Position numbers and translations under genes: made by a program
In this document: piece by piece, positions 1 to 64,000 of the stretch
How positions within the stretch are numbered: the first letter of the stretch is position 1
Layout of the letters: every line of letters begins with the position of its first letter
From: Escherichia coli
GTDB taxonomy: Bacteria; Pseudomonadota; Gammaproteobacteria; Enterobacterales; Enterobacteriaceae
Direction: 5' to 3' (one strand)
DNA length: 64,000 nucleotides
Assembly (NCBI RefSeq): GCF_044324875.1
Contig: NZ_CP172186.1
Notes under the pieces: model-generated
What the model was told of the DNA's origin: nothing
The model's database searches: none
What the model saw: only the letters and a program-made list of their open reading frames with translations

Positions 1-855
1 ACGGTCATCACGGACGTAGACCCACAGCCGGGCTGTCCGGGTTTTACCGCTGCCCGGCTCCTGGACCGGGACGGGGATATCATCAGCATGGACTTTACCG
101 GGCATCAGCACATACTGGCGCAGGACGTCATACAGCGGCTCCAGCAGTTCAGCAACAGCACCTGTCCAGCGCCCCAGTGTGGCACGGCTCAGCTCCACTC
201 CCTGACGACGGTATATTTCTGACTGGCGGTATAACGGCAGATGGTCTGCATATTTCCCGGTGACAACATGGGCCAGAAGCCCCGCTCCGGCATAACTGCG
301 TGCAATGGGTTTTGAAGGTACTGGTGCCTGCACGATATGGTCGCACCGGCAACAGGCCTGTTTCGGACGTTGTGTTTCGATAACCTTAAAGGCGCTGCTG
401 ATAAGCTCCAGTTGCTCTGACACATCACATCCCAGAGAACTGAGTTCACCACCACAGGCAGGACAGCATTCCTCTTCCGGCCGGATAACCCGGGTTTCAC
501 GGGGAAGTGAGGCCGGTAACGGTTTACGGGCTGAAGACTGGCGCAGGGCGGATGGCAGTACCGGGTCATATTGCTCACCCAGCGTTTCCGCCATTTCTTC
601 CTGAAGTGCGCTGATTCGCTCCTGTGCTTCCTGTATCTGCCGTTCGGTTTTTGCACGAAGTTTTTCTGAGCTTTTACCGAACTGCATACGTTGCAGTTTC
701 GCAACCAGCGCCTTCAGCCGGTTGATTTCGGAAGCATAAGCCGCCACCCGCTGTGAGAGCAGGCGGTTGTATTCAGCCATCTGGCGGATGGTGTCCTGTT
801 GCGTCTGCAACAGTGCCCGCAGGCGGGCGTTCTCATGAGCAAGTGAGGTGTCCAT
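1..855 (-). CDS. tnpC: IS66-family transposase TnpC, N-terminal 285 codons (3' end outside window)
   Basis: Manual translation of minus strand from ATG at 855 is open to position 1: MDTSLAHENARLRALLQ...CCPACGG...[20 protein letters not shown]...LWVYVRDDR; colinear with the 512-aa TnpC at 8504-10042. Not in ORF track because it runs off the edge. Confidence 0.9.
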   Translation of the reverse strand, partial: MDTSLAHENARLRALLQTQQDTIRQMAEYNRLLSQRVAAYASEINRLKALVAKLQRMQFGKSSEKLRAKTERQIQEAQERISALQEEMAETLGEQYDPVLPSALRQSSARKPLPASLPRETRVIRPEEECCPACGGELSSLGCDVSEQLELISSAFKVIETQRPKQACCRCDHIVQAPVPSKPIARSYAGAGLLAHVVTGKYADHLPLYRQSEIYRRQGVELSRATLGRWTGAVAELLEPLYDVLRQYVLMPGKVHADDIPVPVQEPGSGKTRTARLWVYVRDDR

Positions 856-874
856 ATCCTCACTTTACAACGGG

Positions 875-1222
875 TTATATGCGGATTCCAGCGCGTTCCG
901 TTCGTTTCGGGTGCTTCCAGTTGATACCTTCAAGAAGCATGGATAACTGAGCCGGAGTAAGGTGCACCTTGCCGTCACGGGTGACTGGCCAGACGAAGCG
1001 GCCCCGCTCCAGGCGTTTGGTGAAGAGGCACAGTCCGTCACTGTCAGCCCACAACACTTTTATCTGGTCACCCCGGCGTCCGCGGAAGATGAACAGGTGT
1101 CCGGAGAACGGGTCATCCTTCAGGACGTTCTGAACTTTTGATGCCAGGCCGTTAAAGCCATTTCGCATATCGGTGATACCTGCAACCAGCCAGATACGCG
1201 AACCTGCAGGGAGAGATATCAT
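875..1222 (-). CDS. tnpB: IS66-family TnpB (orf2)
   Basis: 115 aa, about 75 percent identical to the TnpB at 8107-8454 ([17 protein letters not shown] motif). Confidence 0.9.
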   Translation of the reverse strand: MISLPAGSRIWLVAGITDMRNGFNGLASKVQNVLKDDPFSGHLFIFRGRRGDQIKVLWADSDGLCLFTKRLERGRFVWPVTRDGKVHLTPAQLSMLLEGINWKHPKRTERAGIRI

Positions 1223-1899
1223 CAGTGGCTGCTCCCTTTTATTTCGCGGATAAGTGTCTGTAATAACGCCGGCGTCAGTTTACCTTTAAGCCTGAGAGTT
1301 CCGGCCGGCAGAACCAGCTCACAACACAGACTGTCGGACGGTGTATTTATCTGCTCTGGTTCCTGTGCGGGGGCCGGGATTTTATTATCCGGCTCCGGCG
1401 TTAACGTCACGGGAAGCAGTGCCGGCATATTTTTTCCGGAAGGCAGCAGGCCACCTTTCCGGTATTGATGGCGCCAGTTGAAGAGCAGGTTATCGTTGAT
1501 TCCGTTTTCCCGGGCGATCTGCGCCACACAGGCTCCGGGCTGCAGTGACTGCTCCACTAAGGCGATTTTAAACTCATAAGGGAAGTTGGGCCGCCGGGGA
1601 CGTTTTTTTACCACGGGGGCTTCGGATATAACGGTGCTTTCAGGACGTACGACTGGTACCGTGGAAAATTGTCCGTAAAGGCAGGCATCAAGTTCCTGCT
1701 CCGACATGCCTGCGGGCAAAGGCCACGAAAGGCCAGCTCTCCGAAAGCGCACGAACATACTACAAACTGTTGATTTTGGTACACCCAGGCGACGCCCGGC
1801 CACAACCCGGGGTAAATGTTCTTCAAAGTGAAGACGTAAAGCTTCAGTGATCCAGGTCCGGTGTTTCATACGATAGTGTCCATTAAAAATGATGGACAT
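1222..1899 (-). CDS. tnpA: IS66-family TnpA (orf1); start codon uncertain
   Basis: C-terminal half matches IS66 orf1 of second copy (NDNLLFNWRHQYRKG...LRLKGKLTPALLQTLIREIK); upstream part of tracked ORF may be read-through. Confidence 0.75.
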   Translation of the reverse strand: MSIIFNGHYRMKHRTWITEALRLHFEEHLPRVVAGRRLGVPKSTVCSMFVRFRRAGLSWPLPAGMSEQELDACLYGQFSTVPVVRPESTVISEAPVVKKRPRRPNFPYEFKIALVEQSLQPGACVAQIARENGINDNLLFNWRHQYRKGGLLPSGKNMPALLPVTLTPEPDNKIPAPAQEPEQINTPSDSLCCELVLPAGTLRLKGKLTPALLQTLIREIKGSSH

Positions 1900-1952
1900 T
1901 ATTTTTGTAGAGCCGGAGGAAACAGACCAGACGGTTTAAATGAGCCGGTTAC

Positions 1953-2699
1953 GTTTTTCCAGCTCTTACGGTGTATTACCTCCGCTTTGTAAAGGCCATT
2001 GATGCTCTCCGCCATCGCGTTGTCATACGAGTCACCAGTACTTCCTGTTGATGCCAGTAATCCGGCTTCCTTAAGCCGCTGTGTGTAGGCCAGCGATACA
2101 TACTGAGAACCTTTATCACTGTGATGGACTGTGCCGGACGGTCGACGGGCCCATAACGCCTGCTCCAGAGCATCCAGCACGAATGTCGTTTCCATAGACG
2201 ATGAGACCCGCCACCCCACGATGTATCCGGCAAACACATCAATGATGAACGCCACATAGACGACCCCCTGCCATGTGCTGACGTAAGTAAAATCAGCCAC
2301 CCACAACTGGTCAGGACGTTCTGCCACAAACTGACGGTTTACGCGGTCGCCTGCGGCAACGGCTTTCCGGCTGACGGTAGTGCGGACCTTTTTACCCCGG
2401 AGAACACCGGCAAGTCCCATAACCGCCATGAGGCGCGCCACTGTACATCTGGCTACCCTGATTCCTTCCCGTAACAACTGACGCCAGACTTTACGCACAC
2501 CGTATACCTGATGATTCCCATCGTATACGCGCAGTATCTCTTTCTTCAGCCAGTCATCGCGCTGCGCACGGGCACTGCGTTTATAAGGATGATGTCGCTG
2601 TTGCTGACAGTGGTAATACGTTGACGGGGCAATATGTAGTTCACTGCATACCGGTCCGACCCCGTACAGCTTACGCAGCTTATCCAGCAGTGGCATCAC
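1953..2699 (-). pseudogene. IS3-family transposase OrfB, C-terminally truncated
   Basis: About 95 percent identical to orfB at 15556-16401 up to ...EVIHRKSWKN, then reads into IS66 sequence (tracked ORF 1899-2699). Confidence 0.8.
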
Positions 2700-3022
2700 T
2701 TTTTCCAGAGGCGGTCGAACTCCGCCTTCGCAAAATAAGCGGAAGCCTGGCGAAGGATATCGTTACTGCGGCGCAGTTCACGATTTTCACGTTCCAGCTC
2801 TTTCAGACGCTGACGTTCAGCGGTGGTGAGCCCGCCATCACCGCCTCCGGTATCCCGCTCATGCTGGCGTACCCAGACACGCAGAGTCTCCGGTGTACAG
2901 CCAATCTTTGGGGCAATGGAACAAATTGCCGCCCACTGTGAGTCATATTCGCCCTGACTTTCCAGAACCATACGAATCGCCCTCTGACGGACTTCGGGGG
3001 AAAAACGAGTATTTTTAGTCAT
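2696..3022 (-). CDS. IS3-family transposase OrfA (HTH)
   Basis: 108 aa [15 protein letters not shown]..., near-identical to 15208-15534 and 58909-59235. Confidence 0.9.
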
Positions 3023-3076
3023 TCTGTTTACCTCTTTCTCAGGGAGTTTAGTCTCCAGGATTCCCGGGGCGGTTCA

Positions 3077-3631
3077 GTTTATGAAAACATATCATCATTC
3101 ATTCGAGATGTTTTTATACACTCTGAAGAAAATGATCTCATTCCTGATTTTCTTAATTCGACATTCGTTGACTGGGATGATGCAAAGTACATGACAGAAA
3201 GTATGAGCTTCGTACTGGAAGAAGTATCAGTTATCCTGAACAAAGAGAATACCGAAACAACAGAAATTTCTTATGATCAAAACCTGTATTCACTTCTGGC
3301 TCATCATAATCATATTACCCCTTGCTGGAATAATGTTATTTCTCTACTGAGTGAAGATGCGTCACTTGCTGGTGATACTTTTTGTAAGTGGCTTAATATT
3401 AATTATTCTTTATTGCCAAATGACTCGTTGCCTTTGACTGATGTTCAGTTCTCGCAATTACTTATTAAGGCTGTTACATCACCTCATATCAGTAAAGAAG
3501 CGTTAATAGCGATAACCATGGCATTTAGGATAACTCTTATTAATGTACCAGAAAACTTACCACTGAATAATGCTGCGGTACTAATCAAGCAAAAATGGCT
3601 GGCACCAACCAGTACTGTGTTTGAACAACTT
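3077..3631 (+). pseudogene. Internal fragment of a low-GC gene of unknown function, truncated 5' by IS629-like and 3' by IS1
   Basis: Frame of tracked ORF 3191-3658 is open upstream to the IS boundary at 3076 and its stop codon lies inside the IS1 IR; AT-rich composition. Confidence 0.4.
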
Positions 3632-3686
3632 GGTGATGCTGCCAACTTACTGATTTAGTGTATGATGGTGTTTTTGAGGTGCTCCA

Positions 3687-3962
3687 GTGGCTTCTGTTTC
3701 TATCAGCTGTCCCTCCTGTTCAGCTACTGACGGGGTGGTGCGTAACGGCAAAAGCACCGCCGGACATCAGCGCTATCTCTGCTCTCACTGCCGTAAAACA
3801 TGGCAACTGCAGTTCACTTACACCGCTTCTCAACCCGGTACGCACCAGAAAATCATTGATATGGCCATGAATGGCGTTGGATGCCGGGCAACTGCCCGCA
3901 TTATGGGCGTTGGCCTCAACACGATTTTACGTCACTTAAAAAACTCAGGCCGCAGTCGGTAA
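3687..3962 (+). CDS. insA: IS1 InsA
   Basis: 91 aa [40 protein letters not shown]... Confidence 0.95.
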
Positions 3963-4384
3963 CCTCGCGCATACAGCCGGGCAGTGACGTCATCGTCTGC
4001 GCGGAAATGGACGAACAGTGGGGCTATGTCGGGGCTAAATCGCGCCAGCGCTGGCTGTTTTACGCGTATGACAGGCTCCGGAAGACGGTTGTTGCGCACG
4101 TATTCTGTGAACGCACGATGGCGACGCTGGGGCGTCTTATGAGCCTGCTGTCACCCTTTGACGTGGTGATATGGATGACGGATGGCTGGCCGCTGTATGA
4201 ATCCCGCCTGAAGGGAAAGCTGCACGTAATCAGCAAGCGATATACGCAGCGAATTGAGCGGCATAACCTGAATCTGAGGCAGCACCTGGCACGGCTGGGA
4301 CGGAAGTCGCTGTCGTTCTCAAAATCGGTGGAGCTGCATGACAAAGTCATCGGGCATTATCTGAACATAAAACACTATCAATAA
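3881..4384 (+). CDS. insB: IS1 InsB (expressed as InsAB' by frameshift)
   Basis: 167 aa, overlapping insA in -1 frame. Confidence 0.9.
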
Positions 4385-4399
4385 GTTGGAGTCATTACC

Positions 4400-4542
4400 T
4401 AACAAGAGATAAAATCCCCTTCTATATGCTTTCAAAAAATAGTATAAATCGTTATTCTGATATGAGTGATTTTATTCAATCCAATAATGAAACAACTCCA
4501 GAAAAGGCATTTATTAAAGAAGTTATGGGAACAGGGGACTGA
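4400..4542 (+). pseudogene. 3' remnant (about 46 codons) of the gene that preceded mcbG, truncated by IS1
   Basis: Frame is open from the IS1 junction to a TGA 4 nt before the mcbG-like start (...PEKAFIKEVMGTGD*). Confidence 0.35.
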
Positions 4543-4545
4543 CAC

Positions 4546-5109
4546 ATGGATATAATAGAAAAAAGAATCACAAAACGACACCTCAGTGAAAGTAAATTAT
4601 CAGGTGTAAATTATTACAATTGTATATTTGAACGAATACAGCTTGACAACTTTAACTTTCGCGATTGTGAGTTCGAAAAATGTCGCTTCGTAAACTGCTC
4701 AATAAAGAATTTAAAACTTAATTTTTTTAAACTTATTGACTGTGAATTCAAAGATTGTTTATTACAAGGAGTAAATGCAGCAGACATTATGTTTCCCTGT
4801 ACTTTTTCTCTTGTAAATTGTGATTTGAGATTTGTTGATTTTATTAGTTTACGGTTACAGAAATCTGTTTTTTTATCCAGTCGCTTCCGTGATTGTTTAT
4901 TTGAGGAAACAGACCTTCGTAAATCTGATTTTACTGGTTCGGAGTTTAATAATACAGAGTTCAGACATTCTGATTTGTCTCACTGTGATTTTTCAATGAC
5001 AGAAGGTCTCGATATAAATCCTGAGATAAACAGGATCTTATCTATAAAGATACCACAGGAAGCAGGTTTAAAAATACTTAAACGAATGGGAGTGGTTGTA
5101 GGGGGATGA
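4546..5109 (+). CDS. mcbG: Pentapeptide-repeat protein, McbG-like (microcin B17 immunity / gyrase protection; Qnr-like fold)
   Basis: 187 aa; MDIIEK... N-terminus and LGVVVGG C-terminus as in Qnr/McbG proteins; tandem pentapeptide repeats (CEFEKCRFVNCSIKNLKL...); AT-rich. Confidence 0.6.
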   Translation: MDIIEKRITKRHLSESKLSGVNYYNCIFERIQLDNFNFRDCEFEKCRFVNCSIKNLKLNFFKLIDCEFKDCLLQGVNAADIMFPCTFSLVNCDLRFVDFISLRLQKSVFLSSRFRDCLFEETDLRKSDFTGSEFNNTEFRHSDLSHCDFSMTEGLDINPEINRILSIKIPQEAGLKILKRMGVVVGG

Positions 5110-5511
5110 GGTGAGTAGACCCGCCGGTTGCCCGGACGGGCCCCTCCTCAGAACCGGACCTGCGGAACTACCGCATCCGGCTCCCGACAGATCAGTGTCC
5201 CCACACATATTTCAGAAAGAATGGAACATTGACTGAGTTCTCCATCTCGATGGGTATCCCAGCATTTTGAGAATCAGATCCAGCTTTTCTCATGTCATTG
5301 GGTGTGGGGTTTGAAGCCCAATGGAGCGGAAACGTACGCTAAGAAGCTAACTATATGATTTTAAGTCAATAAAGTCGTGGCGTTGTTAGGCAGGTTTACG
5401 TTGATTTGATTACCGAGTTTATTAACACTGAAAGTCCCTGAAACCGCATGGCTACTGGCATTGACGGGAAGAGTAAACAAAACCCTCGTTTTCTTTACTC
5501 ACCTCTTCTGC

Positions 5512-5814
5512 TCAAAAAATGAACTTAGCGTACGATCTCGTACGGTTGGGCCTCAAACCCCTTGTATCAATAGATTCAGTCAATGATCGGAAAGCAATGC
5601 CACGAATTTTCAGGTCTTCAATAATTCGGAGCAAATGTGAGAGTGAACGACCAAGTCGATCCAGTTTCCAGACTATCAGTACATCACCTTCGCGAAGTTC
5701 AGCGAGACAGGACTTAAGTCCCGGGCGATTATCACGAGCACCTGAAGCATGATCCTGATGTAAATGCCGGGGATCCACTCCGGCAGCAATCAACGCATCA
5801 CGCTGTAAAGCAAC
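5512..5814 (-). pseudogene. Serine recombinase (resolvase/invertase) fragment, N-terminus removed by IS66-family insertion
   Basis: ...YVALQRDAL..SGARDNRPGL...GDVLIVWKLDRLGRSL...SLTESIDT matches Hin/Gin/resolvase catalytic domain; catalytic Ser region absent; premature end. Confidence 0.7.
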
Positions 5815-6500
5815 GTAAGCGTCAACGGAGCACCGTATTGACGCTTATTTATTGGTGAGTACTACGTTCCATGGCAGGAGTTCGTCAACTCGGTTGGAAA
5901 GCCATTCCGGCAGTACGCTCAGAATATGGCGCAGATACGCTTCCGGATCGATACCGTTCAGACGGCAGGTGCCGATCAGCCCGTACAGCAGTGCACCACG
6001 CTCGCCGCCGTGATCGCTACCGAAGAACACGTAATTTTTCTTTCCGAGACAGACTGCACGAAGCGCTCTTTCCGCTGTGTTATTGTCCGCCTCCGCCAGA
6101 CCGTCATCACAGAAGTTGCACAACGCAACCCAGTGCTTCCTGATATACCGGAACGCATCTCTCAGACGGCATTTTTTCGATAACGTGTGTTCTTTCTCCT
6201 GCATCAGCTTATACAGGGAAGTCAGTAGCGGTTTACTCTGCATTTGCCTGACCGCCAGGCGTTCAGACACCGGCAACCCGCGTATTTCGTGCTCAATGGC
6301 GTACAGTTCGGGCATCAGGATTATGCCGCTTTCCTCACAGAGAGGAATTATCGTAGCATTCCCCGTAGTGATGCCATGTGGCAACTGGCTGTCCAGCTGG
6401 GAAATAGTGGATTTATCAGGCCGCCGAAACTTACTCACGCTGATACACGTATTCGTATAGAGCCCTTTTTTAACGCTGAAAATGAATACGACTGACATCG
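5815..6500 (-). mobile_element. IS66-family element, 3' fragment with terminal IR
   Basis: Terminal GTAAGCGTCAACGGAGCACCGTATTGACG at 5815 resembles the IS66 IR; contains tnpC C-terminal coding region. Confidence 0.7.
5845..6498 (-). pseudogene. IS66-family TnpC, C-terminal fragment
   Basis: ...[54 protein letters not shown]... aligns with C-terminus of TnpC at 8504-10042. Confidence 0.8.
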
Positions 6501-6510
6501 CAAAATAGTG

Positions 6511-6535
6511 GTAAGGCCGTCGGGGGCGGCCTTAC
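6511..6535 (-). terminator. Stem-loop downstream of vapC copy 1
   Basis: GTAAGGCCG-tcggggg-CGGCCTTAC, followed on the minus strand by a T-rich run. Confidence 0.45.
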
Positions 6536-6539
6536 TCCT

Positions 6540-6956
6540 TTATCCTGCCCAGTCTTCCAGTACCAGTCCAGGCACCCGCTCAAACTCTCTCACATTATTC
6601 GTCACCAGTATTGCCCCGGTGGCGATGGCGTGCCCGGCGATCGCCGTGTCGTTCGGACCGATCGGCGTGCCGGCGAGGCGCAGCGCCACCTTAACCTCCG
6701 TGGTTGCATCCACCGCAGCGCGATCCCAGGGCAGGATGGCATCGAGACGGGCGCAGAACGCGTCAACCAGCTGCACGTGGCGTGGCGATGCCTTTGGACC
6801 GGTGGCGCCGAAGCGCATCTCGGAGTAGGTGATGGCCGAGACCACTATACGGTGACCGCGCAGCACCGCCTGCTCCAGATTCTTAAGCACTGCTTCAGGC
6901 TGCTCGCGCATGATGAACGAGCAGATGTTCGTGTCGAGCATATAGATCTTGTTCAC
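6540..6956 (-). CDS. vapC: VapC toxin (PIN-domain RNase), copy 1
   Basis: 138 aa MNKIYMLDTNICSFIM...; overlaps vapB by 4 nt. Confidence 0.9.
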   Translation of the reverse strand: MNKIYMLDTNICSFIMREQPEAVLKNLEQAVLRGHRIVVSAITYSEMRFGATGPKASPRHVQLVDAFCARLDAILPWDRAAVDATTEVKVALRLAGTPIGPNDTAIAGHAIATGAILVTNNVREFERVPGLVLEDWAG

Positions 6957-7183
6957 AGGTTAAATCGTCCTTCGTCGCAGACAACGTCCTCGCGTTCCGT
7001 CATAAAGCCCGGATCGGCCTTTTCTAGCTCCAGGAATGAGCTCCAGCTCGGGCGGAGGGGACGCAGAATGATTCTGTCCCCTTCCCGTACAATCTCCAGC
7101 TCACTCACCCCCTCAAAATCCAGATCGCGGGGCAGACGGATCGCGCGGTTATTGCCATTTTTGAAAATAGATACGGTTCTCAT
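6953..7183 (-). CDS. vapB: VapB antitoxin (AbrB/SpoVT-type), copy 1
   Basis: 76 aa MRTVSIFKNGNNRAIRLPRDLDFEG... Confidence 0.9.
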   Translation of the reverse strand: MRTVSIFKNGNNRAIRLPRDLDFEGVSELEIVREGDRIILRPLRPSWSSFLELEKADPGFMTEREDVVCDEGRFNL

Positions 7184-7222
7184 GTCTTCCTCCTGGCAAG
7201 ATGGCTTTTATATATGTTTAGT

Positions 7223-7301
7223 ATATGCAGATGTGATACATATGTATATGTTATAGATATGCAGATGTGTGAGATATGCGTATGCCTGTCATATGCAGAT
7301 G
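7223..7301. promoter_or_regulatory. Three direct ATATGCAGATG repeats at exact 34-bp spacing upstream of vapB copy 1
   Basis: Repeats start at 7223, 7257, 7291; an inverted copy (TATCTGCATG) follows at about 7324. Confidence 0.4.
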
Positions 7302-7708
7302 CCAAACATATGGATATGCATGGTATCTGCATGTTTCTCTCTTTTTTCACCGGGATCCGAAAAATATCAGTCACGGATCTTCCTCTCCCCCACACAACAC
7401 CACCTCCTGTAAGTACAACATGTAGTACTTCCTTCGGCTGCTCATGACACTATATGTTGTGTTATTTCCCTGACTTGTGATGCGCCACGCAGGGGCGGAA
7501 AACAGCGATATGATGATTTCCTCATCGTGTAGACTGGCCCCCTGAATCTCCAGACAACCAGTATCACTTATTTAAGTGATAGTCTTAATACTAGTTTTTA
7601 GACTAGTCATTGGAGAGCAGATGATTGATGTCTTAGGGTAAGCGTACAGCCTGAACCGTCTGGTCAGAATCTGACGAATTAGACAAAGTGGTGTCCACCA
7701 AATAAGTA

Positions 7709-8110
7709 GTGGGAACCAAAGTGTCAGATATGCAGAAAAATGTGACTCCCGGCAGGCGAAAAGGCTGCCCTAATTATCCTCCCGAATTTAAACAGCAGCT
7801 CGTTGCTGCCTCCTGTGAACCCGGGATATCCATCTCAAAACTTGCTCTTGAAAATGGCATTAACGCCAATCTGTTGTTCAAATGGCGACAACAATGGCGC
7901 GAGGGAAAGCTGCTATTACCTTCTTCAGAGAGCCCCCAGCTACTTCCTGTGACTCTCGATGCAGCTGCCGAACAGCCAGAATCGCTCGCAGAGGACCCGG
8001 AAACCCTCAGTATCAGCTGTGAGGTAACGTTCCGGCACGGGACGCTCCGCTTCAATGGCAATGTCAGCGAAAAGCTCCTGACTCTGCTGATACAGGAACT
8101 GAAGCGATGA
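7709..8110 (+). CDS. tnpA: IS66-family TnpA (orf1)
   Basis: 133 aa, HTH-containing. Confidence 0.9.
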   Translation: MGTKVSDMQKNVTPGRRKGCPNYPPEFKQQLVAASCEPGISISKLALENGINANLLFKWRQQWREGKLLLPSSESPQLLPVTLDAAAEQPESLAEDPETLSISCEVTFRHGTLRFNGNVSEKLLTLLIQELKR

Positions 8111-8454
8111 TCCCTTTACCTTCCGGGACCAAAATTTGGCTGGTTGCCGGTATCACCGATATGAGAAATGGCTTCAACGGCCTGGCTGCGAAAGTACAGA
8201 CGGCGCTGAAAGACGATCCCATGTCCGGCCATGTTTTCATTTTCCGGGGCCGCAGCGGCAGTCAGGTTAAACTGCTGTGGTCCACCGGTGACGGACTGTG
8301 CCTCCTGACCAAACGGCTGGAGCGTGGGCGCTTCGCCTGGCCGTCAGCCCGTGATGGCAAAGTGTTCCTTACACAGGCGCAGCTGGCGATGCTGCTGGAA
8401 GGTATCGACTGGCGACAGCCTAAGCGGCTGCTGACCTCCCTGACCATGCTGTAA
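8107..8454 (+). CDS. tnpB: IS66-family TnpB (orf2)
   Basis: 115 aa; overlaps tnpA stop. Confidence 0.9.
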
Positions 8455-8503
8455 ATCTCTTTATCCTGGTTGTCACAGAATAAGCCCGGTAAAATACGGG
8501 CTT

Positions 8504-10042
8504 ATGAACGACATCTCTTCTGACGACATCTTCCTGCTGAAACAGCGCCTGGCCGAACAGGAAGCGCTGATCCACGCCCTGCAGGAAAAGCTGAGCAACC
8601 GGGAGCGCGAAATAGACCATCTGCAGGCGCAGCTGGATAAACTCCGCCGGATGAACTTCGGCAGTCGTTCCGAAAAAGTCTCCCGCCGTATCGCACAAAT
8701 GGAAGCCGATCTGAACCAGCTTCAGAAAGAGAGCGATACGCTGACTGGTAGGGTGTATGACCCGGCAGTACAGCGTCCGTTGCGTCAGACCCGCATCCGT
8801 AAGCCGTTCCCTGAATCACTACCCCGTGACGAAAAGCGACTGTTGCCTGCGGCGCCGTGCTGCCCGAACTGCGGCGGTTCACTGAGCTATCTGGGCGAGG
8901 ATACCGCCGAACAGCTGGAGTTGATGCGTAGCGCCTTCCGGGTTATCCGGACGGTACGGGAAAAACATGCCTGTACTCAGTGCGATGCCATCGTGCAGGC
9001 ACCTGCACCTTCGCGGCCCATCGAGCGGGGTATCGCCGGACCGGGGCTGCTGGCCCGCGTGCTGACCTCGAAGTATGCAGAGCACACCCCGCTGTATCGC
9101 CAGTCAGAAATATACGGCCGGCAAGGTGTGGAGCTGAGCCGTTCACTGCTGTCGGGCTGGGTGGATGCATGCTGCCGGCTGCTGTCTCCGCTGGAAGAGG
9201 CGCTTCATGGCTATGTCATGACTGACGGCAAACTCCATGCCGATGATACCCCGGTCCAGGTACTGATGCCGGGTAATAAGAAGACGAAGACCGGGCGGTT
9301 GTGGGCGTATGTTCGTGATGACCGCAATGCCGGGTCAGCGTTGGCACCTGCAGTGTGGTTCGCTTACAGCCCGGACAGAAAAGGCATCCATCCGCAGACT
9401 CATCTTGCTTGCTTCAGCGGTGTGCTGCAAGCGGATGCGTACGCCGGGTTCAACGAGCTGTATCGCAATGGTGGGATAACGGAAGCTGCCTGCTGGGCTC
9501 ATGCCCGCCGAAAGATCCACGATGTGCACGTCCGCATCCCGTCAGCACTGACGGAAGAAGCCCTGGAGCAGATCGGTCAGTTGTACGCCATAGAGGCGGA
9601 TATAAGGGGAATGCCGGCAGAGCAGCGGCTTGCTGAACGTCAGCGAAAAACGAAACCGCTGTTGAAATCCCTGGAAAGCTGGTTGCGTGAAAAGATGAAG
9701 ACCCTGTCGCGACACTCAGAGTTGGCGAAGGCGTTCGCGTACGCACTTAACCAGTGGCCGGCACTGACGTACTATGCGAACGATGGCTGGGTGGAAATCG
9801 ACAACAACATCGCTGAAAATGCCCTGCGGGCGGTAAGTCTGGGTCGTAAAAACTTCCTGTTCTTCGGCTCTGGCCATGGTGGTGAGCGGGGAGCGCTACT
9901 GTACAGCCTGATAGGGACGTGCAAACTGAATGACGTGGATCCAGAAAGCTACCTTCGCCATGTGCTTGGCGTCATAGCAGACTGGCCGGTCAACCGGGTC
10001 AGCGAACTGCTTCCGTGGCGCATAGCACTGCCAGCTGAATAA
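8504..10042 (+). CDS. tnpC: IS66-family transposase TnpC
   Basis: 512 aa; N-terminal leucine zipper, CxxC...C zinc motif, DDE core. Confidence 0.95.
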
Positions 10043-10087
10043 CACATCCCCGTCAATACGGCCCTCGCTGTACGCTTACGTCTTAGG

Positions 10088-10436
10088 ACCGGAGAAACGC
10101 AGACGGCGTACCACACAGGAAAAGATCGCAATTGTTCAGCAGAGCTTTGAACCGGGGATGACGGTCTCCCTCGTTGCCCGGCAACATGGTGTAGCAGCCA
10201 GCCAGTTATTTCTCTGGCGTAAGCAATACCAGGAAGGAAGTCTTACTGCTGTCGCCGCCGGAGAACAGGTTGTTCCTGCCTCTGAACTTGCTGCCGCCAT
10301 GAAGCAGATTAAAGAACTCCAGCGCCTGCTCGGCAAGAAAACGATGGAAAATGAACTCCTCAAAGAAGCCGTTGAATATGGACGGGCAAAAAAGTGGATA
10401 GCGCACGCGCCCTTATTGCCCGGGGATGGGGAGTAA
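10088..10436 (+). pseudogene. insC: IS2 insC (OrfA), split by the IS66 insertion after codon 6
   Basis: ATGATTGATGTCTTAGGG at 7621-7638 encodes MIDVLG; remainder [18 protein letters not shown]... resumes at 10088. Confidence 0.85.
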
Positions 10437-11299
10437 GCTTAGTCAGCCGTTGTCTCCGGGTGTCGCGTGCGCAGTTGCACGTCATTCTCAGACGAACCGA
10501 TGACTGGATGGATGGCCGCCGCAGTCGTCACACTGATGATACGGATGTGCTTCTCCGTATACACCATGTTATCGGAGAGCTGCCAACGTATGGTTATCGT
10601 CGGGTATGGGCGCTGCTTCGCAGACAGGCAGAACTTGATGGTATGCCTGCGATCAATGCCAAACGTGTTTACCGGATCATGCGCCAGAATGCGCTGTTGC
10701 TTGAGCGAAAACCTGCTGTACCGCCATCGAAACGGGCACATACAGGCAGAGTGGCTGTGAAAGAAAGTAATCAGCGATGGTGCTCTGACGGGTTCGAGTT
10801 CCGCTGTGATAACGGAGAAAAACTGCGAGTCACGTTCGCGCTGGACTGCTGTGACCGTGAGGCACTGCACTGGGCGGTCACTACGGGCGGCTTCAACAGT
10901 GAAACAGTACAGGACGTCATGCTGGGAGCGGTGGAACGCCGCTTCGGCAACGAGCTTCCGGCGTCTCCAGTAGAGTGGCTGACGGATAATGGTTCATGCT
11001 ACCGGGCTAATGAAACACGGCAGTTTGCCCGGATGTTGGGGCTTGAACCGAAGAGCACGGCGGTGCGGAGTCCGGAGAGTAACGGCATAGCAGAGAGCTT
11101 CGTGAAAACGATAAAGCGTGACTACATCAGTGTCATGCCCAAACCAGACGGGTTAACGGCAGCAAAGAACCTTGCAGAGGCGTTCGAGCATTATAACGAA
11201 TGGCATCCGCATAGTGCACTGGGTTATCGCTCGCCACGGGAATATCTACGGCAGCAAGCCAGTAATGGGTTAAGTGATAACAGGTGTCTGGAAATATAG
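10394..11299 (+). CDS. insD: IS2 InsD (OrfB, DDE transposase)
   Basis: 301 aa [21 protein letters not shown]... Confidence 0.9.
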
Positions 11300-11563
11300 G
11301 GGCAAATCCAAAAAATACTTAGGAATAATTTATGTAAAACAGGTTGTCGTCTTCATGATTTAAACGCAGTACATATATATACTCTATAATAAATACAGGG
11401 AGTATCACGAGACGTCTGGATAAGAGGAATAACCAGAATAAATTGGTAAGGAATAAAGACACTTATTTCTATTGAGAAAAAACATTTATCCTGATGTGAT
11501 TAGTATCAATGAAATAATGTGCTTGTATGGTTGATAAAAATGCATCACTAAAGAAAAAACAGT

Positions 11564-14500
11564 ATGAATAAGAATATACGAATTTTACAGTTTCTGGTCA
11601 GTATACTTTATTCTGTGCAGTCTCATTTTTCTGGTGCGCAAACAATACAACTGAATGGTAATGGTATACCTGAAAGTATAACCAGGAGTATTACAGGTGT
11701 TGATGGAAACGCGGCGCTTAATATCAGCGTGCCGTATAAAACAAGTTATACTCAAAATATACTATCTGTTGAAAGCAGTATTAACATCAAAGGAGGAACA
11801 AGCAATACATCAATCGGTGGTGCAGGTGTCTACGGTGAAAACTTTACGCTAAATAATAATGGTAGTGTTTGGGGAGGAGATGGATATAATGGTGGAGTTG
11901 CTGTTAGTGGCAACAAAATATCTATAAACAATTACAGAAATGTATATGGGGGTAATGGTCTTGGTGGCTCAGGAAGTAGCGGAGGTGCAGGGTTAAGCGG
12001 GGATGATATTATAGTTGATAATTACAGAAGTATATACGGAGGTGATGATCTAGGTGGGACAGGTGGTTCCGGTGTAACCGGGAGCAATATTACAGTGCAT
12101 AATTCCGGAGGAATATGGGGTGGTAATGGCGTAAACGGTGGTGATGGTATTAATGGTAGTAATCTTTTCATTACTAACGACAACATGATATCTGGAGGAT
12201 ATGGAATAAAACAAGGGGGAGATGCTATTTCTGGAAATCAAATCACTTTGAATAATAACGGTATTGTTCAGGGGGGATATGGCCCCGACGGTAGTTGCTC
12301 TGTTTATGGAGAAGATATCCATATTAATAATCATGGTAATATTTCAGGCTCATATAATAGCCAAAAAGATGCTTATAACACATCAATAATTTTTTCTGCT
12401 GGGTATAATTCATTAGATATTTATTCAGATTCTGTGATTAATGGTGATATTAAACTAGCTAGTATACCTGTTAATGGTACAAATGAATTAATTATTAAAA
12501 ACATCAATAACGCAACAGCAATTAATGGTGGGCTAATGATTGGGAATGGCTCGTCTGTTTATCTGTCAAGCAAGAACATCATTTTTAACGGAAATATAAG
12601 TATTGATGAAGACGCATCTATGAACCTGTCTGCAGGAAATGCTAATGTTCACGCAAATACTATTACATTAAAAAGTGATTCATGGCTTAATATAGACACA
12701 TCAATTAAGAACTGGACTCAGGACTATTACACATTATTGTCGTCAGACACAGGTATCTCGATCGCTGATAATAGTCACATTGTACAATACAATGTATTAC
12801 TGACAGAAGGTGCTGAAAGTTATGTTTATACGTCTTTAAATGACGACGATAACAAACTGATATCCATGCTGAGATGGAATAATACAAAAGGGATGGGATA
12901 TGGAACCTTTAATATAGAAAAAGATGCCACTCTGAACATAGGAGTTTCTCTTTCCGATAATCTTTCACCTTTATTATATGATGGCTGGGACGGCAAAAGT
13001 CTGACAAAATCAGGTAATGGTACTCTTATACTTTCTGCAACAAACAACTATACAGGAAATACAGAGGTTAAATCTGGCGTATTAATTCTTGCTGCACCTG
13101 ATGCTCTTGGTCGGACTGAGTATTTATATTTATCCCGTGGCGCAGAACTGGATATGAATGGGTATCCTCAGACAATAAGCAAACTACTGACGGCTGCAGG
13201 CTCTGTGCTGAACATTCATGGCGGAAGCCTGATACTGAATAATGGAGGAGAATCTGCAGGTACTATTGCAGGGGATGGTTCTCTGAACATAAATGGGGGA
13301 ATGCTTGATATAACGGGTAATAATCGTAATTTTTCCGGTGTTTTTACCGTGAATAAGGGGGCTCAGTTGGCTGTATCCACGGCTGATAATCTGGGGACAG
13401 CCTTTGTTGATAACTATGGCACATTAACTCTGAACAGTACATCAGCATGGCAGCTTACCAACAATATCAGTGGTTATGGTAATGTTCGCAAGACGGGAGC
13501 AGGTGCACTGAACATTAGCGATAACGCAAAATGGACCGGGATGACAGATATTATTCAGGGGACATTGATTCTGGGTAACGCAGATTCACCGGTGATGCTC
13601 GGCAGTAACCAGGTCATTGTTGAAGAGCAGGGCAAACTCTCCGGGTTTGGGGGCGTTGCAGGAAATCTGAGCAATAGTGGTATAGTCGATCTCACTACAT
13701 ATATGCCGGGTAATATACTGACTGTCGGAGGGAATTACACTGGCAGAAATGGACTTATTCTCCTCCAGACAGAAACAGGTGGTGACAATTCGAAAACAGA
13801 TCGTCTGGTGATTAAAGGTAATGCCAGTGGCCGTACCCGTGTCGCTGTTACTCAGGCCGGTGGTACTGGTGCAGAGACACTTAATGGGATTGAAGTGATT
13901 CACGTCAGTGGCAATGCTGATAATGCTGAATTCATTCAGACGGAACGTATTACAGCCGGAGCTTATGATTACATACTGAAACGTGGTCAGGGGATTAACA
14001 GCACTAACTGGTATCTGATTAGCAGAAAAGACATTCCTGTACCACAACCTGAAGCTGTACCGGAAAACCATGATAATAATTTGCGTCCTGAGGCAGGTAG
14101 CTATGTTGCCAGTATTGCTGCTGCAAATAATCTGTTTGTAACGAATCTGTATGAACGACAGGGACAGGAGTTGTATATCAGCCACATGACAGGAGAAGAA
14201 AATGAAGCAGGTATCTGGATGTATAATAAAGGAAAACATAATCGCTGGCGTGACAACAGTAGTCAGCTGAGAACCCGGGGGAATAGCTACGTTGTGTTAA
14301 TAGGGGGAGATATAGCTCAGTGGAGCCTGAATGGTACCGATCGCTGGCATACAGGTATGATGGCTGGCTATGGTCATAATCATAACAGTACGAATGCCCT
14401 GAGCACCGGATACCATTCGGAAGGAAGAATGAATGGATACACTGCGGGTCTTTATGCAACATGGTATGCCAATGATGAAACACACAATGGTTCTTATCTT

Positions 14501-15061
14501 GATAGCTGGCTGCAATACAGCTGGTTTGATAATCATATAAATGGAGAACGGCTGCCTGCTGAGTCATGGAAGTCAAAAGGGTTTACGGTATCTCTGGAAG
14601 CAGGATATTCATGGAAGGCTGGAGAGTTTACCGACAATTACAAGGGAAGTCATGAATGGTATGTTCAGCCGCAGCTTCAGGTTGTCCGGATGAATGTAAA
14701 ATCAGACAGACATCGTGAAAGTAACGGAACCAGTATTGAAAATACCGGTAACGGAAATATTCTCACTCGCCTGGGAGCGAGAACATGGTTTGTCAGTAAA
14801 AACGGTAAGAATTCACGGTATGCAGTTCCTCTCAGGCCATTTGTAGAAGTAAACTGGCTGCACAATAGTCGTGTTTTCGGCACCAGTATGAATGGTGTAA
14901 GTATTTACCAGGATGGGGCGCATAATATCGGAGAAATAAATGGTGGTGTTGTGGGAGTGATAACTCCAGAAGTGGTATTGCGGGCTGATGCAGGCATTCA
15001 ACTTGGAGAGCATGGATACCGCAATGCATCTGCTATGTTCGGCGTGGAATATCGTTTCTGA
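11564..15061 (+). CDS. Autotransporter (type Va) adhesin-like protein, AIDA-I/Ag43 type
   Basis: 1165 aa; N-terminal signal peptide; Gly-rich repetitive passenger (GGxGxxGG repeats); C-terminal beta-barrel ending ...FGVEYRF; AT-rich. Confidence 0.8.
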   Translation: MNKNIRILQFLVSILYSVQSHFSGAQTIQLNGNGIPESITRSITGVDGNAALNISVPYKTSYTQNILSVESSINIKGGTSNTSIGGAGVYGENFTLNNNGSVWGGDGYNGGVAVSGNKISINNYRNVYGGNGLGGSGSSGGAGLSGDDIIVDNYRSIYGGDDLGGTGGSGVTGSNITVHNSGGIWGGNGVNGGDGINGSNLFITNDNMISGGYGIKQGGDAISGNQITLNNNGIVQGGYGPDGSCSVYGEDIHINNHGNISGSYNSQKDAYNTSIIFSAGYNSLDIYSDSVINGDIKLASIPVNGTNELIIKNINNATAINGGLMIGNGSSVYLSSKNIIFNGNISIDEDASMNLSAGNANVHANTITLKSDSWLNIDTSIKNWTQDYYTLLSSDTGISIADNSHIVQYNVLLTEGAESYVYTSLNDDDNKLISMLRWNNTKGMGYGTFNIEKDATLNIGVSLSDNLSPLLYDGWDGKSLTKSGNGTLILSATNNYTGNTEVKSGVLILAAPDALGRTEYLYLSRGAELDMNGYPQTISKLLTAAGSVLNIHGGSLILNNGGESAGTIAGDGSLNINGGMLDITGNNRNFSGVFTVNKGAQLAVSTADNLGTAFVDNYGTLTLNSTSAWQLTNNISGYGNVRKTGAGALNISDNAKWTGMTDIIQGTLILGNADSPVMLGSNQVIVEEQGKLSGFGGVAGNLSNSGIVDLTTYMPGNILTVGGNYTGRNGLILLQTETGGDNSKTDRLVIKGNASGRTRVAVTQAGGTGAETLNGIEVIHVSGNADNAEFIQTERITAGAYDYILKRGQGINSTNWYLISRKDIPVPQPEAVPENHDNNLRPEAGSYVASIAAANNLFVTNLYERQGQELYISHMTGEENEAGIWMYNKGKHNRWRDNSSQLRTRGNSYVVLIGGDIAQWSLNGTDRWHTGMMAGYGHNHNSTNALSTGYHSEGRMNGYTAGLYATWYANDETHNGSYLDSWLQYSWFDNHINGERLPAESWKSKGFTVSLEAGYSWKAGEFTDNYKGSHEWYVQPQLQVVRMNVKSDRHRESNGTSIENTGNGNILTRLGARTWFVSKNGKNSRYAVPLRPFVEVNWLHNSRVFGTSMNGVSIYQDGAHNIGEINGGVVGVITPEVVLRADAGIQLGEHGYRNASAMFGVEYRF

Positions 15062-15207
15062 TGACTCTTTACATTATGAACATTCTTCGCAATATATTGT
15101 TTATAAGGCATGGTTAGCTGGGGGAAGCGGAAAATATGAAGACAGTAATGATTTGAACCGCCCCGGAAATCCTGGAGACTAAACTTCCTGAGAAAGATGT
15201 AAACAGG

Positions 15208-15534
15208 ATGACTAAAAATACTCGTTTTTCCCCCGAAGTCCGTCAACGGGCAGTTCGTATGGTTCTGGAAAGCCAGGGCGAATATGACTCACAATGGGCG
15301 GCAATTTGTTCCATTGCTCCAAAGATTGGCTGTACGCCAGAGACCCTGCGTGTCTGGGTTCGCCAGCATGAGCGGGATACCGGGGGCGGTGATGGTGGGC
15401 TCACCACCGCTGAACGTCAGCGTCTGAAAGAGCTGGAACGCGAAAATCGTGAACTGCGCCGCAGTAACGATATCCTTCGCCAGGCTTCCGCTTATTTTGC
15501 GAAGGCGGAGTTCGACCGCCTCTGGAAAAAATAA
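15208..15534 (+). CDS. IS3-family transposase OrfA
   Basis: 108 aa [26 protein letters not shown]... Confidence 0.9.
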
Positions 15535-15555
15535 TGCCACTGCTGGATAAGCTGC

Positions 15556-16401
15556 GTGAGCTGCAGTGAGCTGCATATTGCCCCGTCAACGTATTACCAC
15601 TGTCAGCAACAGCAGCATCATCCTGATAAACGCAGCGCCCGTGCGCAGCGTGATGACTGGCTGAAGAAAGAGATACAGCGCGTATACGATGAAAATCACC
15701 AGGTGTACGGTGTGCGTAAAGTCTGGCGTCAGTTGTTACGGGAAGGTATCAGAGTGGCCAGATGCACTGTGACACGTCTTATGGCGGTTATGGGTTTTGC
15801 CGATGTTCTCCGGGGTAAAAAGGTCCGCATTACCGTCAGCCGGAAAGCCGTTGCCGCAGGCGACCGCGTAAACCGTCATTTCGTGGCAGAACGTCCTGAC
15901 CAGCTGTGGGTGGCTGATTTTACTTACGTCAGCACATGGCAGGGCTTTGTTTATGTGGCGTTCATCATTGATGTGTTTGCCGGATACATCGTGGGATGGC
16001 GGGTCTCCTCGTCCATGGAAACGACATTCGTGCTGGATGCACTGGAGCAGGCGTTGTGGGCCCGTCGTCCATCTGGCACCATCCATCACAGCGATAAAGG
16101 CTCTCAGTATGTATCGCTGGCCTACACGCAGCGGCTTAAGGAAGTCGGATTACTGGCATCAACAGGGAGCACAGGCGACTCGTATGACAACGCGATGGCG
16201 GAGAGCATCAATGGTCTTTACAAGGCGGAGGTAATACACCGTAAGAGCTGGAAAAACCGGACAGAAGTGGAGCTGGCTACACTCACGTGGGTGGACTGGT
16301 ATAACAATCGACGATTGCTGGAAAGGCTGGGCCATACTCCCCCGGCAGAAGCAGAAAAAGCTTATTATGCTTCCATCGGAAACAATGATCTGGCAGCCTG
16401 A
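15556..16401 (+). CDS. IS3-family transposase OrfB (DDE; made as OrfAB fusion by -1 frameshift)
   Basis: 281 aa; tracked start is an alternative codon downstream of the frameshift window. Confidence 0.85.
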   Translation: MSCSELHIAPSTYYHCQQQQHHPDKRSARAQRDDWLKKEIQRVYDENHQVYGVRKVWRQLLREGIRVARCTVTRLMAVMGFADVLRGKKVRITVSRKAVAAGDRVNRHFVAERPDQLWVADFTYVSTWQGFVYVAFIIDVFAGYIVGWRVSSSMETTFVLDALEQALWARRPSGTIHHSDKGSQYVSLAYTQRLKEVGLLASTGSTGDSYDNAMAESINGLYKAEVIHRKSWKNRTEVELATLTWVDWYNNRRLLERLGHTPPAEAEKAYYASIGNNDLAA

Positions 16402-16493
16402 GTTCACAGACAAAACATTCTCCAGGAAACCCGGGGCGGTTCAATATGGATACCAGCTGTTCACTTCCAGAGCGGGCTGTTACCCGCTCTGCG

Positions 16494-17726
16494 TCATGTT
16501 GCCGCCAGCGGGCGACAGATCGCCCGCAGGGCGACGGCGCTGCACAGCGGAAACAGCGCCAGCAGAAGCCAGGGATAAACCGCCTGCGGCGACGGAATGA
16601 GCGCCTGGTCAAGTAAATGACCGAGCAGTAAATTCCCGGCTAACACCGCGCACCCTCCTGCGGTGGCGAGCGCTCCGTAGTGGGCGCCCAGCGTCGACTC
16701 CTCGGCGAACAGCGGGATCAGATCCTTGGCTGCGGGCACTAACAGCATCTGGCCGAGGGTGAGCAGCGTGACAAAACCAGCCGCCGGCATTAACCGCAGC
16801 CAACTTTCGGCGGGTGGGGCGGCGGCGAATAACGCCACGCTGGCAAAGGAAGCCGACAGCAGCAGAAAGCCCACCGGCAGGATGCGCACGGCGCCCATTC
16901 GCCGGGCGAAGCGGGCGAGAGGGAGCTGGAGGGTGATAATCAACAGCGAGGCCAGCATAAAGAGCGGCGCCAGATCCTGCTCGCGGCCGCCGGAACGTTG
17001 GATCTCCACCGGCAGAGCGAGGTAGAGTTGGTTGTAGCTCAACAGCCATGAGCTGTAGGCGAGAATAAACGCGACAAAGCGCGGCTGGCGCAAAGGCGTC
17101 CACCATGGGACTCGTCTGCGCGTTGTTGTCGTGTGCCCGTCGGCGGGCAGACCGAAAAAGAGCACCGCCAGCGCCAGAAGAAATATTCCCGCGCCGGCGA
17201 GGGCGATATGTCGAAAGCCGATCCCGCTCAGCACGCCTCCGGCCACCGGGCCGATCACCGCTCCCAGTTCACCGCATACCGCAAACAGCGCAAACCACTC
17301 GGCGCGGCTGCGTTTCCCGTTGGCCTGGCTGTGGGTACCGGCCCGCGCCAGCAGGGCCTCTATCGACGGGGAGAACAGGGCGCCGCCGACGCCGGTCAGG
17401 CAGGCGCCAAGGATAATGGCCCACAGCGACGCCCCGCACGCCAGCAGGAGAAAACCGGCGACGCGAACGACGCAGCCGGCGAGAATGATCGCCTTAGCGC
17501 CATAGCGGTCGGCCAGCGTCCCGCCGAGGATAAACATCCCCTGTTGGGAGAAGGTACGCAGCCCGAGGATCAGGCCGATAAGTCCGCCTGAGAGCAGCAT
17601 GTCGTCGCGCAGGAAGAGGGCGAGGAAAGGTACGACCGCGTAAAAGCCAATATTAAAAACGAACTGGCTTCCCAGTAACACCGGAGGCCAGAGGGTTGCC
17701 GCAGGGCGCAGGGAGAAAAGAGGCAT
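16494..17726 (-). CDS. MFS transporter
   Basis: 12-TM-like hydrophobic profile; ATG at 17726 chosen (tracked ORF extends to 17816 and overlaps the ATPase gene). Confidence 0.7.
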   Translation of the reverse strand: MPLFSLRPAATLWPPVLLGSQFVFNIGFYAVVPFLALFLRDDMLLSGGLIGLILGLRTFSQQGMFILGGTLADRYGAKAIILAGCVVRVAGFLLLACGASLWAIILGACLTGVGGALFSPSIEALLARAGTHSQANGKRSRAEWFALFAVCGELGAVIGPVAGGVLSGIGFRHIALAGAGIFLLALAVLFFGLPADGHTTTTRRRVPWWTPLRQPRFVAFILAYSSWLLSYNQLYLALPVEIQRSGGREQDLAPLFMLASLLIITLQLPLARFARRMGAVRILPVGFLLLSASFASVALFAAAPPAESWLRLMPAAGFVTLLTLGQMLLVPAAKDLIPLFAEESTLGAHYGALATAGGCAVLAGNLLLGHLLDQALIPSPQAVYPWLLLALFPLCSAVALRAICRPLAAT

Positions 17727-17737
17727 ATCCGCCCAAC

Positions 17738-18502
17738 CTAAACGATGAAATGAATGTGCTTTTTGCCGTGGTAAGGGGAGATCTCGATTTTGGTTTTCAC
17801 CCGGAAAACGTCCCACAGCAGCGCTTCGGACAAAATCTCCTCCGGCGTCCCGCTGGCGAGGATCTGCCCCTGCTGCATCACGATCAGCGAATCGCAGAAC
17901 ATCGCGGCATGGTTAAGATCGTGAATGGCCACAATGCTGGTTACCGGCAGCTCGCTGATCAACTGCATTAACTGCATCTGATGGTGTATATCCAGATGGT
18001 TGGTCGGCTCATCCAGCAGGATTTCGCTCGGGCTCTGCGCCAGCGCGCGGGCGATATGCACCCGCTGCCGCTCGCCGCCGGAGAGGCTTAACCATCCCTG
18101 TTCGCTTTTCTCCAGCATCGCTACCCGCTGCAGCGCGGCGGCAATCGCTTCGTCATCCTGAGCGCTCCAGTTTGAGAACGGAGAGTGGTGGGGAATGCGT
18201 CCCAGGCGCACGACGTCGCGCACCCGCATATTGGCCTCGGTCATGCCGTGTTGCTCGACGCAAGCCACGCGGCGGGCGAGCTGCTTTTTCGCCATCCGGG
18301 CGATATCCTGGCCGTCGAGGGTGACGCGACCTGCATCCGGGCGGCGCAGGCCCGCCAGAACGCGCAGCAGCGAGGATTTGCCGCAGCCGTTGGGCCCCAG
18401 CAGTCCGACCGTTTCTCCGCGCGGCACCCGCAGCGAGACATTATTGACGATGACCTTTTTGCCTGCCTTCCAGGTGATATTTTCAGCGCAAATACTCATC
18501 AC
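17738..18502 (-). CDS. ABC transporter ATP-binding protein (FecE/FepC-like, iron-chelate uptake)
   Basis: Walker A GPNGCGKSS, signature LSGGERQR, Walker B ILLDEPT. Confidence 0.9.
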   Translation of the reverse strand: MMSICAENITWKAGKKVIVNNVSLRVPRGETVGLLGPNGCGKSSLLRVLAGLRRPDAGRVTLDGQDIARMAKKQLARRVACVEQHGMTEANMRVRDVVRLGRIPHHSPFSNWSAQDDEAIAAALQRVAMLEKSEQGWLSLSGGERQRVHIARALAQSPSEILLDEPTNHLDIHHQMQLMQLISELPVTSIVAIHDLNHAAMFCDSLIVMQQGQILASGTPEEILSEALLWDVFRVKTKIEISPYHGKKHIHFIV

Positions 18503-19536
18503 TTATTCCTTGAGCGGTAGATAATCACGGCAAAGAAAGGCACCCCAACCAGGGCGGTTACTACCCCAACGGGCAGACTTTGCGGGGCAATCAGCAGGCG
18601 CGACGCAATGTCCGCCAGTACCATCAATATCGCCCCTGCCAGCGCGCTGGCGATCAGCAACGTTCGGTGCAGCGGGCCAAAGAAGAAACGCATCACGTGC
18701 GGCACCACCAGGCCAACAAAGCCGATTGAGCCGGCCATGCTGACGATGGTGGCGGTGATCAGCGCCGCAGTGGTGAAGAGGATCAGGCGCACGCGCGGCA
18801 CAGCAATCCCCAGCGAGGCGGCGGCATCGTCGCCGAAGGTGAACGCGTCCAGCGCCCGGGCATACCACAGGCAGACCGCCAGACCCGCGAGCACCACCAC
18901 GATGACCAACTGGAATTCGGGCCAGCGGACGCCGCTGAAGCTGCCCAGCAGCCAGAACATCACATCGCGCGCCTGCTGCGCGCTGGCGGTGGTGCTGATG
19001 GTATAGGCCGTGATGGCGTTAAATAACTGCGAGGCGGCGACGCCCGCAAGAATCGTACGCTCATTGCCGCCGCGCGCGCCGTTAGTCAGCAAGGCGACAA
19101 AGGCGAAGGCGGCGAAGGCCCCGGCAAAGGCGCCTGCCGAGAGGGAAATTGCGCCAGAGCCAAGGCCCAGCACCACGATCGACACCGCGCCGGTGGAGGC
19201 CCCGGCGGAGACGCCGAGGACGTAGGGTTCGGCGAGGGCATTCTTCAGCAAGCTTTGCAGCACGACACCGCAGATAGCGAGGCCGGCGCCGCAGCAGGCG
19301 GCGACCAGCGCGCGGCTGAGGCGGAAATCCCAGATAACGCTCTCATAGATACGGTTGAGCGGCTCAGCGGTTAAGCCGGTTCTGTTGCTGATAGCATAAA
19401 AGACATTCTGCAGCGGGATGGCCAGCTCGCCAACGCTGACGCCCACAGCGATCACCAGCGCCAGCACGATCGCTGCCAGTACACACCAGCCGGTGAGCAG
19501 TATGCTGCGGCACGTCTCAATCGCGCCGACGCTCAT
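18499..19536 (-). CDS. ABC transporter permease (FecCD family)
   Basis: 345 aa, multi-TM; overlaps the ATPase gene start by 4 nt. Confidence 0.85.
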   Translation of the reverse strand: MSVGAIETCRSILLTGWCVLAAIVLALVIAVGVSVGELAIPLQNVFYAISNRTGLTAEPLNRIYESVIWDFRLSRALVAACCGAGLAICGVVLQSLLKNALAEPYVLGVSAGASTGAVSIVVLGLGSGAISLSAGAFAGAFAAFAFVALLTNGARGGNERTILAGVAASQLFNAITAYTISTTASAQQARDVMFWLLGSFSGVRWPEFQLVIVVVLAGLAVCLWYARALDAFTFGDDAAASLGIAVPRVRLILFTTAALITATIVSMAGSIGFVGLVVPHVMRFFFGPLHRTLLIASALAGAILMVLADIASRLLIAPQSLPVGVVTALVGVPFFAVIIYRSRNK

Positions 19537-20534
19537 CAGTTCAGCCCCATTTTTCTCAGCTGCTCGCCCACCTGCTCCGCGCCGTAAAGCGTGCGAATGG
19601 TCGGATTCATCGCCTGACCGTCCATGACCACGATATGGCCTTTTTTCACCGCCTCCAGCTGGCTGACGGCGGGATCGCTTTTGAGGAATTTGATCTTCTC
19701 CTCGGCTTTATCCAGCGCCCAGCGGTTACGATCCAGGCTGGCGACCACGATCACATCCGGGTTGGCGGCAATAATGCTCTCCCAGCTCACCGTGGGCCAC
19801 TCGGTTTCGGAGGTAATCGCATTATGTCCGCCCAGCACGCTGGCGATAAATCCGGAGGCGCTGTTTTTGCCGCCGACATAGGCATCGGCCGAAGGTGAGG
19901 CGCTGGAGAACCAGAAGACGAAGGAGAGATCCTTTTTGCTTTTACCAAACTCCTGGCGCAGGTCGGCTTCACGTTTTTTGAAATCGGCAATCAGCGCCTG
20001 ACCACGATCTTCGACGTTGAAAATGCGGGAAAAATCGCTAATTTCCTGATACAGCCAGGTCATATCCCACAGCTTTTGCCGGCTGCCGTACATATCGCCG
20101 GTGGCCTTTTTGGTGGCGCACACCCCCGGTGAGACGTAGCTGTTCACGCCGACGGTGGCGAGATCTTCACGCCTGGCGACTTTGCTTTCCGGCCCCAGCA
20201 GCAGCGGCAACTGGGCGGGAACGAAATCAGGATTTTGCGCCAGCACCGATTCCAGGCTCGGAATTTCCACCGTCAAGGTTTTAATCTTCGCGTTTTGCTC
20301 AGCCAGCTGCGGTAAAACGCTGGTCGGCCAGAAGGCGCTGGCGACCACCTGCTTTTGCAGCCCGAGCAGCAGCAGAATTTCGACCGTATTTTGCCCCAGC
20401 GCGACCACGCGCTCCGGCGGCCGGGTGAAGGTCTCCTGATAGCCGCAGTTTTCAATCGTCAGGGGGTAGGTTGTTGCCAGCGCGGAACTGACGGCGGTGA
20501 ACATCAAGCCTAACGCGCAAAGGACCTTCTTCAT
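19536..20534 (-). CDS. Periplasmic substrate-binding protein (iron-siderophore/heme/B12 class)
   Basis: 332 aa with N-terminal signal peptide MKKVLCALGLMFTAVSSALA; first gene of a four-gene operon. Confidence 0.8.
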   Translation of the reverse strand: MKKVLCALGLMFTAVSSALATTYPLTIENCGYQETFTRPPERVVALGQNTVEILLLLGLQKQVVASAFWPTSVLPQLAEQNAKIKTLTVEIPSLESVLAQNPDFVPAQLPLLLGPESKVARREDLATVGVNSYVSPGVCATKKATGDMYGSRQKLWDMTWLYQEISDFSRIFNVEDRGQALIADFKKREADLRQEFGKSKKDLSFVFWFSSASPSADAYVGGKNSASGFIASVLGGHNAITSETEWPTVSWESIIAANPDVIVVASLDRNRWALDKAEEKIKFLKSDPAVSQLEAVKKGHIVVMDGQAMNPTIRTLYGAEQVGEQLRKMGLN

Positions 20535-20585
20535 TAAACGCTATCCTTGTAAACAGGCGAGTGGATGACCAGCAAATGGGAGTAA

Positions 20586-20607
20586 TGCAAATGAAACTCA
20601 TTATTAT
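20586..20607. promoter_or_regulatory. Fur-box-like site upstream of the ABC importer operon
   Basis: GCAAATGAAACTCATTATTATC; 14 of 19 matches to GATAATGATAATCATTATC, 50-70 bp upstream of the start codon. Confidence 0.45.
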
Positions 20608-20647
20608 CGCGGGGTTTTATACAATGCCATATTTACAGTGTCAATGT

Positions 20648-20850
20648 GTTCTTGCCCCCTTATTTCCAGACAGGGGTTGTATCTTAAGTTAATGTTACCC
20701 GCTGACGTCGATATTCTCGCGGAGAGCGATAACCCAACGCACTGTGCGGATGGTTTTCATTGTAATGTTCGATCGCCACTGCAAGATTATGCAATGCCGT
20801 TCTTACATTCGGTTTCGGCATGAACGCGATGTAGTCTTCCTTGGGGTCCG
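20648..20850 (-). mobile_element. Remnant of an IS2-related element (right end with IR)
   Basis: TTGCCCCCTTATTTCCAGACA ... GAGCGATAACCCAACGCACTGTGCGGATGG resembles the IS2 right end at 61063-61260 at roughly 75-80 percent identity. Confidence 0.5.
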
Positions 20851-20888
20851 CCTGGAAAACGGAAAATATCCCACGCTAAGACTATTTT

Positions 20889-21479
20889 CTATACAGTAAC
20901 AGTTTGCTGTTTCGCTCTAACTCTCAGAATTGTTTGCCGTGTGGTTCGGAATTCCCTGGCAATAGCACTTATACTTGCCCCAGACTTAATGTGTTCGAGT
21001 ACCTTCTGTTTTTGTTCTTCATTTAATACCGGTGGGCGACCAAAACGTTTTCCTGCATCCCGTGCTCTTGCTATCCCTGAATAAGTTCGTTCAAGTAAAA
21101 GATCTCGTTCAAATTCAGCGACCGCTGAAATCACTTGCATTGTCATTTTTCCTGCCGGACTGGTCAGATCAACACCACCTAATGCCAGGCAATGTACCCT
21201 GATGCCAGATTCGGTCAGTTGCTCCACTGTTTTCCTGATATCCATTGCATTACGACCGAGGCGATCCAGTTTTGTGACTATCAATACATCGCCACTTTCC
21301 AGACGATCAAGCAACCGGTTAAAACCTGGACGTTCACTGGCTGCTACTGATCCACTAATTTGTTCTTCGATTATTCGTTGGGGTCTGACGTTAAAACCCG
21401 CGCTTTCGATTTCCCGACGTTGATTTTCGGTCGTCTGTTCCAGAGTGGAAACCCGACAATAGGCAAAAATTCGAGACAT
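20889..21479 (-). CDS. Serine recombinase (resolvase) with C-terminal HTH
   Basis: 196 aa [15 protein letters not shown]... (catalytic Ser), ...[11 protein letters not shown]... Confidence 0.9.
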
Positions 21480-21521
21480 AGTGAGATCTTCTGTACGAAA
21501 TGGGTGTACATATTATAATGC

Positions 21522-21594
21522 ATGTCCGAAAGTAATTTCGCTGACTTTCGGATATATCTGTTTAACAATGTCCGAAACCGGTCGATTTCGGACA
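21522..21594. promoter_or_regulatory. res-like site: palindromic subsites upstream of the resolvase gene
   Basis: TGTCCGAAA-N8-TTTCGGACA perfect dyad at 21569-21594 plus TGTCCGAAAG...CTTTCGGATA at 21522-21555. Confidence 0.5.
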
Positions 21595-21979
21595 CCAAAA
21601 CCACTGTTGTCCCGCCATTCTGGCGATTCCTGAAAGCCCTTTGGCTAAAAAATAGTCTTAACATGGTTTATTTTCCGAATTCCAAACTGACCCCGCTAAC
21701 GCGGAGATACGTCCCGACTTCGGGTAAACCCTCGTCGGGACCACTCCGACCGCGCACAGAAGCTCTCTCATGGCTGAAAGCGGGTATGGCTTAGCAGGGC
21801 TGGGGATGGGTAAGGTGAAATCTATCAATCAGTACCGGCTTACGCCGGGCTTCGGCGGTTTTACTCCTGTGCCATATGCAACAACGGAGTGCCGCCTTAC
21901 ATGCGCTGACGCGCATTATTTGCCTTGTTCCGTCTGAAACTAATCACTATGATTAAATATGATTAACAACTAATCGGGT

Positions 21980-22264
21980 ATGCAAATGAAAAACAATACC
22001 GCACAGGCAACAAAAGTCATTACCGCGCATGTGCCATTACCAATGGCTGATAAAGTCGACCAGATGGCCGCCAGACTGGAACGCTCCCGGGGCTGGGTTA
22101 TCAAACAGGCGCTTTCTGCATGGCTTGCCCAGGAGGAGGAGCGTAATCGCCTGACGCTGGAAGCCCTGGACGATGTGAAATCCGGACAGGTTATCGACCA
22201 TCAGGCTGTACAGGCCTGGGCGGACAGCCTCAGTACTGACAATCCGTTACCGGTGCCACGCTGA
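21980..22264 (+). CDS. RHH (CopG/ParD-like) antitoxin
   Basis: 94 aa; precedes and abuts a RelE/ParE-like toxin gene. Confidence 0.75.
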   Translation: MQMKNNTAQATKVITAHVPLPMADKVDQMAARLERSRGWVIKQALSAWLAQEEERNRLTLEALDDVKSGQVIDHQAVQAWADSLSTDNPLPVPR

Positions 22265-22539
22265 TGGAACTGAAGTGGACCAGTAAGGCGCTTTCTGATT
22301 TGGCGCGGTTATATGATTTTCTGGTGCTGGCCAGTAAACCTGCGGCCACCAGAACGGTGCAGTCCCTGACACAGGCACCGGTCATTCTGTTAACTCATCC
22401 ACGTATGGGAGAACAGTTGTTTCAGTTTGAACCCAGGGAGGTCAGACGGATTTTTGCTGGCGAGTACGAAATCCGTTACGAACTTAATGGCCAGACTATT
22501 TATGTATTGCGCCTGTGGCACACACGAGAAAACAGGTAG
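22264..22539 (+). CDS. RelE/ParE-family toxin
   Basis: 91 aa MELKWTSKALSDLARLYDFL...IYVLRLWHTRENR. Confidence 0.8.
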   Translation: MELKWTSKALSDLARLYDFLVLASKPAATRTVQSLTQAPVILLTHPRMGEQLFQFEPREVRRIFAGEYEIRYELNGQTIYVLRLWHTRENR

Positions 22540-22644
22540 ATTGTGTGTGGGGACAACTTAACATAGCCTGCAGATATTAATTCTGGAACATTATTATCAG
22601 GCCAGATATTTTTCATTCCATTAAATAATCTTGTAGGAGATAAA

Positions 22645-22884
22645 ATGAATTACGATGAAATAACGAAAATTACCGCTGAACGTATTAGCGACTACATGAC
22701 CGAAGCAGTTAATACAGACTCTATAGCCGTTGCGGAAATGTTTCATAACGCTGCATGGGGAGTGCGAACATTGTGGTTTGAACTCGTCACAAAAATAGAT
22801 ATGGATATACATAAAAAGAACAGGTATGCGAGTTATGATCTTAGAAGGAAAATCGAAATACAGCATGAAGAGTTTCACGTATAG
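22645..22884 (+). CDS. Hypothetical small protein (low GC)
   Basis: 79 aa ORF with GGAG RBS (AGGAGATAAAATG); no recognisable motif. Confidence 0.3.
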
Positions 22885-23046
22885 GAAATTGAAAAACTAA
22901 GCGATACCACTGTCCGCGTCTTATGCCTCGTGCGGTAAGCTGTTTTTCACATCACGCCGGTGTTTTTTCTCTCTGCGTGGTCGGTTTTTATACTGCGGAT
23001 GGGGTTTTTTATCCTTTCCCCGGATTGCTGACACACTTACCCTGTA

Positions 23047-24339
23047 TCAGGCCGGCACATACCTCAGCAGACTGATATCCCGCGCGTTTTTCTTCAGCCC
23101 TGATACATTCAGCCCCGCAAGGGCCCGGCGGTATACCATCCGGCCGCCACACAGCACGCATTCGAACGGGTCACGACTCAGGAACTGTTTCACCATTTGT
23201 GCATAGCACACTTTCGCCACCGGTTCCGGTTTATCCATCCCCAGAGCTCGGTACACCTGCGGCAGCTTCTCTCCACACCCCCGGTTGGCAAGGAACCCGA
23301 AGTACCTCACCATCTTAAAAAACTTCTCCGGGATGTGCTGTTTCATCCTCGCGACCAGCTCACGCTGCGTCAGCGTTTCCGTCGCTGTCTCTCCCGTTTT
23401 GTGGTCCAGGTAACGGAAGCTCAGGCTCGCCCCTCCGTTGTAATGTGCCAGCCGGGAAGCCGCTATTGGTGGCTTCTTCAGATAACGACCCAGGTAGCGT
23501 GCCGTATTCCGCCCGCCGGCCGTCTTCTTCGACATGTACACATGCCAGTATTTTCCGCCGGCTTTCAGCACCAGGCTTCTCCACTGTGATTCCGTCGTGA
23601 TATGTGACAACGACTCCGGCATCGCCATCCCCTCTGACCACGCTTTCAGAAGCAACTGCCGTATATTCCACATCCACCGCGAACGCATTGCGTCTTTCAG
23701 GAAGCTCAGCTTTTTCCACTGACCGTGCTTATTCAGCCCCCCGCAGGTTACTGACACATGTACATGCGGATGCCAGTTGAGACGACGGCCATATGTGTGG
23801 ATGGCGCAGAAGATACCGGGTTCCAGCCCCCGTTTTCGGGCGGCATACAGCAGCCAACGGTTGCTTTCGAACACCGGCCACAGCGTGTCCGGCAGGGTGA
23901 AGACCAGGTGTACCCAGTCGCAGTCAGGAAGACGATTCAGCTGTGTCGCTGTCCACAGGTCTGTGGCCTTTTTTCCGCAGGACGGGCAGGCACGGCTGCC
24001 ACATGAGTTAGTGACGTATCTGACGTGGGGACAGTCAGGTTTATCGCAGTTGTATTCCTTCACGCCCAGTATCCGCGTGCCGCAGGCCAGCATTTTGGTG
24101 ACAGCCTCAACCTCGATATCGCGCAGACCGCCCGCATCCAGGAAGGACGTCCAGCACTGGTTGGCTGTGAACAGGCGTTTCAGCGGACGGGGCTGAAAAT
24201 CACCACCACTTCGGGTCATCCATCCTGCACGCTCCATCTGATAATGTTCTGACAGGTAAAAATAATATCCTGCATGATTTGTGTGCTCATGATTTCTGAT
24301 AATATCAGATATTGTTTTATCATCAATGATGAAAACCAT
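23047..24339 (-). CDS. IS91-family rolling-circle transposase (HUH, Y2)
   Basis: N-terminal Zn-finger CPHVRYVTNSCGSRACPSCG; HUH-like HTYGRRLNWHPHVHV; element ends not delimited. Confidence 0.85.
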   Translation of the reverse strand: MVFIIDDKTISDIIRNHEHTNHAGYYFYLSEHYQMERAGWMTRSGGDFQPRPLKRLFTANQCWTSFLDAGGLRDIEVEAVTKMLACGTRILGVKEYNCDKPDCPHVRYVTNSCGSRACPSCGKKATDLWTATQLNRLPDCDWVHLVFTLPDTLWPVFESNRWLLYAARKRGLEPGIFCAIHTYGRRLNWHPHVHVSVTCGGLNKHGQWKKLSFLKDAMRSRWMWNIRQLLLKAWSEGMAMPESLSHITTESQWRSLVLKAGGKYWHVYMSKKTAGGRNTARYLGRYLKKPPIAASRLAHYNGGASLSFRYLDHKTGETATETLTQRELVARMKQHIPEKFFKMVRYFGFLANRGCGEKLPQVYRALGMDKPEPVAKVCYAQMVKQFLSRDPFECVLCGGRMVYRRALAGLNVSGLKKNARDISLLRYVPA

Positions 24340-24576
24340 ATCTGATATGATTTTATATATATTTCTTAATTATCATATCATTTGCGTCTTTTCTGCCGCG
24401 CAGATCCGGTTTCCGGCTAAGTCGGATCGACCTAATCTTTGTTTCTGATATGAACACCTCGGAGAGGTGTAAGCAATGGTATAAACGAAATGTATTATGT
24501 ATCTGCATCACAGCATGCGGGCACATTTTGCGGAAGGATATGAATCCCCCCGGAATAACTGGCAAAGGACAGATAA

Positions 24577-26715
24577 ATGGACATTGAAATACGCCACTGC
24601 AATAACATCGTACGAGCACATATCACCCTCACTGCCGATAAACTGAACATTAAGTTTGCGCCAAATGGTACTGGAAAAAGTACGCTGTCACGGGCCATAA
24701 GCTGTGCGGCGCGGGACGACATTCAGGGACTACAGGCACTGATGCCCTTCCGGCTGCGCGGAGAAAACCCCGATAGCACCGGGCCCATTGTCATCGGTGC
24801 TGACGGGATTGGGGACGTGATGTGCTTCAACGAGGAGTACGTCAGTCAGTTTACGTTCCAACCGGACGAGCTCATCAGTGATAGCTTTAATATTCTTATC
24901 CGCAATCAAGCCCATGCGGAAAGAGAGCGTGAAATAGAAGAAATGACGCAAAAGATCCGGGCTGTTTTCACGGATCACACTGAGCTGAACTCTCTGATAG
25001 ACCATCTACAGGAACTCAGTAATGCTTTCAGATCAACCAGTTCCGGGATTTCACGTTCTTCAACCGGCATGAGAGGTCTGTCAGGCGGAAATAAAATACA
25101 CCACATTCCGGCTGGTCTTGAGAACTATCAACCCTACATCCGCAGTGAACGCCGCGTGGAATGGATTGACTGGCAGACAAAGGGACTCGAGTTTTCGCCC
25201 CTTTCGGATGGCTGCTGTCCGTTCTGTACCGGTGATATCACGGGAAAGGAAGCACAAATTCGCCAAGTCAGAGAGGAATACGATAAATCCACCATTAAAA
25301 ACCTGACCGCTATCATCAGACTGGTGGAAAACCTCGGTAATTACCTGACGGAGAGCGCCAGAGAACGCCTTCTGGCCATTACTATGCTTCAGAACGGTCC
25401 GGAAGCCGAACATATCGAGTACCTAGTGGCGTTGAAACGCCAGACCGATACGCTGACAGAGAAACTCACTGCGCTGAGAGGCCTGAATGTTTTCAGCCTG
25501 CAGGAACAGCAGAACGTTCGGGAGGTGCTCACTGCCAGGTTGATTGACCTGCAGTTCTTCCCTGATCTGCAATCCGAACTCATGCAGGGGATCACCGACA
25601 GACTGAACGCGGCCCTTATGGACCTGATAAACCTTGCCGGACCGCTGCAGGGAAAAATTAACCGGCACCGGGACAGCATGATCCGGCTGATCGCACAGCA
25701 CAAAACAAACATCAATAATTTCCTCACTTATGCAGGCTATAAATACAGGGTGGATATAGCCGGCGAGGGAGAGCAGAGAAAACTCAGGCTACGACACATA
25801 GATTTTGACGGGTACGTCAGCGGCGGTAGCCAGCATCTCAGCTATGGAGAACGGAACGCCTTTGCGATTGTGTTATTCATGTATGAATGCCTGTCAAAAA
25901 ACCCGGGACTGATTATCCTTGATGATCCCATATCTTCTTTTGATAAAAACAAGAAGTTTGCCATTCTTGAAATGCTGTTCAGACGTGCAAGTGGTGAATG
26001 CCTGAAGAACCGGACTGTACTTATGCTGACGCATGACGTGGAGCCTGTGATTGACACGCTGAAGTCAGTCAGAAGGTTGTTCAGTAATCAGGTGACCGCC
26101 TCCTGCCTGCGCCTGTCTGCTGGAGTCATAGAAGAATTACCTGTTAACGACGGCGATATCATGACATTCATGCAGATCTGCAAATCCATCACCGCGTCAG
26201 CAGACTGTGAGGAGATCATTAAGCTCATCTATCTTCGTCGCTACTTTGAAATCGTTGACGAACGTGGTGATGCTTATCAGCTTCTATCCAATCTATTCCA
26301 TCGACGCGTCGTCCCGCTGGATTATCGCGAGCCTGCCGCTGCGGGCTCGGGCTATCCCAAAATGGCTCCTGAGAAAATTCAGCAGGCCTTGCGGGATATC
26401 CGGGAGTATGTGGACAGTTTTGATTACCCGCGACTTCAGGCTCTCGTCAGCAGCCCAGATGAAATAAAAAACCTGTACCGTCGCTGTCGTAACGGCTATG
26501 AAAAACTGCAGGTATTCCGTTTACTGGAACTGGATCAGGACCATCCGGTAATACGAAAATTCGTTAACGAAACGTACCACATTGAAAATGAGTTCATCTG
26601 TCAACTAGATCCGTCCAGATTCGATCTCATCCCGGAGTACGTGATTATGGAATGTGACAAGCTCATCGCCCTGCCACCGGCAGCAAACCAGAGCTCGGTT
26701 GCCCGTATCGCTTGA
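24577..26715 (+). CDS. Solitary ABC-type ATPase with long coiled-coil insert containing a CxxC motif and an unassigned C-terminal domain (RloC/Rad50-like architecture); candidate defence protein
   Basis: 712 aa; Walker A FAPNGTGKST (aa 27-36); CPFC at about aa 209; signature-like LSYGER, Walker B LIILDDP, H-loop LMLTHD; last 220 aa without known motif. Confidence 0.6.
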   Translation: MDIEIRHCNNIVRAHITLTADKLNIKFAPNGTGKSTLSRAISCAARDDIQGLQALMPFRLRGENPDSTGPIVIGADGIGDVMCFNEEYVSQFTFQPDELISDSFNILIRNQAHAEREREIEEMTQKIRAVFTDHTELNSLIDHLQELSNAFRSTSSGISRSSTGMRGLSGGNKIHHIPAGLENYQPYIRSERRVEWIDWQTKGLEFSPLSDGCCPFCTGDITGKEAQIRQVREEYDKSTIKNLTAIIRLVENLGNYLTESARERLLAITMLQNGPEAEHIEYLVALKRQTDTLTEKLTALRGLNVFSLQEQQNVREVLTARLIDLQFFPDLQSELMQGITDRLNAALMDLINLAGPLQGKINRHRDSMIRLIAQHKTNINNFLTYAGYKYRVDIAGEGEQRKLRLRHIDFDGYVSGGSQHLSYGERNAFAIVLFMYECLSKNPGLIILDDPISSFDKNKKFAILEMLFRRASGECLKNRTVLMLTHDVEPVIDTLKSVRRLFSNQVTASCLRLSAGVIEELPVNDGDIMTFMQICKSITASADCEEIIKLIYLRRYFEIVDERGDAYQLLSNLFHRRVVPLDYREPAAAGSGYPKMAPEKIQQALRDIREYVDSFDYPRLQALVSSPDEIKNLYRRCRNGYEKLQVFRLLELDQDHPVIRKFVNETYHIENEFICQLDPSRFDLIPEYVIMECDKLIALPPAANQSSVARIA

Positions 26716-26816
26716 GCCACTGTTTTTGCCGCCGGAAGATAGGCTTTAGCTCCCTGATAGTCTGATCTTCGAAGATACCCTACAGTTTAGGACCGCTTAC
26801 TGTAGATATCTGTTAA

Positions 26817-26838
26817 AACAGCCCGTATACGGGCTGTT
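26817..26838. terminator. Hairpin between the ATPase gene and vapC copy 2
   Basis: ACAGCCCGTA/TACGGGCTGT perfect palindrome; T-run on the minus strand side. Confidence 0.5.
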
Positions 26839-26876
26839 TCTTGGTGCCCTTATCTCCTGACTTTGAAAAGAGTGTC

Positions 26877-27293
26877 TTACTTCACCCAGTCTTCCAGCAC
26901 CAGGTCAGGCACTCGCTCAAATTCTCTTGTATTATTCGTTACCAGTATCGCCCCGGCGGCGATGGCGTGCCCGGCAATCGCCGTGTCGTTCGGGCCGATC
27001 GGCGTCCCGGCCAGCCGCAGTGCCACTTTAATCTTCGTGGTGGCGTCTACTGCGGCGCGATCCCAGGGCAGGATGGCATCGAGGCGGGCGCAGAATTCAT
27101 CGACCAGTTGGACGTGACGTGGTGAGGCCTTTGGGCCGGTAGCCCCGAAGCGCATTTCAGAGTAGGTGATGGCCGAGACCACTATACGGTGGCCGCGTAG
27201 CACCGCCTGCTCCAGACGCTTCAGGACGGCTTCTGGCTGTTCACGCATGATGAACGAGCAGATACAGGTATCAAGCATATAAGTCTTGTTCAC
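26877..27293 (-). CDS. vapC: VapC toxin (PIN domain), copy 2 (divergent paralog)
   Basis: 138 aa; about 93 percent identical to copy 1. Confidence 0.9.
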   Translation of the reverse strand: MNKTYMLDTCICSFIMREQPEAVLKRLEQAVLRGHRIVVSAITYSEMRFGATGPKASPRHVQLVDEFCARLDAILPWDRAAVDATTKIKVALRLAGTPIGPNDTAIAGHAIAAGAILVTNNTREFERVPDLVLEDWVK

Positions 27294-27520
27294 AGGTTAA
27301 ATCGCCCTTCGTCGCTGACAACATCCTCGCGCTCCGCCATAAAATCTGGATCGGCTTTTTCGTACTCTAGGAATGATCCCCAGGTTGGCCGGACGGGGCG
27401 CAGGATGATGCTGTCCCCTTCCCGGACGATCTCGAGCTCGCTCACCCCCTCAAAATCCAGATCACGAGGCAGACGGATGGCGCGGTTGTTGCCATTTTTA
27501 AATATCGATACGGTTCTCAT
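27290..27520 (-). CDS. vapB: VapB antitoxin, copy 2
   Basis: 76 aa; paralog of 6953-7183. Confidence 0.9.
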   Translation of the reverse strand: MRTVSIFKNGNNRAIRLPRDLDFEGVSELEIVREGDSIILRPVRPTWGSFLEYEKADPDFMAEREDVVSDEGRFNL

Positions 27521-28079
27521 GTTCTTTCTCTCCCGAGCATATGGATATGTGAAACATATCCGGAATATTCAAAGCACCGGGTGTGTGCATATGTTTAGTA
27601 TAGGCAGATGTGTGGCATATGTATAGCGGTAGCATATGTAGATGCCAGGCATATGTTTAGCATATCCCTATTTCTTTCTTTTTTATCGGAGATCCGAAAA
27701 AAGGTTGTTCAGGATCTTCCTCTCCCCCCACACAACGCCACCTCCTGTAAGCACAACATGTGGTGCCGGATTCAGCTGCTGATGACACTATATGTTGTGT
27801 CATCTCCCTGACCTGTGATGCGTCGCGCAGGGGCGGAAAACAGCGATATGATGATTTCCTCAGCGTGGTACACTTCCGGAAAGTTGTGATATTCCGGAAA
27901 GTCGGATCTGACGGAAACGGCTCTCCGGTAATTTAACGGCGTGGTTATATGGATGCTTGTTATCATGGTGATGATGATAACGGCATGATGTTATCAGACG
28001 GCGTGACGGTAAGGGCAGTGATGATGGATGACGTTATCGCATGACCGTCCCTGCCCGGAAAAGAAAAAAGGAGTCACCC

Positions 28080-28493
28080 ATGTTTTTTATTAAGAATGAA
28101 GGTCAGGCTGTCGCCAGAACGGATTACTGGCAGTCTGTACAGGCGCAGGCCGGATATGTCTACCTCAGCTGGAATGCCGGCGCAGCCAGGCTGCTTGTCC
28201 CGGATGCGGCAAAACATTTACTCAGGGAGATGCGGGGGGCTGAGTACGTCATCATCAGTAAGGGAACGCTGCATGGCCGCGATGCGCTGGAACTGATATT
28301 TGAAGACGGCAGCGATGCGCCGTTCGTGATCCACATGCTGAGCGAGCAGTGCGATCGCCTGCTCCCCGAAAACAACCAGGGCGGGGGTTTTGTTGTCACC
28401 GTCTGGACGCGTGGCGGTAACCAGCTCCGTTATCCGGGAAAGTACCGTGTTGTGGAAAACCTGCCCGACGTTTCCCCGTGGAGTGAACACTGA
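28080..28493 (+). CDS. Hypothetical protein upstream of recombinase gene
   Basis: ATG at 28080 with AAAGGAG RBS; 137 aa. Confidence 0.6.
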   Translation: MFFIKNEGQAVARTDYWQSVQAQAGYVYLSWNAGAARLLVPDAAKHLLREMRGAEYVIISKGTLHGRDALELIFEDGSDAPFVIHMLSEQCDRLLPENNQGGGFVVTVWTRGGNQLRYPGKYRVVENLPDVSPWSEH

Positions 28494-28494
28494 T

Positions 28495-29280
28495 ATGCAG
28501 CACCTGCCGGCACCGATCCACCATGCCCGGGATGTCGCTCAGCTTCCTGTTGCCATCGATTATCCGGCAGCGCTGGCACTCCGCCAGATGTCGATGGTTC
28601 ATGATGAACTGCCAAAATACCTGCTGGCCCCTGAAGTGAGCGCCCTGCTCCATTACGTCCCGGATCTGCGCCGCAAGATGCTGCTGGCCACACTGTGGAA
28701 CACCGGTGCGCGCATTAATGAAGCACTGGCGCTGACGCGGGGGGATTTTTCGCTTGCGCCCCCGTATCCGTTTGTGCAGCTGGCCACTCTGAAGCAGCGG
28801 ACAGAAAAAGCCGCCAGGACGGCAGGAAGAATGCCCGCCGGTCAGCAGACTCACCGGCTGGTTCCGCTTTCCGACACCTGGTACCTCAGCCAGCTGCAGA
28901 CGATGGTGGCCACACTGAAAATCCCCATGGAACGGCGTAATAAACGAACAGGCAGGACAGAGAAAGCGCGGATCTGGGAAGTGACGGACAGAACGGTCAG
29001 GACCTGGATTGGGGAGGCGGTTGCCGCCGCTGCCGCTGATGGTGTGACGTTCTCTGTCCCGGTCACGCCACATACGTTCCGCCATTCCTATGCGATGCAC
29101 ATGCTGTATGCCGGTATACCGCTGAAGGTCCTGCAGAGCCTGATGGGGCATAAGTCCATCAGCTCAACGGAGGTCTACACGAAGGTGTTTGCACTGGATG
29201 TCGCGGCGCGCCATCGTGTGCAGTTCGCTATGCCGGAAGCCGATGCGGTAGCGCTGATAAAACAACTTGAGAGGCGTTAA
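28495..29280 (+). CDS. Tyrosine site-specific recombinase (phage-integrase family)
   Basis: 261 aa; C-terminal HTFRHSYAMHML...LMGHKSISSTEVYTKV (H-x-x-R, H and Y catalytic residues). Confidence 0.8.
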   Translation: MQHLPAPIHHARDVAQLPVAIDYPAALALRQMSMVHDELPKYLLAPEVSALLHYVPDLRRKMLLATLWNTGARINEALALTRGDFSLAPPYPFVQLATLKQRTEKAARTAGRMPAGQQTHRLVPLSDTWYLSQLQTMVATLKIPMERRNKRTGRTEKARIWEVTDRTVRTWIGEAVAAAAADGVTFSVPVTPHTFRHSYAMHMLYAGIPLKVLQSLMGHKSISSTEVYTKVFALDVAARHRVQFAMPEADAVALIKQLERR

Positions 29281-29519
29281 AAAGCCGTATTCGCGGTTCA
29301 GTCAAGGGGGAGCTGGTGCATCCATCTGTGGAAGATAGAGCACCAAACTCATAGAGGCCACGTTCTCAGGCCAGAACAGTCTTATATCTCTGGCGCTGAC
29401 AACCCATAGTACTTGCCTGGATGGGAAACTCTTCTTGTGCTGAGCGTAAGAGCCATCTGCCGGAACGCTTCCTCGCCAGTTCGCTCGCTACGCACAGTTA
29501 CATGGCTGCGGCGAGGGCT

Positions 29520-29880
29520 GCCTGATTCTAATAATGATATTTCAGCATGATAGCAGCAATAAAATAGATTGCAGCTATCATGCTGTACACATACGGCCTA
29601 GCGCTCTGCTTATGTTATGCTATCTGCAATCTTGCGGCAATCTTGCTTCATCTGTCGATGCGATTCTGAATGAGGTTTCTTTTATTGTTAACGTGACACA
29701 AGTATTCGGCTGTCAATTCCAGCACTCTGCTAAGTAGCAAGATTTAATCTTGCTACTAGATTTTTTATTGTTGCAATCTTGCTGCAAGCTGTTATCTTGT
29801 TCTGGAAGAGTTACTCTACCTAACCTCAATCTGGTTTATATTGATGTTTGCTGCAAGATAGCAGCAAGTAAAGGGGGCTA
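29520..29880. promoter_or_regulatory. Array of TTGCTGCAAGAT-like repeats upstream of parA (centromere/operator-like)
   Basis: At least 8 direct and inverted copies of GCAATCTTGC / TTGCTGCAAGAT in 360 bp. Confidence 0.55.
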
Positions 29881-29881
29881 A

Positions 29882-30514
29882 ATGGCCTGGATAGTTGGTT
29901 TTATTTCTCAGAAAGGTGGTGTGGGCAAAAGCACTAAAGCGAGAGCGTTAGCGCGTGAAGCATCCGCCTGTGGTATCAAAACAAAATTAGCTGATCTCGA
30001 CTTGGAACAGGCAACGAGTGCTGAGTGGCATCGTAGACGTCTGTCAGCTGGTTTGTCACCGGTTGCTTCAGTTGAAGTGTTTTCAACAGCAAAGCAGGCG
30101 ATAGAATCTGCCGGCGATTTTGACCTTCTGATTCTTGATGGCCCTGCTCGTGCAAGTAAAGGTACTTCAGAAATTGCTAAGGTCGCCGACCTTATCGTCC
30201 AGCCAACGGGGGCCTCCCTTGACGATCTTGTCCCGGCAATTAAAGTTTTCAACGCGTTGGTAAAAGAAGGTATACCACGTTCAAAACTGGTCTTCGCTTT
30301 AAGCCGGGTAGGTACCGAAGCGGAAGAGCTGGATGCTCGTGCATATATCAGTGAAGCAGGTTATGAAACTTTATCTGGATGCCTTTTTGAGAAGCCAGCA
30401 TACAGAAAAGCGATGAATTCAGGACTCGCTGTGACAGAAACACGTTATAAAGGTTTAAACGAGAGAGCTGATGAACTTATCCAGGCACTCATCGATAAGA
30501 TTGGAGAAGAGTAA
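29882..30514 (+). CDS. parA: ParA-family partition ATPase (small, type Ib)
   Basis: 210 aa; deviant Walker A KGGVGKST. Confidence 0.85.
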   Translation: MAWIVGFISQKGGVGKSTKARALAREASACGIKTKLADLDLEQATSAEWHRRRLSAGLSPVASVEVFSTAKQAIESAGDFDLLILDGPARASKGTSEIAKVADLIVQPTGASLDDLVPAIKVFNALVKEGIPRSKLVFALSRVGTEAEELDARAYISEAGYETLSGCLFEKPAYRKAMNSGLAVTETRYKGLNERADELIQALIDKIGEE

Positions 30515-30888
30515 TGGCTGATGCGTCAAAACTTAGAACTAAAAGAACCCGTAGTGGGTTGGGGGTACCCCCGGGCCCCGACGAAGTGGCTACCAGCTTG
30601 AATGCGCCTGAGATAGCTCCGGCTGTCGCTGCCACTGATGTTCAGAGACAACAGGCAGACTCATCGCCAGTGCACCATGAGCCTGTGGTTACGCAAACTG
30701 TGACCGAGGTATATACCCGCCGCGATGGCCGTTCTGCCAGAAAAACAAACAGGACGCTGGCATTTGCAACACGTGTCACACCTGCTTTCGACCAAGAGAT
30801 CCGGGATATCGCAGAGCGTGAGGGGTTGAAACTGGTGGAAGTTCTGGAAAAAGCAGTTGAGGCATATAAGGAAAAACAGGGCTATTAA
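30514..30888 (+). CDS. Small centromere-binding protein, ParG/ParB-like (C-terminal RHH-like)
   Basis: 124 aa; translationally coupled to parA; basic N-terminus. Confidence 0.6.
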   Translation: MADASKLRTKRTRSGLGVPPGPDEVATSLNAPEIAPAVAATDVQRQQADSSPVHHEPVVTQTVTEVYTRRDGRSARKTNRTLAFATRVTPAFDQEIRDIAEREGLKLVEVLEKAVEAYKEKQGY

Positions 30889-30894
30889 TCCGGG

Positions 30895-31000
30895 ATGCAG
30901 CAATCTTGCTGCATTCTTTTTTTGTGTGCAATCTTGCAGCAAGATTTATGCTAGATAAATGCTAGATTGCTGCAAGATAAATGATATAATGCTCAAATTG
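30895..31000. repeat. Second cluster of the GCAATCTTGC-type repeats downstream of the ParA operon
   Basis: GCAGCAATCTTGCTGCA, GCAATCTTGCAGCAAGAT, GATTGCTGCAAGATAA. Confidence 0.55.
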
Positions 31001-31110
31001 AGTAGTTAACTGCCCCAGGTAAGTACGCAGCTTGAGTACTTACCTGTGGTTTATGAACGTATTTACTTAATGTGAGTAGTTATTGGGTGAAGATTAATAC
31101 TCAAATTGAG
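31000..31110. promoter_or_regulatory. parC-like repeats upstream of parM (ParR binding site / promoter)
   Basis: Repeated CTCAAATTGAGTA / GAGTAGTTA motifs in the 110 bp before parM. Confidence 0.5.
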
Positions 31111-31126
31111 TATAAATGGAGATGGT

Positions 31127-32101
31127 ATGAGAATTTTTTGCGATGATGGTTCTACAAATGTGAAACTTGCCTGGTTTGAAGGCAAGACGCTGAAAAGTGC
31201 GGTATCAGTGAACTCTTTTCGCCATAACTGGAAAGTCGAGGGCTTAGGCAGCAGTCGTACCTATAACTATTTGCTTGATGGCCGTAAATATACCTACGAC
31301 CCGGTCAGCGAAGATGCGATCAGCACGACTCATATTGAGTATCAGTACTCTGATACAAATGTGTTGGCAGTTCACCACGCATTACTGAACAGTGGAATTG
31401 AACCCCAGGAGATCGATCTCACCGTTACGTTACCTATCAGCGAGTTTTACACGGCCGACTGCCAGAAAAATACGCTTAACATTGAGAGAAAAATTCGCAA
31501 CCTGATGCGGGAAGTCACCCTGAACAAAGGGGGAACTTTTACCATTAAAAGCGTTGAAGTGATGCCTGAATCACTCCCGGCTGTATTTACTCGCCTAGTT
31601 GCTGACAATGTTGGTCAGTACGAAAAATCATTGGTTATCGATCTCGGTGGTACAACTCTGGATGTCGGGGTTATTGTTGGCCAGTTTGAGGATGTTTCGG
31701 CTGTACATGGTAATCCTGATATTGGTGTATCAATGGTCACGAAAGCCACGCTCACTGCACTGAAAATGGCCAGCAGTGATACCAGTCCAATGATTGCTGA
31801 CGAGTTGATCAAAAACAGGAAGAACCTGGATTTTGTGGGGCAGGTTGTAAATGAGGTTTCTAAACTAAATCTGGTGCTGGATACCATTGATACAGCGATA
31901 AATAAACTGGGCGAGCTAGTTGTTGATGATTTGCTGCAGTATCGAAACGTAAACCGCGTATATATTGTCGGAGGCGGGGCTGCACTCATTGCTGATGCTG
32001 TTCGTAAGGCATGGAACCACCTTGGCGAAAAGGTGGTTCTTATGGATGAACCTCAGACAGCGCTGGTCCAGGCTATTGCACGCTTCAAAGCGGAGGAGTA
32101 A
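31127..32101 (+). CDS. parM: ParM/StbA actin-like partition ATPase
   Basis: MRIFCDDGSTNVKLAWF... resembles R1 ParM MLVFIDDGSTNIKLQW...; 324 aa from ATG 31127. Confidence 0.85.
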   Translation: MRIFCDDGSTNVKLAWFEGKTLKSAVSVNSFRHNWKVEGLGSSRTYNYLLDGRKYTYDPVSEDAISTTHIEYQYSDTNVLAVHHALLNSGIEPQEIDLTVTLPISEFYTADCQKNTLNIERKIRNLMREVTLNKGGTFTIKSVEVMPESLPAVFTRLVADNVGQYEKSLVIDLGGTTLDVGVIVGQFEDVSAVHGNPDIGVSMVTKATLTALKMASSDTSPMIADELIKNRKNLDFVGQVVNEVSKLNLVLDTIDTAINKLGELVVDDLLQYRNVNRVYIVGGGAALIADAVRKAWNHLGEKVVLMDEPQTALVQAIARFKAEE

Positions 32102-32104
32102 TCG

Positions 32105-32497
32105 ATGTACGACGGCGAAGAAAGGAAAAAACTTTCACTCTACCTTCACCCGGAGGACTCTGCCGATTGTCTTGCACTGGCTGAAATCGAAACTGTTCCC
32201 CGGAAAAAACGGGGGGAGTTATATCGGCAGGCTTTGATAACCGGCCTGATAATGCATCAGCTTGATGAGAGAATTCCCGCCGTGTTAACCGCGCTATTCA
32301 CCAGAGAACTGAATGCGGATGAGGTCATTAGTCAGATTGCCAGGATAACAGGCTGGAAACCCTCCTCCGGTGATTTAAAAGAGGTACTGAAGGCGTTGGG
32401 AGGGCTTCAGAGTACAGTTTCACCAGAACTCTCTCAGGATGACGGTGAACAGGCCCGTCTGAAAGCGGCTAGGGTGAAGATGCAAAACCTAATCTAA
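32105..32497 (+). CDS. parR: ParR/StbB partition adaptor
   Basis: 130 aa immediately downstream of parM; N-terminal RHH-like region. Confidence 0.7.
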   Translation: MYDGEERKKLSLYLHPEDSADCLALAEIETVPRKKRGELYRQALITGLIMHQLDERIPAVLTALFTRELNADEVISQIARITGWKPSSGDLKEVLKALGGLQSTVSPELSQDDGEQARLKAARVKMQNLI

Positions 32498-32652
32498 AAA
32501 AGTCTCGCTCCGTGAAACCTGCAAAATTTCTCGGGGTGTGCGGCTTAATTTTTAGATTTCCGCGTTTCCCGTCATTTGAGTCAATGGAGTGCTGGTTGAC
32601 AGCTCCCTGCTCTGAAGGACGGGGATTCCCACATATGCAGCCAGATTTCCGG

Positions 32653-32760
32653 CTAGTGTGGTTTCAGACGTTGTTCGATTTCATTCTGTAGCGCCTGAAG
32701 TGTGCCTGATTTGAGGTTTTTTGTGCTCTGGCGGTCGAAAAGAATTTCAATGCGGATCAT
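32653..32760 (-). CDS. DinI-like small ORF (35 codons before an in-frame TAG)
   Basis: MIRIEILFDRQSTKNLKSGTLQALQNEIEQRLKPH*; SD AGGGAG 9 nt upstream; read-through would give ...MWESPS...; LexA box in promoter. Confidence 0.4.
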   Translation of the reverse strand: MIRIEILFDRQSTKNLKSGTLQALQNEIEQRLKPH

Positions 32761-32781
32761 GTTCTCATCTCCCTTTTATTT

Positions 32782-32801
32782 TACTGTGTATATATACAGT
32801 A
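32782..32801. promoter_or_regulatory. LexA (SOS) box overlapping a sigma70 promoter on the minus strand
   Basis: TACTGTGTATATATACAGTA (CTGT-N8-ACAG); -35 TTGACT (revcomp of 32825-32830) and -10 TAGAAT (32801-32806) with 18-bp spacer. Confidence 0.75.
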
Positions 32802-33153
32802 TTCTAATAACTGAATCCACACACAGTCAAATGTCATTGTTGTGACTAAAAAACGCTCAATTCTCTGAGAGTGTGGCTGTATGCCTGCTGTGGACTGCTG
32901 TGTCCAGCTTATCCACAGCATTTTGTGCACGGTTCTGTGGACAAAATACCTGGTTACCCAGGCCGTGCCGGCACGTTAACCGGGCTGCATCCGATGCAAG
33001 TGTGTCGCTGTCGCCGGCCTTCTCACCCGGTCACGTTTCGTCGTTCCTCCTCCACGAGCTGCGGCTTCGGGGCCGCACCTGCATTCGTATGCGGTCGCCC
33101 GGTTACAGGTGCGGCACGGCCTGATGGAGGCCGCATGTGAGAGGAGAATTCCC

Positions 33154-34080
33154 ATGCCAAACTGGTGCTCAAATCGTATGTATTTTTCTGGTGAACCGGC
33201 ACAGATTGCTGAGATTAAACGACTGGCCAGCGGTGCAGTCACACCGTTTTATCGCCGCGCCACAAATGAAGGTATTCAGCTGTTTCTGGCCGGAAGTGCC
33301 GGACTTCTGCAGACCACTGAAGATGTGCGGTTTGAACCATGTCCCGGACTGACGGCTGCCGGACGTGGCGTTGTATCGCCGGAGAATATCGCGTTCACCC
33401 GCTGGCTGACATACCTGCAGGACGGTGTACTGCTGGATGAGCAAAACTGCCTGATGCTGCATGAACTCTGGCTGCAGAGCGGTACTGGACAGCGTCGCTG
33501 GGAAGGATTACCGGACGATGTCAGGGATACCATCACCGCACTTTTCACCGCAAAAAGAGGTGACTGGTGTGGCTTCTGGAGTAACGAAGATGTATCGGTG
33601 TGGTGGAACCGTCTGTGTGACAACGTACTGCCGGAAAAAACCATGCCGTTTGACCTGCTGACGGTTCTGCCCACCCGCCTGGATGTTGAAGTGAATGGCT
33701 TTAACGGTGGTGTTCTGAACGGTGTTCCTTCTGCATATCACTGGTATACGGAACGGTATGGCGTGAAGTGGCCTGTGGGGTATGAGGTGAATATCAGTAA
33801 TCAGGGAGACAACTTCATTAAGGTGGATTTCGACACGCCGTGGTGTCAGCCGGAAAGCGACGTTATTGCAGAATTAAGCCGCCGTTTCAGCTGCACGCTG
33901 GAGCACTGGTATGCCGAACAGGGCTGTGATTTCTGTGGCTGGCAGTTGTATGAGCGCGGAGAGCTCGTTGATGTGCTGTGGGGGGAACTGGAATGGTCTT
34001 CCCCGACAGATGACGATGAGCTGCCGGAAGTCACCGGACCTGCGTGGATAGTCGACAATGTGGCGCATTATGGCGGATGA
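33154..34080 (+). CDS. Conserved leading-region protein of unknown function
   Basis: ATG 33154 with GAGGAG RBS; 308 aa; Cys/Trp-rich. Confidence 0.6.
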   Translation: MPNWCSNRMYFSGEPAQIAEIKRLASGAVTPFYRRATNEGIQLFLAGSAGLLQTTEDVRFEPCPGLTAAGRGVVSPENIAFTRWLTYLQDGVLLDEQNCLMLHELWLQSGTGQRRWEGLPDDVRDTITALFTAKRGDWCGFWSNEDVSVWWNRLCDNVLPEKTMPFDLLTVLPTRLDVEVNGFNGGVLNGVPSAYHWYTERYGVKWPVGYEVNISNQGDNFIKVDFDTPWCQPESDVIAELSRRFSCTLEHWYAEQGCDFCGWQLYERGELVDVLWGELEWSSPTDDDELPEVTGPAWIVDNVAHYGG

Positions 34081-34462
34081 AGTATGACGGAGACGGGCGG
34101 GCAACTGCCCGTTTCTTTTCCGGTAAAGGATGTCGCCATGCTCCTCTTTTTACTGCGCCGGCTGACGCGGCGCGGCATAAACGCTGCCTGTGGTCAGTGT
34201 CCCGCGTCCGGTGGGCACGGGACGGGCGCTTTTACCGCTCCCGGCTGGCGTCGGTGACAGTGTACGCCAGCCTGTCGCCCTTTTCTGATGAACGCCCTTC
34301 AAGCCGCTTTCGCGGCATAACCTTGCCGTCAAACAGACGACGGCTGCGGTATTCCACGGTCGGCCTGACCCGTTACCGGACGCGGTGAACAGCCCACAGG
34401 CAGCGGGGAACGGGCACCACAGGGGTGCCCTCCCGGTGCCCCCTGTAAGAGAAGGAGCTGTT

Positions 34463-35146
34463 ATGTCCCGTTTTATCCTGGGTGACTGCGTGCGTGTTAT
34501 GGCCACGATTCCTGATAACGCCATTGATTTCATATTAACCGATCCGCCATATCTCGTCGGTTTCCGTGACCGTTCCGGGCGCACCATTGCCGGTGACGTT
34601 AATGATGACTGGCTGCAACCGGCCTGTAATGAGATGTACCGCGTACTCAAAAAAGACGCGCTGATGGTCAGCTTCTACGGCTGGCACCGTATTGACCGCT
34701 TTATGGCGGCCTGGAAACGCGCCGGATTCAGCGTGGTTGGCCACCTGGTCTTCACCAAAAACTACACATCCAAATCTGCGTATGTCGCGTACCGCCACGA
34801 ATGCGCTTACATCCTGGCAAAGGGCAGTCCGGCCCGGCCCCGTAACCCGCTGCCGGATGTGCTGGGCTGGAAATATTCGGGCAACCGCCATCACCCGACG
34901 GAAAAGCCCGTTACCAGCCTGCAACCGCTGATTGAGAGCTTCACACATCCGAACGCGATTGTGCTGGATCCGTTTGCAGGCAGCGGTTCAACCTGCGTGG
35001 CCGCCCTTCAGTCCGGACGCCGGTATATCGGTATCGAGCTGCTTGAACAGTATCACCGTGCCGGACAGCAACGACTGGCCGCCGTGCAACGGGCCATGCA
35101 GCAGGGGGCCGCGAATGATAACTGGTTTATGCCGGAGGCTGCGTAA
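34463..35146 (+). CDS. Orphan DNA N6-adenine/N4-cytosine methyltransferase (beta class)
   Basis: DPPY motif (ILTDPPYL) preceding FAGSGS AdoMet motif; no adjacent restriction gene. Confidence 0.8.
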   Translation: MSRFILGDCVRVMATIPDNAIDFILTDPPYLVGFRDRSGRTIAGDVNDDWLQPACNEMYRVLKKDALMVSFYGWHRIDRFMAAWKRAGFSVVGHLVFTKNYTSKSAYVAYRHECAYILAKGSPARPRNPLPDVLGWKYSGNRHHPTEKPVTSLQPLIESFTHPNAIVLDPFAGSGSTCVAALQSGRRYIGIELLEQYHRAGQQRLAAVQRAMQQGAANDNWFMPEAA

Positions 35147-35368
35147 ATGAACTATGCCGGACACGAAAAACTTCGCGCCGACGTGGCGGAGGTGGCCAAT
35201 GCCATGTGCGACCTGCGTACAACCATGAATGAGATGGAGCGGCGGTACAGCTTTAATGCTGACACCCTGCCGGAACGTCTGGTGCGTCAGACGTTGTTTC
35301 GCGCAAACCGCCTCCTGATGGAGGCATATACCGAAATTCTGGAACTGGATTCCTGCTTCAAAGATTGA
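35147..35368 (+). CDS. Hypothetical protein
   Basis: 73 aa, translationally coupled to the methyltransferase gene. Confidence 0.5.
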   Translation: MNYAGHEKLRADVAEVANAMCDLRTTMNEMERRYSFNADTLPERLVRQTLFRANRLLMEAYTEILELDSCFKD

Positions 35369-35381
35369 GAAGGAGACGAGA

Positions 35382-35816
35382 ATGTACGGAACATGCGAAA
35401 CGCTATGCCGGGCGCTGGCAGCAAAGTATCCGGGAGATACGCCGCTGATGCTGGTTATCTGGTCCCCGGAAGAAATTCAGGCCCTCGCTGACGGAATGGA
35501 TATTTCCCTGTCCGATCATGAAATCAGGACTGTCCTGGCGCGGCTGGCGGACATCCCGGAAGACCAGCGGACTGAGTCCGGTATTTCTTCCGGCGTGGCG
35601 ATGGAGATTATCAGCAACGTGAGCGAAAACCGCCAGGTGACCGTCCCGGCTGAACTGCTGGCGTCCCTGATTCAGACCGCCGAACAGGCACTGTGGAAAC
35701 GTGAATGGGCCGCCCGTGATTACGGCCTCGCCGTCCCGGAATGCGTCACCCGCCGTCAGGCGGTGGTTAATCAGGCCCGCATCCTGCTGAAAAACAACCC
35801 ACACGAAAACGACTGA
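35382..35816 (+). CDS. Hypothetical leading-region protein (paralog of 37518-37937)
   Basis: 144 aa; shares MY.T....I..VL......P......V......D...A.D.......E....RL pattern with the ORF at 37518. Confidence 0.6.
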   Translation: MYGTCETLCRALAAKYPGDTPLMLVIWSPEEIQALADGMDISLSDHEIRTVLARLADIPEDQRTESGISSGVAMEIISNVSENRQVTVPAELLASLIQTAEQALWKREWAARDYGLAVPECVTRRQAVVNQARILLKNNPHEND

Positions 35817-35860
35817 TGTTATCGCCGCCTTCGGGCGGCGATTCAGGGAGACCATGAATC

Positions 35861-36631
35861 ATGAACAAAACGCTGAATGCACTGGTTTGTCACCACGCCC
35901 GTAACCTGCTGCTGGCGCAGGGCTGGCCGGAAGAGACGGATGTTGACCAGCGTAACCCGAAGTATCCGGGCTGGATCAGCATTTATGTTCTGCTGGATGC
36001 GCCCCGGCTGGCGACGTTACTTATCAACCGTCACGGCGGCGTACTGCCGCCGCTCCTGGCCTCCGCCATTCACAAACTGACCGGAACCGGGGCGGAAGTT
36101 GTACTGTCCGGCAGTCAGTGGCAGTCGCTGCCGGTACTTCCGGCAGACGGAACGCAGGTGTCTTTCCCGTATGCCGGAGAATGGCTGACCGAAGACGAAA
36201 TCAGGGCAGTTCTTGATGCAGTGCGCGATGCGGTACGCAGTGTCAGTTGCCGGGTGACAGAAGATGCGCGGCGTATCAGGGCGGCGCTGACCACAACCGG
36301 TCAGACGTTGCTGACCCGCCAGACGCGGCGCTTTCGCCTGGTTGTGAAGGAAAGCGATCACCCCTGCTGGCTCGATGAAGACGACGAAAACCTGCCCGTG
36401 GTGCTCGATGCCATCCTGAACCGGGGCGCTCGTTTTTCTTCGGTGGAAATGTATCTGGTCAGTGAGTGTGTGGAGCATATCCTGTCCAGTGGGCTGGCCT
36501 GCGATGTGCTGCGTATACCGGATGAACCGCCCCGCCGGTGGTTTGACCGTGGTGTTCTGCGGGAGGTGGTCCGGGAAGCCCGGGCCGAAATCCGCAGCAT
36601 GGCGGATGCCCTGGCAAAAATCCGGAAATGA
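35861..36631 (+). CDS. Hypothetical leading-region protein
   Basis: 256 aa ORF with coding-like composition. Confidence 0.55.
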
Positions 36632-36690
36632 TGACGCTGGCGGGGAAAAATCTCCGCCTTTTCCAGCCGGTCCCCGGAAAGAGCAAAAGG

Positions 36691-37030
36691 ATGTCGCCGC
36701 AGGCTCCGCTTTACTCGGCCATGCGGGGCATGGCCTTGTGGGTTTTCAGTTATGTGGCCTCAGCGTCGTGTGCGGGCTGTGCCGTGCCTCCATCGTAGCC
36801 GGGCTTCTGCGGGCGGGTTGCAAGGTAAGGTGAACCGCTGCGGTCACCCGGTCCCTCCTTCCCGTCTGCCGTGATTTTCCGGTCGTTCACCCGCTCAGAT
36901 TTCGCGGTCTCACCCTCCAACTCCCGCCAGCCGTGTGCGTCAGGCTGCGGCTTCCCTTGCGCCCTTGCAACCCTGCAGGCCCGGCAAAGATGGAGGCACG
37001 GCACCGCCCGGTGTCGCGGAATATGTGAAC
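36691..37030 (+). repeat. GC-rich direct repeat family A, copy 1 (candidate single-strand promoter/ssi element upstream of klcA)
   Basis: About 340 bp, roughly 95 percent identical to 48927-49265; dense inverted repeats. Confidence 0.6.
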
Positions 37031-37045
37031 AACGGAGGAAATCCC

Positions 37046-37471
37046 ATGCAGTATGCGAAACCTGTCACCCTGAACGTTGAAGAGTGCGACCGCCTTTCTT
37101 TTCTGCCTTACCTGTTTGGCAACGATTTTCTGTATGCCGAGGCGTATGTGTACGCGCTGGCGCAAAAAATGATGCCGGAATATCAGGGAGGCTTCTGGCA
37201 TTTCATCCGCCTGCCGGACGGTGGCGGTTACATGATGCCGGATGGCGACCGTTTTCATCTGGTCAACGGTGAAAACTGGTTTGACCGCACTGTGAGTGCT
37301 GATGCCGCAGGCATCATTGTTACGTCTCTTGTGATTAACCGCCAGTTGTGGCTGTACCACGACAGCGGGGATGCGGGACTGACACACCTGTACCGGATGC
37401 GTGATGCGCAGTTGTGGCGTCACATCGAATTTCACCCCGAATGCAACGCGATTTACGCGGCACTGGACTGA
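37046..37471 (+). CDS. klcA: KlcA/ArdB-family antirestriction protein
   Basis: MQYAKPVTLNVEECDRLSFLPYLFGNDFLYAEAYVY...; ATG 37046 with GGAGGA RBS. Confidence 0.8.
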   Translation: MQYAKPVTLNVEECDRLSFLPYLFGNDFLYAEAYVYALAQKMMPEYQGGFWHFIRLPDGGGYMMPDGDRFHLVNGENWFDRTVSADAAGIIVTSLVINRQLWLYHDSGDAGLTHLYRMRDAQLWRHIEFHPECNAIYAALD

Positions 37472-37517
37472 TTAACGGACGGGGCGGCAATGCCGCCCCT
37501 GTAAAGGAGACGAGAAC

Positions 37518-37937
37518 ATGTACTGTACTGTTAAAGAAATTATCCGCGAAGTGCTGAATACAGACGTGCCGGACAGTGAATGTGTTTTTGCCGTGGTGCT
37601 GACCCGCGGGGATGTGCGCCACATAGCCCGGGACTGGAACCTGTCAGACGATGAGCTGGAAACCGTCATGCAGCGGCTGGACGATGCTTTTGTATATGGC
37701 GCATGTGACAGAGTTGTTTCCGATATTGTCAATGAACTGATGGAGGAAAAGCGCGTAAACCGTCTTGTAACAGTTCCTGCGGTGCTGCTGGAAAAAGTGA
37801 TGGTGATGGCTGGTAGTGAAATTTATCGCCTCCATGCTGTAGGGAGCGAGAACGGGGGCGACGGTGACGCATTTGTCAGGGAAGAACGTGAGATTATGCG
37901 GGTAATGCGTCAGGCGCTGGACGGGGAGAACGGGTAA
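37518..37937 (+). CDS. Hypothetical leading-region protein (paralog of 35382-35816)
   Basis: 139 aa. Confidence 0.6.
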   Translation: MYCTVKEIIREVLNTDVPDSECVFAVVLTRGDVRHIARDWNLSDDELETVMQRLDDAFVYGACDRVVSDIVNELMEEKRVNRLVTVPAVLLEKVMVMAGSEIYRLHAVGSENGGDGDAFVREEREIMRVMRQALDGENG

Positions 37938-38128
37938 TGAATATCAGCACGGAAACCCGCGAAATTCTGCGTAATTACAGGGCCGTGATTAATGCGCGGC
38001 GTCGTGAAATGGGGCAGAAACCGCTCACCACCGCGCAGATTGTTGATGAAATCTGTGATTTTGTGGCGAATCAGCAGGCGGTTTTCCTCGGTGGTCACTA
38101 TATCCTTCAGGGCAGCAGGCACAGGTGA
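37937..38128 (+). CDS. Hypothetical small protein
   Basis: 63 aa; start overlaps the previous stop (ATGA). Confidence 0.45.
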   Translation: MNISTETREILRNYRAVINARRREMGQKPLTTAQIVDEICDFVANQQAVFLGGHYILQGSRHR

Positions 38129-38299
38129 TACAGGGGCAGGCGGTGGAGGCCGCCTGTCAGCCCGCGCGAAAACCCCTGGCAGGCTGGCGCCTGCCGGAAG
38201 GGATGCGGGCCACGCTGGCGCGTCGCCCGTTACCCTTCCTGTTGGTGACAGGCGTTGTTTCAGGAAGTACCTGTTACAGACCTGTCGTTAAAGAACCTT

Positions 38300-38870
38300 C
38301 TTACACATGCGCCCCTTCGGCTCCCGGCTGCCTGGCGGCATCCGGTCGTCAGGCCCGACTCCGACAGGCAGCTGCTGGCGCACCCGCCAGTCTCCGCCGA
38401 ACCCGCTGGCGCGGTTTCGGGCTGTCGCTACGGTCCGATGCGTGAAAACCCGGGCTTGCAGCGACCGTTCCGGTCGCGCCGCCTCTGTCGCGCCGTGACC
38501 TGCGCTCCCTGCACACCTGACGGTGTGTGAGGAAACTGCGCCTGATGGCGCAGCAGTCCTCCCTCCTGCCGCCACCTCTGCGGCCTGTTTCCCGCTGTGG
38601 ACTTTCCGGGGGGCAGACGTAACCCCCTCCCGTTCCATCTGTCCAGGGTGAGATGCACCGGCCACAAAATTTTTAGCCATGAACCCGGCAAAAAATTTTG
38701 CGTCCGCCCCCGGACAGCTGCCCCGTGAGGCGGTAAACGGGCCCCCATCGGAAAGGTCCACTGCGGGGAGAAACCCCTGTGAAGTGGACGGCAGGAGGAG
38801 CTTTCGCTCCTCTGAAGGGGCACATGAACGTCCCGTCGCCGGTATCCGGTTTATCTCACATCTTTCAGTC
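38300..38870 (+). repeat. GC-rich direct repeat family B, copy 1 (upstream of ssb)
   Basis: Shares long near-identical blocks with 49960-50500 and 53020-53370 (e.g. CTTCGGCTCCCGGCTGCCTGGCGGCATCCGGTCGTC, GGAAAGGTCCACTGCGGGGAGAAACCCC). Confidence 0.6.
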
Positions 38871-38881
38871 AGGAGGTTCTT

Positions 38882-38920
38882 ATGAGTGCACGTGGTATCA
38901 ACAAGGTCATCCTCGTCGGG
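38882..38920 (+). CDS. ssb: ssb exon 1 (codons 1-13: MSARGINKVILVG)
   Basis: ATG 38882 preceded by AGGAGG; coding sequence interrupted by intron beginning GTGCG at 38921. Confidence 0.75.
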
Positions 38921-41581
38921 GTGCGCCGTTGAAGCGCGGTGTTTTATGGAGTGTTGCCTGAAAAGCAACATGGCTTAGTGGTATAGCCATTGCATACTGT
39001 GGTTAGCCTTGCTTGGTAACAGGCTCGGAGATCCTGAAAAGGAGAGGTGAACATAGCATCCACAGAAAAGGGTGGTGAATATGGAAATCGTTATAAGTAT
39101 CACCATTCAATGCAAGATGTATATGGATAAACTGGGTTTGTTGAAGTCGAGATCTATGTGGGAAACAGGAAACCAATAACGCAGAACGATTGAAGCGTTA
39201 TTCCCGTACTAGCACAAGAAATCCGTCCGACGTTGATTGTGACCACTCTAACGGGCCAGCTATTGATGAAATAGTTAAACGATCGAAAGACATCCTAAGT
39301 ACATCGCATCTCCACACCGTGAAACTACGGGACTACCTAAACTGGATTTATACCCAGCATGGTAGCGGAGTCTCCATAGTACTCAAGGTCGGCCTGTAAT
39401 GGGTTCCGGCAGTCCGCATTATACGGAAGCAGCAAAGGTATAAATCAACCGGAAGGAAGATGAAAGCCTCACAGTGCTGCGGGGAAGGGAGACAGTTGTT
39501 AGATACATCAATCTCTAAGAGGAGGGTTAGCCAATGCTGCCTGATGAACTTGAGAAAAGATTAGATGGAATTGAGGATGCTTCAAAAAAAGGGTATCCAG
39601 TACGTAATCTATACAAAATTGCGTGTGAGCCCGGACTGTGGCTGCAAGCCTACGTGAATATACGGGCCAATGCAGGTGCACTGACTCAAGGTGTATCAAC
39701 AGATACCATTGATGGCTTTTCTATCGAAAGAGCAGAGAAGCTGGCAAAAACATTGCGGAGTAGAGAATACGTAGCGAAACCTGTACGCAGAGTTCAGATC
39801 CCAAAAAAGGACGGAAAAACCAGACCGCTGGGGATTCCAGGTGGAGACGATAAACTGGCGCAAGAAGTAGCAAGAATTATTCTGGAAAGGGTTTATGAAC
39901 CAGTATTCTCTGAACACTCTCATGGATTCAGACCAAAACGTTCGTGTGAAACTGCGCTCAGATCTATTCGTCCAGTCTGGAACGGAGTTAAATGGATCGT
40001 GGATGTTGATATCAAAGGTTTCTTTGACAATATCCCCCACAAACTATTGCTGAATACACTGGCAGAGAAAATTAAGGATAAGAATTTCCTGAAATTAATC
40101 GAACAGTGGCTGAAGGCAGGATATGTGGACAATTGGAAATACCATCGCTCATATTCTGGCACGCCACAAGGTGGGATAATTTCTCCCTTACTGGCAAATA
40201 TATACCTCGACAAACTGGACCGTTTTGTAGAACAGAATTTAATTCCTGCATATACAAGCGGTACAAAACGAAGAGCGAATCCAGATATGAACAGGCTGGC
40301 CCATAAGATTCATAAACTACGAAAGAAAGTAGACGGTATGGCAACTGATTCTGAATCAGAAAAAGAAGCCATAAAGAAAGAAATTGAACGACTGCTTGAA
40401 GAAAAACGTTCTATACCATCTCAGGTCATGAACGATCCAAACTTCAGGCGTATGTACTATGTTCGATATGCTGATGACTTCGTAATCGGTGTCATCGGCT
40501 CGAAGAAAGATGCTGAACATATATCAAGACAGGTCAGAAACTTTATTACTACTTCACTGGGATTGGAAGTTAATGAAGCAAAGACCAGGATCCGCCATAT
40601 CTCAGAAGGAGTTAATTTTTTAGGCTATGAAATCAGACAGGCAGATGCAAAGAAATTGCTGAAGCAGAAAATGCAAGGGCGGCACGCTCTCCGGAGATCC
40701 ACCACAGGAATTGTGCAGCTCTTCGTTCCTGACAATATAGCCGCTAAATTTTGTCACCAAAAGAAATATGGCTGTTATGAGAATGTGAAGGCTGTACATC
40801 GTTCAAGTCTACAAAATCTCAGTGAAGCTGAAATTGTTCTGACTTTCAACGCGGAAATGCGCGGATTGGCGAACTACTACAGTCTGGCGCTGGACATGAA
40901 ATATAAATTATCAAAATTATATTTCATATGGCAAATAAGCCTTTTTAAGACCCTGGCGAATAAACGACGTAGTTCAGTGAATAAAGTCGCCAAATCGCTA
41001 CGGCAAAATAATGGAGATCTGGCTATTACCGTTCAGGCCAAAAATGGATCCCGAAAGATTGAGGTTTTCAAACTCAAACATGTCAATCGCAACCGAACAA
41101 CGATTGTCGATACGGAACCGAGAACCGCACATATCACAACCCGCACAACAGAGATCATGCGTCGATTAGGGGCAAGGATCTGCGAGTATTGTGCGAAGAC
41201 TGGGCGCTGCGAAGTACATCATGTCAGAAAGCTAAAAGACCTGAAGAAAGGTCGTAAGGCCGGATATAAACCCAGCTTGTGGCAACTAATGATGATCGCA
41301 CGCCGCCGGAAAACGATGATTTTGTGCGCAAGTTGCCACGACAAGTTACATAGCGGAAAACTACCCGATTTGAGACAGGAAAAGGGAAGAATACTCCTGC
41401 AACCACCTGTCTCAAGCGGGGATTCTGCTAAATGAGTTTATCCCCAATAAGCTAGCAATGGAGAGCCGTATGCACTGAAAGGTGCACGTACGGTTCGGAG
41501 GGGGGGTAACGGTGATCTAACTCAAGATAAGCAGGACATATTCGCCATTTATCTTGAAAGACCACACGTACCCTACCCTAC
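38921..41581 (+). mobile_element. Group II intron (2661 bp) inserted in ssb
   Basis: 5' GTGCG, 3' ...AC; domain V-like hairpin GAGCCGTATGCACTGAAAGGTGCACGTACGGTTC at about 41462; encodes RT/maturase/HNH protein; flanking exons splice in frame. Confidence 0.85.
39534..41435 (+). CDS. Group II intron-encoded protein (reverse transcriptase - maturase - HNH endonuclease)
   Basis: 633 aa; RT motifs incl. YADDFVIGV; C-terminal HNH CEYC...HHV...CASCHDKLH. Confidence 0.9.
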   Translation: MLPDELEKRLDGIEDASKKGYPVRNLYKIACEPGLWLQAYVNIRANAGALTQGVSTDTIDGFSIERAEKLAKTLRSREYVAKPVRRVQIPKKDGKTRPLGIPGGDDKLAQEVARIILERVYEPVFSEHSHGFRPKRSCETALRSIRPVWNGVKWIVDVDIKGFFDNIPHKLLLNTLAEKIKDKNFLKLIEQWLKAGYVDNWKYHRSYSGTPQGGIISPLLANIYLDKLDRFVEQNLIPAYTSGTKRRANPDMNRLAHKIHKLRKKVDGMATDSESEKEAIKKEIERLLEEKRSIPSQVMNDPNFRRMYYVRYADDFVIGVIGSKKDAEHISRQVRNFITTSLGLEVNEAKTRIRHISEGVNFLGYEIRQADAKKLLKQKMQGRHALRRSTTGIVQLFVPDNIAAKFCHQKKYGCYENVKAVHRSSLQNLSEAEIVLTFNAEMRGLANYYSLALDMKYKLSKLYFIWQISLFKTLANKRRSSVNKVAKSLRQNNGDLAITVQAKNGSRKIEVFKLKHVNRNRTTIVDTEPRTAHITTRTTEIMRRLGARICEYCAKTGRCEVHHVRKLKDLKKGRKAGYKPSLWQLMMIARRRKTMILCASCHDKLHSGKLPDLRQEKGRILLQPPVSSGDSAK

Positions 41582-42064
41582 CGTCTGGGCAATGATCCGG
41601 AAGTCTGTTACATCCCCAACGGGGGCGCAGTGGCAAACCTGCAGGTCGCCACGTCAGAAAGCTGGCGCGACAAACAGACGGGGGAGATGCGGGAGCAGAC
41701 GGAATGGCACCGCGTGGTGCTGTTCGGCAAGCTCGCGGAAGTGGCTGGTGAATATCTGCGCAAGGGCGCGCAGGTCTACATCGAGGGGCAACTCCGTACC
41801 CGTAGCTGGGAGGATAACGGTATCACCCGTTACGTCACTGAAATTCTTGTTAAGACCACGGGCACCATGCAGATGCTGGGGAGTGCACCACAGCAGAACG
41901 CTCAGGCGCAACCGAAGCCTCAGCAGAATGGGCAGCCACAGAGTGCTGACGCGACGAAAAAAGGTGGCGCGAAAACGAAAGGCCGTGGACGTAAGGCCGC
42001 GCAGCCGGAGCCTCAGCAGCCGTCTGAACCCGCGTATGACTTCGATGACGACATTCCGTTCTAA
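41582..42064 (+). CDS. ssb: ssb exon 2 (plasmid single-stranded DNA-binding protein, codons 14-173)
   Basis: [35 protein letters not shown]...DDDIPF (acidic C-terminal tail). Confidence 0.85.
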
Positions 42065-42119
42065 CGAAAGACAGTGACAACCGCCCCGTCCAGTGCGGGG
42101 CATCACCGGAGAGATGAGG

Positions 42120-42353
42120 ATGAGCGAATATTTCAGAATACTTCAGGGACTGCCTGACGGTCCTTTTACCCGCAAACATGCCGAAGCCGTTGCCGCACAG
42201 TACCGGAATGTCTTTATCGAGGATGATCAGGGAACGCATTTTCGCCTGGTTGTCCGCAATAACAGTGGCCTGGTCTGGCGTACCTGGAATTTTGAGGACG
42301 GTGCCGGGTACTGGATGAACCATGCCATCCGTGATTTCGGCATTCTTAAGTAA
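42120..42353 (+). CDS. Hypothetical small leading-region protein
   Basis: 77 aa from ATG 42120 ([10 protein letters not shown]...). Confidence 0.55.
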
Positions 42354-42416
42354 GAGAGGTGCCGGACGGGAACGCGTCCGGCAGACATACAACCATCCCG
42401 GTCAAAGGAGAAATAT

Positions 42417-44375
42417 ATGTCAGTTACAGAGTCTAAGACAAAAACGGAGCGTAAATCCAGCCGTAAACCTGCAAAAACGCAGGAAACCGTCCTGTCAGCC
42501 CTGCTGGCGCAGACGGAGGAAGTGAGCGTGCCGCTGGCCTCGCTGATTAAATCACCGCTGAATGTGCGCACGGTGCCGTATTCTGCGGAGTCTGTCAGCG
42601 AACTGGCGGACTCCATTAAAGGTGTCGGCCTGTTACAGAATCTGGTTGTTCATGCCCTGCCAGGTGACCGTTACGGTGTCGCCGCAGGCGGTCGCCGACT
42701 GGCTGCACTCAACATGCTGGCAGAGCGTGGCATCCTTACGGCTGACTGGCCTGTACGCGTGAAGGTTATTCCGCAGGAGCTGGCGACTGCCGCATCAATG
42801 ACTGAAAACGGTCATCGTCGGGATATGCACCCTGCTGAACAGATCGCCGGATTCCGCGCAATGGCGCAGGAAGGCAAAACACCTGAGCAGACTGGCGACC
42901 TGCTGGGCTATTCACCCCGCCACGTCCAGCGAATGCTGAAACTGGCAGACCTTGCACCCGTCATCCTTGATGCGCTGGCAGAAGACCGCATCACCACCGA
43001 ACACTGTCAGGCGCTGGCGCTGGAGAACGACACCGCGCGTCAGGTGCAGGTGTTTGAAGCCGCCTGCCAGTCAGGATGGGGCGGTAAACCGGATGTGCGG
43101 GTTATCCGCAACCTGATTACCGAAAGTGAAGTGGCGGTGGCGGGGAACAGTAAATTCCGCTTCGTGGGGGCTGATGCCTTCTCGCCAGACGAACTGCGCA
43201 CCGATTTGTTCAGCGATGACGGGGACGGTTATGTCGACCGCGTGGCGCTCGATGCCGCCCTGCTGGAAAAACTCCAGGCTGTCGCTGAACACCTTCGGGA
43301 AGCCGAAGGCTGGGAATGGTGCGCCGGGCGCATGGAGCCTGTCGGTGAGTGCCGTGAGGATGCCGGAACATACCGCTGTCTGCCGGAGCCGGAAGCGGTG
43401 CTGACGGAGGCGGAATACGAACGCCTGAACGAACTGATGACGCGTTACGACGCGCTGGAAAACCAGTGTGAGGAATCCGACCTGCTGGAAGCAGAAATGA
43501 AGCTGATGCGCTGCATGGCGAAGGTCAGAGCGTGGACGCCGGAGATACGTGCCGGAAGCGGTGTGGTGGTGTCCTGGCGTTATGGCAACGTATGTGTCCA
43601 GCGTGGTGTGCAGTTGCGCAGTGAAGATGACGCGACTGACGACGCTGACCGCACGGAACAGGTGCAGGAGAAAGCGTCAGTGGAGGAAATCAGCCTGCCG
43701 TTGCTGACGAAAATGTCCTCAGAGCGCACGCTGGCAGTCCAGGCGGCACTCATGCAGCAGCCGGACAAATCCCTGACACTGCTGGCATGGACGCTCTGCC
43801 TGAATGTGTTTGGCAGCGGGGCGTACAGTAAACCAGCACAAATCAGCCTGGAATGTGAACATTATTCGCTGACCAGCGATGCGCCATCGGGGAAGGAAGG
43901 TGCCGCATTCATGGCGCTGATGGCAGAAAAATCCCGTCTTGCAGCCCTGCTGCCGGAGGGATGGTCACGGGACATGACGACATTCCTGTCCCTCAGTCAG
44001 GAGGTGCTGTTATCCCTGCTCAGTTTCTGCACCGCATGCAGCCTTAACGGTGTCCAGACCCGTGAGTGTGGTCACACGTCACGCAGTCCGCTTGACTCGC
44101 TGGAAATCGCTATCGGATTCCACATGCGCGACTGGTGGCAGCCGACAAAAGCAAACTTCTTCGGACACCTGAAAAAGCCACAAATTATCGCAGCCCTGAA
44201 TGAGGCCGGACTGTCCGGTGCCGCACGGGACGCGGAGAAGATGAAGAAAGGTGATGCGGCTGAACATGCAGAGCACCATATGAAAGACAACCGCTGGGTT
44301 CCAGGCTGGATGTGTGCACCACATCCACAGACAGATGCCACTGAACGCACCGATAACCTGACTGATGCCGCCTGA
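42417..44375 (+). CDS. ParB-like nuclease-domain protein of plasmid leading regions
   Basis: 652 aa; N-terminal ParB/Srx-like region (..GLLQNLVVHALPGDRYGVAAGGRRLAAL..). Confidence 0.7.
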   Translation: MSVTESKTKTERKSSRKPAKTQETVLSALLAQTEEVSVPLASLIKSPLNVRTVPYSAESVSELADSIKGVGLLQNLVVHALPGDRYGVAAGGRRLAALNMLAERGILTADWPVRVKVIPQELATAASMTENGHRRDMHPAEQIAGFRAMAQEGKTPEQTGDLLGYSPRHVQRMLKLADLAPVILDALAEDRITTEHCQALALENDTARQVQVFEAACQSGWGGKPDVRVIRNLITESEVAVAGNSKFRFVGADAFSPDELRTDLFSDDGDGYVDRVALDAALLEKLQAVAEHLREAEGWEWCAGRMEPVGECREDAGTYRCLPEPEAVLTEAEYERLNELMTRYDALENQCEESDLLEAEMKLMRCMAKVRAWTPEIRAGSGVVVSWRYGNVCVQRGVQLRSEDDATDDADRTEQVQEKASVEEISLPLLTKMSSERTLAVQAALMQQPDKSLTLLAWTLCLNVFGSGAYSKPAQISLECEHYSLTSDAPSGKEGAAFMALMAEKSRLAALLPEGWSRDMTTFLSLSQEVLLSLLSFCTACSLNGVQTRECGHTSRSPLDSLEIAIGFHMRDWWQPTKANFFGHLKKPQIIAALNEAGLSGAARDAEKMKKGDAAEHAEHHMKDNRWVPGWMCAPHPQTDATERTDNLTDAA

Positions 44376-44426
44376 TGAACAACCACACCGCCCCGCCGGA
44401 GACGGGGCGGCAGCAAGGGAGATACC

Positions 44427-44864
44427 GTGATGAAAACTGAACTGACCCTGAATGCCCTGCAGTCCATGAACGCACAGGAATATGAAGATATCCGTGCTGC
44501 GGGAAGCGATATGCGCCGTAATCTCACTCACGAGGTGATGCGTGAAGTGGACGCACCGGCTAACTGGATGATGAATGGCGAGTATGGCAGTGAGTTCGGG
44601 GGCTTTTTCCCCGTCCAGGTTCGTTTCACGCCAGCCCACGAACGTTTCCACCTGGCATTATGTTCGCCGGGAGACGTCTCTCAGCTCTGGATGCTGGTTC
44701 TGGTGAGTGGTGGTGGACAGCCTTTCGCCGTCGTTCAGGTGCAACATATCTTCACGCCTGTCGCGATCAGTCACACGCTGGCGCTCGCCGCGACACTTGA
44801 TGCGCAGGGATACAGTGTTAACGACATCATTCATATTTTGATGGCAGAAGGAGGTCAGGCATGA
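44427..44864 (+). CDS. psiB: PsiB (plasmid SOS inhibition protein B)
   Basis: About 145 aa; stop TGA overlaps the psiA ATG (ATGA at 44861-44864). Confidence 0.8.
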
Positions 44865-44990
44865 GCGCATGCAAAATGGCATCTGAATCGATCGCAGTTT
44901 GGCATTCGAATCGATCATGATTTGGCATCCATCTCCGATCACAGTTTGGCATCACAATCGATCACGATTTGGCATGCTTCCGATCATTGA

Positions 44991-46637
44991 TTGGCATCCT
45001 GCCAGTCACTCCGGGAATTAACTCTTTTCACCACAGTCTCCATTGCCGTGTTTAAACCAGTGGAGACGTCAATGTCCAGAAAGAGAAAATCCAGGAGCAC
45101 TATGGAAACCTGTTTTAAGATCCTTCAGCTCAAGTTCGACAAGAAGCTGACTAACCGTTGTATCGGACTGACGTTACACATCAGCGCCTCAACCGTTTTT
45201 GAGGTTCTTGCCCGCTTCAAAGCCTCTTCTCTGTCATGGCCATTACCTGCTGATATATCCCATGACACGCTGGAGAAACTCATTTTTCCGCCCAAAGACA
45301 CCTTTGCATCAGAGCTTGTAATGCCTGACATGTTGTACTTCGATACGGAAATGAGAAAACCAGGTGTGACGCGGCAACTGTTGTGGATGGAATACAAGGC
45401 ACAGGCGGGTAACAAAGCGATGGGATACTCGCACTTCTGCCGTTGCTACCGGGAGTGGAAAAAAACGCGACGTCTCTCCATGCGCCAGGAGCATCGTGCC
45501 GGCGAAAAGCTTTTTATCGACTTCTGTGGTCCTACGGTTCCTGTTATTAATCCGGACACCGGTGAGATACGCCGCGTGGCAATCTTCGTGGCCGTAATGG
45601 GGGCGTCCAACTATACCTACGTTGAAGCGTGCGAAGGTCAGGACATGATGTCATGGTTAAATGCCCACAGCCGTTGCCTGACCTTCCTGGGCGGCGTACC
45701 GAAGCTGCTCATCCCCGATAACCTCAGAAGCGCAGTGAAAAAGGCCGATCGATATGAGCCTGTCATCAACGACAGTTATCAGGCACTGGCTGAGCACTAT
45801 GGCACGGTTATCATCCCGGCCCGACCACGCAAACCTAAAGATAAACCAAAAGCAGAAAACGGCGTCCTCATCGTTGAACGATGGCTTCTTGCCCGCATCC
45901 GTAATGAAACCTTCCACACGCTCAGGGCGCTGAATGCGCGCCTTAGGGAGTTACTGACAGACATGAATAACCGGCCAATGAAGGGGTACGGCAATCAAAC
46001 CCGTGCAGAACGCTTCCGCATACTGGATGCGCCAGCACTCTCTCCGCTGCCTCTGGCACCTTATGAATACACGGAATACAAAGCTGTGAAGGTTGGCCCT
46101 GACTACCACGTTGAATATGCCCGTCACTGGTACTCCGTTCCACACGAACTGGTCGGTCAGCGTCTGTCACTGAAGGCGGGGCAGTCGGTGGTACAGCTCT
46201 GGCACAAGGGGCAGTGTGTGGCGCAACATCCGCGCAGCACACATGAATATAAACACACAACCAATCCGCTTCACATGCCAGAGCGCCACCGGCAGCACGG
46301 GACATGGACACCGGAACGCCTGATCGAGCAGGGAAAACGTACGGGCCCGTCCACAGGCCGGGTGGTTGAATCCATGCTGAAGGCAAAACCCCATCCGGAA
46401 CTGGCTTATCGTGCAGTTCTGGGGCTGCTGGCACTTCAGAAAAAATACGGCCCGGAACGGCTGGAAAAGGCCTGTTACGTTGCCCTGCACTATAACGCCC
46501 CTGACAGACGCTTTATCGACAATCTGCTGCGTCACCATCGGGAGAACCTGGAGCTTCCATTATCCCGCCAGGGCGAACAACATCCGGCATATGCTTCAGA
46601 GCATGAAAACCTGCGTGGTCCGGGCTACTACCACTGA
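44991..46637 (+). CDS. istA: IS21-family transposase IstA (start codon uncertain)
   Basis: N-terminal HTH, DDE core (tracked ORF 548 aa). Confidence 0.85.
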   Translation: MASCQSLRELTLFTTVSIAVFKPVETSMSRKRKSRSTMETCFKILQLKFDKKLTNRCIGLTLHISASTVFEVLARFKASSLSWPLPADISHDTLEKLIFPPKDTFASELVMPDMLYFDTEMRKPGVTRQLLWMEYKAQAGNKAMGYSHFCRCYREWKKTRRLSMRQEHRAGEKLFIDFCGPTVPVINPDTGEIRRVAIFVAVMGASNYTYVEACEGQDMMSWLNAHSRCLTFLGGVPKLLIPDNLRSAVKKADRYEPVINDSYQALAEHYGTVIIPARPRKPKDKPKAENGVLIVERWLLARIRNETFHTLRALNARLRELLTDMNNRPMKGYGNQTRAERFRILDAPALSPLPLAPYEYTEYKAVKVGPDYHVEYARHWYSVPHELVGQRLSLKAGQSVVQLWHKGQCVAQHPRSTHEYKHTTNPLHMPERHRQHGTWTPERLIEQGKRTGPSTGRVVESMLKAKPHPELAYRAVLGLLALQKKYGPERLEKACYVALHYNAPDRRFIDNLLRHHRENLELPLSRQGEQHPAYASEHENLRGPGYYH

Positions 46638-46653
46638 CAGAAGGAACAACAGT

Positions 46654-47409
46654 ATGAGTGATAACCTGTTAAACAAACTGACCCAACTGAAACTCCCGGC
46701 GATGGCCGGGAGCCTGATACGGCAGCGGGAAACGCCTCAGACCTACGACGAACTGTCGTTCGAGGAAAGGCTGACGCTGCTGGTTGATGACGAGCTTCTG
46801 AGCAGGGAAAACAGCCGTGTGGCACGGTTGAGAAAAAATGCCGGCCTGAAATACCAGGCAACACCGGAAGGGCTGCGCTATCCGGCCTCAAGAGGTCTGC
46901 GGGCTGAACAGATGAGAGAACTGCTGAACGGCCACTACATAACCCACAGGAAAAACCTGCTGATAACCGGTCCGACAGGATGTGGCAAGAGCTGGATAGC
47001 CAATGCGCTGGGCGAACAGGCATGTCGACAGAAACACAGCGTCCGGTACTGTAGAACCGGGCGATTACTGGAACAACTGGCTCAGGGACGTGTTGATGGC
47101 AGCTGGCTGAAATATCTGAAACAGTTGCAAAAAATACAGGTTCTAATCCTGGACGATCTGGGGCTGGAACAGTTAAGTAACGCCCAGTGTAATGACCTTC
47201 TGGAGCTCATAGAGGATCGTTACGGACAAAGCAGCACGATAGTGGTAAGCCAGTTCCCGGTAGATAAATGGCATGGTCTGATGGAGAACCCAACAACAGC
47301 AGATGCCATCCTGGACAGACTGGTACATAACTCACACCGAGTGGTCCTTCAGGGAGAGTCACTGAGGAAAAATCCCCCGGTAGTGGAAAGCAGCGAAAAA
47401 ACGCGTTAA
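46654..47409 (+). CDS. istB: IS21-family helper ATPase IstB
   Basis: 251 aa; Walker A GPTGCGKS, Walker B VLILDDLG. Confidence 0.9.
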   Translation: MSDNLLNKLTQLKLPAMAGSLIRQRETPQTYDELSFEERLTLLVDDELLSRENSRVARLRKNAGLKYQATPEGLRYPASRGLRAEQMRELLNGHYITHRKNLLITGPTGCGKSWIANALGEQACRQKHSVRYCRTGRLLEQLAQGRVDGSWLKYLKQLQKIQVLILDDLGLEQLSNAQCNDLLELIEDRYGQSSTIVVSQFPVDKWHGLMENPTTADAILDRLVHNSHRVVLQGESLRKNPPVVESSEKTR

Positions 47410-47508
47410 AAAGCGGTAGAAAAAGTTAAGTTCCCGGTTGATCGAATGGATGCGAATCGCTGATCGGACTTCGATGCCAATCCGTGATCGAATAGAGCGG
47501 AATACGCA

Positions 47509-48225
47509 AGCGCACGTTCACGGGCACTGATCCCCCTCAGCGCAGAACAACAGGCCGCTATGCAGGCTGTGGCTGTCACCGAACAACGTCGTCGTCAGGG
47601 ACGCACACTTTCAGCATGGCCTTATGCCACCGCTTTCTTTCGCTGCCTGAATGGCAGTCGCCGGATTTCGCTGACCGATCTCCGCTTTTTTGCCCCTGCG
47701 CTGACGAAGGAGGAATTTCATGGCAACCGTCTCCTGTGGCTGGCTGCAGTGGACAAACTGATTGAAAGTTTTGGTGAAGTCTGTGTTCTTCCCCTGCCAT
47801 CCGATGCGGGGCATCGTTTGTTCCCGTCCGTTCCTTTTCGTGAAGGTGAGCGGCGTCGTCAGAAAACCACGCTGACAGAGCAGAAATACAGCCGCCAGCG
47901 GGAACGTGAGGCAGAACGACGGGAACGGGAATACCAGACATGTTTTGCTCAGGCGCAGATTGACCTTGCGTTTCATACTCCCGCCACGGTCGGAAGCTGG
48001 TTGTCCCGCTGGTCTGGTGTTGTTGAGGAGCATGATCTGGAAACGATTTTCTGGGGGTGGTGCGGGCGTTTTCCATCACTGTCATCATTTGACCGGTTTT
48101 TCTGGCAGGAGGAACCACTCTGGCGGTTGATTTTTGAAGCCGGTGAGGCCGGTCGTGGTGCACCGGTACAGGTACGTGCACTTGAGCAGTGGATGATCCC
48201 GAACAAGCTGGAGAACGTAATATGA
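47509..48225 (+). pseudogene. psiA: psiA, disrupted after codon 3 by the IS21-family element (an N-truncated product from ATG 47560 remains possible)
   Basis: ATG AGC GCA at 44861-44869 then IS; frame resumes SARSLAIPLSAEQQAAMQAV... Confidence 0.75.
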
Positions 48226-48818
48226 TGAAATCAGACGAAAAATACCAGGTTCCCGCGTGGATGCGACCTCTGTTGCCGTTGCTCTGCAACACCGGGGAGA
48301 ACGATCCGGAAGAACTGCTGAATGATACAGAAACCACTGCCAGTGCGAATGTTGTCCGTTATGTGCTGATAGTTGCTGTGCGGTCGCAGGTTGATCTGCT
48401 GCAGCTTCTGTACAGGAAAGGGCTGTTGCGCACAGAGATACCAGGTGGCTTTTCACCGGAAGAAGCGCAGGAACTCCTGGATAATCTGGTGCGCAGCCAT
48501 ATCAGCAGGGCGCTGTCGGGTGAGCGAATGGCAGCCCGTGACAGGAATGCCGATCTGGCCTGGATTCGACAGCAACTGGTCGATGCCGCCTGGTTTGTCC
48601 GTGCCACACTGGAAGCGCATGGGATGAGCGTCGGAAATGAGAGTCCCCCTGCTCAGCCGGAGACAATGCCGGACATACAGACACGGGAACTGGTGATGTT
48701 GATCAAGCGACTGGCATCATCGCTGAAAGCGGTGAAACCGGACAGTTGTGTGGTGCGTGAAGCGCAGGACTGGCTGCGCGACAGAAAACTTGTGAGCATC
48801 ACGGATGTTCTTCGGTGA
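48222..48818 (+). CDS. Hypothetical leading-region protein
   Basis: 198 aa from ATG 48222. Confidence 0.55.
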   Translation: MMKSDEKYQVPAWMRPLLPLLCNTGENDPEELLNDTETTASANVVRYVLIVAVRSQVDLLQLLYRKGLLRTEIPGGFSPEEAQELLDNLVRSHISRALSGERMAARDRNADLAWIRQQLVDAAWFVRATLEAHGMSVGNESPPAQPETMPDIQTRELVMLIKRLASSLKAVKPDSCVVREAQDWLRDRKLVSITDVLR

Positions 48819-48926
48819 ACCAGTGGAGGTATGCTTGAGGAGCAGGGACATGCCGGCCATGATCGTTTCGTTCCAGGGGTGGTCTGGAGATCATGCGGCG
48901 TGTCCTCTGCACTCGCCGGAATAAGG

Positions 48927-49265
48927 ACGTCGCCGCCGGCTCCGCTTTTACCCGGCCATGCGGGGCATGGCCTTGTGGGTTTTCAGCTCTGTGGCCTCAG
49001 CGTCGTGTGCGGGCTGTGCCGTGCCTCCATCGTAGCCGGGCTTCTGCGGGCGGGATGCAAGGTAAGATGAACCGCTGCGGTCACCCGGTCCCTCCTTCCC
49101 GTCTGCCGTGATTTTCCGGTCGTTCACCCGCTCAGATTTCGCGGTCTCACCCTCCAACTCCCGTCAGCCGTGCGCGTCGGGCTGCGGCTTTCCTTGCGCC
49201 CTTGCATCCCTGCAGGCCCGGCAAAGATGGAGGCACGGCACCGCCCGGTGTCGCAGAACATGTGA
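48927..49265 (+). repeat. GC-rich direct repeat family A, copy 2 (upstream of ardA)
   Basis: Near-identical to 36691-37030. Confidence 0.6.
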
Positions 49266-49282
49266 CTATGGAGGATTCGGGA

Positions 49283-49783
49283 ATGTCTGTTGTTGCACCT
49301 GCTGTATACGTTGGAACCTGGCACAAATATAACTGCGGAAGCATCGCCGGCCGCTGGTTTGACCTGACCACGTTTGATGATGAACGCGATTTTTTCGCCG
49401 CCTGCCGTGCCCTTCACCAGGATGAAACCGATCCGGAACTGATGTTTCAGGATTATGAGGGTTTCCCGGGGAATATGGCCTCTGAATGTCATATCAACTG
49501 GGCCTGGGTTGAAGGCTTCCGCCGGGCACGGGATGAAGGCTGCGAAGAGGCTTATCGTCTCTGGGTGGATGATACCGGTGAGACGGATTTTGACAGCTTC
49601 CGCGATGCCTGGTGGGGCGAGGCTGACAGTGAGGAGGCTTTTGCGGTTGAGTTCGTCAGTGATACCGGCCTGCTGGCTGACGTGCCGGAGACGGTGGCGC
49701 TCTATTTTGACTATGAGGCGTATGCGCGGGATTTATTCCTGGACTCCTTCACCTTTATTGACGGTCATGTGTTCCGTCGGTGA
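49283..49783 (+). CDS. ardA: ArdA antirestriction protein (DNA mimic)
   Basis: MSVVAPAVYVGTWHKYNCGSIAGRWFDL...; 166 aa, very acidic; GGAGGA RBS. Confidence 0.85.
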   Translation: MSVVAPAVYVGTWHKYNCGSIAGRWFDLTTFDDERDFFAACRALHQDETDPELMFQDYEGFPGNMASECHINWAWVEGFRRARDEGCEEAYRLWVDDTGETDFDSFRDAWWGEADSEEAFAVEFVSDTGLLADVPETVALYFDYEAYARDLFLDSFTFIDGHVFRR

Positions 49784-49959
49784 TTTACTCCCCCGCTCCG
49801 GCGGGGGTATGGCCTGCCGGGCCGCCGGAAAACCCTGGCAGGCTTACGCCTGCCTGAAATACAGGAGGGCCGCGCCTGCGGCGCTGCCCTTCCTGCCCGT
49901 CATGGTGTGAGGCATTTTTCTGTTTTGTCGTTTCTGTTGTTCTGATGCCCGGAGGCGGG

Positions 49960-50500
49960 GACACCCTTCGGCTCCCGGCTGCCTGGCGGCATCCGGTCGT
50001 CGGCCCGACTCCGACAGGCAGCTGCTGGCGCACCCGCCAGTCTCCGCCGAACCCGCTGGCGCGGTTTCGGGCTGCCGCTACGGTCCGATGTCTGAAAAAC
50101 CAGGCCTGCAGCGACCGTTCCGGTCGCGCCGCCCCTGTCGCGCCGGAAACGGCGCTCCCTGCACACCTGACGGTGTGTAAGGCCACTGCGCCTGATGGCG
50201 CAGTCAACCCTTCCGCCGCCACCCCTGCGGCCTGTTTCCCGCTGTGGACTTTCCGGGGGCTGAAGCGGCCACAACACGGGGCAGCCGTCCAGGGGAGAGA
50301 TGTACCAGCCACAAAACTTTTTGCCGCAGGCGTCAAAAACTTTTGCGTCTGCCCCCGGACAACTGCCCCGTGCCGTGGCAGTCGCTGCCCCATCGGAAAG
50401 GTCCACTGCGGGGAGAAACCCCGAAGAAGTGGACGGCAGAAGGGGCTTTCGCCCCTCCGGGGGAGCAACCGGTCGGCCCGGCGACCTGATTCAGCAGAAG
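49960..50500 (+). repeat. GC-rich direct repeat family B, copy 2
   Basis: See 38300-38870. Confidence 0.6.
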
Positions 50501-50511
50501 GAGACGTTTTC

Positions 50512-50946
50512 ATGACAGTCAGCAGCACGATTTCCGTTTTTTGCCGAGACGGGGTGTTCCGTACCGTTTACTGCCACCTGCACGGTGAGCCGACCTGGAA
50601 CGGTCGCATCCTGCATACCCACTATGCCACCGGTCAGCTGGCCGAAGCCCTGGTTGAACACGGAGATATCCGTTGCCTCGGTCCCCGTTGCGACAAACCC
50701 GCCGGGCATACGCTTCAGAACCCGGTGGACGGTGTGACGGCTTATTACGGACGTGACAGTGGTTTCCGGATGGACAGTGAGGCGCGTGAGTACCGTTCTT
50801 TCAGGGAGGCTATTGCCACTGAAAGCACTGAAGAGGTGCGCTTCCATTATGTGTTCATCGACGGCTACTGGAAGGTGATGTACCGCACGCCGGAAGGCTG
50901 GAAGATGAAAGCGCTCGCGCTGGCACTGCGTCGCTGTCCGGAATGA
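50512..50946 (+). CDS. Hypothetical leading-region protein
   Basis: 144 aa from ATG 50512 (MTVSSTISVF...), AGGAGA RBS; the tracked 333-aa ORF upstream part lies in repeat B. Confidence 0.6.
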   Translation: MTVSSTISVFCRDGVFRTVYCHLHGEPTWNGRILHTHYATGQLAEALVEHGDIRCLGPRCDKPAGHTLQNPVDGVTAYYGRDSGFRMDSEAREYRSFREAIATESTEEVRFHYVFIDGYWKVMYRTPEGWKMKALALALRRCPE

Positions 50947-51037
50947 AAAAAAGCAGGGCGATAAACCCTGCCTCTCTCCGCCGCTGCTTCCCGGCCAGGA
51001 AGAGCGGCAGTCATCAACAACATAAGGAGAAATATTT

Positions 51038-51304
51038 GTGAGACCATCAATTATCTTCGCAACCGCCGAGTATGTAAAGCGTCTGCGTGAAGAGTGCCTG
51101 CGGGAGAATAAACCCCTGCACCGCCATACCCGCTTCAGACGTCAGGAGCTGGCACAGGATGAGATTAACCCGGACGTCCTGGCGATGAGCGGTCATATCG
51201 CCAGACGCTGCAGTGAGCAGAAGCGGGTGCGTATCCCCGCCATGAAAGTCAGCGAATGGGGCCACCTGCTCCGCGCGCTTGAAATTGAACGGGTCTGTCA
51301 CTGA
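51038..51304 (+). CDS. Hypothetical protein
   Basis: 88 aa; GGAG RBS. Confidence 0.5.
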   Translation: MRPSIIFATAEYVKRLREECLRENKPLHRHTRFRRQELAQDEINPDVLAMSGHIARRCSEQKRVRIPAMKVSEWGHLLRALEIERVCH

Positions 51305-51368
51305 TTAACCCTTGCCGTCTGCCTGTGCAGGCGGCAGGATACGTTCAGACATCTCACCAGGAGGAACC

Positions 51369-52247
51369 GTGAGTAAGAAGAAAAACACCACAACGCCCAC
51401 GCCGCATGATGCCGCGTTCCGGTCGTTCCTGGCGAATCCCGACGTTGCCAGGGATTTTCTGGAGTTGCATCTTCCTGCGGAGTACCGGCAGTTGTGCGAC
51501 CTGTCCACCCTGAAGCTGGAACCCGCCACCTTTGTTGAGCCGGACCTGCATCAGTACGCCAGCGATATCCTCTGGAGTGTGAAAACCACCGGGGGTGAAG
51601 ACGGCTATGTTTATACGCTCATCGAGCACCAGAGCACCGAAAATCTGTACATGCCTTTTCGCATGTTACGTTACAGTGTGGCGGCGATGCAGAGACATCT
51701 GGAGCAGCACAAAACGTTGCCACTGGTCATTCCGGTGCTGTTCTATCACGGTGAGCGCAGCCCGTACCCGTACAGCATGAACTGGCTGGACTGTTTTGAG
51801 AATCCGGCACTTGCGGCTAAAATATACACAAAGCCGTTTCCGCTGGTTGATATCACTGTCGTTGATGACAATGAAATCATGAACCATCGCCGGATGGCCG
51901 CACTGACGCTGCTGATGAAGCATATCCGCCATCGTGACATGATGGAGCTGCTGGACAAACTCCCGCAGGTCATGGTGGAAATTTCAGACGAGCAGGTGCG
52001 TGTTCTGATTCATTACATCGTTAACGCAGGGGACACTGTATCACCGGAATTTATGCGGGCGCTGGCCGAGCGCCTGCCGCAGCATGAGGATAAACTGATG
52101 ACAATCGCAGAACGTCTTGAGCAGAAAGGTGCGCTTGAAAAAGCCCTGGCCATTGCGCGTCAGCTTCAGAAAATGGGGATGACACCTGAGCAGATTAAGC
52201 AGGCCACCGGACTTTCCGAAGCTGAACTGAAAAAAGTCATTCACTGA
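51369..52247 (+). CDS. Rpn/YhgA-like recombination-promoting nuclease family protein
   Basis: GTG 51369 after AGGAGG; N-terminal HDAAFRSFLANPDVARDFL...; about 292 aa. Confidence 0.65.
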   Translation: MSKKKNTTTPTPHDAAFRSFLANPDVARDFLELHLPAEYRQLCDLSTLKLEPATFVEPDLHQYASDILWSVKTTGGEDGYVYTLIEHQSTENLYMPFRMLRYSVAAMQRHLEQHKTLPLVIPVLFYHGERSPYPYSMNWLDCFENPALAAKIYTKPFPLVDITVVDDNEIMNHRRMAALTLLMKHIRHRDMMELLDKLPQVMVEISDEQVRVLIHYIVNAGDTVSPEFMRALAERLPQHEDKLMTIAERLEQKGALEKALAIARQLQKMGMTPEQIKQATGLSEAELKKVIH

Positions 52248-52308
52248 TGAGAGCATCACAGCCCGGCAAAATGCCGGGCTTTTTGCCAGCAGGAGCAGAG
52301 CAAACAGC

Positions 52309-52527
52309 ATGACGATTGCAGAACGTCTTATACAGAAAGGTTTCGACGAGGGTTTTAAAGAAGGTTTTAAACAAGGTTTTAAACAAGGTTTTAAACAAGG
52401 AGCTCTTGAAGTGGCGCGGGAAATAGCCTGCCGGCTTCGGGATATAGGCTGGTCGCCGGAACGGATTCAGGAGGTCACGGGACTTTCCGGTGAAGAACTG
52501 AAAAAGCTGTTTCCTGATGAGCAGTAG
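52309..52527 (+). CDS. Small ORF resembling the C-terminal tail of the Rpn-like protein, with GFK(E/Q)GFKQ tandem repeats
   Basis: MTIAERLIQKG...GLSGEELKK parallels ...MTIAERLEQKG...GLSEAELKK of the upstream gene. Confidence 0.4.
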   Translation: MTIAERLIQKGFDEGFKEGFKQGFKQGFKQGALEVAREIACRLRDIGWSPERIQEVTGLSGEELKKLFPDEQ

Positions 52528-52557
52528 CCTGGCATTCAGCCAGGCTGTGAATCACGC

Positions 52558-52809
52558 TCACACATCCTCTGCCGTTTCCCCCAGTTCATTTTCCAGTCGC
52601 CTGATGATATCTGCCTTACGCATCCCCTGCATGTGAGGCAGCAGGTCACGGACTGAAAGTGCCTGGGTGGTCCTCCAGACGGTGACGTCCACCTGTTCCG
52701 CATTTTCCCAGGCGTGCCATGTTCTCTGCGTCACGCCAAATTCTCTGGCCGCTTTTTCGCGTGACCAGAGCATGCTTTTTCGCCAGATTCGCAGTTCCCA
52801 TCCGGTCAT
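52558..52809 (-). CDS. HTH (XRE-like) DNA-binding protein
   Basis: 83 aa; AAREFGVTQRTWHAWE HTH-like segment; twin palindromes upstream. Confidence 0.5.
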   Translation of the reverse strand: MTGWELRIWRKSMLWSREKAAREFGVTQRTWHAWENAEQVDVTVWRTTQALSVRDLLPHMQGMRKADIIRRLENELGETAEDV

Positions 52810-52823
52810 AAAACACCTTTGAA

Positions 52824-52909
52824 AAAGTGAAAAAACTTCACTTTATTTTATCATCACAATTGCCAAATCAGCGCGATAAATAAGTGTAAAAAAGTGAAGA
52901 AATTTCACT
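52824..52909. promoter_or_regulatory. Two palindromic operator-like sites AAGTGAA-N5-TTCACTT upstream of the HTH gene
   Basis: 52824-52842 AAGTGAAAAAACTTCACTT and 52891-52909 AAGTGAAGAAATTTCACTT. Confidence 0.5.
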
Positions 52910-53019
52910 TTTTTTGGTTGTAAATGTCGTGCGGTTTTCTCTGTTTTCACCTGTGCGGGAGTGGTGTGCCAGTGACCACCACATGCCATTGTTGTGCCGT
53001 CGTTTTTCTTCAGTCGCGC

Positions 53020-53370
53020 CGGATGCGGCGCTCCCTGCACACCTTACGGTGTGTAAGGCCACTGCGCCTGATGGCGCAGCTGCCTCTGCCTGTCTGCCGC
53101 CGCACTGCGGCCTGTTCTCCGCAGACGGACTTTCCGGGGGTACATACACGACCACATCCCGTTTCAGTCGTCCAGGGGAGAGATGTACCAGCCACAAAAC
53201 TTTTTGCCGCAGGCGTCAAAAACTTTTGCGTCTGCCCCCGGACAACTGCCCCGTGACGTGGTGAGCGTCCCCCGTCGGAAAGGTCCACTGCGGGGAAATC
53301 CCCGAAGACCCGGACGGCAGAAGGAGCTTCGCTCCTCCGGGAAATGACCTGGCTGACCCGGCAGTCGTGA
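53020..53370 (+). repeat. GC-rich direct repeat family B, copy 3 (partial)
   Basis: See 38300-38870. Confidence 0.55.
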
Positions 53371-53388
53371 CGATGAGGAGACAATGTG

Positions 53389-54237
53389 ATGAATCAGACT
53401 TTACCCACTGCTGACCTGAATACTGCCGGCACGACAGATGTTATTCCGTCTGTGGCTATCGACCGCATCATCGCGCAGCGTAACGAAGGTATTGCACTGT
53501 TCATGCAGGCGATGGAATGCCTGGCGACAGCGCGCAGGATTCTGCTCGATGCTTCCGGTGACATTTTTCTCTACGGGTTTGAAGACTGCGTGACTGACTC
53601 CGTTCGATGCATGGATAAACCGGAAGAAGCGAAAAGGAATATCACCCGTCTTGCCGACCGGAAAATCTGGGACCGCCTGATGACAGATACGGGCATGTAC
53701 ACCTTCATGAGTTCATGCCAGCGTGATGAGTGGAACAGCCAGCTGATGAGCGACACCTGTCCTGAAATCACCCTGGACAATGTACTGGCAACATTCCGCC
53801 ATCTTAATGCCAGCAAGATGCAGACATTTGAACAGGGACTGATTGATGTCTACCGGAAATTGTCATGGGATTACAGAACCAATAATCCCTGCCGTCTGGG
53901 CAAGAAAATCATTATTGAAAACCTGCTGTACCGCTGGAGTAACGGGCGTGTGACGCTGGACTGCAGCAGACGGGAGGCACTGGATGACCTGGTACGTCCG
54001 TTTTATCTGCTGGAGGGGCGCAACGTTCCTGACTTCAGGAACAGCATCGGGGCGCAGTATGGTGAATTTCTCAGGAACGGCGACAATGTCGGTAAGTTGT
54101 TAGAAGGGGAATATTTTACGGTGCGTGGCTACCAGAAAGGGACCGTACACATTGTCTTTAAGCGTTCTGACCTTGTTGAAAAACTGAATGATATTATTGC
54201 ACGGCATTATCCTGGTGCATTGCCGCCACGAGTCTGA
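53389..54237 (+). CDS. Hypothetical leading-region protein
   Basis: 282 aa from ATG 53389, GAGGAG RBS. Confidence 0.6.
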   Translation: MNQTLPTADLNTAGTTDVIPSVAIDRIIAQRNEGIALFMQAMECLATARRILLDASGDIFLYGFEDCVTDSVRCMDKPEEAKRNITRLADRKIWDRLMTDTGMYTFMSSCQRDEWNSQLMSDTCPEITLDNVLATFRHLNASKMQTFEQGLIDVYRKLSWDYRTNNPCRLGKKIIIENLLYRWSNGRVTLDCSRREALDDLVRPFYLLEGRNVPDFRNSIGAQYGEFLRNGDNVGKLLEGEYFTVRGYQKGTVHIVFKRSDLVEKLNDIIARHYPGALPPRV

Positions 54238-54322
54238 TTAAACAGAAAAGCCCTGGTATTTATGCCGGGGCTTTTTTTTCTGTAATCATCATAATCTCAG
54301 AACACGATGTGACATTGTCACA

Positions 54323-54664
54323 TCAATTGTTGTTCATATCGATGCCATCTTTCCTGCCTGAATCTGTCTTTTTAGGTGCTGTTTTAGAGGAAGAACGGCG
54401 GGATGTTTTTTTCGATTCTGCTTCCCGAATAATGTCACGAAGTGCCTTCTCTCCTACTTCATACCCTGCATTTTTGAGCGTGTCACGAATATCTGCCAGT
54501 GTATAACCCTTTGTCCTTACCAGGACAATAATGTCATCACGAATGGCATCAAGAAAATCACGCAATGTTTTCCGTTGAGCGGTGAGATCTGGCAATTCCG
54601 ATAAAGCAGCTTTTGCCAGCTGGATGTCATCATCTGAGTAAAATTTTTTAGAAGCCATTGGCAC
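54323..54664 (-). CDS. Hypothetical protein (basic C-terminus)
   Basis: 113 aa ORF. Confidence 0.5.
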   Translation of the reverse strand: MPMASKKFYSDDDIQLAKAALSELPDLTAQRKTLRDFLDAIRDDIIVLVRTKGYTLADIRDTLKNAGYEVGEKALRDIIREAESKKTSRRSSSKTAPKKTDSGRKDGIDMNNN

Positions 54665-54699
54665 TTTCTCTCCGTTTAATCTTGAAGCCTGATTTTATC

Positions 54700-54890
54700 A
54701 TCAAAAACTGACTCCTGGCAGGGCTGCGCCCTGCCTCTGCCGTCTGCATAAGACTATGATGCACAAAAATAACAGGCTATAATGGCATGAAAAACGGGAC
54801 AGGATGTGTAATCGTATAACCGCGCACGCACGGCTATACGATTACCACCTGGTCAGGGCTTAGCCCCGACACCCCGGTAAGGAGCAGACC
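54700..54890. other. oriT-like region upstream of nikA
   Basis: 11-bp inverted repeat GTAATCGTATA / TATACGATTAC (54808-54845) immediately upstream of nikA-nikB. Confidence 0.5.
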
Positions 54891-55223
54891 ATGAGTGAGA
54901 AGAAAACCCGAAGTGGCAGTGAGAAACGGCAAAAGAATGTCCTCATTGCTGTTCGTTTTTCACCAGAAGAGGCTGAGATTGTTAAAGAAAAGGCAGAAAA
55001 AAACGGACTGACAGTTTCAACTCTGATAAGAAAAACTGTGCTGGGAAAACAGATAAATGCCCGCATTGATGAAGATTTTTTGAAAGAGCTGATGCGTCTT
55101 GGTCGCCTGCAGAAGCATCTGTTTGTGGAAGGAAAACGCACGGGAGATAAAGAGTATGCAGAGGTTCTCGTTGCTATTACAGAACTTGCTAATACTCTGC
55201 GAAGAGATTTAATGGGACGCTGA
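54891..55223 (+). CDS. nikA: NikA relaxosome accessory protein (RHH)
   Basis: 110 aa directly upstream of the relaxase gene. Confidence 0.8.
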   Translation: MSEKKTRSGSEKRQKNVLIAVRFSPEEAEIVKEKAEKNGLTVSTLIRKTVLGKQINARIDEDFLKELMRLGRLQKHLFVEGKRTGDKEYAEVLVAITELANTLRRDLMGR

Positions 55224-55234
55224 GATAATCGCTG

Positions 55235-57937
55235 ATGAATGCCATCATTCCGAAAAAAAGACGCGACGGAAAGTCTTCTTTTGAAGACCTGATTGCGTAC
55301 ACCTCAGTGCGGGATGATGTGCCGGAAGATGAACTCAGACCAGACACGGAAGTGAAAGGTGAGGTTCCGCACCGGAATCGCTTCAGACGTCTTGTTGATT
55401 ATGCAACACGTCTGCGTAATGAAAAATTTGTTTCCCTGATTGATGTGATGAAAGACGGCAGTCAGTGGGTGAATTTCTATGGTGTGACCTGCTTTCATAA
55501 CTGTTTGTCTCTTGAATCTGCGGCTGAAGAAATGCAGAAAGCAGCAGACCTTGCTTATTTTTCCAAAGATGATACAGATCCTGTTTTTCACTATATTCTC
55601 TCCTGGCCTGCGCACGAAAGTCCGCGTTCTGAGCAGCTTTTTGACTGTGTGCGTCACACCCTGAAATCCCTTGAGCTGTCAAAACATCAGTATGTGGCAG
55701 CCGTTCATACAGACACGGATAACCTGCATGTACATGTTGCAGTGAATCGTGTCCACCCTGAAACCGGCTATATCAATTGCCTTCCGTGGAGCCAGGAAAA
55801 ACTCAGCCGTGCATGTCGTGAACTTGAACTTAAGCACGGATTCGCGCCGGATAATGGCTGCTTTGTGCATGCACCCGGCAACCGTATTGTGCGCAAAACA
55901 GCGCTGGTACGTGAGCGCCGTAATGCCTGGCGACGCGGGAAAAAGCAGACGTTCAGGGAATATATTGCTCAGATGTCGATTGCCGGGCTGCGTGAAGAGC
56001 CTGCACAGGACTGGTTATCTTTGCATAAACGGCTGGCCAGCGATGGTCTGTATATCACGATGCAGGAAGGGGAACTGGTGGTGAAGGATGGCTGGGACAG
56101 AGCGCGGGAAGGTGTTGCACTCAGTTCGTTCGGACCGTCATGGACAGCTGAAAAACTGGGGCGGAAACTGGGGGAATATCAGCCTGTACCGACAGATATT
56201 TTCAGTCAGGTGGGGACACCCGGTCGTTATGATCCGGAAGCCATAAACGTTGATATCCGGCCGGAAAAAGTGGCAGAAACGGAGAGTCTGAAACAGTACG
56301 CCTGCCGTCACTTTGCTGAACGCTTACCGGCAATGGCGCGCAATGGTGAACTGAAAAGCTGCCTGGCTGTACACCGTACTCTGGCAGAGGCGGGATTATG
56401 GATGGGGATCCAGCACGGGCATCTGGTACTGCATGATGGATTTGATAAACAACAGACACCAGTACGTGCAGACAGTGTGTGGCCGTTGTTAACGCTGGAA
56501 AATATCAGAAAACTGAATGGCGGCTGGCAGTCTGTACCGAAGGATATTTTTACTCAGGTTGTACCACAAAGTCGCTTTAGTGGGCATCGAATGGATATGC
56601 ATCCGGTCAGTGATCATGAATGGCACAGAATGAGAACAGGGGCTGGCCCACAGGGGGCAATTAAGCGGGAGATTTTCTCTGACAAAGAGAGTCTGTGGGG
56701 ATATGCAGTCAGCCATTGTGCCCGTGATATTCAGTACATGATCTCTGAAGGGCGCTTTAGCTGGCAGAACTGCCATGAACTGTTTGCCCGCAGTGGACTG
56801 ATGTTACAGAAACTGCATCATGGTCTTGTGATTGTGGATGCGTTTAATCATGACCAGACACCGGTTAAAGCCAGCAGCATTCATCCGGATTTGACTTTGT
56901 CCAGAGCAGAGCCGCAGGCCGGGCCATTTGAAATTGCAGCGGCGGATATTTTCGATCGGGTGAAGCCTGAAAGCCGTTATAACCCTGATATGGCTGTCAG
57001 TGACAGTAAGGAACCCGGGTTTAAACGGGATCCTGAATTGCGCCGCCGTCGTCGTGAAACCCGTGCAGCTGCGCGGGAAGATTTGCGTGCGCGTTACCTT
57101 GCATGGAAGGAGCACTGGCGTAAACCCGATTTACGTTACGGCGAACGGTTACGGGAAGTTCATGCTGCCTGCCGCCGGCGCAAGGCGCATATCCGCGTAC
57201 AGTTCAGGGATCCGCAAGTGCGTAAGCTGCATTACCATATTGCGGAAGTGCAGCGAATGCAGGCGCTGATCAGGCTGAAGGAAAGCGTCAGGGAAGAGCG
57301 ACTGTCGCTGATGGCGGAAGGTAAGTGGTACCCGCTGTCTTACAGGCAGTGGGTGGAGCAGATGGCGGTTCAGGGGGATTCTGCTGCTGTATCTCAGTTA
57401 CGTGGATGGAATTATCGCGACAGAAGGAATGATGAGGTGCTTTTAACCACGCCTCAACGCTGTGTGGTTCTTTGTGAACCAGGCTCCACCCCGATTCACA
57501 GGGATATCGGTGGCATGGTGGCGACTTTGCAGCGTAATGGCAGTGTGCGTTTCCGTGATGCGACAACAGGAGAGTACGTCTGTACAGATTATGGTGATCG
57601 CGTTGTTTTCAGCAACAGTGCCGATAACAAAACACTGAAGAAAAGGATGGTCAGGGTGTCCAGTGTGCTTTTTGCAAGGGATCCCCGAATGGGGTTTGAG
57701 CCGGAAGGTCAGGATGCACAATTTAACCGTATGTTTGCTGATATGGTTGCGTGGAAAAACGTGCAGCGGGATGAGCGTAAGGGGCACTACAGGATAAGTC
57801 GTTCTGATGTTGATCAACTGAGGGTCAGTAGTGAAAAACGTTTTCGTGATTATCTTAAAGGGCGTGATACTGAATCACACACTTACCATCATGCAACGGA
57901 TGAAAATAAGTGGGAGCCGCCATCACCGGGGATGTAA
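55235..57937 (+). CDS. nikB: NikB-type relaxase (MOBP family)
   Basis: 900 aa; His-triad motif HTDTDNLHVHVAVNRV. Confidence 0.85.
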   Translation: MNAIIPKKRRDGKSSFEDLIAYTSVRDDVPEDELRPDTEVKGEVPHRNRFRRLVDYATRLRNEKFVSLIDVMKDGSQWVNFYGVTCFHNCLSLESAAEEMQKAADLAYFSKDDTDPVFHYILSWPAHESPRSEQLFDCVRHTLKSLELSKHQYVAAVHTDTDNLHVHVAVNRVHPETGYINCLPWSQEKLSRACRELELKHGFAPDNGCFVHAPGNRIVRKTALVRERRNAWRRGKKQTFREYIAQMSIAGLREEPAQDWLSLHKRLASDGLYITMQEGELVVKDGWDRAREGVALSSFGPSWTAEKLGRKLGEYQPVPTDIFSQVGTPGRYDPEAINVDIRPEKVAETESLKQYACRHFAERLPAMARNGELKSCLAVHRTLAEAGLWMGIQHGHLVLHDGFDKQQTPVRADSVWPLLTLENIRKLNGGWQSVPKDIFTQVVPQSRFSGHRMDMHPVSDHEWHRMRTGAGPQGAIKREIFSDKESLWGYAVSHCARDIQYMISEGRFSWQNCHELFARSGLMLQKLHHGLVIVDAFNHDQTPVKASSIHPDLTLSRAEPQAGPFEIAAADIFDRVKPESRYNPDMAVSDSKEPGFKRDPELRRRRRETRAAAREDLRARYLAWKEHWRKPDLRYGERLREVHAACRRRKAHIRVQFRDPQVRKLHYHIAEVQRMQALIRLKESVREERLSLMAEGKWYPLSYRQWVEQMAVQGDSAAVSQLRGWNYRDRRNDEVLLTTPQRCVVLCEPGSTPIHRDIGGMVATLQRNGSVRFRDATTGEYVCTDYGDRVVFSNSADNKTLKKRMVRVSSVLFARDPRMGFEPEGQDAQFNRMFADMVAWKNVQRDERKGHYRISRSDVDQLRVSSEKRFRDYLKGRDTESHTYHHATDENKWEPPSPGM

Positions 57938-58005
57938 AAATCATGTAGACAGGGTGATTAAATCACCGTAATGTGTCCTCGTTGTGTATACATTATGGGG
58001 GAGAT

Positions 58006-58254
58006 ATGCGAACACAGGTGACACTGCAAAAATGGGGCAACAGTATTGCTCTCCGGTTAACCGGAAATCTGAAAACCGTGCCGGGTTTTTCGGCAGGAGA
58101 TGTGGTTGATGTGGAAATCAGTGAGAAAGGATTGATCGTGGAAAAACCGGTGAGACCTCGTCTTACAGAGGCTGTATTGCTTGCGGGGCTGACGCCATTT
58201 TCCGCGCATGCAGATGAAGCTGCCACTCTTCTTGATAAGGAGAGTGAGTTCTGA
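58006..58254 (+). CDS. pemI: PemI/MazE-type antitoxin
   Basis: MRTQVTLQKWGNSIALRL (AbrB/SpoVT fold); 82 aa. Confidence 0.8.
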   Translation: MRTQVTLQKWGNSIALRLTGNLKTVPGFSAGDVVDVEISEKGLIVEKPVRPRLTEAVLLAGLTPFSAHADEAATLLDKESEF

Positions 58255-58598
58255 TGTTTGTTCCAAAGCGTGGTGATATTTGCTGGCTTGATTTTGAACC
58301 CCAAAAAGGAAAAGAAATTGGCAAATATCGTCCGGCATTAATCCTGTCCCATGAGCAATATAATCGTTTAACAGGGCTTGTCATATGCTGCCCTGTCAGT
58401 ACGAGTATCCGGGGCGCTCCAACAGAGGTTCCTGTTACTAATCTCGATGCACCAAGTGTGGTGGCCACAACGCTCATACAGACACTTGACTGGCGGCAAA
58501 GGCAAGTGCGTTTAATTACGGAAGCAGAAGAGGGCGTATTTGATGAGGTGCTTGAGAGAGTGATCACTCTGATTGGTGGTGAACATTTACTGAAGTGA
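58254..58598 (+). CDS. pemK: PemK/MazF-type toxin
   Basis: 114 aa MFVPKRGDICWLDFEPQKGKEIGKYRPALILS... Confidence 0.85.
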   Translation: MFVPKRGDICWLDFEPQKGKEIGKYRPALILSHEQYNRLTGLVICCPVSTSIRGAPTEVPVTNLDAPSVVATTLIQTLDWRQRQVRLITEAEEGVFDEVLERVITLIGGEHLLK

Positions 58599-58633
58599 AG
58601 GAGCCTGTTTAAGATTCTGTGTAAATGCCTTTC

Positions 58634-58852
58634 TCAGAAGTGACCGTCCAGGCGGTCACCGAACTCGATAATAAAGCGGCTCATTGCCATTCGCCAGTCC
58701 TTCAACGGCATCGTCCATTTCCGGGACGCAGACTGGATTGCCAGCCACACCACTTTTTTCACCGAGTCGTCTGTCGGGAACACTTTACGCTTTTTGATCG
58801 CATGGCGGATCACGCTGTTTAGCGACTCGATGGCATTCGTCGTATAGATCAC
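58634..58852 (-). pseudogene. IS256-family transposase, C-terminal fragment
   Basis: ...NAIESLNSVIRHAIKKRKVFPTDDSVKKVVWLAI... typical mutator-family C-terminus; abuts IS629-like copy C. Confidence 0.6.
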
Positions 58853-58908
58853 TTTGAACCGCCCCGGAAATCCTGGAGACTAAACTTCCTGAGAAAGATG
58901 TAAACAGG

Positions 58909-59235
58909 ATGACTAAAAATACTCGTTTTTCCCCCGAAGTCCGTCAACGGGCAGTTCGTATGGTTCTGGAAAGCCAGGGCGAATATGACTCACAATGGGC
59001 GGCAATTTGTTCCATTGCTCCAAAGATTGGCTGTACGCCAGAGACCCTGCGTGTCTGGGTTCGCCAGCATGAGCGGGATACCGGGGGCGGTGATGGTGGG
59101 CTCACCACCGCTGAACGTCAGCGTCTGAAAGAGCTGGAACGCGAAAATCGTGAACTGCGCCGCAGTAACGATATCCTTCGCCAGGCTTCCGCTTATTTTG
59201 CGAAGGCGGAGTTCGACCGCCTCTGGAAAAAATAA
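58909..59235 (+). CDS. IS3-family transposase OrfA
   Basis: Identical to 15208-15534 product. Confidence 0.9.
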
Positions 59236-59256
59236 TGCCACTGCTGGATAAGCTGC

Positions 59257-60102
59257 GTGAGCTGCAGTGAGCTGCATATTGCCCCGTCAACGTATTACCA
59301 CTGTCAGCAACAGCAGCATCATCCTGATAAACGCAGCGCCCGTGCGCAGCGTGATGACTGGCTGAAGAAAGAGATACAGCGCGTATACGATGAAAATCAC
59401 CAGGTGTACGGTGTGCGTAAAGTCTGGCGTCAGTTGTTACGGGAAGGTATCAGAGTGGCCAGATGCACTGTGACACGTCTTATGGCGGTTATGGGTTTTG
59501 CCGGTGTTCTCCGGGGTAAAAAGGTCCGCATTACCGTCAGCCGGAAAGCCGTTGCCGCAGGCGACCGCGTAAACCGTCATTTCGTGGCAGAACGTCCTGA
59601 CCAGCTGTGGGTGGCTGATTTTACTTACGTCAGCACATGGCAGGGCTTTGTTTATGTGGCGTTCATCATTGATGTGTTTGCCGGATACATCGTGGGATGG
59701 CGGGTCTCCTCGTCCATGGAAACGACATTCGTGCTGGATGCACTGGAGCAGGCGTTGTGGGCCCGTCGTCCGTCTGGCACCATCCATCACAGCGATAAAG
59801 GCTCTCAGTATGTATCGCTGGCCTACACGCAGCGGCTTAAGGAAGTCGGATTACTGGCATCAACAGGGAGCACAGGCGACTCGTATGACAACGCGATGGC
59901 GGAGAGCATCAATGGTCTTTACAAGGCGGAGGTAATACACCGTAAGAGCTGGAAAAACCGGACAGAAGTGGAGCTGGCTACACTCACGTGGGTGGACTGG
60001 TATAACAATCGACGATTGCTGGAAAGGCTGGGCCATACTCCCCCGGCAGAAGCAGAAAAAGCTTATTATGCTTCCATCGGAAACAATGATCTGGCAGCCT
60101 GA
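59257..60102 (+). CDS. IS3-family transposase OrfB
   Basis: 281 aa. Confidence 0.85.
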   Translation: MSCSELHIAPSTYYHCQQQQHHPDKRSARAQRDDWLKKEIQRVYDENHQVYGVRKVWRQLLREGIRVARCTVTRLMAVMGFAGVLRGKKVRITVSRKAVAAGDRVNRHFVAERPDQLWVADFTYVSTWQGFVYVAFIIDVFAGYIVGWRVSSSMETTFVLDALEQALWARRPSGTIHHSDKGSQYVSLAYTQRLKEVGLLASTGSTGDSYDNAMAESINGLYKAEVIHRKSWKNRTEVELATLTWVDWYNNRRLLERLGHTPPAEAEKAYYASIGNNDLAA

Positions 60103-60141
60103 GTTCACAGACAAAACATTCTCCAGGAAACCCGGGGCGGT

Positions 60142-60603
60142 TCAGTTTTGCCATTCTACAACCTGCTCCATCACGGCATCGGTAACCTTTGATATCAGTG
60201 CCGGTGAAACATCTGCGTCATACAGTTCTTTGAACGCAGCGGCTATCTCACGGGTGGTCATCCCTTTGGCATACAACGAGAGGATCTGGTTATCCATCCC
60301 GGTAATACGGGTCTGATTTTTCTTTACCAGTTGTGGTTCGAAGGTACCGTCACGATCGCGCGGAGTACGCAGTTCCAGTGGACCGTCGCCTGTGATAACG
60401 GTCTTTGTGGAATAACCGTTGCGGGAGTTAGCTCCTGGTCTGGACTGATTTTTCTCATACCCAAGATGGTGTGTCATCTCTGCATTGAGAGCGGCTTCAA
60501 CGCTGAGCTTTTTCAGCAGCCGATCAAACTGACTGAGGTCTTCAGGGGTTTTGAGGTTTTTGGCCAGTTCGTTAGCCAGAGCCTGTAACTGTTTTTCGTC
60601 CAT
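60142..60603 (-). pseudogene. IS256-family transposase, N-terminal fragment
   Basis: MDEKQLQALANELAKNLKTPEDL...RNGYSTKTV...PRDRDGTFEPQLV...SLYAKGMTTREI mutator-family N-terminus; ends at the IS629-like boundary. Confidence 0.7.
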
Positions 60604-60689
60604 AAATTAACCTTCATTTGATGCTGGATTGAACATATCAAAATCAGGCAATTACACAAATCTATGTACAGGCTCTTCCGCTGGCTGGC

Positions 60690-60935
60690 TCACCTGCGTC
60701 GCGCCGGCTGCCAGGTAAACGTGTTCTCTGCGGCACGATACGCTTTTGTTCGTTGAGCCTTTGCGGTTCTCGCTTTGCGCTCTGCCCGAATCATTCTCAA
60801 AACTTTTACACGCACTTTTCTCTTAACTTCCCGTGGCAGTTCATCCCTGCCGGACAACTTTAACTGTGCAGCCTGTGCGGCATAAGCATCGTTGATACGC
60901 TTACGTTCTGCTTCCGTCAGTTTCATCCAAGACAT
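60690..60935 (-). CDS. Hypothetical basic protein
   Basis: 81 aa ORF; Lys/Arg-rich. Confidence 0.3.
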   Translation of the reverse strand: MSWMKLTEAERKRINDAYAAQAAQLKLSGRDELPREVKRKVRVKVLRMIRAERKARTAKAQRTKAYRAAENTFTWQPARRR

Positions 60936-61073
60936 AATTCCTCCTGGTGACTTATCCGTGTTATGTCTTTAATCTGTATCCCCTTCGTTGCTATGCCTCC
61001 GGGATATCAGGTATTACCTTTCGAAGAATTTTATAAAAAACCACCTGTGCAGAGGGAAAGAGTGGATTTGCCC

Positions 61074-61979
61074 CTATATTTCCAGACATCTGTTATCACT
61101 TAACCCATTACAGGCCCGCTGCCGCAGATATTCCCGTGGCGAGCGATAACCCAACGCACTATGCGGATGCCATTCGTTATAATGCTCGAACGCCTCTGCA
61201 AGGTTCTTTGCTGCCGTTAACCCGTCTGGTTTGGGCATGACACTGATGTAGTCACGCTTTATCGTTTTCACGAAGCTCTCTGCTATGCCGTTACTCTCCG
61301 GACTCCGCACCGCCGTGTTCTTCGGTTCAAGCCCCAACATCCGGGCAAACTGCCGTGTTTCATTAGCCCGGTAGCATGAACCATTATCCGTCAGCCACTC
61401 TACTGGAGACGCCGGAAGCTCGTTGCCGAAGCGGCGTTCCACCGCTCCCAGCATGACGTCCTGTACTGTTTCACTGTTGAAGCCGCCCGTAGTGACCGCC
61501 CAGTGCAGTGCCTCACGGTCACAGCAGTCCAGCGCGAACGTGACTCGCAGTTTTTCTCCGTTATCACAGCGGAACTCGAACCCGTCAGAGCACCATCGCT
61601 GATTACTTTCTTTCACAGCCACTCTGCCGGTATGTGCCCGTTTCGATGGCGGTACAGCGGTTTTTCGCTCAAGCAACAGCGCATTCTGGCGCATGATCCG
61701 GTAAATACGTTTGGCATTGATCGCAGGCATACCATCAAGTTCTGTTTGTCTGCGAAGCAGCGCCCATACCCGACGATAACCATATGTGGGTAGCTCTCCG
61801 ATAACATGGTGTATACGGCGAAGCACATCCGTATCATCCGTGTGACGGCTGCGGCGGCCGTCCTTCCAGTCATCGGCTCGTCTGAGAATGACGTGCAACT
61901 GCGCACGCGACACCCGGAGACAACGGCTGACGAAGCTTACTCCCCATCCCCGGGCAATAAGGGCGCGTGCGCTATCCAC
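61074..61979 (-). CDS. insD: IS2 InsD
   Basis: 301 aa. Confidence 0.9.
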
Positions 61980-62302
61980 TTTTTTGCTCGCCCATATTCA
62001 ACGGCTTCTTTAAGGAGTTCATTTTCCATCGTTTTTTTGCCGAGCAGACGCTGGAGTTCTTTAATCTGCTTCATGGCGGCAGCAAGTTCAGAGGCAGGAA
62101 CGATCTGTTCTCCGGCAGCCACAGCAGTAAGACTTCCCTCCTGGTATTGCTTACGCCAGAGAAATAGCTGGCTGGCTGCCACACCATGTTGCCGGGCAAC
62201 AAGGGAGACCGTCATTCCCGGTTCAAAGCTCTGCTGAACGATAGCGATCTTTTCCTGTGTAGTACGCCGTCTGCGTTTCTCCGGCCCTAAGACATCAATC
62301 AT
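61937..62302 (-). CDS. insC: IS2 InsC
   Basis: [24 protein letters not shown]...; ATG at 62302. Confidence 0.9.
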
Positions 62303-63528
62303 CTGTTCTCCAATGACTAGTCTAAAAACTAGTATTAAGACTATCACTTATTTAAGTGATATTGGTTGTCTGGAGATTCAGGGGGCCAGTCTAAAGAGTA
62401 AGGAACTTACTGATTCATTTAATATTATTATCCATCAATAACTGAGCATACAAAAAAATAACAAAACTCTGACACAGATACAACCAGCTCTCTCTATATC
62501 AGACTGACATTCTTCTCAAAAAGAGGCGTGTTCTGGAACACGGAACAGAAGCAATGAACATTGTAGACAGAAACACACTCTGTTTTTTACACGAGGATAT
62601 ATGTCGGGAAAATCAGGCAGAAGAAATTAAAGGACTTTGTGCATACAAAGGGAAAGCGCGTTTCCGGTGCACCATATTAGATATTATCCCTGCTACAAAC
62701 ACCAGAGACGCGCTCATAACTCTTCTAGCGTAAAATATCCTTTCAGGCAAGGAAAAGGTCGTGATACAGAATCACGACCTTAATTTTATCGAAAACACGG
62801 ATTTTAGTATGCACATGACTGTACTCCTCAGGAGTACAGGGAAATCATAATCAGTAACAAAAACACCCGGCAACAAAAATTTAACGCGTTTACGCTATTT
62901 TTGTGACAAATATTGCAAATATGGAATCACTGTATTTTTACTGCAACAAAATCTGGTTGATCCACAGGCGGATCCGGGGTAAAAAATTATCCGGAATGTT
63001 TCTGCGTGGTGTGGTAAAACCTCTAGCCGGATTGCCTTTGCAGCAACGCAGGAACATTCCATCCTTTATCAGTACTCCTGACGCTGTAAAGACCTGGCTG
63101 ATGCAGACAGGACTGCTGATATCGAATCAAAGCTTTCTCATTTTTTCGCGTACACAAAATAAAACAAATCAGGCAATTCCTTACACTCCCCCTCTAAAAT
63201 TGAGGGTTTTTTTTTACCATATAAATTACTTGCACAGCTTTTAAAAAAATTGCAAATCTTTACTGTAGTGTCGGGCTTCATGTAGCTCAACAGGGCATGG
63301 ACTAAAAAGAAGTAAACCCATCTTTTATCTCCCTGATATGGGGGTCTTTGTGGCATAAAGAATTCCTTGAATTATTATTTTGATCATATCAACATGAAAA
63401 GAATAATACTCTGACTTTTGATTTCCAGTGCCAGATATAAAATCAAATTCACTGTAAATATCACATAATGATATCTGGCTGCCCCCAGTCACTTCCTGTA
63501 TTCAGCCACACATATAAGCCCCCTGAAT

Positions 63529-63565
63529 TTCCTTGTGGTTTTTATGTGATAAAAACCACAAGGAA
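63529..63565. repeat. Perfect 16-bp inverted repeat with 5-bp spacer in an AT-rich non-coding region
   Basis: TTCCTTGTGGTTTTTA-tgtga-TAAAAACCACAAGGAA. Confidence 0.7.
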
Positions 63566-63656
63566 ACGATGGTTGAAATAATATTTAAAATGTGAAAGAT
63601 ATCACCCGTAGAATTTTTCAATCCGACACTCCATAGAATGGACCTTTAAGATTTAA

Positions 63657-63683
63657 TCCTCATCATGTATGAGGATTTTTTTT
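63657..63683 (+). terminator. Possible rho-independent terminator
   Basis: TCCTCAT-catgt-ATGAGGA followed by T8. Confidence 0.35.
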
Positions 63684-63981
63684 CTGGCAGACAAAAATAT
63701 CTTTTCAGCAATCCCTGTTCAGTTCCGGTTCTGGTGACTCTGGAAGAGGTATTGTTACACGCTATAACCTGCCGGAATGACTCAGGTCCGTTCATCTCTG
63801 ATACCATTAAAAGAAGCATTAAGCACATTCTGAGCGCCTCTTACAGAAGAAGCGGAACGCGTTCCTGGCTCCTGTTGCATAATCTTACTAACCCCATGGT
63901 TTTCTTGACTGCCAGAAACGCGCCCACAGTTTTTTTAGCCTGTCTCCGGTTCCTTGTCTAGAATACTGTTGATTTTTTGTT

Positions 63982-64000
63982 TGAACCGCCCCGGGTTTCC
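63982..64000 (-). mobile_element. Terminal IR of a further IS3-family (IS629-like) copy, cut by the window end
   Basis: TGAACCGCCCCGGGTTTCC equals the reverse complement of the right ends of copies B and C. Confidence 0.55.

What the first reader, a model, noticed from the sequence alone, without database searches (positions are those of the whole stretch)
33154..54664. Leading-region island with many uncharacterised genes next to known anti-restriction and anti-SOS functions
An orphan beta-class methyltransferase, klcA/ardB-like, ardA, ssb, ParB-like nuclease, psiB/psiA and an Rpn-like nuclease are interspersed with at least ten ORFs of unknown function (33154-34080, 35147-35368, 35382-35816, 35861-36631, 37518-37937, 42120-42353, 48222-48818, 50512-50946, 51038-51304, 53389-54237). 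Two are paralogs of each other (35382 and 37518). Genes in this position are expressed first in the recipient, so these are prime candidates for uncharacterised anti-defence functions (anti-RM, anti-CRISPR, anti-abortive infection).
Basis: inference. Interest (0 to 1): 0.5.

Follow-up and report, generated by a model that had tools for sequence, protein, structure and literature searches.

The report
Textbook plasmid leading region, already catalogued
This is the standard "first-to-enter" segment of an IncI-type conjugative plasmid: its ten unknown genes are real and conserved, but they, their early-expression promoters and the anti-defence idea are already published, so nothing new is shown here.

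Summary
All ten ORFs exist at the stated coordinates and are under purifying selection (pN/pS 0-0.48). 35382 and 37518 are true paralogs (BLASTP E=3e-8).

The region is the leading region of an IncK2/Z-type (IncI-complex, MOBP) plasmid. It matches pESBL gene for gene (80-100% aa identity), and matches F from the methylase to psiA. The nick motif ATCCTG|T lies on the minus strand at 54800/54799. The transferred strand is therefore the template for 20 of 22 genes.

Six structured intergenic regions correspond to the six 5'RACE-mapped ssDNA promoters of pESBL and define six early operons.

Their table already lists DUF905, DUF1380, YchA/YfdA, DUF4942, DUF1281 and YdaB/YgdA as top uncharacterised leading-region families.

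Anti-defence roles remain untested, and several results point elsewhere:
- The "ParB-like nuclease" is a 94% ortholog of HerB, a host reprogrammer.
- Rpn plus its small downstream ORF is a toxin-antitoxin phage-defence module.
- The pESBL orthologs were all dispensable in TnSeq.

New details found here:
- ssb is split by a group II intron.
- psiA is hit by an IS21 element.
- DUF4942 is not a methyltransferase fold.
- "PndC" is a misnomer for a large family with no solved structural relative.

Verdict: already known, low interest.

The parts
54799..54850 (-). oriT core. Inverted repeat 54845-54835 / 54818-54808, then ACATCCTG|TCCCG. The predicted nick is between 54800 and 54799, and the 5' end of the transferred strand runs towards lower coordinates.
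   Evidence: Sequence read. The region is 92% identical to pESBL over the stretch that contains its TnSeq-defined oriT. The nick consensus YATCCTG|Y is established knowledge for MOBP relaxases, recalled from memory.
54323..54664 (-). yggA (labelled 'MobC' in RefSeq). It is on the opposite strand, so it cannot be transcribed from the entering single strand.
   Evidence: 98% aa identity to pESBL Hp23; pN/pS 0.12; no NCBIfam hit.
53389..54237 (+). ygfB, a stand-alone DUF4942 protein. It is the first + strand gene to enter the recipient.
52850..53374 (-). Class 1 (ssi/Frpo-type) ssDNA promoter hairpin upstream of ygfB.
   Evidence: Minus-strand DNA fold -130 kcal/mol for this domain; region z=-8.9. 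99.5% identical to pESBL. Shares repeat families D4/D5 with the other two class 1 copies.
52558..52809 (-). ygeA, a small HTH-type protein on the opposite strand.
   Evidence: 100% aa identity to pESBL Hp21; RefSeq annotation 'helix-turn-helix transcriptional regulator'.
52309..52527 (+). rpnSs: a free-standing copy of the Rpn C-terminal antitoxin domain, with five four-residue repeats.
   Evidence: 43% identity to residues 244-290 of the neighbouring Rpn, E=6e-12. Repeat number is 3, 4 or 5 in related plasmids. Found in 1,340 of 5,426 complete E. coli genomes, almost only on plasmids.
51369..52247 (+). rpn (ygdB): Rpn-family PD-(D/E)XK nuclease toxin.
   Evidence: TIGR01784, 169 bits against cutoff 52. 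The RpnL/RpnS system is described in PMC10400941.
51038..51304 (+). ygdA, 88 aa, basic, function unknown.
   Evidence: pN/pS 0.00; 98% identity to pESBL Hp17; no family hit.
50512..50946 (+). ygcA, 144 aa, mislabelled 'PndC'. Member of a very large uncharacterised phage/plasmid family.
49811..50486 (-). Class 1 (ssi/Frpo-type) ssDNA promoter hairpin upstream of ygcA.
   Evidence: 676-nt domain, -228 kcal/mol; region z=-14.2. 94% identical to pESBL. Direct repeats with 38313-38838.
49283..49783 (+). ardA (anti-restriction DNA mimic).
   Evidence: PF07275, 4.5e-28; pI 4.1, net charge -24.
49010..49247 (-). Class 2 ssDNA promoter hairpin upstream of ardA.
   Evidence: 300-nt repeat, 97% identical to 36710-37009. 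238-nt hairpin, -72 kcal/mol. 90% identical to pESBL.
48222..48818 (+). ygaA, 198 aa, function unknown. Last gene of the ssb operon.
   Evidence: 96% identity to pESBL Hp15; pN/pS 0.26. Only the C-terminal ~50 aa hit PHROGs of unknown function.
47515..48225 (+). psiA, the part downstream of the IS. Its first nine bases are at 44861-44869.
   Evidence: NF010258, 343 bits; matches profile positions 19-238 of 239. Reconstruction.
44870..47508 (+). IS21-family insertion (istA, istB) with 6-bp target duplication AGCGCA.
   Evidence: Absent from the 99.8%-identical pLH50-c-A. NF033546 and NF038214 both above cutoff. Junctions read.
44430..44864 (+). psiB (SOS inhibitor).
   Evidence: NF010255, 265 bits against cutoff 100.
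42417..44375 (+). yfhA, ortholog of F YfjB/HerB (ParB-like CTP-binding host reprogrammer).
   Evidence: 94.3% identity over all 652 aa to F. TIGR00180, 61 bits against cutoff 58. Function from PMC13370423.
42120..42353 (+). DUF905 protein (F YfjA / YkfF family).
   Evidence: PF06006, 5.6e-31. PDB 2HJJ, 3.9e-19. 91% identity to F.
41582..42064 (+). ssb exon 2.
   Evidence: Joining 38882-38920 to 41582-42064 gives a 173-aa SSB, which scores 367 bits on NF010292.
38921..41581 (+). Group II intron with its reverse transcriptase/maturase (39534-41435), inserted after codon 13 of ssb.
   Evidence: Rfam RF00029 at 41461-41581, 67 bits. TIGR04416, 311 bits. Precise insertion relative to L002. GTGCG...CCTAC ends.
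38882..38920 (+). ssb exon 1 (13 codons).
38291..38881 (-). Class 1 (ssi/Frpo-type) ssDNA promoter hairpin upstream of ssb.
   Evidence: 591-nt domain, -174 kcal/mol; region z=-12.6. 91% identical to pESBL. A 68-73 nt core is ~95% identical to sequences at two places in the F leading region.
   Evidence: pN/pS 0.06-0.13; 97% identity to pESBL and F.
37518..37937 (+). yfeC, a divergent DUF1380 paralog, acidic.
   Evidence: BLASTP E=3e-8 against 35382. phrog_9024, 2e-4. Pfam only i-E 0.088. pI 4.5.
37046..37471 (+). klcA/ardB-type antirestriction gene.
   Evidence: PF03230, 5e-25; 97-98% identity to pESBL and F.
36773..37010 (-). Class 2 ssDNA promoter hairpin upstream of klcA.
   Evidence: 238-nt hairpin, -76 kcal/mol. 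Repeat of the ardA copy. 88% identical to pESBL and F.
35861..36631 (+). yfdA (YchA family), 256 aa, function unknown.
   Evidence: phrog_8919, 1e-138. No Pfam, PDB or phage match. pN/pS 0.25-0.32.
35382..35816 (+). yfcB, DUF1380.
   Evidence: PF07128, 1.1e-50.
35147..35368 (+). yfcA, 73 aa, function unknown.
   Evidence: phrog_4830, 2.6e-34; pN/pS 0.19-0.25.
34463..35146 (+). yfbB, an M.EcoGIX-type orphan beta-class N6-adenine methyltransferase.
   Evidence: 95.6% aa identity to the pESBL methylase; NF010253, 489 bits. Function from PMC7736820 and PMC4288162.
34140..34458 (-). Class 3 ssDNA promoter hairpin upstream of the methylase. A RefSeq 'hypothetical protein' is annotated over it.
   Evidence: 319-nt domain, -97 kcal/mol. 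98% identical to pESBL and 95% to F. The overlapping ORF has pN/pS 0.87-1.56.
33154..34080 (+). yfaB, DUF1281/Api92-like, acidic. It lies beyond the last mapped early promoter.
   Evidence: PF06924, 3e-48, and PF18406, 3e-14. PDB 2IJR, 8e-50. pI 4.4, net charge -24.

Best explanation
The interval is the canonical leading (establishment) region of an IncI-complex conjugative plasmid.

Proposed sequence of events:
1. NikB nicks the minus strand at ATCCTG|T (54800/54799).
2. That strand enters the recipient 5' end first, so 54.8 kb down to 33 kb arrives first.
3. As single-stranded DNA, six long imperfect hairpins fold into double-strand-like promoters for host RNA polymerase. They lie upstream of the methylase, klcA, ssb, ardA, ygcA and ygfB.
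4. Because the entering strand is the template for the + strand genes, six operons are transcribed in a burst. The burst ends when the complementary strand is made.

Known products and their roles:
- The M.EcoGIX-type enzyme methylates the incoming strand.
- ArdA and KlcA block restriction.
- SSB, PsiB and PsiA blunt the SOS response.
- The HerB ortholog reprograms host transcription.
- Rpn/RpnSs is a toxin-antitoxin nuclease module.

The ten unknown ORFs are conserved, co-transcribed passengers of these operons, i.e. early establishment genes of unknown biochemical role. My best guesses, all inference:
- The two DUF1380 paralogs, each lying one or two genes downstream of an anti-restriction gene, and the DUF4942 protein act in DNA-modification or anti-restriction.
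- The others could equally be host-manipulation or inter-element competition factors.

Shown here: gene content, orientation, orthology, folding, and selection. Shown by others on 80-99% orthologs: early induction and start sites. Inferred: function of the ten ORFs.
For: - oriT nick motif and inverted repeat lie on the minus strand, next to a MobA/NikA-like gene and a MOBP relaxase.
- 20 of 22 genes are on the + strand.
- The region is collinear gene for gene with pESBL at 80-100% aa identity, and with F from the methylase to psiA at 64-98%.
- Six intergenic regions fold far better than shuffles on the minus strand (z -4.9 to -14.2; hairpin domains of 238-676 nt). They form two repeat families and are 88-99% identical to their pESBL counterparts.
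- In pESBL those six promoters were mapped by 5'RACE and drive up to ~500-fold induction 15 min after mating (PMC12672017).
- M.EcoGIX protection from restriction depends on oriT orientation (PMC7736820).
- All ten ORFs are under purifying selection.
- Homologs of ygcA lie next to ArdC genes and a Mom gene in other elements.
- DUF4942 is fused to an adenine-MTase domain in phages.
Against: - I could not locate convincing -35/-10 hexamers in the hairpins with simple consensus scans.
- The z-scores of the class 2 and class 3 regions (about -5 to -6) are matched by one coding control and by the region upstream of DUF1281. For those regions the promoter assignment rests on orthology, not on my folding.
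- In this particular plasmid the ssb operon carries a 2.7-kb intron and a 2.6-kb IS. Early expression of ssb needs splicing, and expression of psiA and ygaA is probably impaired.
- No evidence ties any of the ten ORFs to a specific defence system, and all their pESBL orthologs were dispensable in TnSeq.
Confidence: 0.88

Rival explanations
1. Most of the ten ORFs are not anti-defence proteins. Instead they are establishment or host-manipulation factors acting on recipient physiology (transcription, metabolism, replication priming, strand conversion), as HerB does.
For: - The only recently characterised 'unknown' of this module, YfjB/HerB, reprograms host transcription and lowers acquisition cost rather than blocking immunity. 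Its ortholog here is 94% identical.
- DUF905 sits between ssb and herB in the same operon in F, pESBL and this window.
- There is essentially no similarity to known anti-CRISPR or anti-restriction proteins in Samuel et al.'s sequence and structure searches for the family rows read.
Against: Known anti-restriction and anti-SOS genes make up much of the same operons. Homologs of ygcA and DUF4942 occur beside or fused to anti-restriction or modification functions in unrelated elements.
Confidence: 0.4
2. Some of the ORFs belong to defence, addiction or inter-element competition modules carried by the plasmid, rather than to counter-defence.
For: - Rpn and the downstream RpnSs match the RpnL/RpnS/RpnSs toxin-antitoxin architecture. 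A plasmid-borne member of that family protects against T-even phages.
- ygcA and ygdA lie in the same promoter block, directly upstream of rpn.
- Samuel et al. report toxin-antitoxin genes as over-represented in leading regions.
Against: PADLOC finds no defence-family match for any of the ten ORFs, apart from a marginal 16-bit hit. ygcA-family genes occur widely without Rpn neighbours.
Confidence: 0.15
3. The ORFs are spurious or decaying reading frames in GC-rich intergenic DNA.
For: Several annotated 'hypothetical proteins' in this region are of that kind (34077-34388, 38143-38445, 49785-50528 minus strand).
Against: All ten listed ORFs have pN/pS 0.00-0.48 without stops or frameshifts. Five match Pfam families at E<=1e-30 (the second DUF1380 copy only weakly), and two have solved homologs. 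Nine of the ten hit PHROG families. ygcA gives a pLDDT 97 model.
Confidence: 0.02

Closest known systems
Leading region of IncI1 plasmid pESBL-EA11 (and R64/ColIb-P9), with ssDNA promoters ssi1-3 plus class 2 and class 3
   Same: Same genes in the same order and orientation from DUF1281 to nikB, at 80-100% aa identity. All six promoter regions are conserved at 88-99%.
   Different: - This plasmid types as IncK2/Z, and its NikA is only 66% identical.
- It lacks the impCAB (umuDC-like) boundary genes and the extra 129-aa ORF upstream of rpn.
- It carries a group II intron in ssb and an IS21 element in psiA.
- Its RpnL has 0 four-residue repeats where pESBL has 3, and its RpnSs has 5 where pESBL has 4.
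F plasmid leading region (Frpo1/Frpo2; yfeA-yfjA-yfjB/herB-psiB-psiA module)
   Same: The methylase to psiA block is shared at 64-98% aa identity, including both DUF1380 genes, yfdA, yffA, DUF905 and herB. Class 2 and class 3 promoter regions are 88-95% identical.
   Different: F has no ardA, ygaA, ygcA, ygdA, rpn, rpnSs or DUF4942 in the stretch of its leading region that I compared. It uses a MOBF relaxase and a different oriT, and its DUF1281 copy is truncated.
Anti-defence islands of plasmid leading regions (Samuel et al., Nature 2024)
   Same: The region fits the definition: clustered anti-restriction, anti-SOS, orphan MTase, SSB and toxin-antitoxin genes next to oriT, on the T-strand, with Frpo-like promoters. 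Their top-100 family table lists the same unknown families.
   Different: The umuCD-type terminal boundary they often observe is absent here. The island ends at parM/stb-like stability genes.
RpnL/RpnS/RpnSs toxin-antitoxin phage-defence systems (Zhong et al., PNAS 2023)
   Same: A full-length Rpn nuclease, a downstream free-standing copy of its C-terminal domain, and hypervariable four-residue repeats in both.
   Different: The free-standing copy is only 43% identical to the neighbouring Rpn tail and has a different repeat count (5 against 0). By the published repeat-matching rule it may therefore not neutralise its neighbour. It sits in an ssDNA-promoter-driven early operon, after a terminator-like hairpin.

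Membership tests
Plasmid leading region / anti-defence island | Lies next to oriT, on the side transferred first. | tested here: met
   ATCCTG|T nick motif 8 nt after an 11-bp inverted repeat on the minus strand at 54800/54799. nikA/nikB lie on the far side. The stretch aligns to the pESBL segment that contains its TnSeq-defined oriT.
Plasmid leading region / anti-defence island | Genes are oriented so that the transferred strand is the template. | tested here: met
   20 of 22 genes (excluding the intron and the IS) are on the + strand. Only ygeA and yggA are opposite.
Plasmid leading region / anti-defence island | Contains hallmark early genes (ssb, psiB/psiA, ardA, klcA, orphan MTase). | tested here: met
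   Pfam and NCBIfam matches are above curated cutoffs where cutoffs exist. In this copy ssb is split by an intron and psiA is disrupted.
Plasmid leading region / anti-defence island | Has single-stranded-DNA promoters (Frpo/ssi hairpins) upstream of the operons. | tested here: met
   Three class 1 regions fold at z -8.9 to -14.2 with 525-676 nt hairpin domains. The class 2 pair is a 300-nt repeat. All six are 88-99% identical to the mapped pESBL promoters. I could not assign the hexamers myself.
Plasmid leading region / anti-defence island | Shows zygotic induction in the recipient. | not testable with these tools
   Shown only for the pESBL and F orthologs (PMC12672017).
Plasmid leading region / anti-defence island | Has a umuCD-like operon as distal boundary (frequent, not obligatory). 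| tested here: not met
   Present in L001 and pESBL. Absent here and in pLH50-c-A, where parM/stability genes adjoin DUF1281.
M.EcoGIX family of ssDNA-specific orphan methyltransferases | Beta-class N6_N4 MTase with close sequence identity to M.EcoGIX. | tested here: met
   95.6% aa identity over 227 aa to the pESBL methylase. PF01555 and NF010253 matches. DPPY comes before FAGSGS in the sequence.
M.EcoGIX family of ssDNA-specific orphan methyltransferases | Single-strand-specific m6A methylation at SAY, with protection from restriction on entry. | not testable with these tools
   Reported for M.EcoGIX.
RpnL/RpnS toxin-antitoxin | Rpn PD-(D/E)XK nuclease with a C-terminal three-helix domain carrying variable four-residue repeats, optionally with a free-standing RpnSs. 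| tested here: met
   TIGR01784 above cutoff. The small ORF is homologous to the Rpn tail. Repeat counts are 0/1/3 in RpnL and 3/4/5 in RpnSs across five plasmids.
RpnL/RpnS toxin-antitoxin | Internal translation start producing RpnS; toxicity blocked by the cognate RpnS. | not tested
   Residue M244 of Rpn aligns with M1 of the small ORF, but I did no ribosome-binding-site analysis and there are no expression data.
HerB (F YfjB) ParB-like host reprogrammer | Full-length similarity to HerB, including the ParB/CTP-binding N-terminal domain. | tested here: met
   94.3% identity over 652 of 652 aa. TIGR00180, 61 bits against cutoff 58.45.
DUF1380 (PF07128) | Match to the family profile. | tested here: met
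   35382-35816 matches at E=1.1e-50. 37518-37937 matches only at i-E 0.088, but its relationship is supported by BLASTP E=3e-8 and phrog_9024 E=2e-4.
Hok/Sok-type post-segregational killing locus ('PndC' label on 50512-50946) | Hok-family toxin ORF with overlapping mok/pndC reading frame and Sok antisense RNA. | tested here: not met
   No hok/sok RNA family reaches the gathering score anywhere in the 64-kb window. The protein is a globular 144-aa domain with 1,836 related clusters in phages, plasmids and archaea. In pESBL the Hok gene lies elsewhere.
SAM-dependent DNA methyltransferase (label often given to DUF4942 proteins) | Rossmann-like fold with motif I (FxGxG) and motif IV ((D/N)PP(Y/F)). 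| tested here: not met
Known anti-CRISPR / anti-restriction protein families (for the ten unknown ORFs) | Sequence or structural similarity to a characterised anti-defence protein. | tested here: not met
   No named hit in NCBIfam, PHROGs, Pfam or PDB. Samuel et al.'s DIAMOND and Foldseek columns against anti-CRISPR and anti-restriction sets read 'NA' for the rows read (YdaB/YdfB/YgdA, DUF905, AreA/YffA, DUF1380, YfcA), with 10 ArdA hits among 3,556 YchA/YfdA members; the DUF4942 and DUF1281 rows were seen only in excerpt. Absence of similarity does not exclude the function.

The most novel reading that the evidence does not exclude
ygcA (50512-50946) is the first gene behind a class 1 ssDNA promoter. 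It may be the founding member of a new enzyme-type counter-defence or host-takeover family.

Evidence that does not exclude this:
- It belongs to about 1,800 sequence clusters spread over plasmids, phages, bacteria and archaea.
- It gives a near-perfect structure prediction with no solved structural relative.
- It keeps a constellation of invariant or near-invariant polar residues (Y20, H22, H66, Y79, R81, D82, Y113) that looks like an active or ligand-binding site.
- Its homologs lie next to ArdC and Mom anti-restriction genes.

A second, smaller possibility: the free-standing RpnSs, whose repeat count does not match its neighbour, is a decoy antitoxin aimed at Rpn nucleases of the recipient.
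Probability: 0.12. Interest if true: 0.6.

Novelty: already known. Interest (0 to 1): 0.2.

Why it matters
Leading regions decide whether a resistance plasmid survives its first minutes in a new host. The uncharacterised genes in them are legitimate targets for finding new immune-evasion or host-takeover mechanisms.

That case has already been made and is being pursued:
- Samuel et al. 2024 published a systematic catalogue.
- Wen et al. 2025 published the transcriptome and start sites for the near-identical pESBL region.
- The 2026 HerB preprint characterised the ParB-like gene.

This window adds no new gene family and no new architecture. Its practical value is limited to:
- corrected annotations: hairpin 'genes', 'PndC', DUF4942 'methyltransferase', 'ParB-like nuclease';
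- a natural variant in which the ssb operon is interrupted twice.

Tried and rejected
- Consensus scans for -35/-10 hexamers, on the + strand and on both hairpin arms of the minus strand, gave no convincing promoter in any of the six regions. Promoter assignment therefore rests on identity to the mapped pESBL promoters. The supplement with the pESBL promoter sequences is not held.
- Folding z-scores alone do not separate class 2 and class 3 promoters from controls. A ParB coding segment gave z=-5.2.
- Rfam finds no hok/sok or other RNA family in the interval apart from the intron.
- NCBIfam and PADLOC gave nothing for the ten ORFs, PHROGs gave only unnamed families, and Pfam gave only DUF families.
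- PDB sequence searches gave only the two structural-genomics entries 2IJR and 2HJJ. Profile searches with the ygcA and DUF4942 alignments found nothing.
- The word-indexed homolog searches for ygcA and yfdA returned only close relatives (67% identity or more for ygcA, 84% or more for yfdA) and were of little use. yfdA has no phage homolog by tblastn.
- C-terminal extensions of longer ygcA homologs are variable (a WYL_2 domain and low-complexity tails) and give no functional hint.
- The idea that the 'PndC' ORF marks a post-segregational killing locus was rejected.
- The idea that DUF4942 is itself a methyltransferase was rejected.

Full report
**What is there.** The interval 33154-54664 carries 22 conserved genes. 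Twenty are on the + strand and run towards a MobA/NikA-like gene (54891) and a MOBP relaxase (55235). A megablast against PLSDB hit the 5,000-record ceiling at 90-99% identity. The best full-length relatives are IncI-gamma/K1 and IncK2/Z, MOBP, MPF_I plasmids of E. coli. One of them, pLH50-c-A, is 99.8-100% identical apart from two insertions.

**Direction of transfer.** Between yggA and nikA, the minus strand reads GTAATCGTATA...TATACGATTAC ACATCCTG|TCCCG. That is an inverted repeat followed, eight bases later, by the IncP/IncI-type nick motif (the consensus is recalled from the literature on MOBP relaxases). The stretch is 92% identical to the pESBL segment that contains its TnSeq-defined oriT. 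The minus strand is therefore the transferred strand. Its 5' end starts at about 54799, and it is the template for all + strand genes.

**Check of the observation.**
- All ten listed ORFs are real. Against two relatives at 82-99% nucleotide identity they show pN/pS of 0.00-0.48 with no stops or frameshifts.
- ORFs that merely overlie the GC-rich intergenic regions show pN/pS of 0.46-1.56, plus stops and indels. Some of these are annotated as hypothetical proteins in RefSeq.
- Known genes are confirmed by Pfam and NCBIfam: a beta-class N6_N4 methylase, KlcA/ArdB, ArdA, SSB, PsiB, PsiA, a ParB-domain protein and an Rpn nuclease.
- The paralogy of 35382 and 37518 is real but distant: 29% identity, E=3e-8.
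- Pfam places four of the ten in DUF families at strong E-values: DUF1281 plus DUF1281_C, DUF1380, DUF905 and DUF4942. The 37518 paralog matches DUF1380 only weakly. The other five have no Pfam family.
- DUF1281 and DUF905 have structural-genomics structures without known function (2IJR, 2HJJ).

- ssb is split after codon 13 by a 2,661-bp group II intron (38921-41581). The evidence is an Rfam domain V/VI match, a TIGR04416 maturase and GTGCG...CCTAC ends. Joining the exons restores a 173-aa SSB that scores 367 bits on the plasmid SSB model.
- psiA is hit in codons 2-3 by a 2,639-bp IS21-family element with a 6-bp target duplication.
- Two more small conserved genes exist: yffA (37937-38128) and an Rpn-tail-like ORF (52309-52527).

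**Anatomy and mechanism.** The intergenic regions are not spacers.
- A 300-nt repeat (97% identical) precedes both klcA and ardA.
- A second repeat family occurs three times, before ssb, ygcA and DUF4942.
- Folded as minus-strand DNA, the three copies of the second family form 525-676 nt hairpin domains of -130 to -228 kcal/mol (z -8.9 to -14.2).
- The klcA and ardA copies form 238-nt hairpins, and the region before the methylase forms a 319-nt one.
- The whole interval is collinear gene for gene with pESBL-EA11 at 80-100% protein identity. The six structured regions are 88-99% identical to their pESBL counterparts.

For pESBL, Wen et al. (NAR 2025) showed by donor-elimination RNA-seq and 5'RACE that exactly these six regions are ssDNA promoters:
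- class 1 = ssi1-3/Frpo-like;
- class 2 = upstream of klcA and ardA;
- class 3 = upstream of M.EcoGIX.

They drive up to ~500-fold induction 15 min after mating and fade as the plasmid becomes double-stranded. By orthology the window has six early operons:
1. methylase-yfcA-yfcB-yfdA;
2. klcA-yfeC-yffA;
3. ssb-DUF905-herB-psiB-psiA-ygaA;
4. ardA;
5. ygcA-ygdA-rpn(-rpnSs);
6. ygfB (DUF4942).

DUF1281 lies beyond the last mapped promoter. A conserved 165-nt hairpin sits just upstream of it, but I cannot say whether it is a promoter. My own attempts to find -35/-10 hexamers failed.

**What is known about the named genes.**
- The methylase is 95.6% identical to M.EcoGIX. M.EcoGIX is a single-strand-specific SAY m6A enzyme whose protection of pESBL from restriction depends on oriT orientation.
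- The 'ParB-like nuclease' is 94.3% identical over its full length to F YfjB. A 2026 preprint renames YfjB as HerB and shows it to be a CTP-binding, chromosome-associated reprogrammer of host transcription.
- Rpn and the small downstream ORF fit the RpnL/RpnS/RpnSs toxin-antitoxin phage-defence architecture of Zhong et al. 2023. The diagnostic four-residue repeats vary among five related plasmids: 0, 1 or 3 in RpnL and 3, 4 or 5 in RpnSs. This window has one more repeat than its 99.8%-identical relative.

**The ten unknowns.** Their Supplementary Table 1 lists the following among the largest uncharacterised families enriched in leading regions: YdaB/YdfB/YgdA (rank 1), DUF905 (2), DUF1380 (7), YchA/YfdA (10), DUF4942 (24) and DUF1281 (27). 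In the rows I read, their anti-CRISPR and anti-restriction sequence and structure searches read 'NA', apart from 10 ArdA hits among 3,556 YchA/YfdA members; the DUF4942 and DUF1281 rows I saw only in excerpt. I assigned the window's ORFs to those families by name and domain, not by direct sequence comparison. In pESBL TnSeq, the orthologs Hp8-Hp22 were all classed as non-essential for transfer to a laboratory recipient. No paper in the searched library assigns a function to any of them.

I added two structure predictions.

**Verdict.** The positional and early-expression logic is supported through experimentally studied orthologs. The anti-defence assignment of the ten ORFs is neither supported nor excluded. 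Characterised neighbours show that leading-region genes can equally be host reprogrammers or defence/toxin modules. Region, gene families, promoters and hypothesis are all in the literature. Novelty: already known. Interest: low. The residual novel possibility is that ygcA, or the mismatched RpnSs, has a new counter-defence activity.

Noticed in passing
window 38921-41581 (ssb exons 38882-38920 and 41582-42064): A group II intron with its maturase sits inside ssb after codon 13, in the same orientation. Splicing would restore a full 173-aa SSB. Many related IncI/K plasmids have ltrA annotated in this stretch; the same insertion junction was confirmed in L001 and L003, and L001 has two tandem copies. 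Early SSB production from the ssDNA promoter would depend on splicing.
   Followed up: partly
window 44870-47508: An IS21-family element (istA/istB, TSD AGCGCA) is inserted in codons 2-3 of psiA, five bases after the psiB stop. It probably inactivates psiA and is polar on ygaA. It is absent from the 99.8%-identical pLH50-c-A.
   Followed up: yes
window 52309-52527 and 51369-52247: The free-standing Rpn-tail ORF has five GF(D/K)(E/Q) repeats, whereas related plasmids have 3-4. The neighbouring Rpn has 0 repeats here, 1 in pHU493 and 3 in pESBL. A terminator-like hairpin (about 52255-52280) separates the two genes. The small ORF is on plasmids in about a quarter of complete E. coli genomes.
   Followed up: partly
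window 34077-34388, 38143-38445, 49785-50528 (minus strand): Reading frames annotated as hypothetical proteins in RefSeq relatives lie on the ssDNA-promoter hairpins. They evolve like non-coding DNA: pN/pS 0.8-1.6, with stops or indels in two of the three (38143-38445 and 49785-50528).
   Followed up: yes
window 32959-33123: A 165-nt minus-strand hairpin (-49.7 kcal/mol) lies immediately upstream of DUF1281. The surrounding upstream region is 97% identical in pESBL and 95% in F. It is a possible seventh ssDNA promoter that is not among the six published ones.
   Followed up: partly
window 15152-16443 and 58853-60144 (also 1953-3076): Two direct copies (99.8% identical) of a 1,292-bp IS3-family element with ALIL frameshift pseudoknots bracket about 42 kb. 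That span includes the whole leading region, oriT and nikAB. A third, 92%-identical copy lies inverted near 2-3 kb.
   Followed up: no
window 10080-11310 and 61063-62293: A 1.2-kb inverted repeat (96.6% identical), probably another insertion sequence pair.
   Followed up: no
L014 2498-4057 (Marinomonas phage P12026 gp32); L015 2222-3853 (Pseudomonas phage phiPSA1 gp22): These phage 'DNA methyltransferases' are fusions of an N-terminal DUF4942 domain with a small C-terminal NPPF/NPPY adenine-methylase domain.
   Followed up: partly
window 31106-32497: ParM-like and stability genes directly adjoin the leading region. The impCAB/umuDC-like boundary operon present in pESBL and pRHB07-C14_3 is missing here.
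   Followed up: partly

Follow-up and report, generated by a model that had tools for sequence, protein, structure and literature searches.

Probable single-stranded DNA promoters, orthologous to published elements, in the leading region of an IncI-complex plasmid from Escherichia coli

Introduction

The closest known relatives of the elements considered here include Frpo1 (ssiD) and Frpo2 of plasmid F (Masai & Arai 1997; Couturier et al. 2023), together with ssi1-3 of the IncI1 plasmid ColIb-P9, which also belong to class 1, or ssp1 (Bates et al. 1999; Nasim et al. 2004). In F early expression is abolished by deletion of Frpo1 or Frpo2 (PMC9849209), and the ssp2 element 5' of yfgB, a klcA homologue, was found to be a replication roadblock (bioRxiv 2026.01.09.698686). 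Elements upstream of klcA and ardA were named class 2 ssDNA promoters by Wen et al. (NAR 2025; PMC12672017), who mapped their starts by 5' RACE and observed by RNA-seq up to ~500-fold induction in transconjugants. In the same study the pESBL leading region was described as carrying six promoters of three classes with coordinated early expression, class 3 (ssp3) being defined 5' of M.EcoGIX, and the 5' RACE mapping and RNA-seq induction extended to class 1 (ssi1-3/Frpo) and class 3. Here we examine a 64,000-nt stretch of E. coli plasmid DNA (contig NZ_CP172186.1; hereafter the window), for which a preliminary description had proposed that GC-rich direct repeats upstream of leading-region genes are promoters that fire on the incoming single strand.

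Results

Two repeat families lie directly upstream of leading-region genes

The direct repeats of both families are confirmed, at similarities far above those expected by chance (94.9% identity in family A; 80-86% in family B). Alignment of the five copies placed two in family A and three in family B, as had been described, and BLAST among the window repeats revealed no similarity between the families and no further copies within the 64 kb. Family A comprises 36687-37039 (A1) and 48923-49275 (A2), which are 94.9% identical over 354 nt by BLAST and share an ungapped core (36710-37009 and 48947-49246) at 97% identity over 300 nt. Family B comprises ~38313-38865 (B1), 49964-50500 (B2) and 53010-53375 (B3); B1 and B2 are 86% identical over 501 nt (38313-38812 vs 49964-50457), and 53010-53341 of B3 matches the 3' two thirds of both at 80-85% identity over ~333 nt. 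B3 is shorter in that it is without the ~175-bp 5' module of B1 and B2, which in B1 occupies 38313-38485 on the minus strand, outside the classical 328-nt ssi, and has a conserved two-hairpin core at ~38441-38513. A conserved two-hairpin module was seen to adjoin class 1 elements.

All five copies share the orientation of the plus-strand genes, again as described, and each ends 7-45 nt 5' of a start codon. A1 precedes klcA (37046-37471, ATG 37046), encoding a KlcA/ArdB-type anti-restriction protein (PDB 2kmg, E 1.9e-18; PHROG anti-restriction family), and A2 precedes the anti-restriction gene ardA (49283-49783, ATG 49283; PDB 2w82, E 3.5e-7; PHROG 2059; annotation of near-identical plasmids). 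B1 is followed by ssb (ATG 38882), B2 by a 144-aa ORF of unknown function whose orthologues are called 'PndC' in some records (50512-50946, ATG 50512) and B3 by a DUF4942-family, methyltransferase-like ORF (53389-54237, ATG 53389), all on the plus strand. Likewise, in 16/16 other plasmid loci with both classes, the class 1 and class 2 elements point the same way. The long GC-rich ORFs that had been dismissed in the preliminary description (e.g. 38288-38971 and 49785-50528, both minus) overlap the repeats in different frames and strands, and are therefore best read as spurious.

The oriT core lies on the minus strand at 54790-54875 and consists of GGGGTGTCGGGGCTAAGCCCTGACC and a 17-bp inverted repeat, followed 8 nt on by CATCCTG/T. 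The nick, marked by the slash, is predicted between 54800 and 54799, an assignment made by comparison with the R64 and RP4 nick regions (Furuya & Komano 1991). Since these repeats and CATCCTG/T are on the minus strand, the transferred strand is the template of the plus-strand genes.

The transferred strand folds into conserved hairpins

A long inverted repeat lies within each of the five copies, in keeping with the inverted-repeat richness noted earlier. In a GC-corrected folding scan of both strands (300-nt sliding windows over 30-56 kb) the top peaks were the three B copies, B1 highest, with the minus strand 14-17 kcal/mol more stable than the plus (-108.2 vs -93.9 for B2; -90.4 vs -73.2 for B3), while the asymmetry of family A was modest (3-6 kcal/mol). 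The main hairpins lie at 38562-38798 in B1, 50208-50444 in B2 (fold -109.9 kcal/mol) and ~53091-53323 in B3, and the B1 ssi folded with its 5' module (38300-38880) reached -171.5 kcal/mol (z = -10.2). The A1 hairpin, also on the minus, transferred strand, has its main stem at ~36775-37010 and folds at -91.7 kcal/mol (z = -5.6).

Homologues from Enterobacterales plasmids show compensatory changes that support both long hairpins. Over 38 pairs in family A, 94.5% of cells were paired compared with 32-44% when the pairing was slid, and compensatory changes occurred at 16 pairs as against 4-8, values reached in 0/500 shuffles. Over 61 pairs in family B, 80.4% of cells were paired (38-51% when slid), with compensatory changes at 26 pairs (13-22) and in 76 cells (20-58). 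Such covariation reflects a selected structure, and the distinction between DNA and RNA rests on strand bias. This matters for the view that the structure acts in RNA, as an mRNA leader or an intergenic element such as an attenuator, processing site or terminator, with ordinary promoters driving transcription: covariation alone is blind to RNA versus DNA, and upstream read-through would transcribe each whole element. However, a sense RNA would have the plus-strand sequence, which folded worse than the transferred strand in 49/49 homologues (27/27 of family A, 22/22 of family B), and wobble positions in paired columns favour the minus strand, with G.T to A.C ratios of 42:6 and 111:56, respectively. 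Moreover, an Rfam search of the elements returned no family match, and in a terminator scan neither long hairpin was a complete terminator, only short local stems inside the repeats being terminator-like. We thus regard an RNA role as very improbable.

The hairpin arms carry promoter-like motifs

Conserved -35 and -10 motifs at promoter spacing are found on the non-template arm of the long hairpins, as a single-strand promoter reading had led the preliminary description to expect. The 3' arm of family A reads cTTGnnn, 15 nt (20 in this window) and GGCTAMRRT; cTTG and GGCTAMRRT are conserved over 27 homologues, conservation of the -10 region being partly circular because the alignment was gathered with a pattern spanning it. 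Read from the sequence of the minus strand, the A1 non-template arm (36792-36823) presents -35 TTGCAA (36823..36818), a 20-nt spacer and -10 TACGAT (36797..36792). From the fold, the plus-labelled template arm would span 36966-36998, with 36966-36971 opposite the -35 and 36986-36991, AAAGAT in duplex form, mismatched with TACGAT. As the -10 thus faces ATCTTT in the hairpin, it would be partly pre-melted, and an RNA start is predicted from the fold at ~36998. A2 has -35 TTGCAT (49060..49055) and -10 TACGAT (49034..49029), with a predicted start at ~49235.

In family B the 3' arm reads CCCTGGACA, 13-14 nt, GTG, N, hexamer, GCCCC. Behind an A/T-rich apex come a near-invariant TGGACA, the 13-14 nt and a near-invariant TG (extended -10), after which a degenerate hexamer lies in a mismatched bubble closed by a GCCCC/GGGGC clamp. 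This class 1 hexamer is weak and variable, being TTACGT, CCGCTT and TCGTGT in the three window copies. B1 has TGGACA at 38645..38640 and TTACGT at 38622..38617 on its non-template arm, with a predicted RNA start at ~38747. A working Frpo2-acrIIA4 construct of Samuel et al. has the 3' arm trimmed to its apical ~80 nt, and the class 1 promoter is therefore placed near the apex. The exact boxes and start sites in the window are deduced from fold and motif, and our box assignments may be off.

Some other plasmid groups place their leading regions under repressor control, and the repeats sit exactly where promoters would be expected, which together would suit conventional double-stranded promoter/operator regions duplicated for control by a common repressor. 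We consider this even less probable than an RNA role. On neither strand did any of the five repeats yield a linear sigma-70 consensus promoter; the duplex form of family A (TTGCAA, 15 nt, AAAGAT) is a poor promoter, and it is the opposite arm that carries the conserved hexamers, directed away from the gene in duplex terms. In addition, published induction drops as the DNA becomes double-stranded (PMC12672017).

Each copy is a positional orthologue of a described element

Comparison with F and ColIb-P9, which the preliminary description had recommended, was informative for every copy: each is the positional orthologue of an element characterised or mapped as an ssDNA promoter. B1 (38485-38815, minus), B2 with its 5' module (49964-50500, minus) and B3 (53010-53375, minus) correspond to ssi3, ssi2 and ssi1 of ColIb-P9 at 98.8%, 93.3% and 98.6% identity, with the same downstream genes, orientation and 328-nt unit, and B3 is 99.6% identical to its pESBL counterpart. 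Samuel et al. list the same ssi elements among their ColIb-P9 sequences, B1 being 'ColIb-P9 Frpo3' (AJ238399:11381-11711) and B3 'ColIb-P9 Frpo1' (AJ238399:1459-1787). B2 differs from ssi2 in spacer and -10 region (CCGCTT vs TTACTC), and the host plasmid belongs to a different IncI-complex type from ColIb-P9, its best matches being typed IncK2/Z and IncI-gamma/K1. Family B resembles Frpo1/2 of F in that the 3' arm of its transferred-strand hairpin bears an A/T-rich apex, CCCTGGAC, a TG motif and a GCCCC clamp, and in having the conserved flanking module; F Frpo2, like B1, is located 5' of ssb. However, family B and the F elements align only in blocks (70-95% over 70-150 nt), and the hairpin is ~300 nt in F but ~240 nt in family B, the basal part not being common.

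The minus-strand class 2 elements A1 and A2 share 87-92% identity and gene position with known class 2 orthologues (A1 88% with those 5' of klcA in both pESBL and F; A2 91% and 92% with those 5' of ardA in pESBL and ColIb-P9), as well as the branched hairpin, cTTG, GGCTAMRRT and a GGCACGGC base. They differ in that the spacers are 20 nt (non-template) and 15 nt (template) here but 15 and 20 in F, pESBL and ColIb-P9, the 5-nt bulge thus lying on the other strand, and in having -10 TACGAT instead of TAAGAT.

Long multi-copy inverted repeats might also be selfish or neutral sequences (miniature inverted-repeat elements, recombination relics) with no role in expression, and 9.7 kb of an IncI leading region has in fact been deleted by recombination between such repeats (PMC3817090). 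Set against this are positions fixed beside the same genes across F, IncI1 and this plasmid, a strict orientation without copies elsewhere in the window, and compensatory changes with invariant promoter-like motifs across genera; of all the alternatives we hold this one the least credible.

A sixth hairpin and an interrupted ssb operon

The five copies had been taken as the full set, which overlooked a sixth hairpin at ~34140-34445 on the minus strand (-105.1 kcal/mol, z = -5.9). It is a scan peak unrelated to families A and B, its strand asymmetry in the 300-nt scan is small (-91.9 vs -89.1), and no convincing promoter hexamers were found in it. A DNA methylase gene (34463-35146; family NF010253, E 1.5e-147) lies 3' of it, and in pESBL the orthologous methylase gene is immediately preceded by a segment with 98.6% identity to 34000-34420, making the hairpin a candidate class 3 (ssp3-type) promoter. 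The idea of a regulon coordinated by five copies in two families matches what was reported for pESBL, apart from the number, which there is six promoters in three classes.

B1 does lie directly before ssb, as had been stated, but the preliminary description missed that a 2661-nt group II intron interrupts the gene following codon 13. Exon 1 (MSARGINKVILVG; 38882-38920) is followed by the intron (38921-41581; beginning GTGCG, with ltrA at 39534-41435 and domain V/VI at 41461-41581) and exon 2 (RLGNDPEV...DDDIPF; 41582-42064), all on the plus strand. The ORF at 41592 was rejected as second exon, being out of frame; the true exon is in the frame of ORF 41630-42064. Unlike in ColIb-P9, then, the ssb 3' of ssi3 holds an intron, and psiA is interrupted by an IS21-family element, so that the ssi3 regulon may not work here as it does in ColIb-P9.

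Discussion

Considered together, the repeats, their orthology, the identity of the transferred strand, its biased folding, the covariation and the motif conservation observed here suggest, with a probability that we put at about 88%, that the five repeats and the 34140-34445 element serve as single-stranded DNA promoters in the leading region of an IncI-complex plasmid. The elements have already been published and are not new, and the earlier interpretation is supported. Promoter function in this plasmid would be transferred from the orthologues, in which others have demonstrated activity on ssDNA, mapped the starts of transcription and observed induction in transconjugants.

By this reading the minus strand would be nicked at oriT (~54800) and enter the recipient 5' end first, with the elements arriving in the order 53, 50, 49, 38, 37 and 34 kb. 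Before complementary-strand synthesis each would form a long imperfect hairpin on the transferred strand whose stem mimics duplex promoter DNA, the 5' arm serving as template and the non-template 3' arm bearing the -35 and -10 read from apex to base. Host sigma-70 RNA polymerase would initiate within the stem, exit at its base and transcribe the adjoining plus-strand genes, namely klcA, ssb-parB-like-psiB-(psiA), ardA, two operons of unknown function and probably the methylase operon. Complementary-strand synthesis would then flatten the hairpin, removing the promoter and ending expression. In sso of rolling-circle plasmids and the filamentous-phage minus-strand origin, too, host RNA polymerase takes the folded single strand for a promoter-like duplex. 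Unlike the present elements, those origins give only a primer for DNA synthesis, without gene expression; no sequence similarity to them was seen, and none was expected (for the comparison see PMC7690428).

That the elements might chiefly be replication signals, class 1 as primer-giving initiation sites and class 2 as barriers timing complementary-strand synthesis, is unlikely, if less so than the other alternatives. The very name ssi denotes single-strand initiation, Frpo was first found as a priming signal, reviews and the 2026 preprint describe priming from ssp1/Frpo and stalling at ssp2 in F, and the hairpins are far longer and more stable than a promoter requires. Such a role is, however, an addition rather than an alternative: the elements stop just short of start codons with a ribosome-binding site, the transferred strand is always the template, and in orthologues induction of the downstream genes proceeds from mapped starts, and their expression is lost when the element is deleted. 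By analogy with F, the class 1 elements probably also prime complementary-strand synthesis and the class 2 elements delay it. During conjugation, promoters of this kind in IncI and F plasmids activate the genes for anti-restriction, SSB and SOS inhibition on the entering strand.

Two repeat families orthologous to known single-strand promoters

The preliminary description had reported two families of long direct repeats 5' of leading-region genes, and both the repeat finder and BLAST bear this out. Family A comprises A1 (36687-37039) and A2 (48923-49275), which by BLAST are 94.9% identical over 354 nt and share a 300-nt gap-free core at 97%, while in family B the copies B1 (38313-38812) and B2 (49964-50457) are 86% identical over ~500 nt and are joined by a shorter third copy, B3 (53010-53341), at 80-85% identity over ~333 nt. 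The two families are unrelated, with no BLAST match to each other, and no additional copy of either was found by BLAST elsewhere in the 64-kb window. Every copy stops just 5' of a + strand start codon with a ribosome-binding site, namely those of klcA (ATG at 37046, after A1), ssb (38882, after B1), ardA (49283, after A2), an ORF of 144 aa (50512, after B2) and a DUF4942-type ORF (53389, after B3). Because an NCBIfam search left KlcA, ArdA and the tested ssb-region ORF without a name, we turned to the PDB and PHROGs, where solved-structure matches and anti-restriction families confirmed the identities of KlcA and ArdA. Thousands of conjugative plasmids from enterobacteria match this region. 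Those that match best over the full length are typed IncK2/Z and IncI-gamma/K1, with a MOBP relaxase and MPF_I, and the gene order here is that of the IncI leading region up to a mobC-like gene, nikA and nikB.

BLAST further showed that all five copies are positional orthologues of elements in the plasmids ColIb-P9, pESBL-EA11 (hereafter pESBL) and F. B1, B2 and B3 are 98.8%, 93.3% and 98.6% identical to ssi3, ssi2 and ssi1 of ColIb-P9, respectively, and coincide with AJ238399 positions 11381-11711, 4353-4678 and 1459-1787 (326-331 nt), three sequences listed as known Frpo/ssi elements by Samuel et al. 2024, who found >13,000 Frpo homologues; B1, B2 and B3 are therefore ssi3, ssi2 and ssi1. 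In F the B copies have blocks in common with Frpo2 (5' of ssb) and Frpo1/ssiD (5' of ygeA). A1 and A2 are 87-92% identical over 354-430 nt to elements at the same gene positions, upstream of klcA and ardA in both pESBL and ColIb-P9 and upstream of the F homologue of klcA, and on reading the listed sequences we found that the candidates Frpo' 4, Frpo* 1 and Frpo* 3 of Samuel et al. 2024 resemble family A. In pESBL six operons are induced, each with a large hairpin 5' of it (Wen et al., NAR 2025, PMC12672017); the hairpins fall into class 1 (ssi1-3/Frpo), class 2 (klcA and ardA) and class 3 (M.EcoGIX), with each of the six starts located by 5' RACE (PMC12672017). As judged by homology to a characterised member, family B is class 1 (Frpo/ssi/ssp1), and by homology to the pESBL and F elements family A is class 2 (ssp2), the names ssp1-3 being those of a 2026 preprint (bioRxiv 2026.01.09.698686), according to which ssp2 holds up complementary-strand synthesis until it is resolved by UvrD. 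By analogy with its orthologues, for which this has been shown, family B would direct sigma-70 transcription from the ssDNA form only and give transient expression after transfer. Family A may likewise share the mapped start, induction in transconjugants and roadblock to the complementary strand that are reported for pESBL and F.

Folding and covariation on the transferred strand

The oriT region lies on the minus strand at 54875-54790, with the IncI-type repeat GGGGTGTCGGGGCTAAGCCCTGACC, a 17-bp inverted repeat and CATCCTG|T 8 nt beyond, features which we take to be an R64/RP4-type nick region. Since they are on the minus strand, this is the transferred strand; the nick region is at ~54800, nikA and nikB are beyond it, and all downstream genes are on the plus strand. 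The minus strand would enter 5' end first, from ~54799 towards lower coordinates, and is the template of all + strand leading genes. Family B thus lies within the leading region, and its downstream genes have the transferred strand as template.

When folded as minus-strand ssDNA, B1 together with its 5' module (38300-38880) reaches -171.5 kcal/mol (z = -10.2) and A1 reaches -91.7 kcal/mol (z = -5.6), and the family B hairpins contain 76-98 nested pairs. In a 300-nt sliding scan of 30-56 kb the top peaks after correction for G+C were B1, B2 and B3, where the minus strand was 14-17 kcal/mol more stable than the plus strand, with smaller peaks at A1 and A2 and a further one at 34150-34449. Folding energies above the G+C expectation were also seen at 30850-31199 (A/T-rich), at 32700-32999 (5' of a DUF1281 gene) and at 52800-53099 (just 5' of ssi1).

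Additional support comes from covariation, in which each consensus was compared with controls whose pairing partners had been shifted. For family A (27 sequences, a consensus hairpin of 38 pairs) 94.5% of cells were paired versus 32-44% in the shifted controls, with compensatory changes in 16 pairs versus 4-8, and 0/500 shuffles reached the observed values. RNAalifold did not recover the long hairpin from the class 1 MAFFT alignment, and we therefore used the consensus of individual minimum-energy folds; for family B (22 sequences, 61 pairs) 80.4% of cells were paired versus 38-51%, with compensatory changes in 26 pairs versus 13-22 and in 76 cells versus 20-58. Moreover, the transferred strand folded better than its complement in 27/27 family A homologues (mean -8.8 kcal/mol) and 22/22 family B homologues (mean -10.2 kcal/mol), and in paired columns G.T outnumbered A.C by 42:6 and 111:56, respectively. 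This strand bias and G.T excess argue that the structure under selection is the transferred DNA strand and not the sense RNA. Rfam returned no match to the repeats at gathering or permissive thresholds. The models predict a long imperfect hairpin on the transferred strand for family B and a large stem-loop on the same strand, with promoter boxes in its stem, for family A. Taken together, orthology to characterised elements, folding, covariation and strand bias uphold the earlier reading of the repeats as single-strand promoters, and the family-wide covariation and strand-bias tests lend independent computational support to the published model.

Class 2 elements in other genomes

We searched a single genome of each species with a degenerate pattern based on the -10 region of family A and obtained 27 loci, mostly on plasmid contigs of Pantoea, Erwinia, Klebsiella, Rahnella, Lelliottia, Mixta, Entomohabitans and Escherichia. 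Most of these also have class 1 elements, which were co-oriented with class 2 in 16/16 loci; a strict class 1 regular expression recovered close relatives alone. The match in L009 (Streptomyces) was dismissed as chance, and L026 (Lachnospiraceae) was left out as incomplete, its 3' 120 nt alone matching at 90%. The loci L007, L008, L010-L012 and L018 bear labels that include Streptomyces morookaense, Oscillospiraceae, Oscillibacter and Collinsella, the last three being those of L010-L012 and L018. L008, L010-L012 and L018 are 90-99% identical to the window family A element; L008, with a Streptomyces label, matches E. coli plasmid DNA at 92% identity, and the element of L007 is almost the same as that of Lelliottia (L023). 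All six loci probably reflect contamination of the assemblies with enterobacterial plasmid DNA.

Predicted promoter anatomy

In none of the five repeats did we find a linear sigma-70 consensus promoter. Read from apex to base, the 3' (non-template) arm of A1 on the minus strand (36823..36792) carries cTTGCAA (36823..36818), 20 nt and GGC-TACGAT (36797..36792), followed by GGAGGCACGGC, and the template arm on the plus strand (36966-36991) carries TTGCAA (36966-36971), 15 nt and AAAGAT (36986-36991), such that the putative -35 would be paired and the -10 would lie opposite mismatches. In the duplex form of family A the spacer measures 15 nt and the -10 is poor. The 27 family A homologues conserve both cTTG and GGCTAMRRT, the latter being partly forced by the search pattern. 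In F (scan locus L003, 6444-6728), pESBL and ColIb-P9 the 5 extra spacer nt of class 2 are on the template arm (15 vs 20), whereas the window lineage has them on the non-template arm (20 vs 15); the bulge is retained between lineages but on the opposite strand.

In family B the 3' arm runs from an A/T-rich apex through a 10-nt bulge to the near-invariant CCCTGGACA, followed by 13-14 nt, a near-invariant GTG, 1 nt, a variable hexamer (TTACGT in B1) and CA/CT before a GCCCC clamp. TGGACA and the TG 13-14 nt downstream are near-invariant and adjoin mismatches, and the putative -10 hexamer is weak. We infer from this arrangement a -35, a 16-17-nt spacer and an extended -10, all predicted boxes. 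The working Frpo2 construct of Samuel et al. 2024 keeps only the apical part of a family B-type 3' arm, which fits the apex-to-base direction. A promoter running instead from base to apex, using TTGACG near the base of F-type hairpins, was dropped, as the functional Frpo2 construct is without the partner arm and the closest -10-like motif is 32 nt off. Placing the class 1 -10 in the conserved 10-nt bulge (CATTTAC) left no -35 at a usable distance, and this bulge is missing from Serratia/Pantoea-type members, while a -35 at TTGTGG right after the A/T tract had no conserved partner. Starts are predicted at ~36998 (A1), ~49235 (A2) and ~38747 (B1).

A sixth element 5' of the methylase gene

The preliminary description missed a sixth element at ~34140-34445 on the minus strand, directly 5' of a DNA methylase gene (34463-35146, family NF010253). 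It folds to -105.1 kcal/mol (z = -5.9), shows a weak strand bias, the two strands folding almost equally well, and matches the equivalent segment of pESBL, which lies 5' of the methylase gene there, at 98.6% identity. We identified no -35/-10 hexamers within 34140-34445. This candidate is probably the published class 3 (ssp3) promoter, as found 5' of M.EcoGIX in pESBL. In related records the segment overlaps an ORF called as a hypothetical protein.

A two-hairpin module beside class 1 elements

B1 and B2 carry a ~175-bp 5' extension outside the classical ssi, the core of which is a two-hairpin module of ~70 nt at 38441-38513 (B1) and 50091-50163 (B2), on the 3' side on the transferred strand. 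In its second hairpin the centre, CCGGAACGG, is invariant and the stem varies by compensatory substitutions; pairing holds in 92.1% of cells versus 24-40% in shifted controls, with 15 compensatory cells versus 0-7. The module adjoins class 1 elements in many Enterobacterales plasmids, namely F and IncI plasmids and those of Klebsiella, Enterobacter, Lelliottia, Entomohabitans and Pantoea (for instance L003 8160-8260 and 13549-13649, L025 2717-2816 and 5953-6052, and L013 6280-6379), and its primary sequence, at 80-95% identity, varies less between these plasmids than the promoter hairpin does. The ssiD fragment of F deposited as D90178 does not include it. It matched no Rfam family, and our literature search returned neither a description of it nor a paper printing its sequence. 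That the module is an independent single-strand signal is a tentative proposal that we consider rather unlikely to hold. It may be a primase/primosome entry site or a protein-binding site, and the latter would link complementary-strand synthesis to promoter shut-off. Of all the parts described, this flanking module alone may be worth further study.

An intron in ssb and insertion sequences

B1 was described as lying upstream of ssb, and the gene does begin at 38882; what escaped notice is a group II intron within it (38921-41581, + strand, 2661 nt), which starts with GTGCG, encodes ltrA (39534-41435) and has a domain V/VI match at 41461-41581. Directly 3' of ssi3 (B1), the intron splits ssb after codon 13 into exons at 38882-38920 and 41582-42064 (+ strand). 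The ORF at 41592 is out of frame with ssb, and related plasmids label an out-of-frame 'ssb' ORF here. A group II intron moved to the same ssi3-operon position in another plasmid (Benz et al. 2023), and re-occupation of the same site is reported from experimental evolution (PMC10104558). Transcripts made from the single-strand promoter when the plasmid reaches a new host would also include the intron reverse transcriptase gene.

An IS21-family element (44950-47500; istA-like 44991-46637, istB-like 46411-47409) sits just after psiB, near the psiA 5' end, and the ORF at 47560-48225 may be the remainder of psiA. This insertion would lengthen or break the ssi3 operon. Rfam ALIL pseudoknots, frameshift signals of the IS3 family, matched at 2625-2741, 15489-15575 and 59190-59276, which points to IS3-family insertion sequences elsewhere in the window.

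Implications

Both the observation in the preliminary description and its interpretation restate published knowledge of ColIb-P9, F and pESBL. The finding is already known, of low interest as a discovery and useful for annotation; its value for the window lies there, and current understanding is unchanged by it. Six regulatory features should take the place of the GC-rich "hypothetical proteins" called over the repeats, and ssb should be entered as a gene split by an intron. The elements, being direct repeats, are substrates for leading-region deletions as well. With them a conjugative plasmid can switch on its genes for anti-restriction, SOS inhibition and DNA protection within minutes of arrival, while not yet double-stranded, and through this early expression they help decide whether resistance plasmids become established in new hosts.

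Follow-up and report, generated by a model that had tools for sequence, protein, structure and literature searches.

A group II intron of the E.c.I11 type splits the plasmid ssb gene between codons 13 and 14

In a window of 64,000 nucleotides of Escherichia coli DNA, the whole stretch analysed here, the start of a plasmid ssb gene stops resembling SSB after 13 codons, and the SSB reading frame resumes only beyond a long element carrying a reverse transcriptase gene. This raises the question of whether the gene is truly split by a group II intron, as a sequence-only reading of the locus had proposed, and whether a full-length SSB could still be obtained from it. All coordinates and sequences given in that reading proved correct when re-read from the window. 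The gene and the element are laid out as follows:

38882–38920, + strand: ssb exon 1, 13 codons (ATG...GGG, MSARGINKVILVG), identical to the first codons of the uninterrupted ssb genes of NZ_CP100501 and NZ_CP032264
38921–41581, + strand: group II intron of 2,661 nt, GUGCG...CCCUAC, a minor allele of E.c.I11 (from sequence, Rfam and database copies)
41582–42064, + strand: ssb exon 2, 160 codons and stop (...DDDIPF) (from the sequence read, the joined-frame check and the empty-site comparison)

Joining 38920 to 41582 gave 522 nt with an in-frame ssb of 173 codons and a stop, the product of which matched the plasmid-type SSB model NF010292 from end to end (366.6 bits, cut-off 265). Removal of 38921–41581 from the window left a sequence 100% identical over 3,522 nt, comprising the spliced ssb and 1.5 kb on either side, to the intron-less IncK2/Z plasmid pLH50-c-A, and the split is therefore not a matter of chance. 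Compared with this otherwise identical empty site, the junction is precise and there is no target-site duplication. Together with the loci of NZ_CP100501 and NZ_CP032264, pLH50-c-A fixes the insertion point between codons 13 and 14, where it had been read, with the exons joining as in intact ssb genes. The ends of the element are likewise those described before: it opens with GUGCG at 38921 and closes with CCCUAC at 41581, in agreement with the group II boundary motifs (5' GUGYG and 3' AY), and both boundary sequences are kept in all relatives compared. These observations confirm that a complete group II intron interrupts the plasmid ssb gene. From this anatomy it follows that the production of SSB would depend on splicing, as the sequence-only reading had reasoned.

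Ribozyme domains and the intron-encoded protein

The following structural elements were assigned within the intron:

38926–39330, + strand: domain I, approximate limits (RNAalifold consensus fold and pair counts, 9 relatives)
39333–39365, + strand: domain II, approximate (consensus fold and pair counts, 9 relatives)
39370–39493, + strand: domain III, approximate (consensus fold and pair counts, 9 relatives)
39521–39525, + strand: Shine-Dalgarno sequence GGAGG of the intron-encoded protein
39534–41435, + strand: intron-encoded protein of 633 aa in domain IV, with reverse transcriptase (RT), maturase (X) and HNH endonuclease domains (Pfam and structure match)
41463–41496, + strand: domain V, 34 nt, with AGC triad, 2-nt bulge and GAAA loop (Rfam RF00029 and fold)
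41499–41579, + strand: domain VI; the branch point is the bulged A41575, which precedes the 3' splice site by 7 nt (MFE fold)

The domain V-like hairpin noticed earlier was placed at 41463–41496, and the Rfam family RF00029, which covers domains V and VI, matched 41461–41581 with 67.4 bits (E 4e-11, gathering score 40). MFE folding of the two domains gave a z-score of -5.3 with a bulged A, and A41575 is unpaired in all eight relatives; these also retain every pair of domain V, with sequence variation confined to near the loop. The Rfam D1–D4 families gave no match at a permissive threshold, leaving the domain V matches only. Since MFE folding of domains I–III from the single sequence was uninformative (z = -0.74), a comparative analysis with nine relatives was used for this part of the intron. 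The consensus fold of domains I–III contains 164 pairs, 84 of which show compensatory changes, compared with 10–13 in controls with slid partners, and none of 500 shuffles reached the observed value. Pairing was possible in 95.4% of the cells of this fold, as against 36–42% with slid partners. Folding thus bears out a group II structure, through the consensus fold of domains I–III and through domains V and VI.

Pfam recognised RVT_1, Intron_maturas2 and AI2M-like_HNH in the 633-aa protein, in line with the RT/maturase/HNH frame described previously, and its translation contains the YADD motif. The best match among solved structures was LtrA (5g2x; E 5.5e-119, residues 25–604), whereas IIC and IIB proteins match in the RT part only. 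The protein carries a C-terminal En domain, and exon recognition in the intron uses a delta-delta' pairing directly 5' of EBS1 and not EBS3-IBS3, both traits of the LtrA type. The intron accordingly belongs to the LtrA-type (IIA, mitochondrial-like) class, an assignment made by structure match and delta pairing rather than by formal phylogeny.

It was also considered that the RT frame could belong to another retroelement, such as a retron, a DGR or a defence RT, with the continuity of the exons being a coincidence or an assembly artefact. The RT domain does give weak matches to Drt3a (65.1, cut-off 200), retron St85 (56.6, cut-off 235) and Drt2 (50.1, cut-off 390), which are to be expected of all RTs and lie far under the cut-offs, whereas the group II model TIGR04416 passes its own (310.7 bits, cut-off 300). 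This possibility is already refuted by the Rfam match of domains V and VI, the covariation in domains I–III, the identical empty site and the occurrence of the same junctions in hundreds of independent assemblies. Both findings that could have overturned the earlier interpretation, exons that do not join and an RT of another kind, are thus absent: the exons are joinable, the group II structure is present, and the RT is a group II maturase and not that of a retron or DGR.

Recognition of the ssb exons

The elements proposed for exon recognition are the following:

38910–38913, + strand: IBS2 (UCCU), exon positions -11 to -8, pairing with EBS2 at 39167–39170
38914–38920, + strand: IBS1 (CGUCGGG), exon positions -7 to -1, pairing with EBS1 at 39226–39232
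39167–39170, + strand: EBS2 (AGGA), in the loop of a small hairpin at 39160–39174 (consensus fold and exon covariation)
39224–39232, + strand: delta (CG, 39224–39225) and EBS1 (UCCGACG, 39226–39232) (complementarity and consensus fold)
41582–41583: delta' (CG), the first two bases of exon 2, pairing with the intron delta

Comparison of the intron with its exons, which had been suggested as a check, located all three elements, EBS1 with delta over 9 bp and EBS2 over 4 bp. The sequence CGUCCGACG at 39224–39232 is continuously complementary to exon positions -7 to +2, and the consensus fold presents it in the terminal loop of a hairpin at 39213–39241. In the window, all seven EBS1-IBS1 positions pair, one of them as G-U, and four of five EBS2-IBS2 positions do so. 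Over the nine relatives, EBS2 covaries with the exons (permutation P = 1.5e-4), and delta covaries with positions +1/+2, showing G:C versus U:A at the first base of exon 2 (P = 0.006). EBS1 as a whole was not better than permuted exon assignments in the same nine relatives (P = 0.17), the exon being conserved at most positions and often mismatched at third-codon ones; within EBS1, position 311 varies together with exon position -6 in all nine sequences. Two further candidates were set aside. AGGGUG at 39069–39074, which could form 6 bp with exon positions -13 to -8 as an EBS2, was rejected as the 5' strand of the compensated helix 12, and UUUGUUGA at 39137–39144 (8 bp, exon positions -23 to -16) was not adopted, as it is conserved and its target too distant from IBS1; in the Ktedonobacteraceae relatives this segment has no complementarity to the exon. 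A blind column-wise scan for exon-complementary 4–7-mers was too noisy to be of use, and it skipped gapped columns.

Combining the intact ribozyme, the protein and the exon pairing, we consider it probable (about 0.85) that the ssb gene of a conjugative plasmid of the I-complex (IncK2/Z-like) was entered through retrohoming by a complete LtrA-type intron that appears mobile, with splicing and mobility predicted from the sequence. In such a scheme, ssb and the intron would be co-transcribed from a leading-region promoter, including a Frpo/ssi-type one that would fire just after entry into the recipient. The intron-encoded protein would be translated from its own ribosome-binding site, bind the intron and promote lariat splicing at A41575, so that the exons would be rejoined and a full-length SSB of 173 aa could be made. 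The resulting RNP would then reverse-splice into the intron-less ssb genes of other plasmids, with nicking by the HNH domain and target-primed reverse transcription.

Alleles, spread and relatives of the intron

The window intron and the copy in pEC958 are both 2,661 nt long and differ at 18 positions (99.3% identity) with identical intron-encoded proteins. The pEC958 intron was named E.c.I11, a name of the Zimmerly group II intron database, by Phan et al. 2015 (PMC4398462), who did not mention ssb. Judged by its sequence, the window intron is an allele of this catalogued element and thus already known, and the pEC958 copy occupies the same insertion point in ssb. The literature search found no paper on the ssb context of E.c.I11 and no experimental paper on this intron. 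Two of the 18 differences fall in EBS1, where the window has U306 and G309 and pEC958 has C and U. The window EBS1 pairs perfectly with its host exon, the I-complex ssb allele (GUC GGG), whereas the exon around the pEC958 copy is of the F type (GUC GGU) and is mismatched twice by that copy's own EBS1, at positions -1 and -4; this pEC958 type is the commonest allele. The window allele is the minor one, with about 53 of 442 PLSDB records at least 99% identical in the 5' part.

The intron was found in 514 PLSDB plasmids and in 436 of 5,426 complete E. coli genomes, in the latter at 573 places, of which 564 are on plasmids and nine chromosomal. The copies are almost always at this ssb site, with 122 ssb/intron junctions in I-type and 307 in F-type exons, alongside thousands of empty ssb sites. 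Among related plasmid ssb genes of enterobacteria the occupancy is about 7%, a figure that reverse-splicing into intron-less alleles would explain. The rarity implied by the sequence-only reading was thus overstated, as a catalogued intron occupies the same site in hundreds of sequenced plasmids.

The distribution of the alleles also bears on a different interpretation, that the insertion is real but acts as an effective knockout, in which splicing is poor or absent, the plasmid SSB is lost and the host SSB substitutes for it, and the intron is a neutral hitch-hiker spread by successful plasmids and exon recombination. The majority allele pairs with its own exon at only five of seven EBS1 positions, and each allele is found in I-type as well as in F-type exons, as recombination would give; the mismatches of the pEC958 type may mean that splicing is inefficient in many hosts, or that the intron moves by recombination of the flanking exons and not by retrohoming. 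On such plasmids, the NCBI genome-annotation pipeline PGAP names the intron frame ltrA, and its ssb call is either a pseudogene fragment or a CDS that is truncated and starts at a codon other than ATG. A plasmid ssb is probably dispensable in cells that have the host SSB, as it is in the laboratory, so that intact exons argue less strongly for splicing than those of an essential gene would. On the other side, the window pairs perfectly for EBS1 and delta and at four of five positions for EBS2, the ribozyme core and the protein are intact, and purifying selection is indicated by the differences between the two alleles in the ORF, all seven of which are synonymous. Moreover, a precise and recent insertion relative to an identical empty site is a signature of retrohoming and not of decay.

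The relatives of the intron speak to the same issue. Thirteen relatives, at 49–84% protein identity, were sampled; a word-based protein search with contig look-ups yielded far more of them than a contig scan, which gave only two loci. Eight of the 13, from Xenorhabdus, several metagenomic elements and Ktedonobacteraceae, sit exactly at the same ssb junction, which falls in the first beta-strand of SSB after ...(V/I)G and before (R/N/H)LG; protein identity among these reaches down to 50%. One further relative (L011) shows the 3' ssb junction only, and in another, from a Rubrobacter MAG (L016), the 5' exon is ssb-like and the 3' exon is not SSB-like; of the other three, two split a Rad52-family gene and one an integrase gene. 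The exons are in frame in seven of the eight independent ssb contexts with a readable 3' exon, namely the window, the F-type, Xenorhabdus, L006, L008, L010 and Ktedonobacteraceae, including relatives at 54% protein identity. A full-length SSB is encoded in all of these except L010, where the contig ends first, that is, wherever the contig reaches the stop. Consistent with a knockout is L009, in which the 3' exon has been replaced and the intron-encoded protein is frameshifted. Weighing these observations, we regard the knockout as unlikely and favour a retrohomed, splicing-competent intron in the window.

The conservation of the site is observed directly. A broader suggestion, which we put forward tentatively and hold at somewhat less than even odds, is that E.c.I11 represents the enterobacterial branch of an old LtrA-like lineage specialised on one codon junction in the ssb of mobile elements. 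Its RNP, made upon entry into the recipient, would couple its spread to conjugation, and in about 7% of plasmid ssb genes the SSB would come late or only if splicing occurs. If so, the affected ssb genes would include those of pandemic ST131 plasmids.

Known introns and the leading region

LtrA-like introns within conjugation-related genes are an established pattern, exemplified by Ll.LtrB in ltrB, the relaxase gene of a conjugative element, the product of which can be made only after splicing. The LtrA of this group IIA intron from Lactococcus lactis aligns with the window protein over its full length, and both introns recognise their exons in the IIA manner, delta lying immediately 5' of EBS1. 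The two differ in host gene, a relaxase in one case and the leading-region ssb in the other, in host phylum, and in the short EBS2 (4–5 bp) of the window intron; Ll.LtrB has been shown to splice and to retrohome, activities that are predicted for the window intron. The finding is correct but largely ordinary: both the intron and its class were known before, and the host gene is of a typical sort.

Other IncF and IncI plasmids have also been reported to carry group II introns, within their leading or stability regions or close to them, and these serve as lineage markers. FII-33 plasmids carry a 2,343-bp group II intron in a 77-aa hypothetical ORF downstream of ycjA (PMC8765060, PMC6052338), and IncI1 plasmids carry an intron with an LtrA homologue in yffB, upstream of ssi3 and ssb, which made a new junction during experimental evolution (PMC10104558). 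These introns, those of IncF33/FII-33 and IncI1 p1ESBL plasmids, proved to be different elements: they differ from the window intron in length and host ORF, lie at other sites and do not split ssb.

For annotation, hundreds of RefSeq plasmids have an ssb recorded as truncated or as a pseudogene beside an "ltrA". Such genes are most likely intact once spliced, in which case leading-region inventories and pan-genome counts that score them as ssb-negative or ssb-truncated would be wrong. Conjugative resistance plasmids with an intron in the operon that they express first offer a natural system for asking whether intron mobility is coupled to conjugation, and the EBS1 polymorphism at third-codon positions supplies naturally occurring targets, both matched and mismatched. 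As it would make SSB conditional on splicing, the intron could also show whether the plasmid SSB matters.

The proposed early expression involves the region upstream of ssb:

38440–38880, - strand: non-coding hairpin region upstream of ssb, a putative Frpo/ssi-type promoter (ssDNA fold)

As ssDNA, this region folds at -127.2 kcal/mol compared with -85.0 for shuffled sequences (z = -8.9), and an ssi3/Frpo homologue lies upstream of ssb in IncI plasmids (PMC10104558 supplement). By its fold and by analogy with these related plasmids, it is probably a Frpo/ssi-type single-strand promoter that would switch on ssb and the intron soon after transfer. The intron of IncF and I-complex plasmids would then lie in the first operon transcribed from ssDNA in a new recipient. 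The segment 38352–38553, partly within the hairpin region, is repeated at 50002–50203.

A precise insertion in a plasmid ssb gene

The sequence-only reading had proposed that a plasmid ssb gene is split by a group II intron between codons 13 and 14, a finding that proved correct and well observed. The features concerned are as follows.

38882-38920 (+), ssb exon 1, start codon and 13 codons in all (MSARGINKVILVG)
38921-41581 (+), intron of 2,661 nt, beginning GTGCGCCG... and ending ...GTACCCTACCCTAC
39167-39170, EBS2 loop, AGGA
39224-39232, delta and EBS1, CGUCCGACG
39534-41435, ORF of 633 aa
41463-41496, domain V hairpin, 34 nt
41575, domain VI adenosine
41582-42064 (+), ssb exon 2, ending ...DDDIPF, stop codon at 42062-42064

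As described from the sequence, SSB likeness is lost at 38921 and the SSB frame is regained directly 3' of the intron; joining 38920 to 41582 yields 522 nt, equal to 173 codons and a stop. At 366.6 bits (cut-off 265), the joined protein spans the whole of NF010292, the model for plasmid-type SSB, and its entire length aligns with solved structures of enterobacterial SSBs. Among PLSDB plasmids, the closest backbone is that of the IncK2/Z plasmid pLH50-c-A (NZ_CP100501), whose ssb is uninterrupted. With 38921-41581 removed, the window and this plasmid were 100% identical over 3,522 nt, a stretch made up of the entire ssb and 1.5 kb of flanking sequence on either side, without a single difference in the 522-nt ssb, and the intact ssb of NZ_CP032264 is collinear across the junction. 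Therefore, the insertion is precise, without target-site duplication, and recent on this backbone. Codon 22 of ssb (41606-41608) encodes Cys (TGT) in the window and Arg (CGT) in the other plasmid SSBs compared; since the intron-less pLH50-c-A also carries Cys, this change is older than the insertion. PGAP labelled the ORF ltrA and gave ssb as a truncated CDS whose start lies 4 nt past the intron, with an extra pseudogene fragment for exon 1 in some records.

Ribozyme and encoded protein

The Rfam Intron_gpII model matched 41461-41581 (67.4 bits; gathering score 40; E 4e-11), and folding of the 3' 146 nt (z = -5.3) returned the domain V hairpin with a GAAA loop and 2-nt bulge. Domain VI follows it; toward the 3' end, A41575 alone is unpaired there, 7 nt short of the splice site. 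All domain V pairs are kept in eight relatives, in which the sequence varies only beside the loop, and the domain VI adenosine is unpaired in 8/8. Single-sequence folding of domains I-III was uninformative, and relatives were therefore gathered and nine 5' halves aligned. The resulting consensus contains 164 pairs, 84 of them with compensatory changes; 95.4% of its cells pair, compared with 36-42% in controls with the partners shifted 1-3 columns, and none of 500 shuffles reached the observed covariation. The region thus has group II structure, the lack of which would have spoken against the proposal, by both the domain V/VI match and the covariation of domains I-III.

The ORF carries RVT_1, intron maturase and AI2M-type HNH domains, in line with its first description, and scores above the cut-off of the NCBIfam group II RT/maturase model. 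Residues 25-604 match LtrA, the protein of the Lactococcus lactis group IIA intron Ll.LtrB (E 5.5e-119). Retron and defence RT models scored far under their cut-offs, and these assignments were rejected.

Exon recognition and two alleles of E.c.I11

Exon-binding sites, which the sequence-only reading had left to be identified, were located in domain I. The EBS1/delta segment, which occupies the terminal loop of a hairpin supported by covariation, can form 9 bp, including one G-U, with exon positions -7 to +2 (CGUCGGG and, past the insertion point, CG); delta directly 5' of EBS1 is the IIA arrangement. Across relatives, delta covaries with the first exon-2 bases (permutation P = 0.006; G:C if exon 2 begins with C, U:A if with A), and EBS1 position 311 covaries with exon -6 in 9/9 sequences (C:G with Val codons, U:A with Ile codons). 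EBS1 overall showed no advantage over permuted exons (P = 0.17); its target is conserved coding sequence in which mismatches are frequent at the third-codon positions -1, -4 and -7. The EBS2 loop pairs with UCCU at -11 to -8, with covariation between loop and exon at three positions (P = 1.5e-4). A first EBS2 guess at 39069-39074 was dropped because it lies within a covarying helix.

The intron has already been catalogued, belongs to a well-understood kind and occupies a gene of the sort typical for such introns. Phan et al. 2015 (PMC4398462) named the copy in pEC958, an ST131 plasmid, E.c.I11 without mentioning ssb; a full-text literature search found the name in that paper only and no paper describing an intron within ssb, the other plasmid group II introns that it turned up being different elements at other sites. 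The pEC958 copy differs from the window at 18 of 2,661 positions. All seven differences within the ORF are synonymous, and of the ten in the 5' ribozyme part, two are EBS1 positions (window 39226 and 39229; pEC958 contig 4306 and 4309). The window allele is the minor one (~53 of 442 records reach 99% identity to it in the 5' part). Its EBS1, UCCGACG, pairs 7/7 with its own I-complex exon, whereas the majority EBS1, CCCUACG, pairs 5/7 with its F-type exon, mismatching at -1 and -4, and would suit GU(A/G)GGG. Both alleles occur in both exon types, and the mismatch may reflect tolerated mismatches, exon recombination or an unsampled original host. The main rival to a splicing intron is an insertion that amounts to a knockout, tolerated in a dispensable gene. 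It gains plausibility with the majority allele and its mismatches; for the window copy, with its intact ribozyme and intron-encoded protein, matched exon-binding sites and precise insertion, we consider it improbable.

Recurrence at ssb and the leading-region context

The intron was matched in 514 PLSDB plasmids, 494 at ≥99% identity, mostly conjugative and from Escherichia, Salmonella, Klebsiella and Shigella. Of 5,426 complete E. coli genomes, 436 have it, with 564 of its 573 places on plasmids and 9 on chromosomes. Junction queries placed practically all full-length copies at this ssb site, with 122 occupied records having I-complex-type and 307 F-type exon 1. Empty sites, recognised as the exon half alone, number ~1,600 and ~4,100 records, respectively, as estimated from evenly spaced rows, so that ssb occupancy is ~7%. 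Some related plasmids (H203, H208 and H211) carry two or three ltrA-annotated genes in the leading/stability region, and a 5'-truncated copy (from intron position 209) adjoins umuD in 34-38-kb plasmids (among H71/H72 and H199).

Tracing relatives (84% to 50% protein identity) to their contigs showed that eight sit at exactly the same codon junction, between ...(V/I)G and (R/N/H)LG.

Relatives at the same ssb junction
Xenorhabdus budapestensis: L005
Metagenomic elements: L006/L007, L008, L009, L010, L017
Ktedonobacteraceae MAGs: L012-L014

L011, its 5' end cut, is readable at the 3' junction alone and is consistent with the same site. The Rubrobacter MAG L016 has an exon 1 resembling an ssb start and an exon 2 that is not SSB-like. 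The exons are in frame in the window and in six other contexts with a readable 3' exon (L009 excepted), all encoding full-length SSB except L010, whose contig ends first. Recurrence at one site is wide, and exon integrity is maintained across divergent hosts. L009 (318-2990) is a decayed relative (76% protein identity) with its ORF frameshifted into two, the 3' ssb exon replaced by unrelated sequence and exon 1 (MASVNKVILVG) kept. L004 (SFGY01000101.1), a 2.8-kb contig from a 'Clostridiales bacterium' MAG, matches the E. coli plasmid intron and ssb exon 2 at 99.4% identity; almost certainly, a fragment of an enterobacterial plasmid was mis-binned here and the sequence is not clostridial.

More distant relatives split a Rad52/Rad22-family single-strand-annealing gene after ...KWDG in two unrelated contigs (53% and 49% identity; 5' junctions at L015 1201 and L019 1295) and a phage-integrase-family gene (49%; L018 1406). 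Several ssb hosts have conjugative-element-type neighbours, e.g. SLT, RadC and DUF3150. Together, the ssb, Rad52-family and integrase hosts suggest that the clade targets DNA-metabolism genes of mobile elements. The conservation of the ssb site across phyla, and the interruption of ~1/14 of plasmid ssb genes, including those of pandemic resistance plasmids, may be previously unremarked; both are modestly interesting and easily tested.

The 440 nt upstream of ssb fold as ssDNA far better than shuffles (z = -8.9), and resemble the Frpo/ssi single-strand promoters described upstream of ssb in related plasmids. In the proposed mechanism, the intron would be co-transcribed with ssb, protein-assisted lariat splicing would restore the ssb mRNA, and the RNP could retrohome into empty ssb sites. 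Two pairs of non-coding direct repeats (93% and 97% identity) lie in the leading region, one overlapping the strongly folding ssDNA before ssb; both pairs are probably paralogous single-strand promoter elements of Frpo/ssi type, placed before successive leading-region operons.

Repeats in the window
38352-38553 and 50002-50203, direct repeat, non-coding
36710-37009 and 48947-49246, direct repeat, non-coding
2625-2741 (-), 15489-15575 (+) and 59190-59276 (+), IS3-family elements with ALIL frameshifting pseudoknot
10080-11310 and 61063-62293, inverted repeat, 1,231 nt, 97% complementary
10394-11299 (+) and 61074-61979 (-), 301-aa ORF in each inverted-repeat arm

Two IS3-family copies, whose repeats begin at 15152 and 58853, are direct, 43.7 kb apart and free of differences across the 300 nt compared. 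They flank the whole leading region including ssb, and such an arrangement could be composite-transposon-like or prone to recombination; the third copy has the inverted orientation. The 1,231-nt inverted repeat is probably another IS pair.

Follow-up and report, generated by a model that had tools for sequence, protein, structure and literature searches.

In the window, that is, the whole 64-kb stretch of DNA that was analyzed, psiB (44430..44864, + strand) encodes an intact protein of 144 aa that matches the whole of the Pfam PF06290 profile (191 bits, profile positions 1–139 of 139), and the gene forms part of 1151 bp that match plasmid pLH50-c-A at 100% identity. The stop codon of psiB, TGA (44862–44864), overlaps the ATG of psiA (44861–44863) in the sequence ATGA. 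Inspection of the sequence showed that the start codon and codons 2 and 3 of psiA, ATG AGC GCA (44861..44869, + strand), are followed directly by an insertion sequence that reads TGCAAAATGG... from 44870; the sequence thus changes at 44870, right after psiA codon 3, to TGCAAAATGGCAT.... The last bases of the element, ...GAATACGCA, reach their final position at 47508, and psiA codons 4–239 (47515..48225, + strand; assigned by reconstruction and PF06952) resume in frame 3' of the element and run to 48225, severed from their start codon. At the two junctions stands AGCGCA (left copy 44864..44869, right copy 47509..47514, neither with an assigned strand), which is a perfect 6-bp target-site duplication of the short direct kind found in the IS21 family and is present as a single copy in the empty site.

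When the element and one AGCGCA were removed in silico, the psiB-psiA region was identical at 1151 of 1151 positions (100%) to NZ_CP100501.1, the sequence of pLH50-c-A, an IncK2/Z plasmid from Swiss poultry E. coli in which psiA encodes 239 aa; the reconstructed psiA of the window likewise encodes a 239-aa PsiA. The original prediction of an IS21-family element inserted three codons into psiA, with psiB intact, overlapping start and stop codons and duplicated AGCGCA flanks, agrees with the junction sequences, and the duplication and the IS ends held in the alignment with this intact locus. The rest of the window/leading region is 99.4–99.9% identical between the two plasmids, whereas pLH50-c-A has neither the IS in psiA nor a group II intron in ssb.

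A shortened reading frame of psiA

As the sequence stands, no start codon opens a full-length match to PF06952. The strong ribosome site of the native psiA start is still in place (GGAGG upstream, −12.4 kcal/mol), and the reading frame now runs into the element as a 19-codon fusion (44861..44920, + strand), of which the translation is a 19-aa junk peptide. No ATG, GTG or TTG was present from the in-frame stop at 47485 up to position 47560, and the first in-frame start 3' of the element is therefore the codon for Met19 of PsiA (47560..47562, + strand), with a ribosome site of −2.5 kcal/mol. The 221-aa ORF that begins there (47560–48225) matches PF06952 positions 19–236 of 237. Full-length PsiA cannot be made from this locus, as had been claimed, since the element cuts the start codon from codons 4–239.

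A naturally short psiA would have offered another account of this arrangement. PsiA relatives are, however, 236–244 aa long with a conserved N-terminus, and in 26 of them P10, L11, A17 and A18 are nearly invariant, while W, L or M occupies position 19, with W or L in most. Because the N-terminus of the relatives is conserved and Met19 is not, the short PsiA is not a natural variant. The weakness of the Met19 ribosome site, the lack of conservation of Met19 and the conservation of residues 1–18 together suggest that PsiA is most likely lost, that is, effectively knocked out. Structure prediction was dropped as a means of judging residues 1–18, the N-terminal half of the AlphaFold model having low confidence (pLDDT < 50 for residues 1–120), and a search for a solved structure of a PsiA relative found none.

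The element is a complete copy of ISSso4

The region 44870..47508 (+ strand, the orientation of psiB and psiA) is a single, complete IS21-family element of 2639 bp, identical (100%) across its full length to many plasmid and chromosome copies in PLSDB and RefSeq E. coli. ISSso4 is a common mobile element, with annotated copies on both plasmids and chromosomes of E. coli, E. fergusonii, Shigella and Salmonella. The element of the window bears the ISSso4 family label, a name taken from the NCBI PGAP labels on the 100% identical copies ('IS21 family transposase' and 'IS21-like element ISSso4 family helper ATPase IstB') and not from comparison with the ISfinder reference. A query that contained the flanks, with the element at query positions 471–3109, aligned to copies in other contexts only between 44870 and 47508, apart from a few bases that matched by chance, and all 13 of the ISSso4 copies fetched were 2639 bp long.

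The element has the TG...CA tips, imperfect terminal inverted repeats and multiple subterminal repeats of the IS21 family. Its left end (44870..44998, + strand) consists of the TG tip and five repeats of CGATC-N4-TTTGGCAT spaced by ~23 bp, and its right end (47450..47508, − strand) of two inverted copies of the repeat and the CA tip. The 17-nt subterminal repeat can be written CGATC-N3-R-TTTGGCAT. With up to 2 mismatches, the motif CGATCNNNRTTTGGCAT had seven matches in the 64-kb window, all seven in the element ends (five direct copies at 44889–44997 and two inverted at 47450–47490) and none elsewhere in the window; the chance expectation was 1.08 in 64 kb, and none of 100 shuffles gave seven. 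The tips and subterminal repeats that had been noticed by eye were thus borne out.

Two genes fill the interior. istA (45072..46637, + strand) encodes a DDE transposase of 521 aa from ATG 45072, which passes NCBIfam NF033546 (284.7 bits, cut-off 160) and carries Pfam rve and Mu-transpos_C_2 domains; in the PGAP annotation of identical copies the gene starts at 45102, giving 511 aa. Downstream on the same strand, with 17 nt from the istA stop to its start, istB (46654..47409, + strand) encodes a helper AAA+ ATPase of 251 aa, which passes NF038214 (257.8 bits, cut-off 200) and matches PF01695 (205.7 bits). This gene pair places the element in the IS21 family, as originally proposed.

ISSso4 shares with IS21 (PMC10122671) and IS5376 a layout in which a DDE transposase (IstA) is paired with an AAA+ helper (IstB), each end carries multiple repeats and the target duplication is short. 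It differs from them in being longer (2639 bp) and in having five left and two right repeats in place of L1/L2 and R1/R2, and its duplication at psiA is 6 bp compared with the 5 bp reported. Target duplications of 11 other ISSso4 copies were 4–7 bp, mostly 5–6 bp, indicating that 6 bp is normal for this element. ISSso4 is multi-copy in many strains, at up to 23 places per genome, and strain LH50-c, the host of pLH50-c-A, has it on a different plasmid. The occupation of many distinct sites by identical copies implies recent activity, and the copy in the window is intact and probably still active. One record, NZ_JBXSPU010000008.1 (E. coli ESDR8), has 2636 bp and contains nothing but ISSso4; it may represent either debris from assembly or the element in circular form.

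The insertion in psiA is an ordinary, recent IS transposition. No other record with the same psiA insertion was found in PLSDB, complete RefSeq E. coli genomes, GTDB species representatives or JGI metagenome contigs, and the psiA::ISSso4 allele is known from one assembly. What is new here is the allele only, as the element was already known and the inactivation is of an ordinary kind.

Operon context of the insertion

Upstream of ssb lies an Frpo/ssi-like repeat (38313..38812, + strand), which is repeated at 49964–50457 and 53010–53337; the three dispersed repeats in the window are 80–86% identical. The − (transferred) strand of the copy at 38313–38812 is predicted to fold into a long hairpin (z = −8.5). 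The three repeats of the window match the three single-strand promoters known from IncI plasmids (PMC10104558) and from F (PMC9849209). They are likely to be leading-region single-strand promoters, with the repeat at 38313–38812 serving the ssb-to-psiA unit.

Downstream, an ORF of 198 aa (48222..48818, + strand), annotated as a hypothetical protein in pLH50-c-A, begins with an ATG that overlaps the psiA stop (ATGA). It is probably coupled to psiA translation, given this overlap; no match to it was found among Pfam or NCBIfam profiles. In pEGY2, ISSso4 interrupts the homologue of this ORF. The next gene, ardA (49283–49783), lies ahead of the second Frpo/ssi-like repeat, with no Frpo-like repeat between psiA and ardA. 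We considered a certain polar effect on ardA and rejected it, since the 464-nt spacer upstream of the gene (48819–49282) has a long hairpin of its own on the − (transferred) strand (z = −4.5). This spacer does not resemble the ssi repeats and may be a separate single-strand promoter for ardA.

Consequences of the insertion

Taken as a whole, the data make it highly probable that ISSso4 transposed into psiA and knocked the gene out, with a phenotype that is neutral or mildly favourable. A single intact ISSso4 copy moved into the psiA gene carried by an IncK2/Z-type plasmid, a close relative of pLH50-c-A, and a 6-bp staggered cut after psiA codon 3 produced the perfect target duplication, with psiB left unchanged. 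Ribosomes coupling psiB translation to the psiA start now make the 19-aa peptide and terminate within the left end of the element. The Met19 product, if any, would be made in small amounts and would be missing 18 conserved residues. The downstream ORF, translationally coupled to psiA, would probably be under-expressed, and transcripts initiated early at the single-strand promoter ahead of ssb would have to cross an additional 2.6 kb and could enter istA-istB. We infer polarity, read-through and restart at Met19 from the sequence.

Previous work attributed SOS inhibition to psiB only and found psiA to be dispensable; deletion of psiA from pED208 did not raise mating-induced SOS but slightly lowered it and left transfer unchanged (PMC8406263). 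Loss of SOS inhibition is not expected here, because that activity belongs to PsiB, and, because of the slight decrease seen with the pED208 deletion, the IS-bearing plasmid is unlikely to induce more SOS than an IS-free derivative. Deletion of Frpo2 or ssb in F did not affect conjugation efficiency (PMC9849209). In IncI plasmids, transfer in one host strain increased through parallel loss-of-function mutations of the ssi3 operon, an effect tied mainly to yfhA and not to psiA (PMC10104558). By analogy with these plasmids, one would expect the insertion to have a neutral phenotype, or to favour transfer mildly in some hosts. The IncI ssi3 mutants (PMC10104558) and the pED208 psiA deletion (PMC8406263) have lost the operon and gene that are hit here; those cases comprise SNPs, frameshifts, deletions and engineered knockouts with measured phenotypes, whereas the present one is a natural IS insertion known from sequence.

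These parallel IncI mutations raise the question of whether the insertion was selected, in that loss of psiA, together with damped expression of the downstream ssb-to-psiA genes, would raise transfer or cut cost in poultry E. coli. Insertions of ISSso4 in genes of other plasmids point the same way: sense copies lie in a parB-like gene, ardA, a DUF3560 gene, a DUF932 gene and an antirestriction gene, and the ORF that follows psiA in pEGY2 holds an antisense copy. We nevertheless consider selection rather unlikely, as the published effect lies mainly with yfhA, the allele is present in a single sequence across all the collections searched, and IS insertions accumulate in non-essential genes without selection.

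The alternative that psiA is not knocked out supposes that read-through or right-end transcripts let ATG 47560 give a working 221-aa PsiA. Since the element points the same way as the operon and terminator prediction on the + strand gave none from 44870 to 47560, read-through transcripts are possible, and the ORF 47560–48225 is intact over PF06952 positions 19–236. A promoter within the element is a further potential source of transcripts, a −35 box having been reported in the IS21 right end (PMC10122671); however, no clear −35/−10 junction promoter could be recognized by consensus in ISSso4, and the search for an outward or hybrid promoter at its right end gave nothing scoring 9/12 or more, the best candidate reaching 7/12 and none spanning the junction. 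No + strand sigma-70-like site was found from the left end to 47560. The original prediction had made any shortened product from ATG 47560 depend on an outward-reading promoter of the IS; the shortened frame stands, but the strict need for such a promoter does not, since read-through could supply the transcript. According to the calculated energies, the real limit on this product is its weak ribosome site (−2.5 versus −12.4 kcal/mol for the native one). Together with the replacement of Met19 by W or L in most relatives and the truncation of a region whose residues 10, 11, 17 and 18 are nearly invariant, this makes a working 221-aa PsiA quite improbable, and knockout of psiA by ISSso4 is the reading that we retain.

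With the window included, eight of nine leading-region copies of ISSso4 are in the sense orientation (seven of the eight in other plasmids, IncF and IncI); besides the sense copies in the genes named above, one sense copy lies upstream of ssb and one follows a DUF1380 block. The idea of a sense bias was prompted by the first three of these cases, and the excess is not significant and suggestive only. A strict rule that ISSso4 is always sense in leading regions held for eight cases and was broken by the antisense copy of pEGY2, and a leading-region hot spot was likewise set aside, as two of six plasmid copies picked regardless of context lay in leading regions, a sample too small for enrichment. 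One could suppose that a sense element in an operon transcribed from a single-strand promoter on plasmid entry would give a burst of IstA/IstB in each new recipient and thereby couple transposition to conjugation, with sense leading-region insertions favoured for that or for their lower polarity, but we regard this as very unlikely. Two of the leading-region copies in other plasmids (L007 and L012) have no target duplications, which implies rearrangement. Finally, that an assembler put a repeated IS into psiA is exceedingly improbable, for, although ISSso4 is multi-copy in many strains and the allele is unique to this window, the perfect 6-bp duplication at both junctions and the exact element ends are the mark of transposition, not of misassembly.

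The transposition of ISSso4 into psiA would constitute a natural knockout of a conserved leading-region gene with psiB intact, which is of little importance by itself. The IS-bearing plasmid and its near-isogenic IS-free relative could provide a ready comparison for PsiA and the coupled downstream ORF. The insertion is another case of mobile elements hitting leading-region genes, and it agrees with experimental evolution in which the operon is expendable or costly in some hosts.

Other mobile elements in the window

A group II intron of 2661 bp (38921–41581, + strand) lies in the sense orientation within ssb, after codon 13. It starts with GTGCG and ends with CTAC, contains a reverse transcriptase/maturase ORF (39534–41435) and has an Rfam group II intron match (RF00029) at 41461–41581; its junction with ssb is shared with 124 PLSDB records. 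In addition, matches to the Rfam ALIL pseudoknot, an IS3-family frameshift signal, at 2625–2741 (− strand), 15489–15575 (+ strand) and 59190–59276 (+ strand) indicate three putative IS3-type copies elsewhere in the window.
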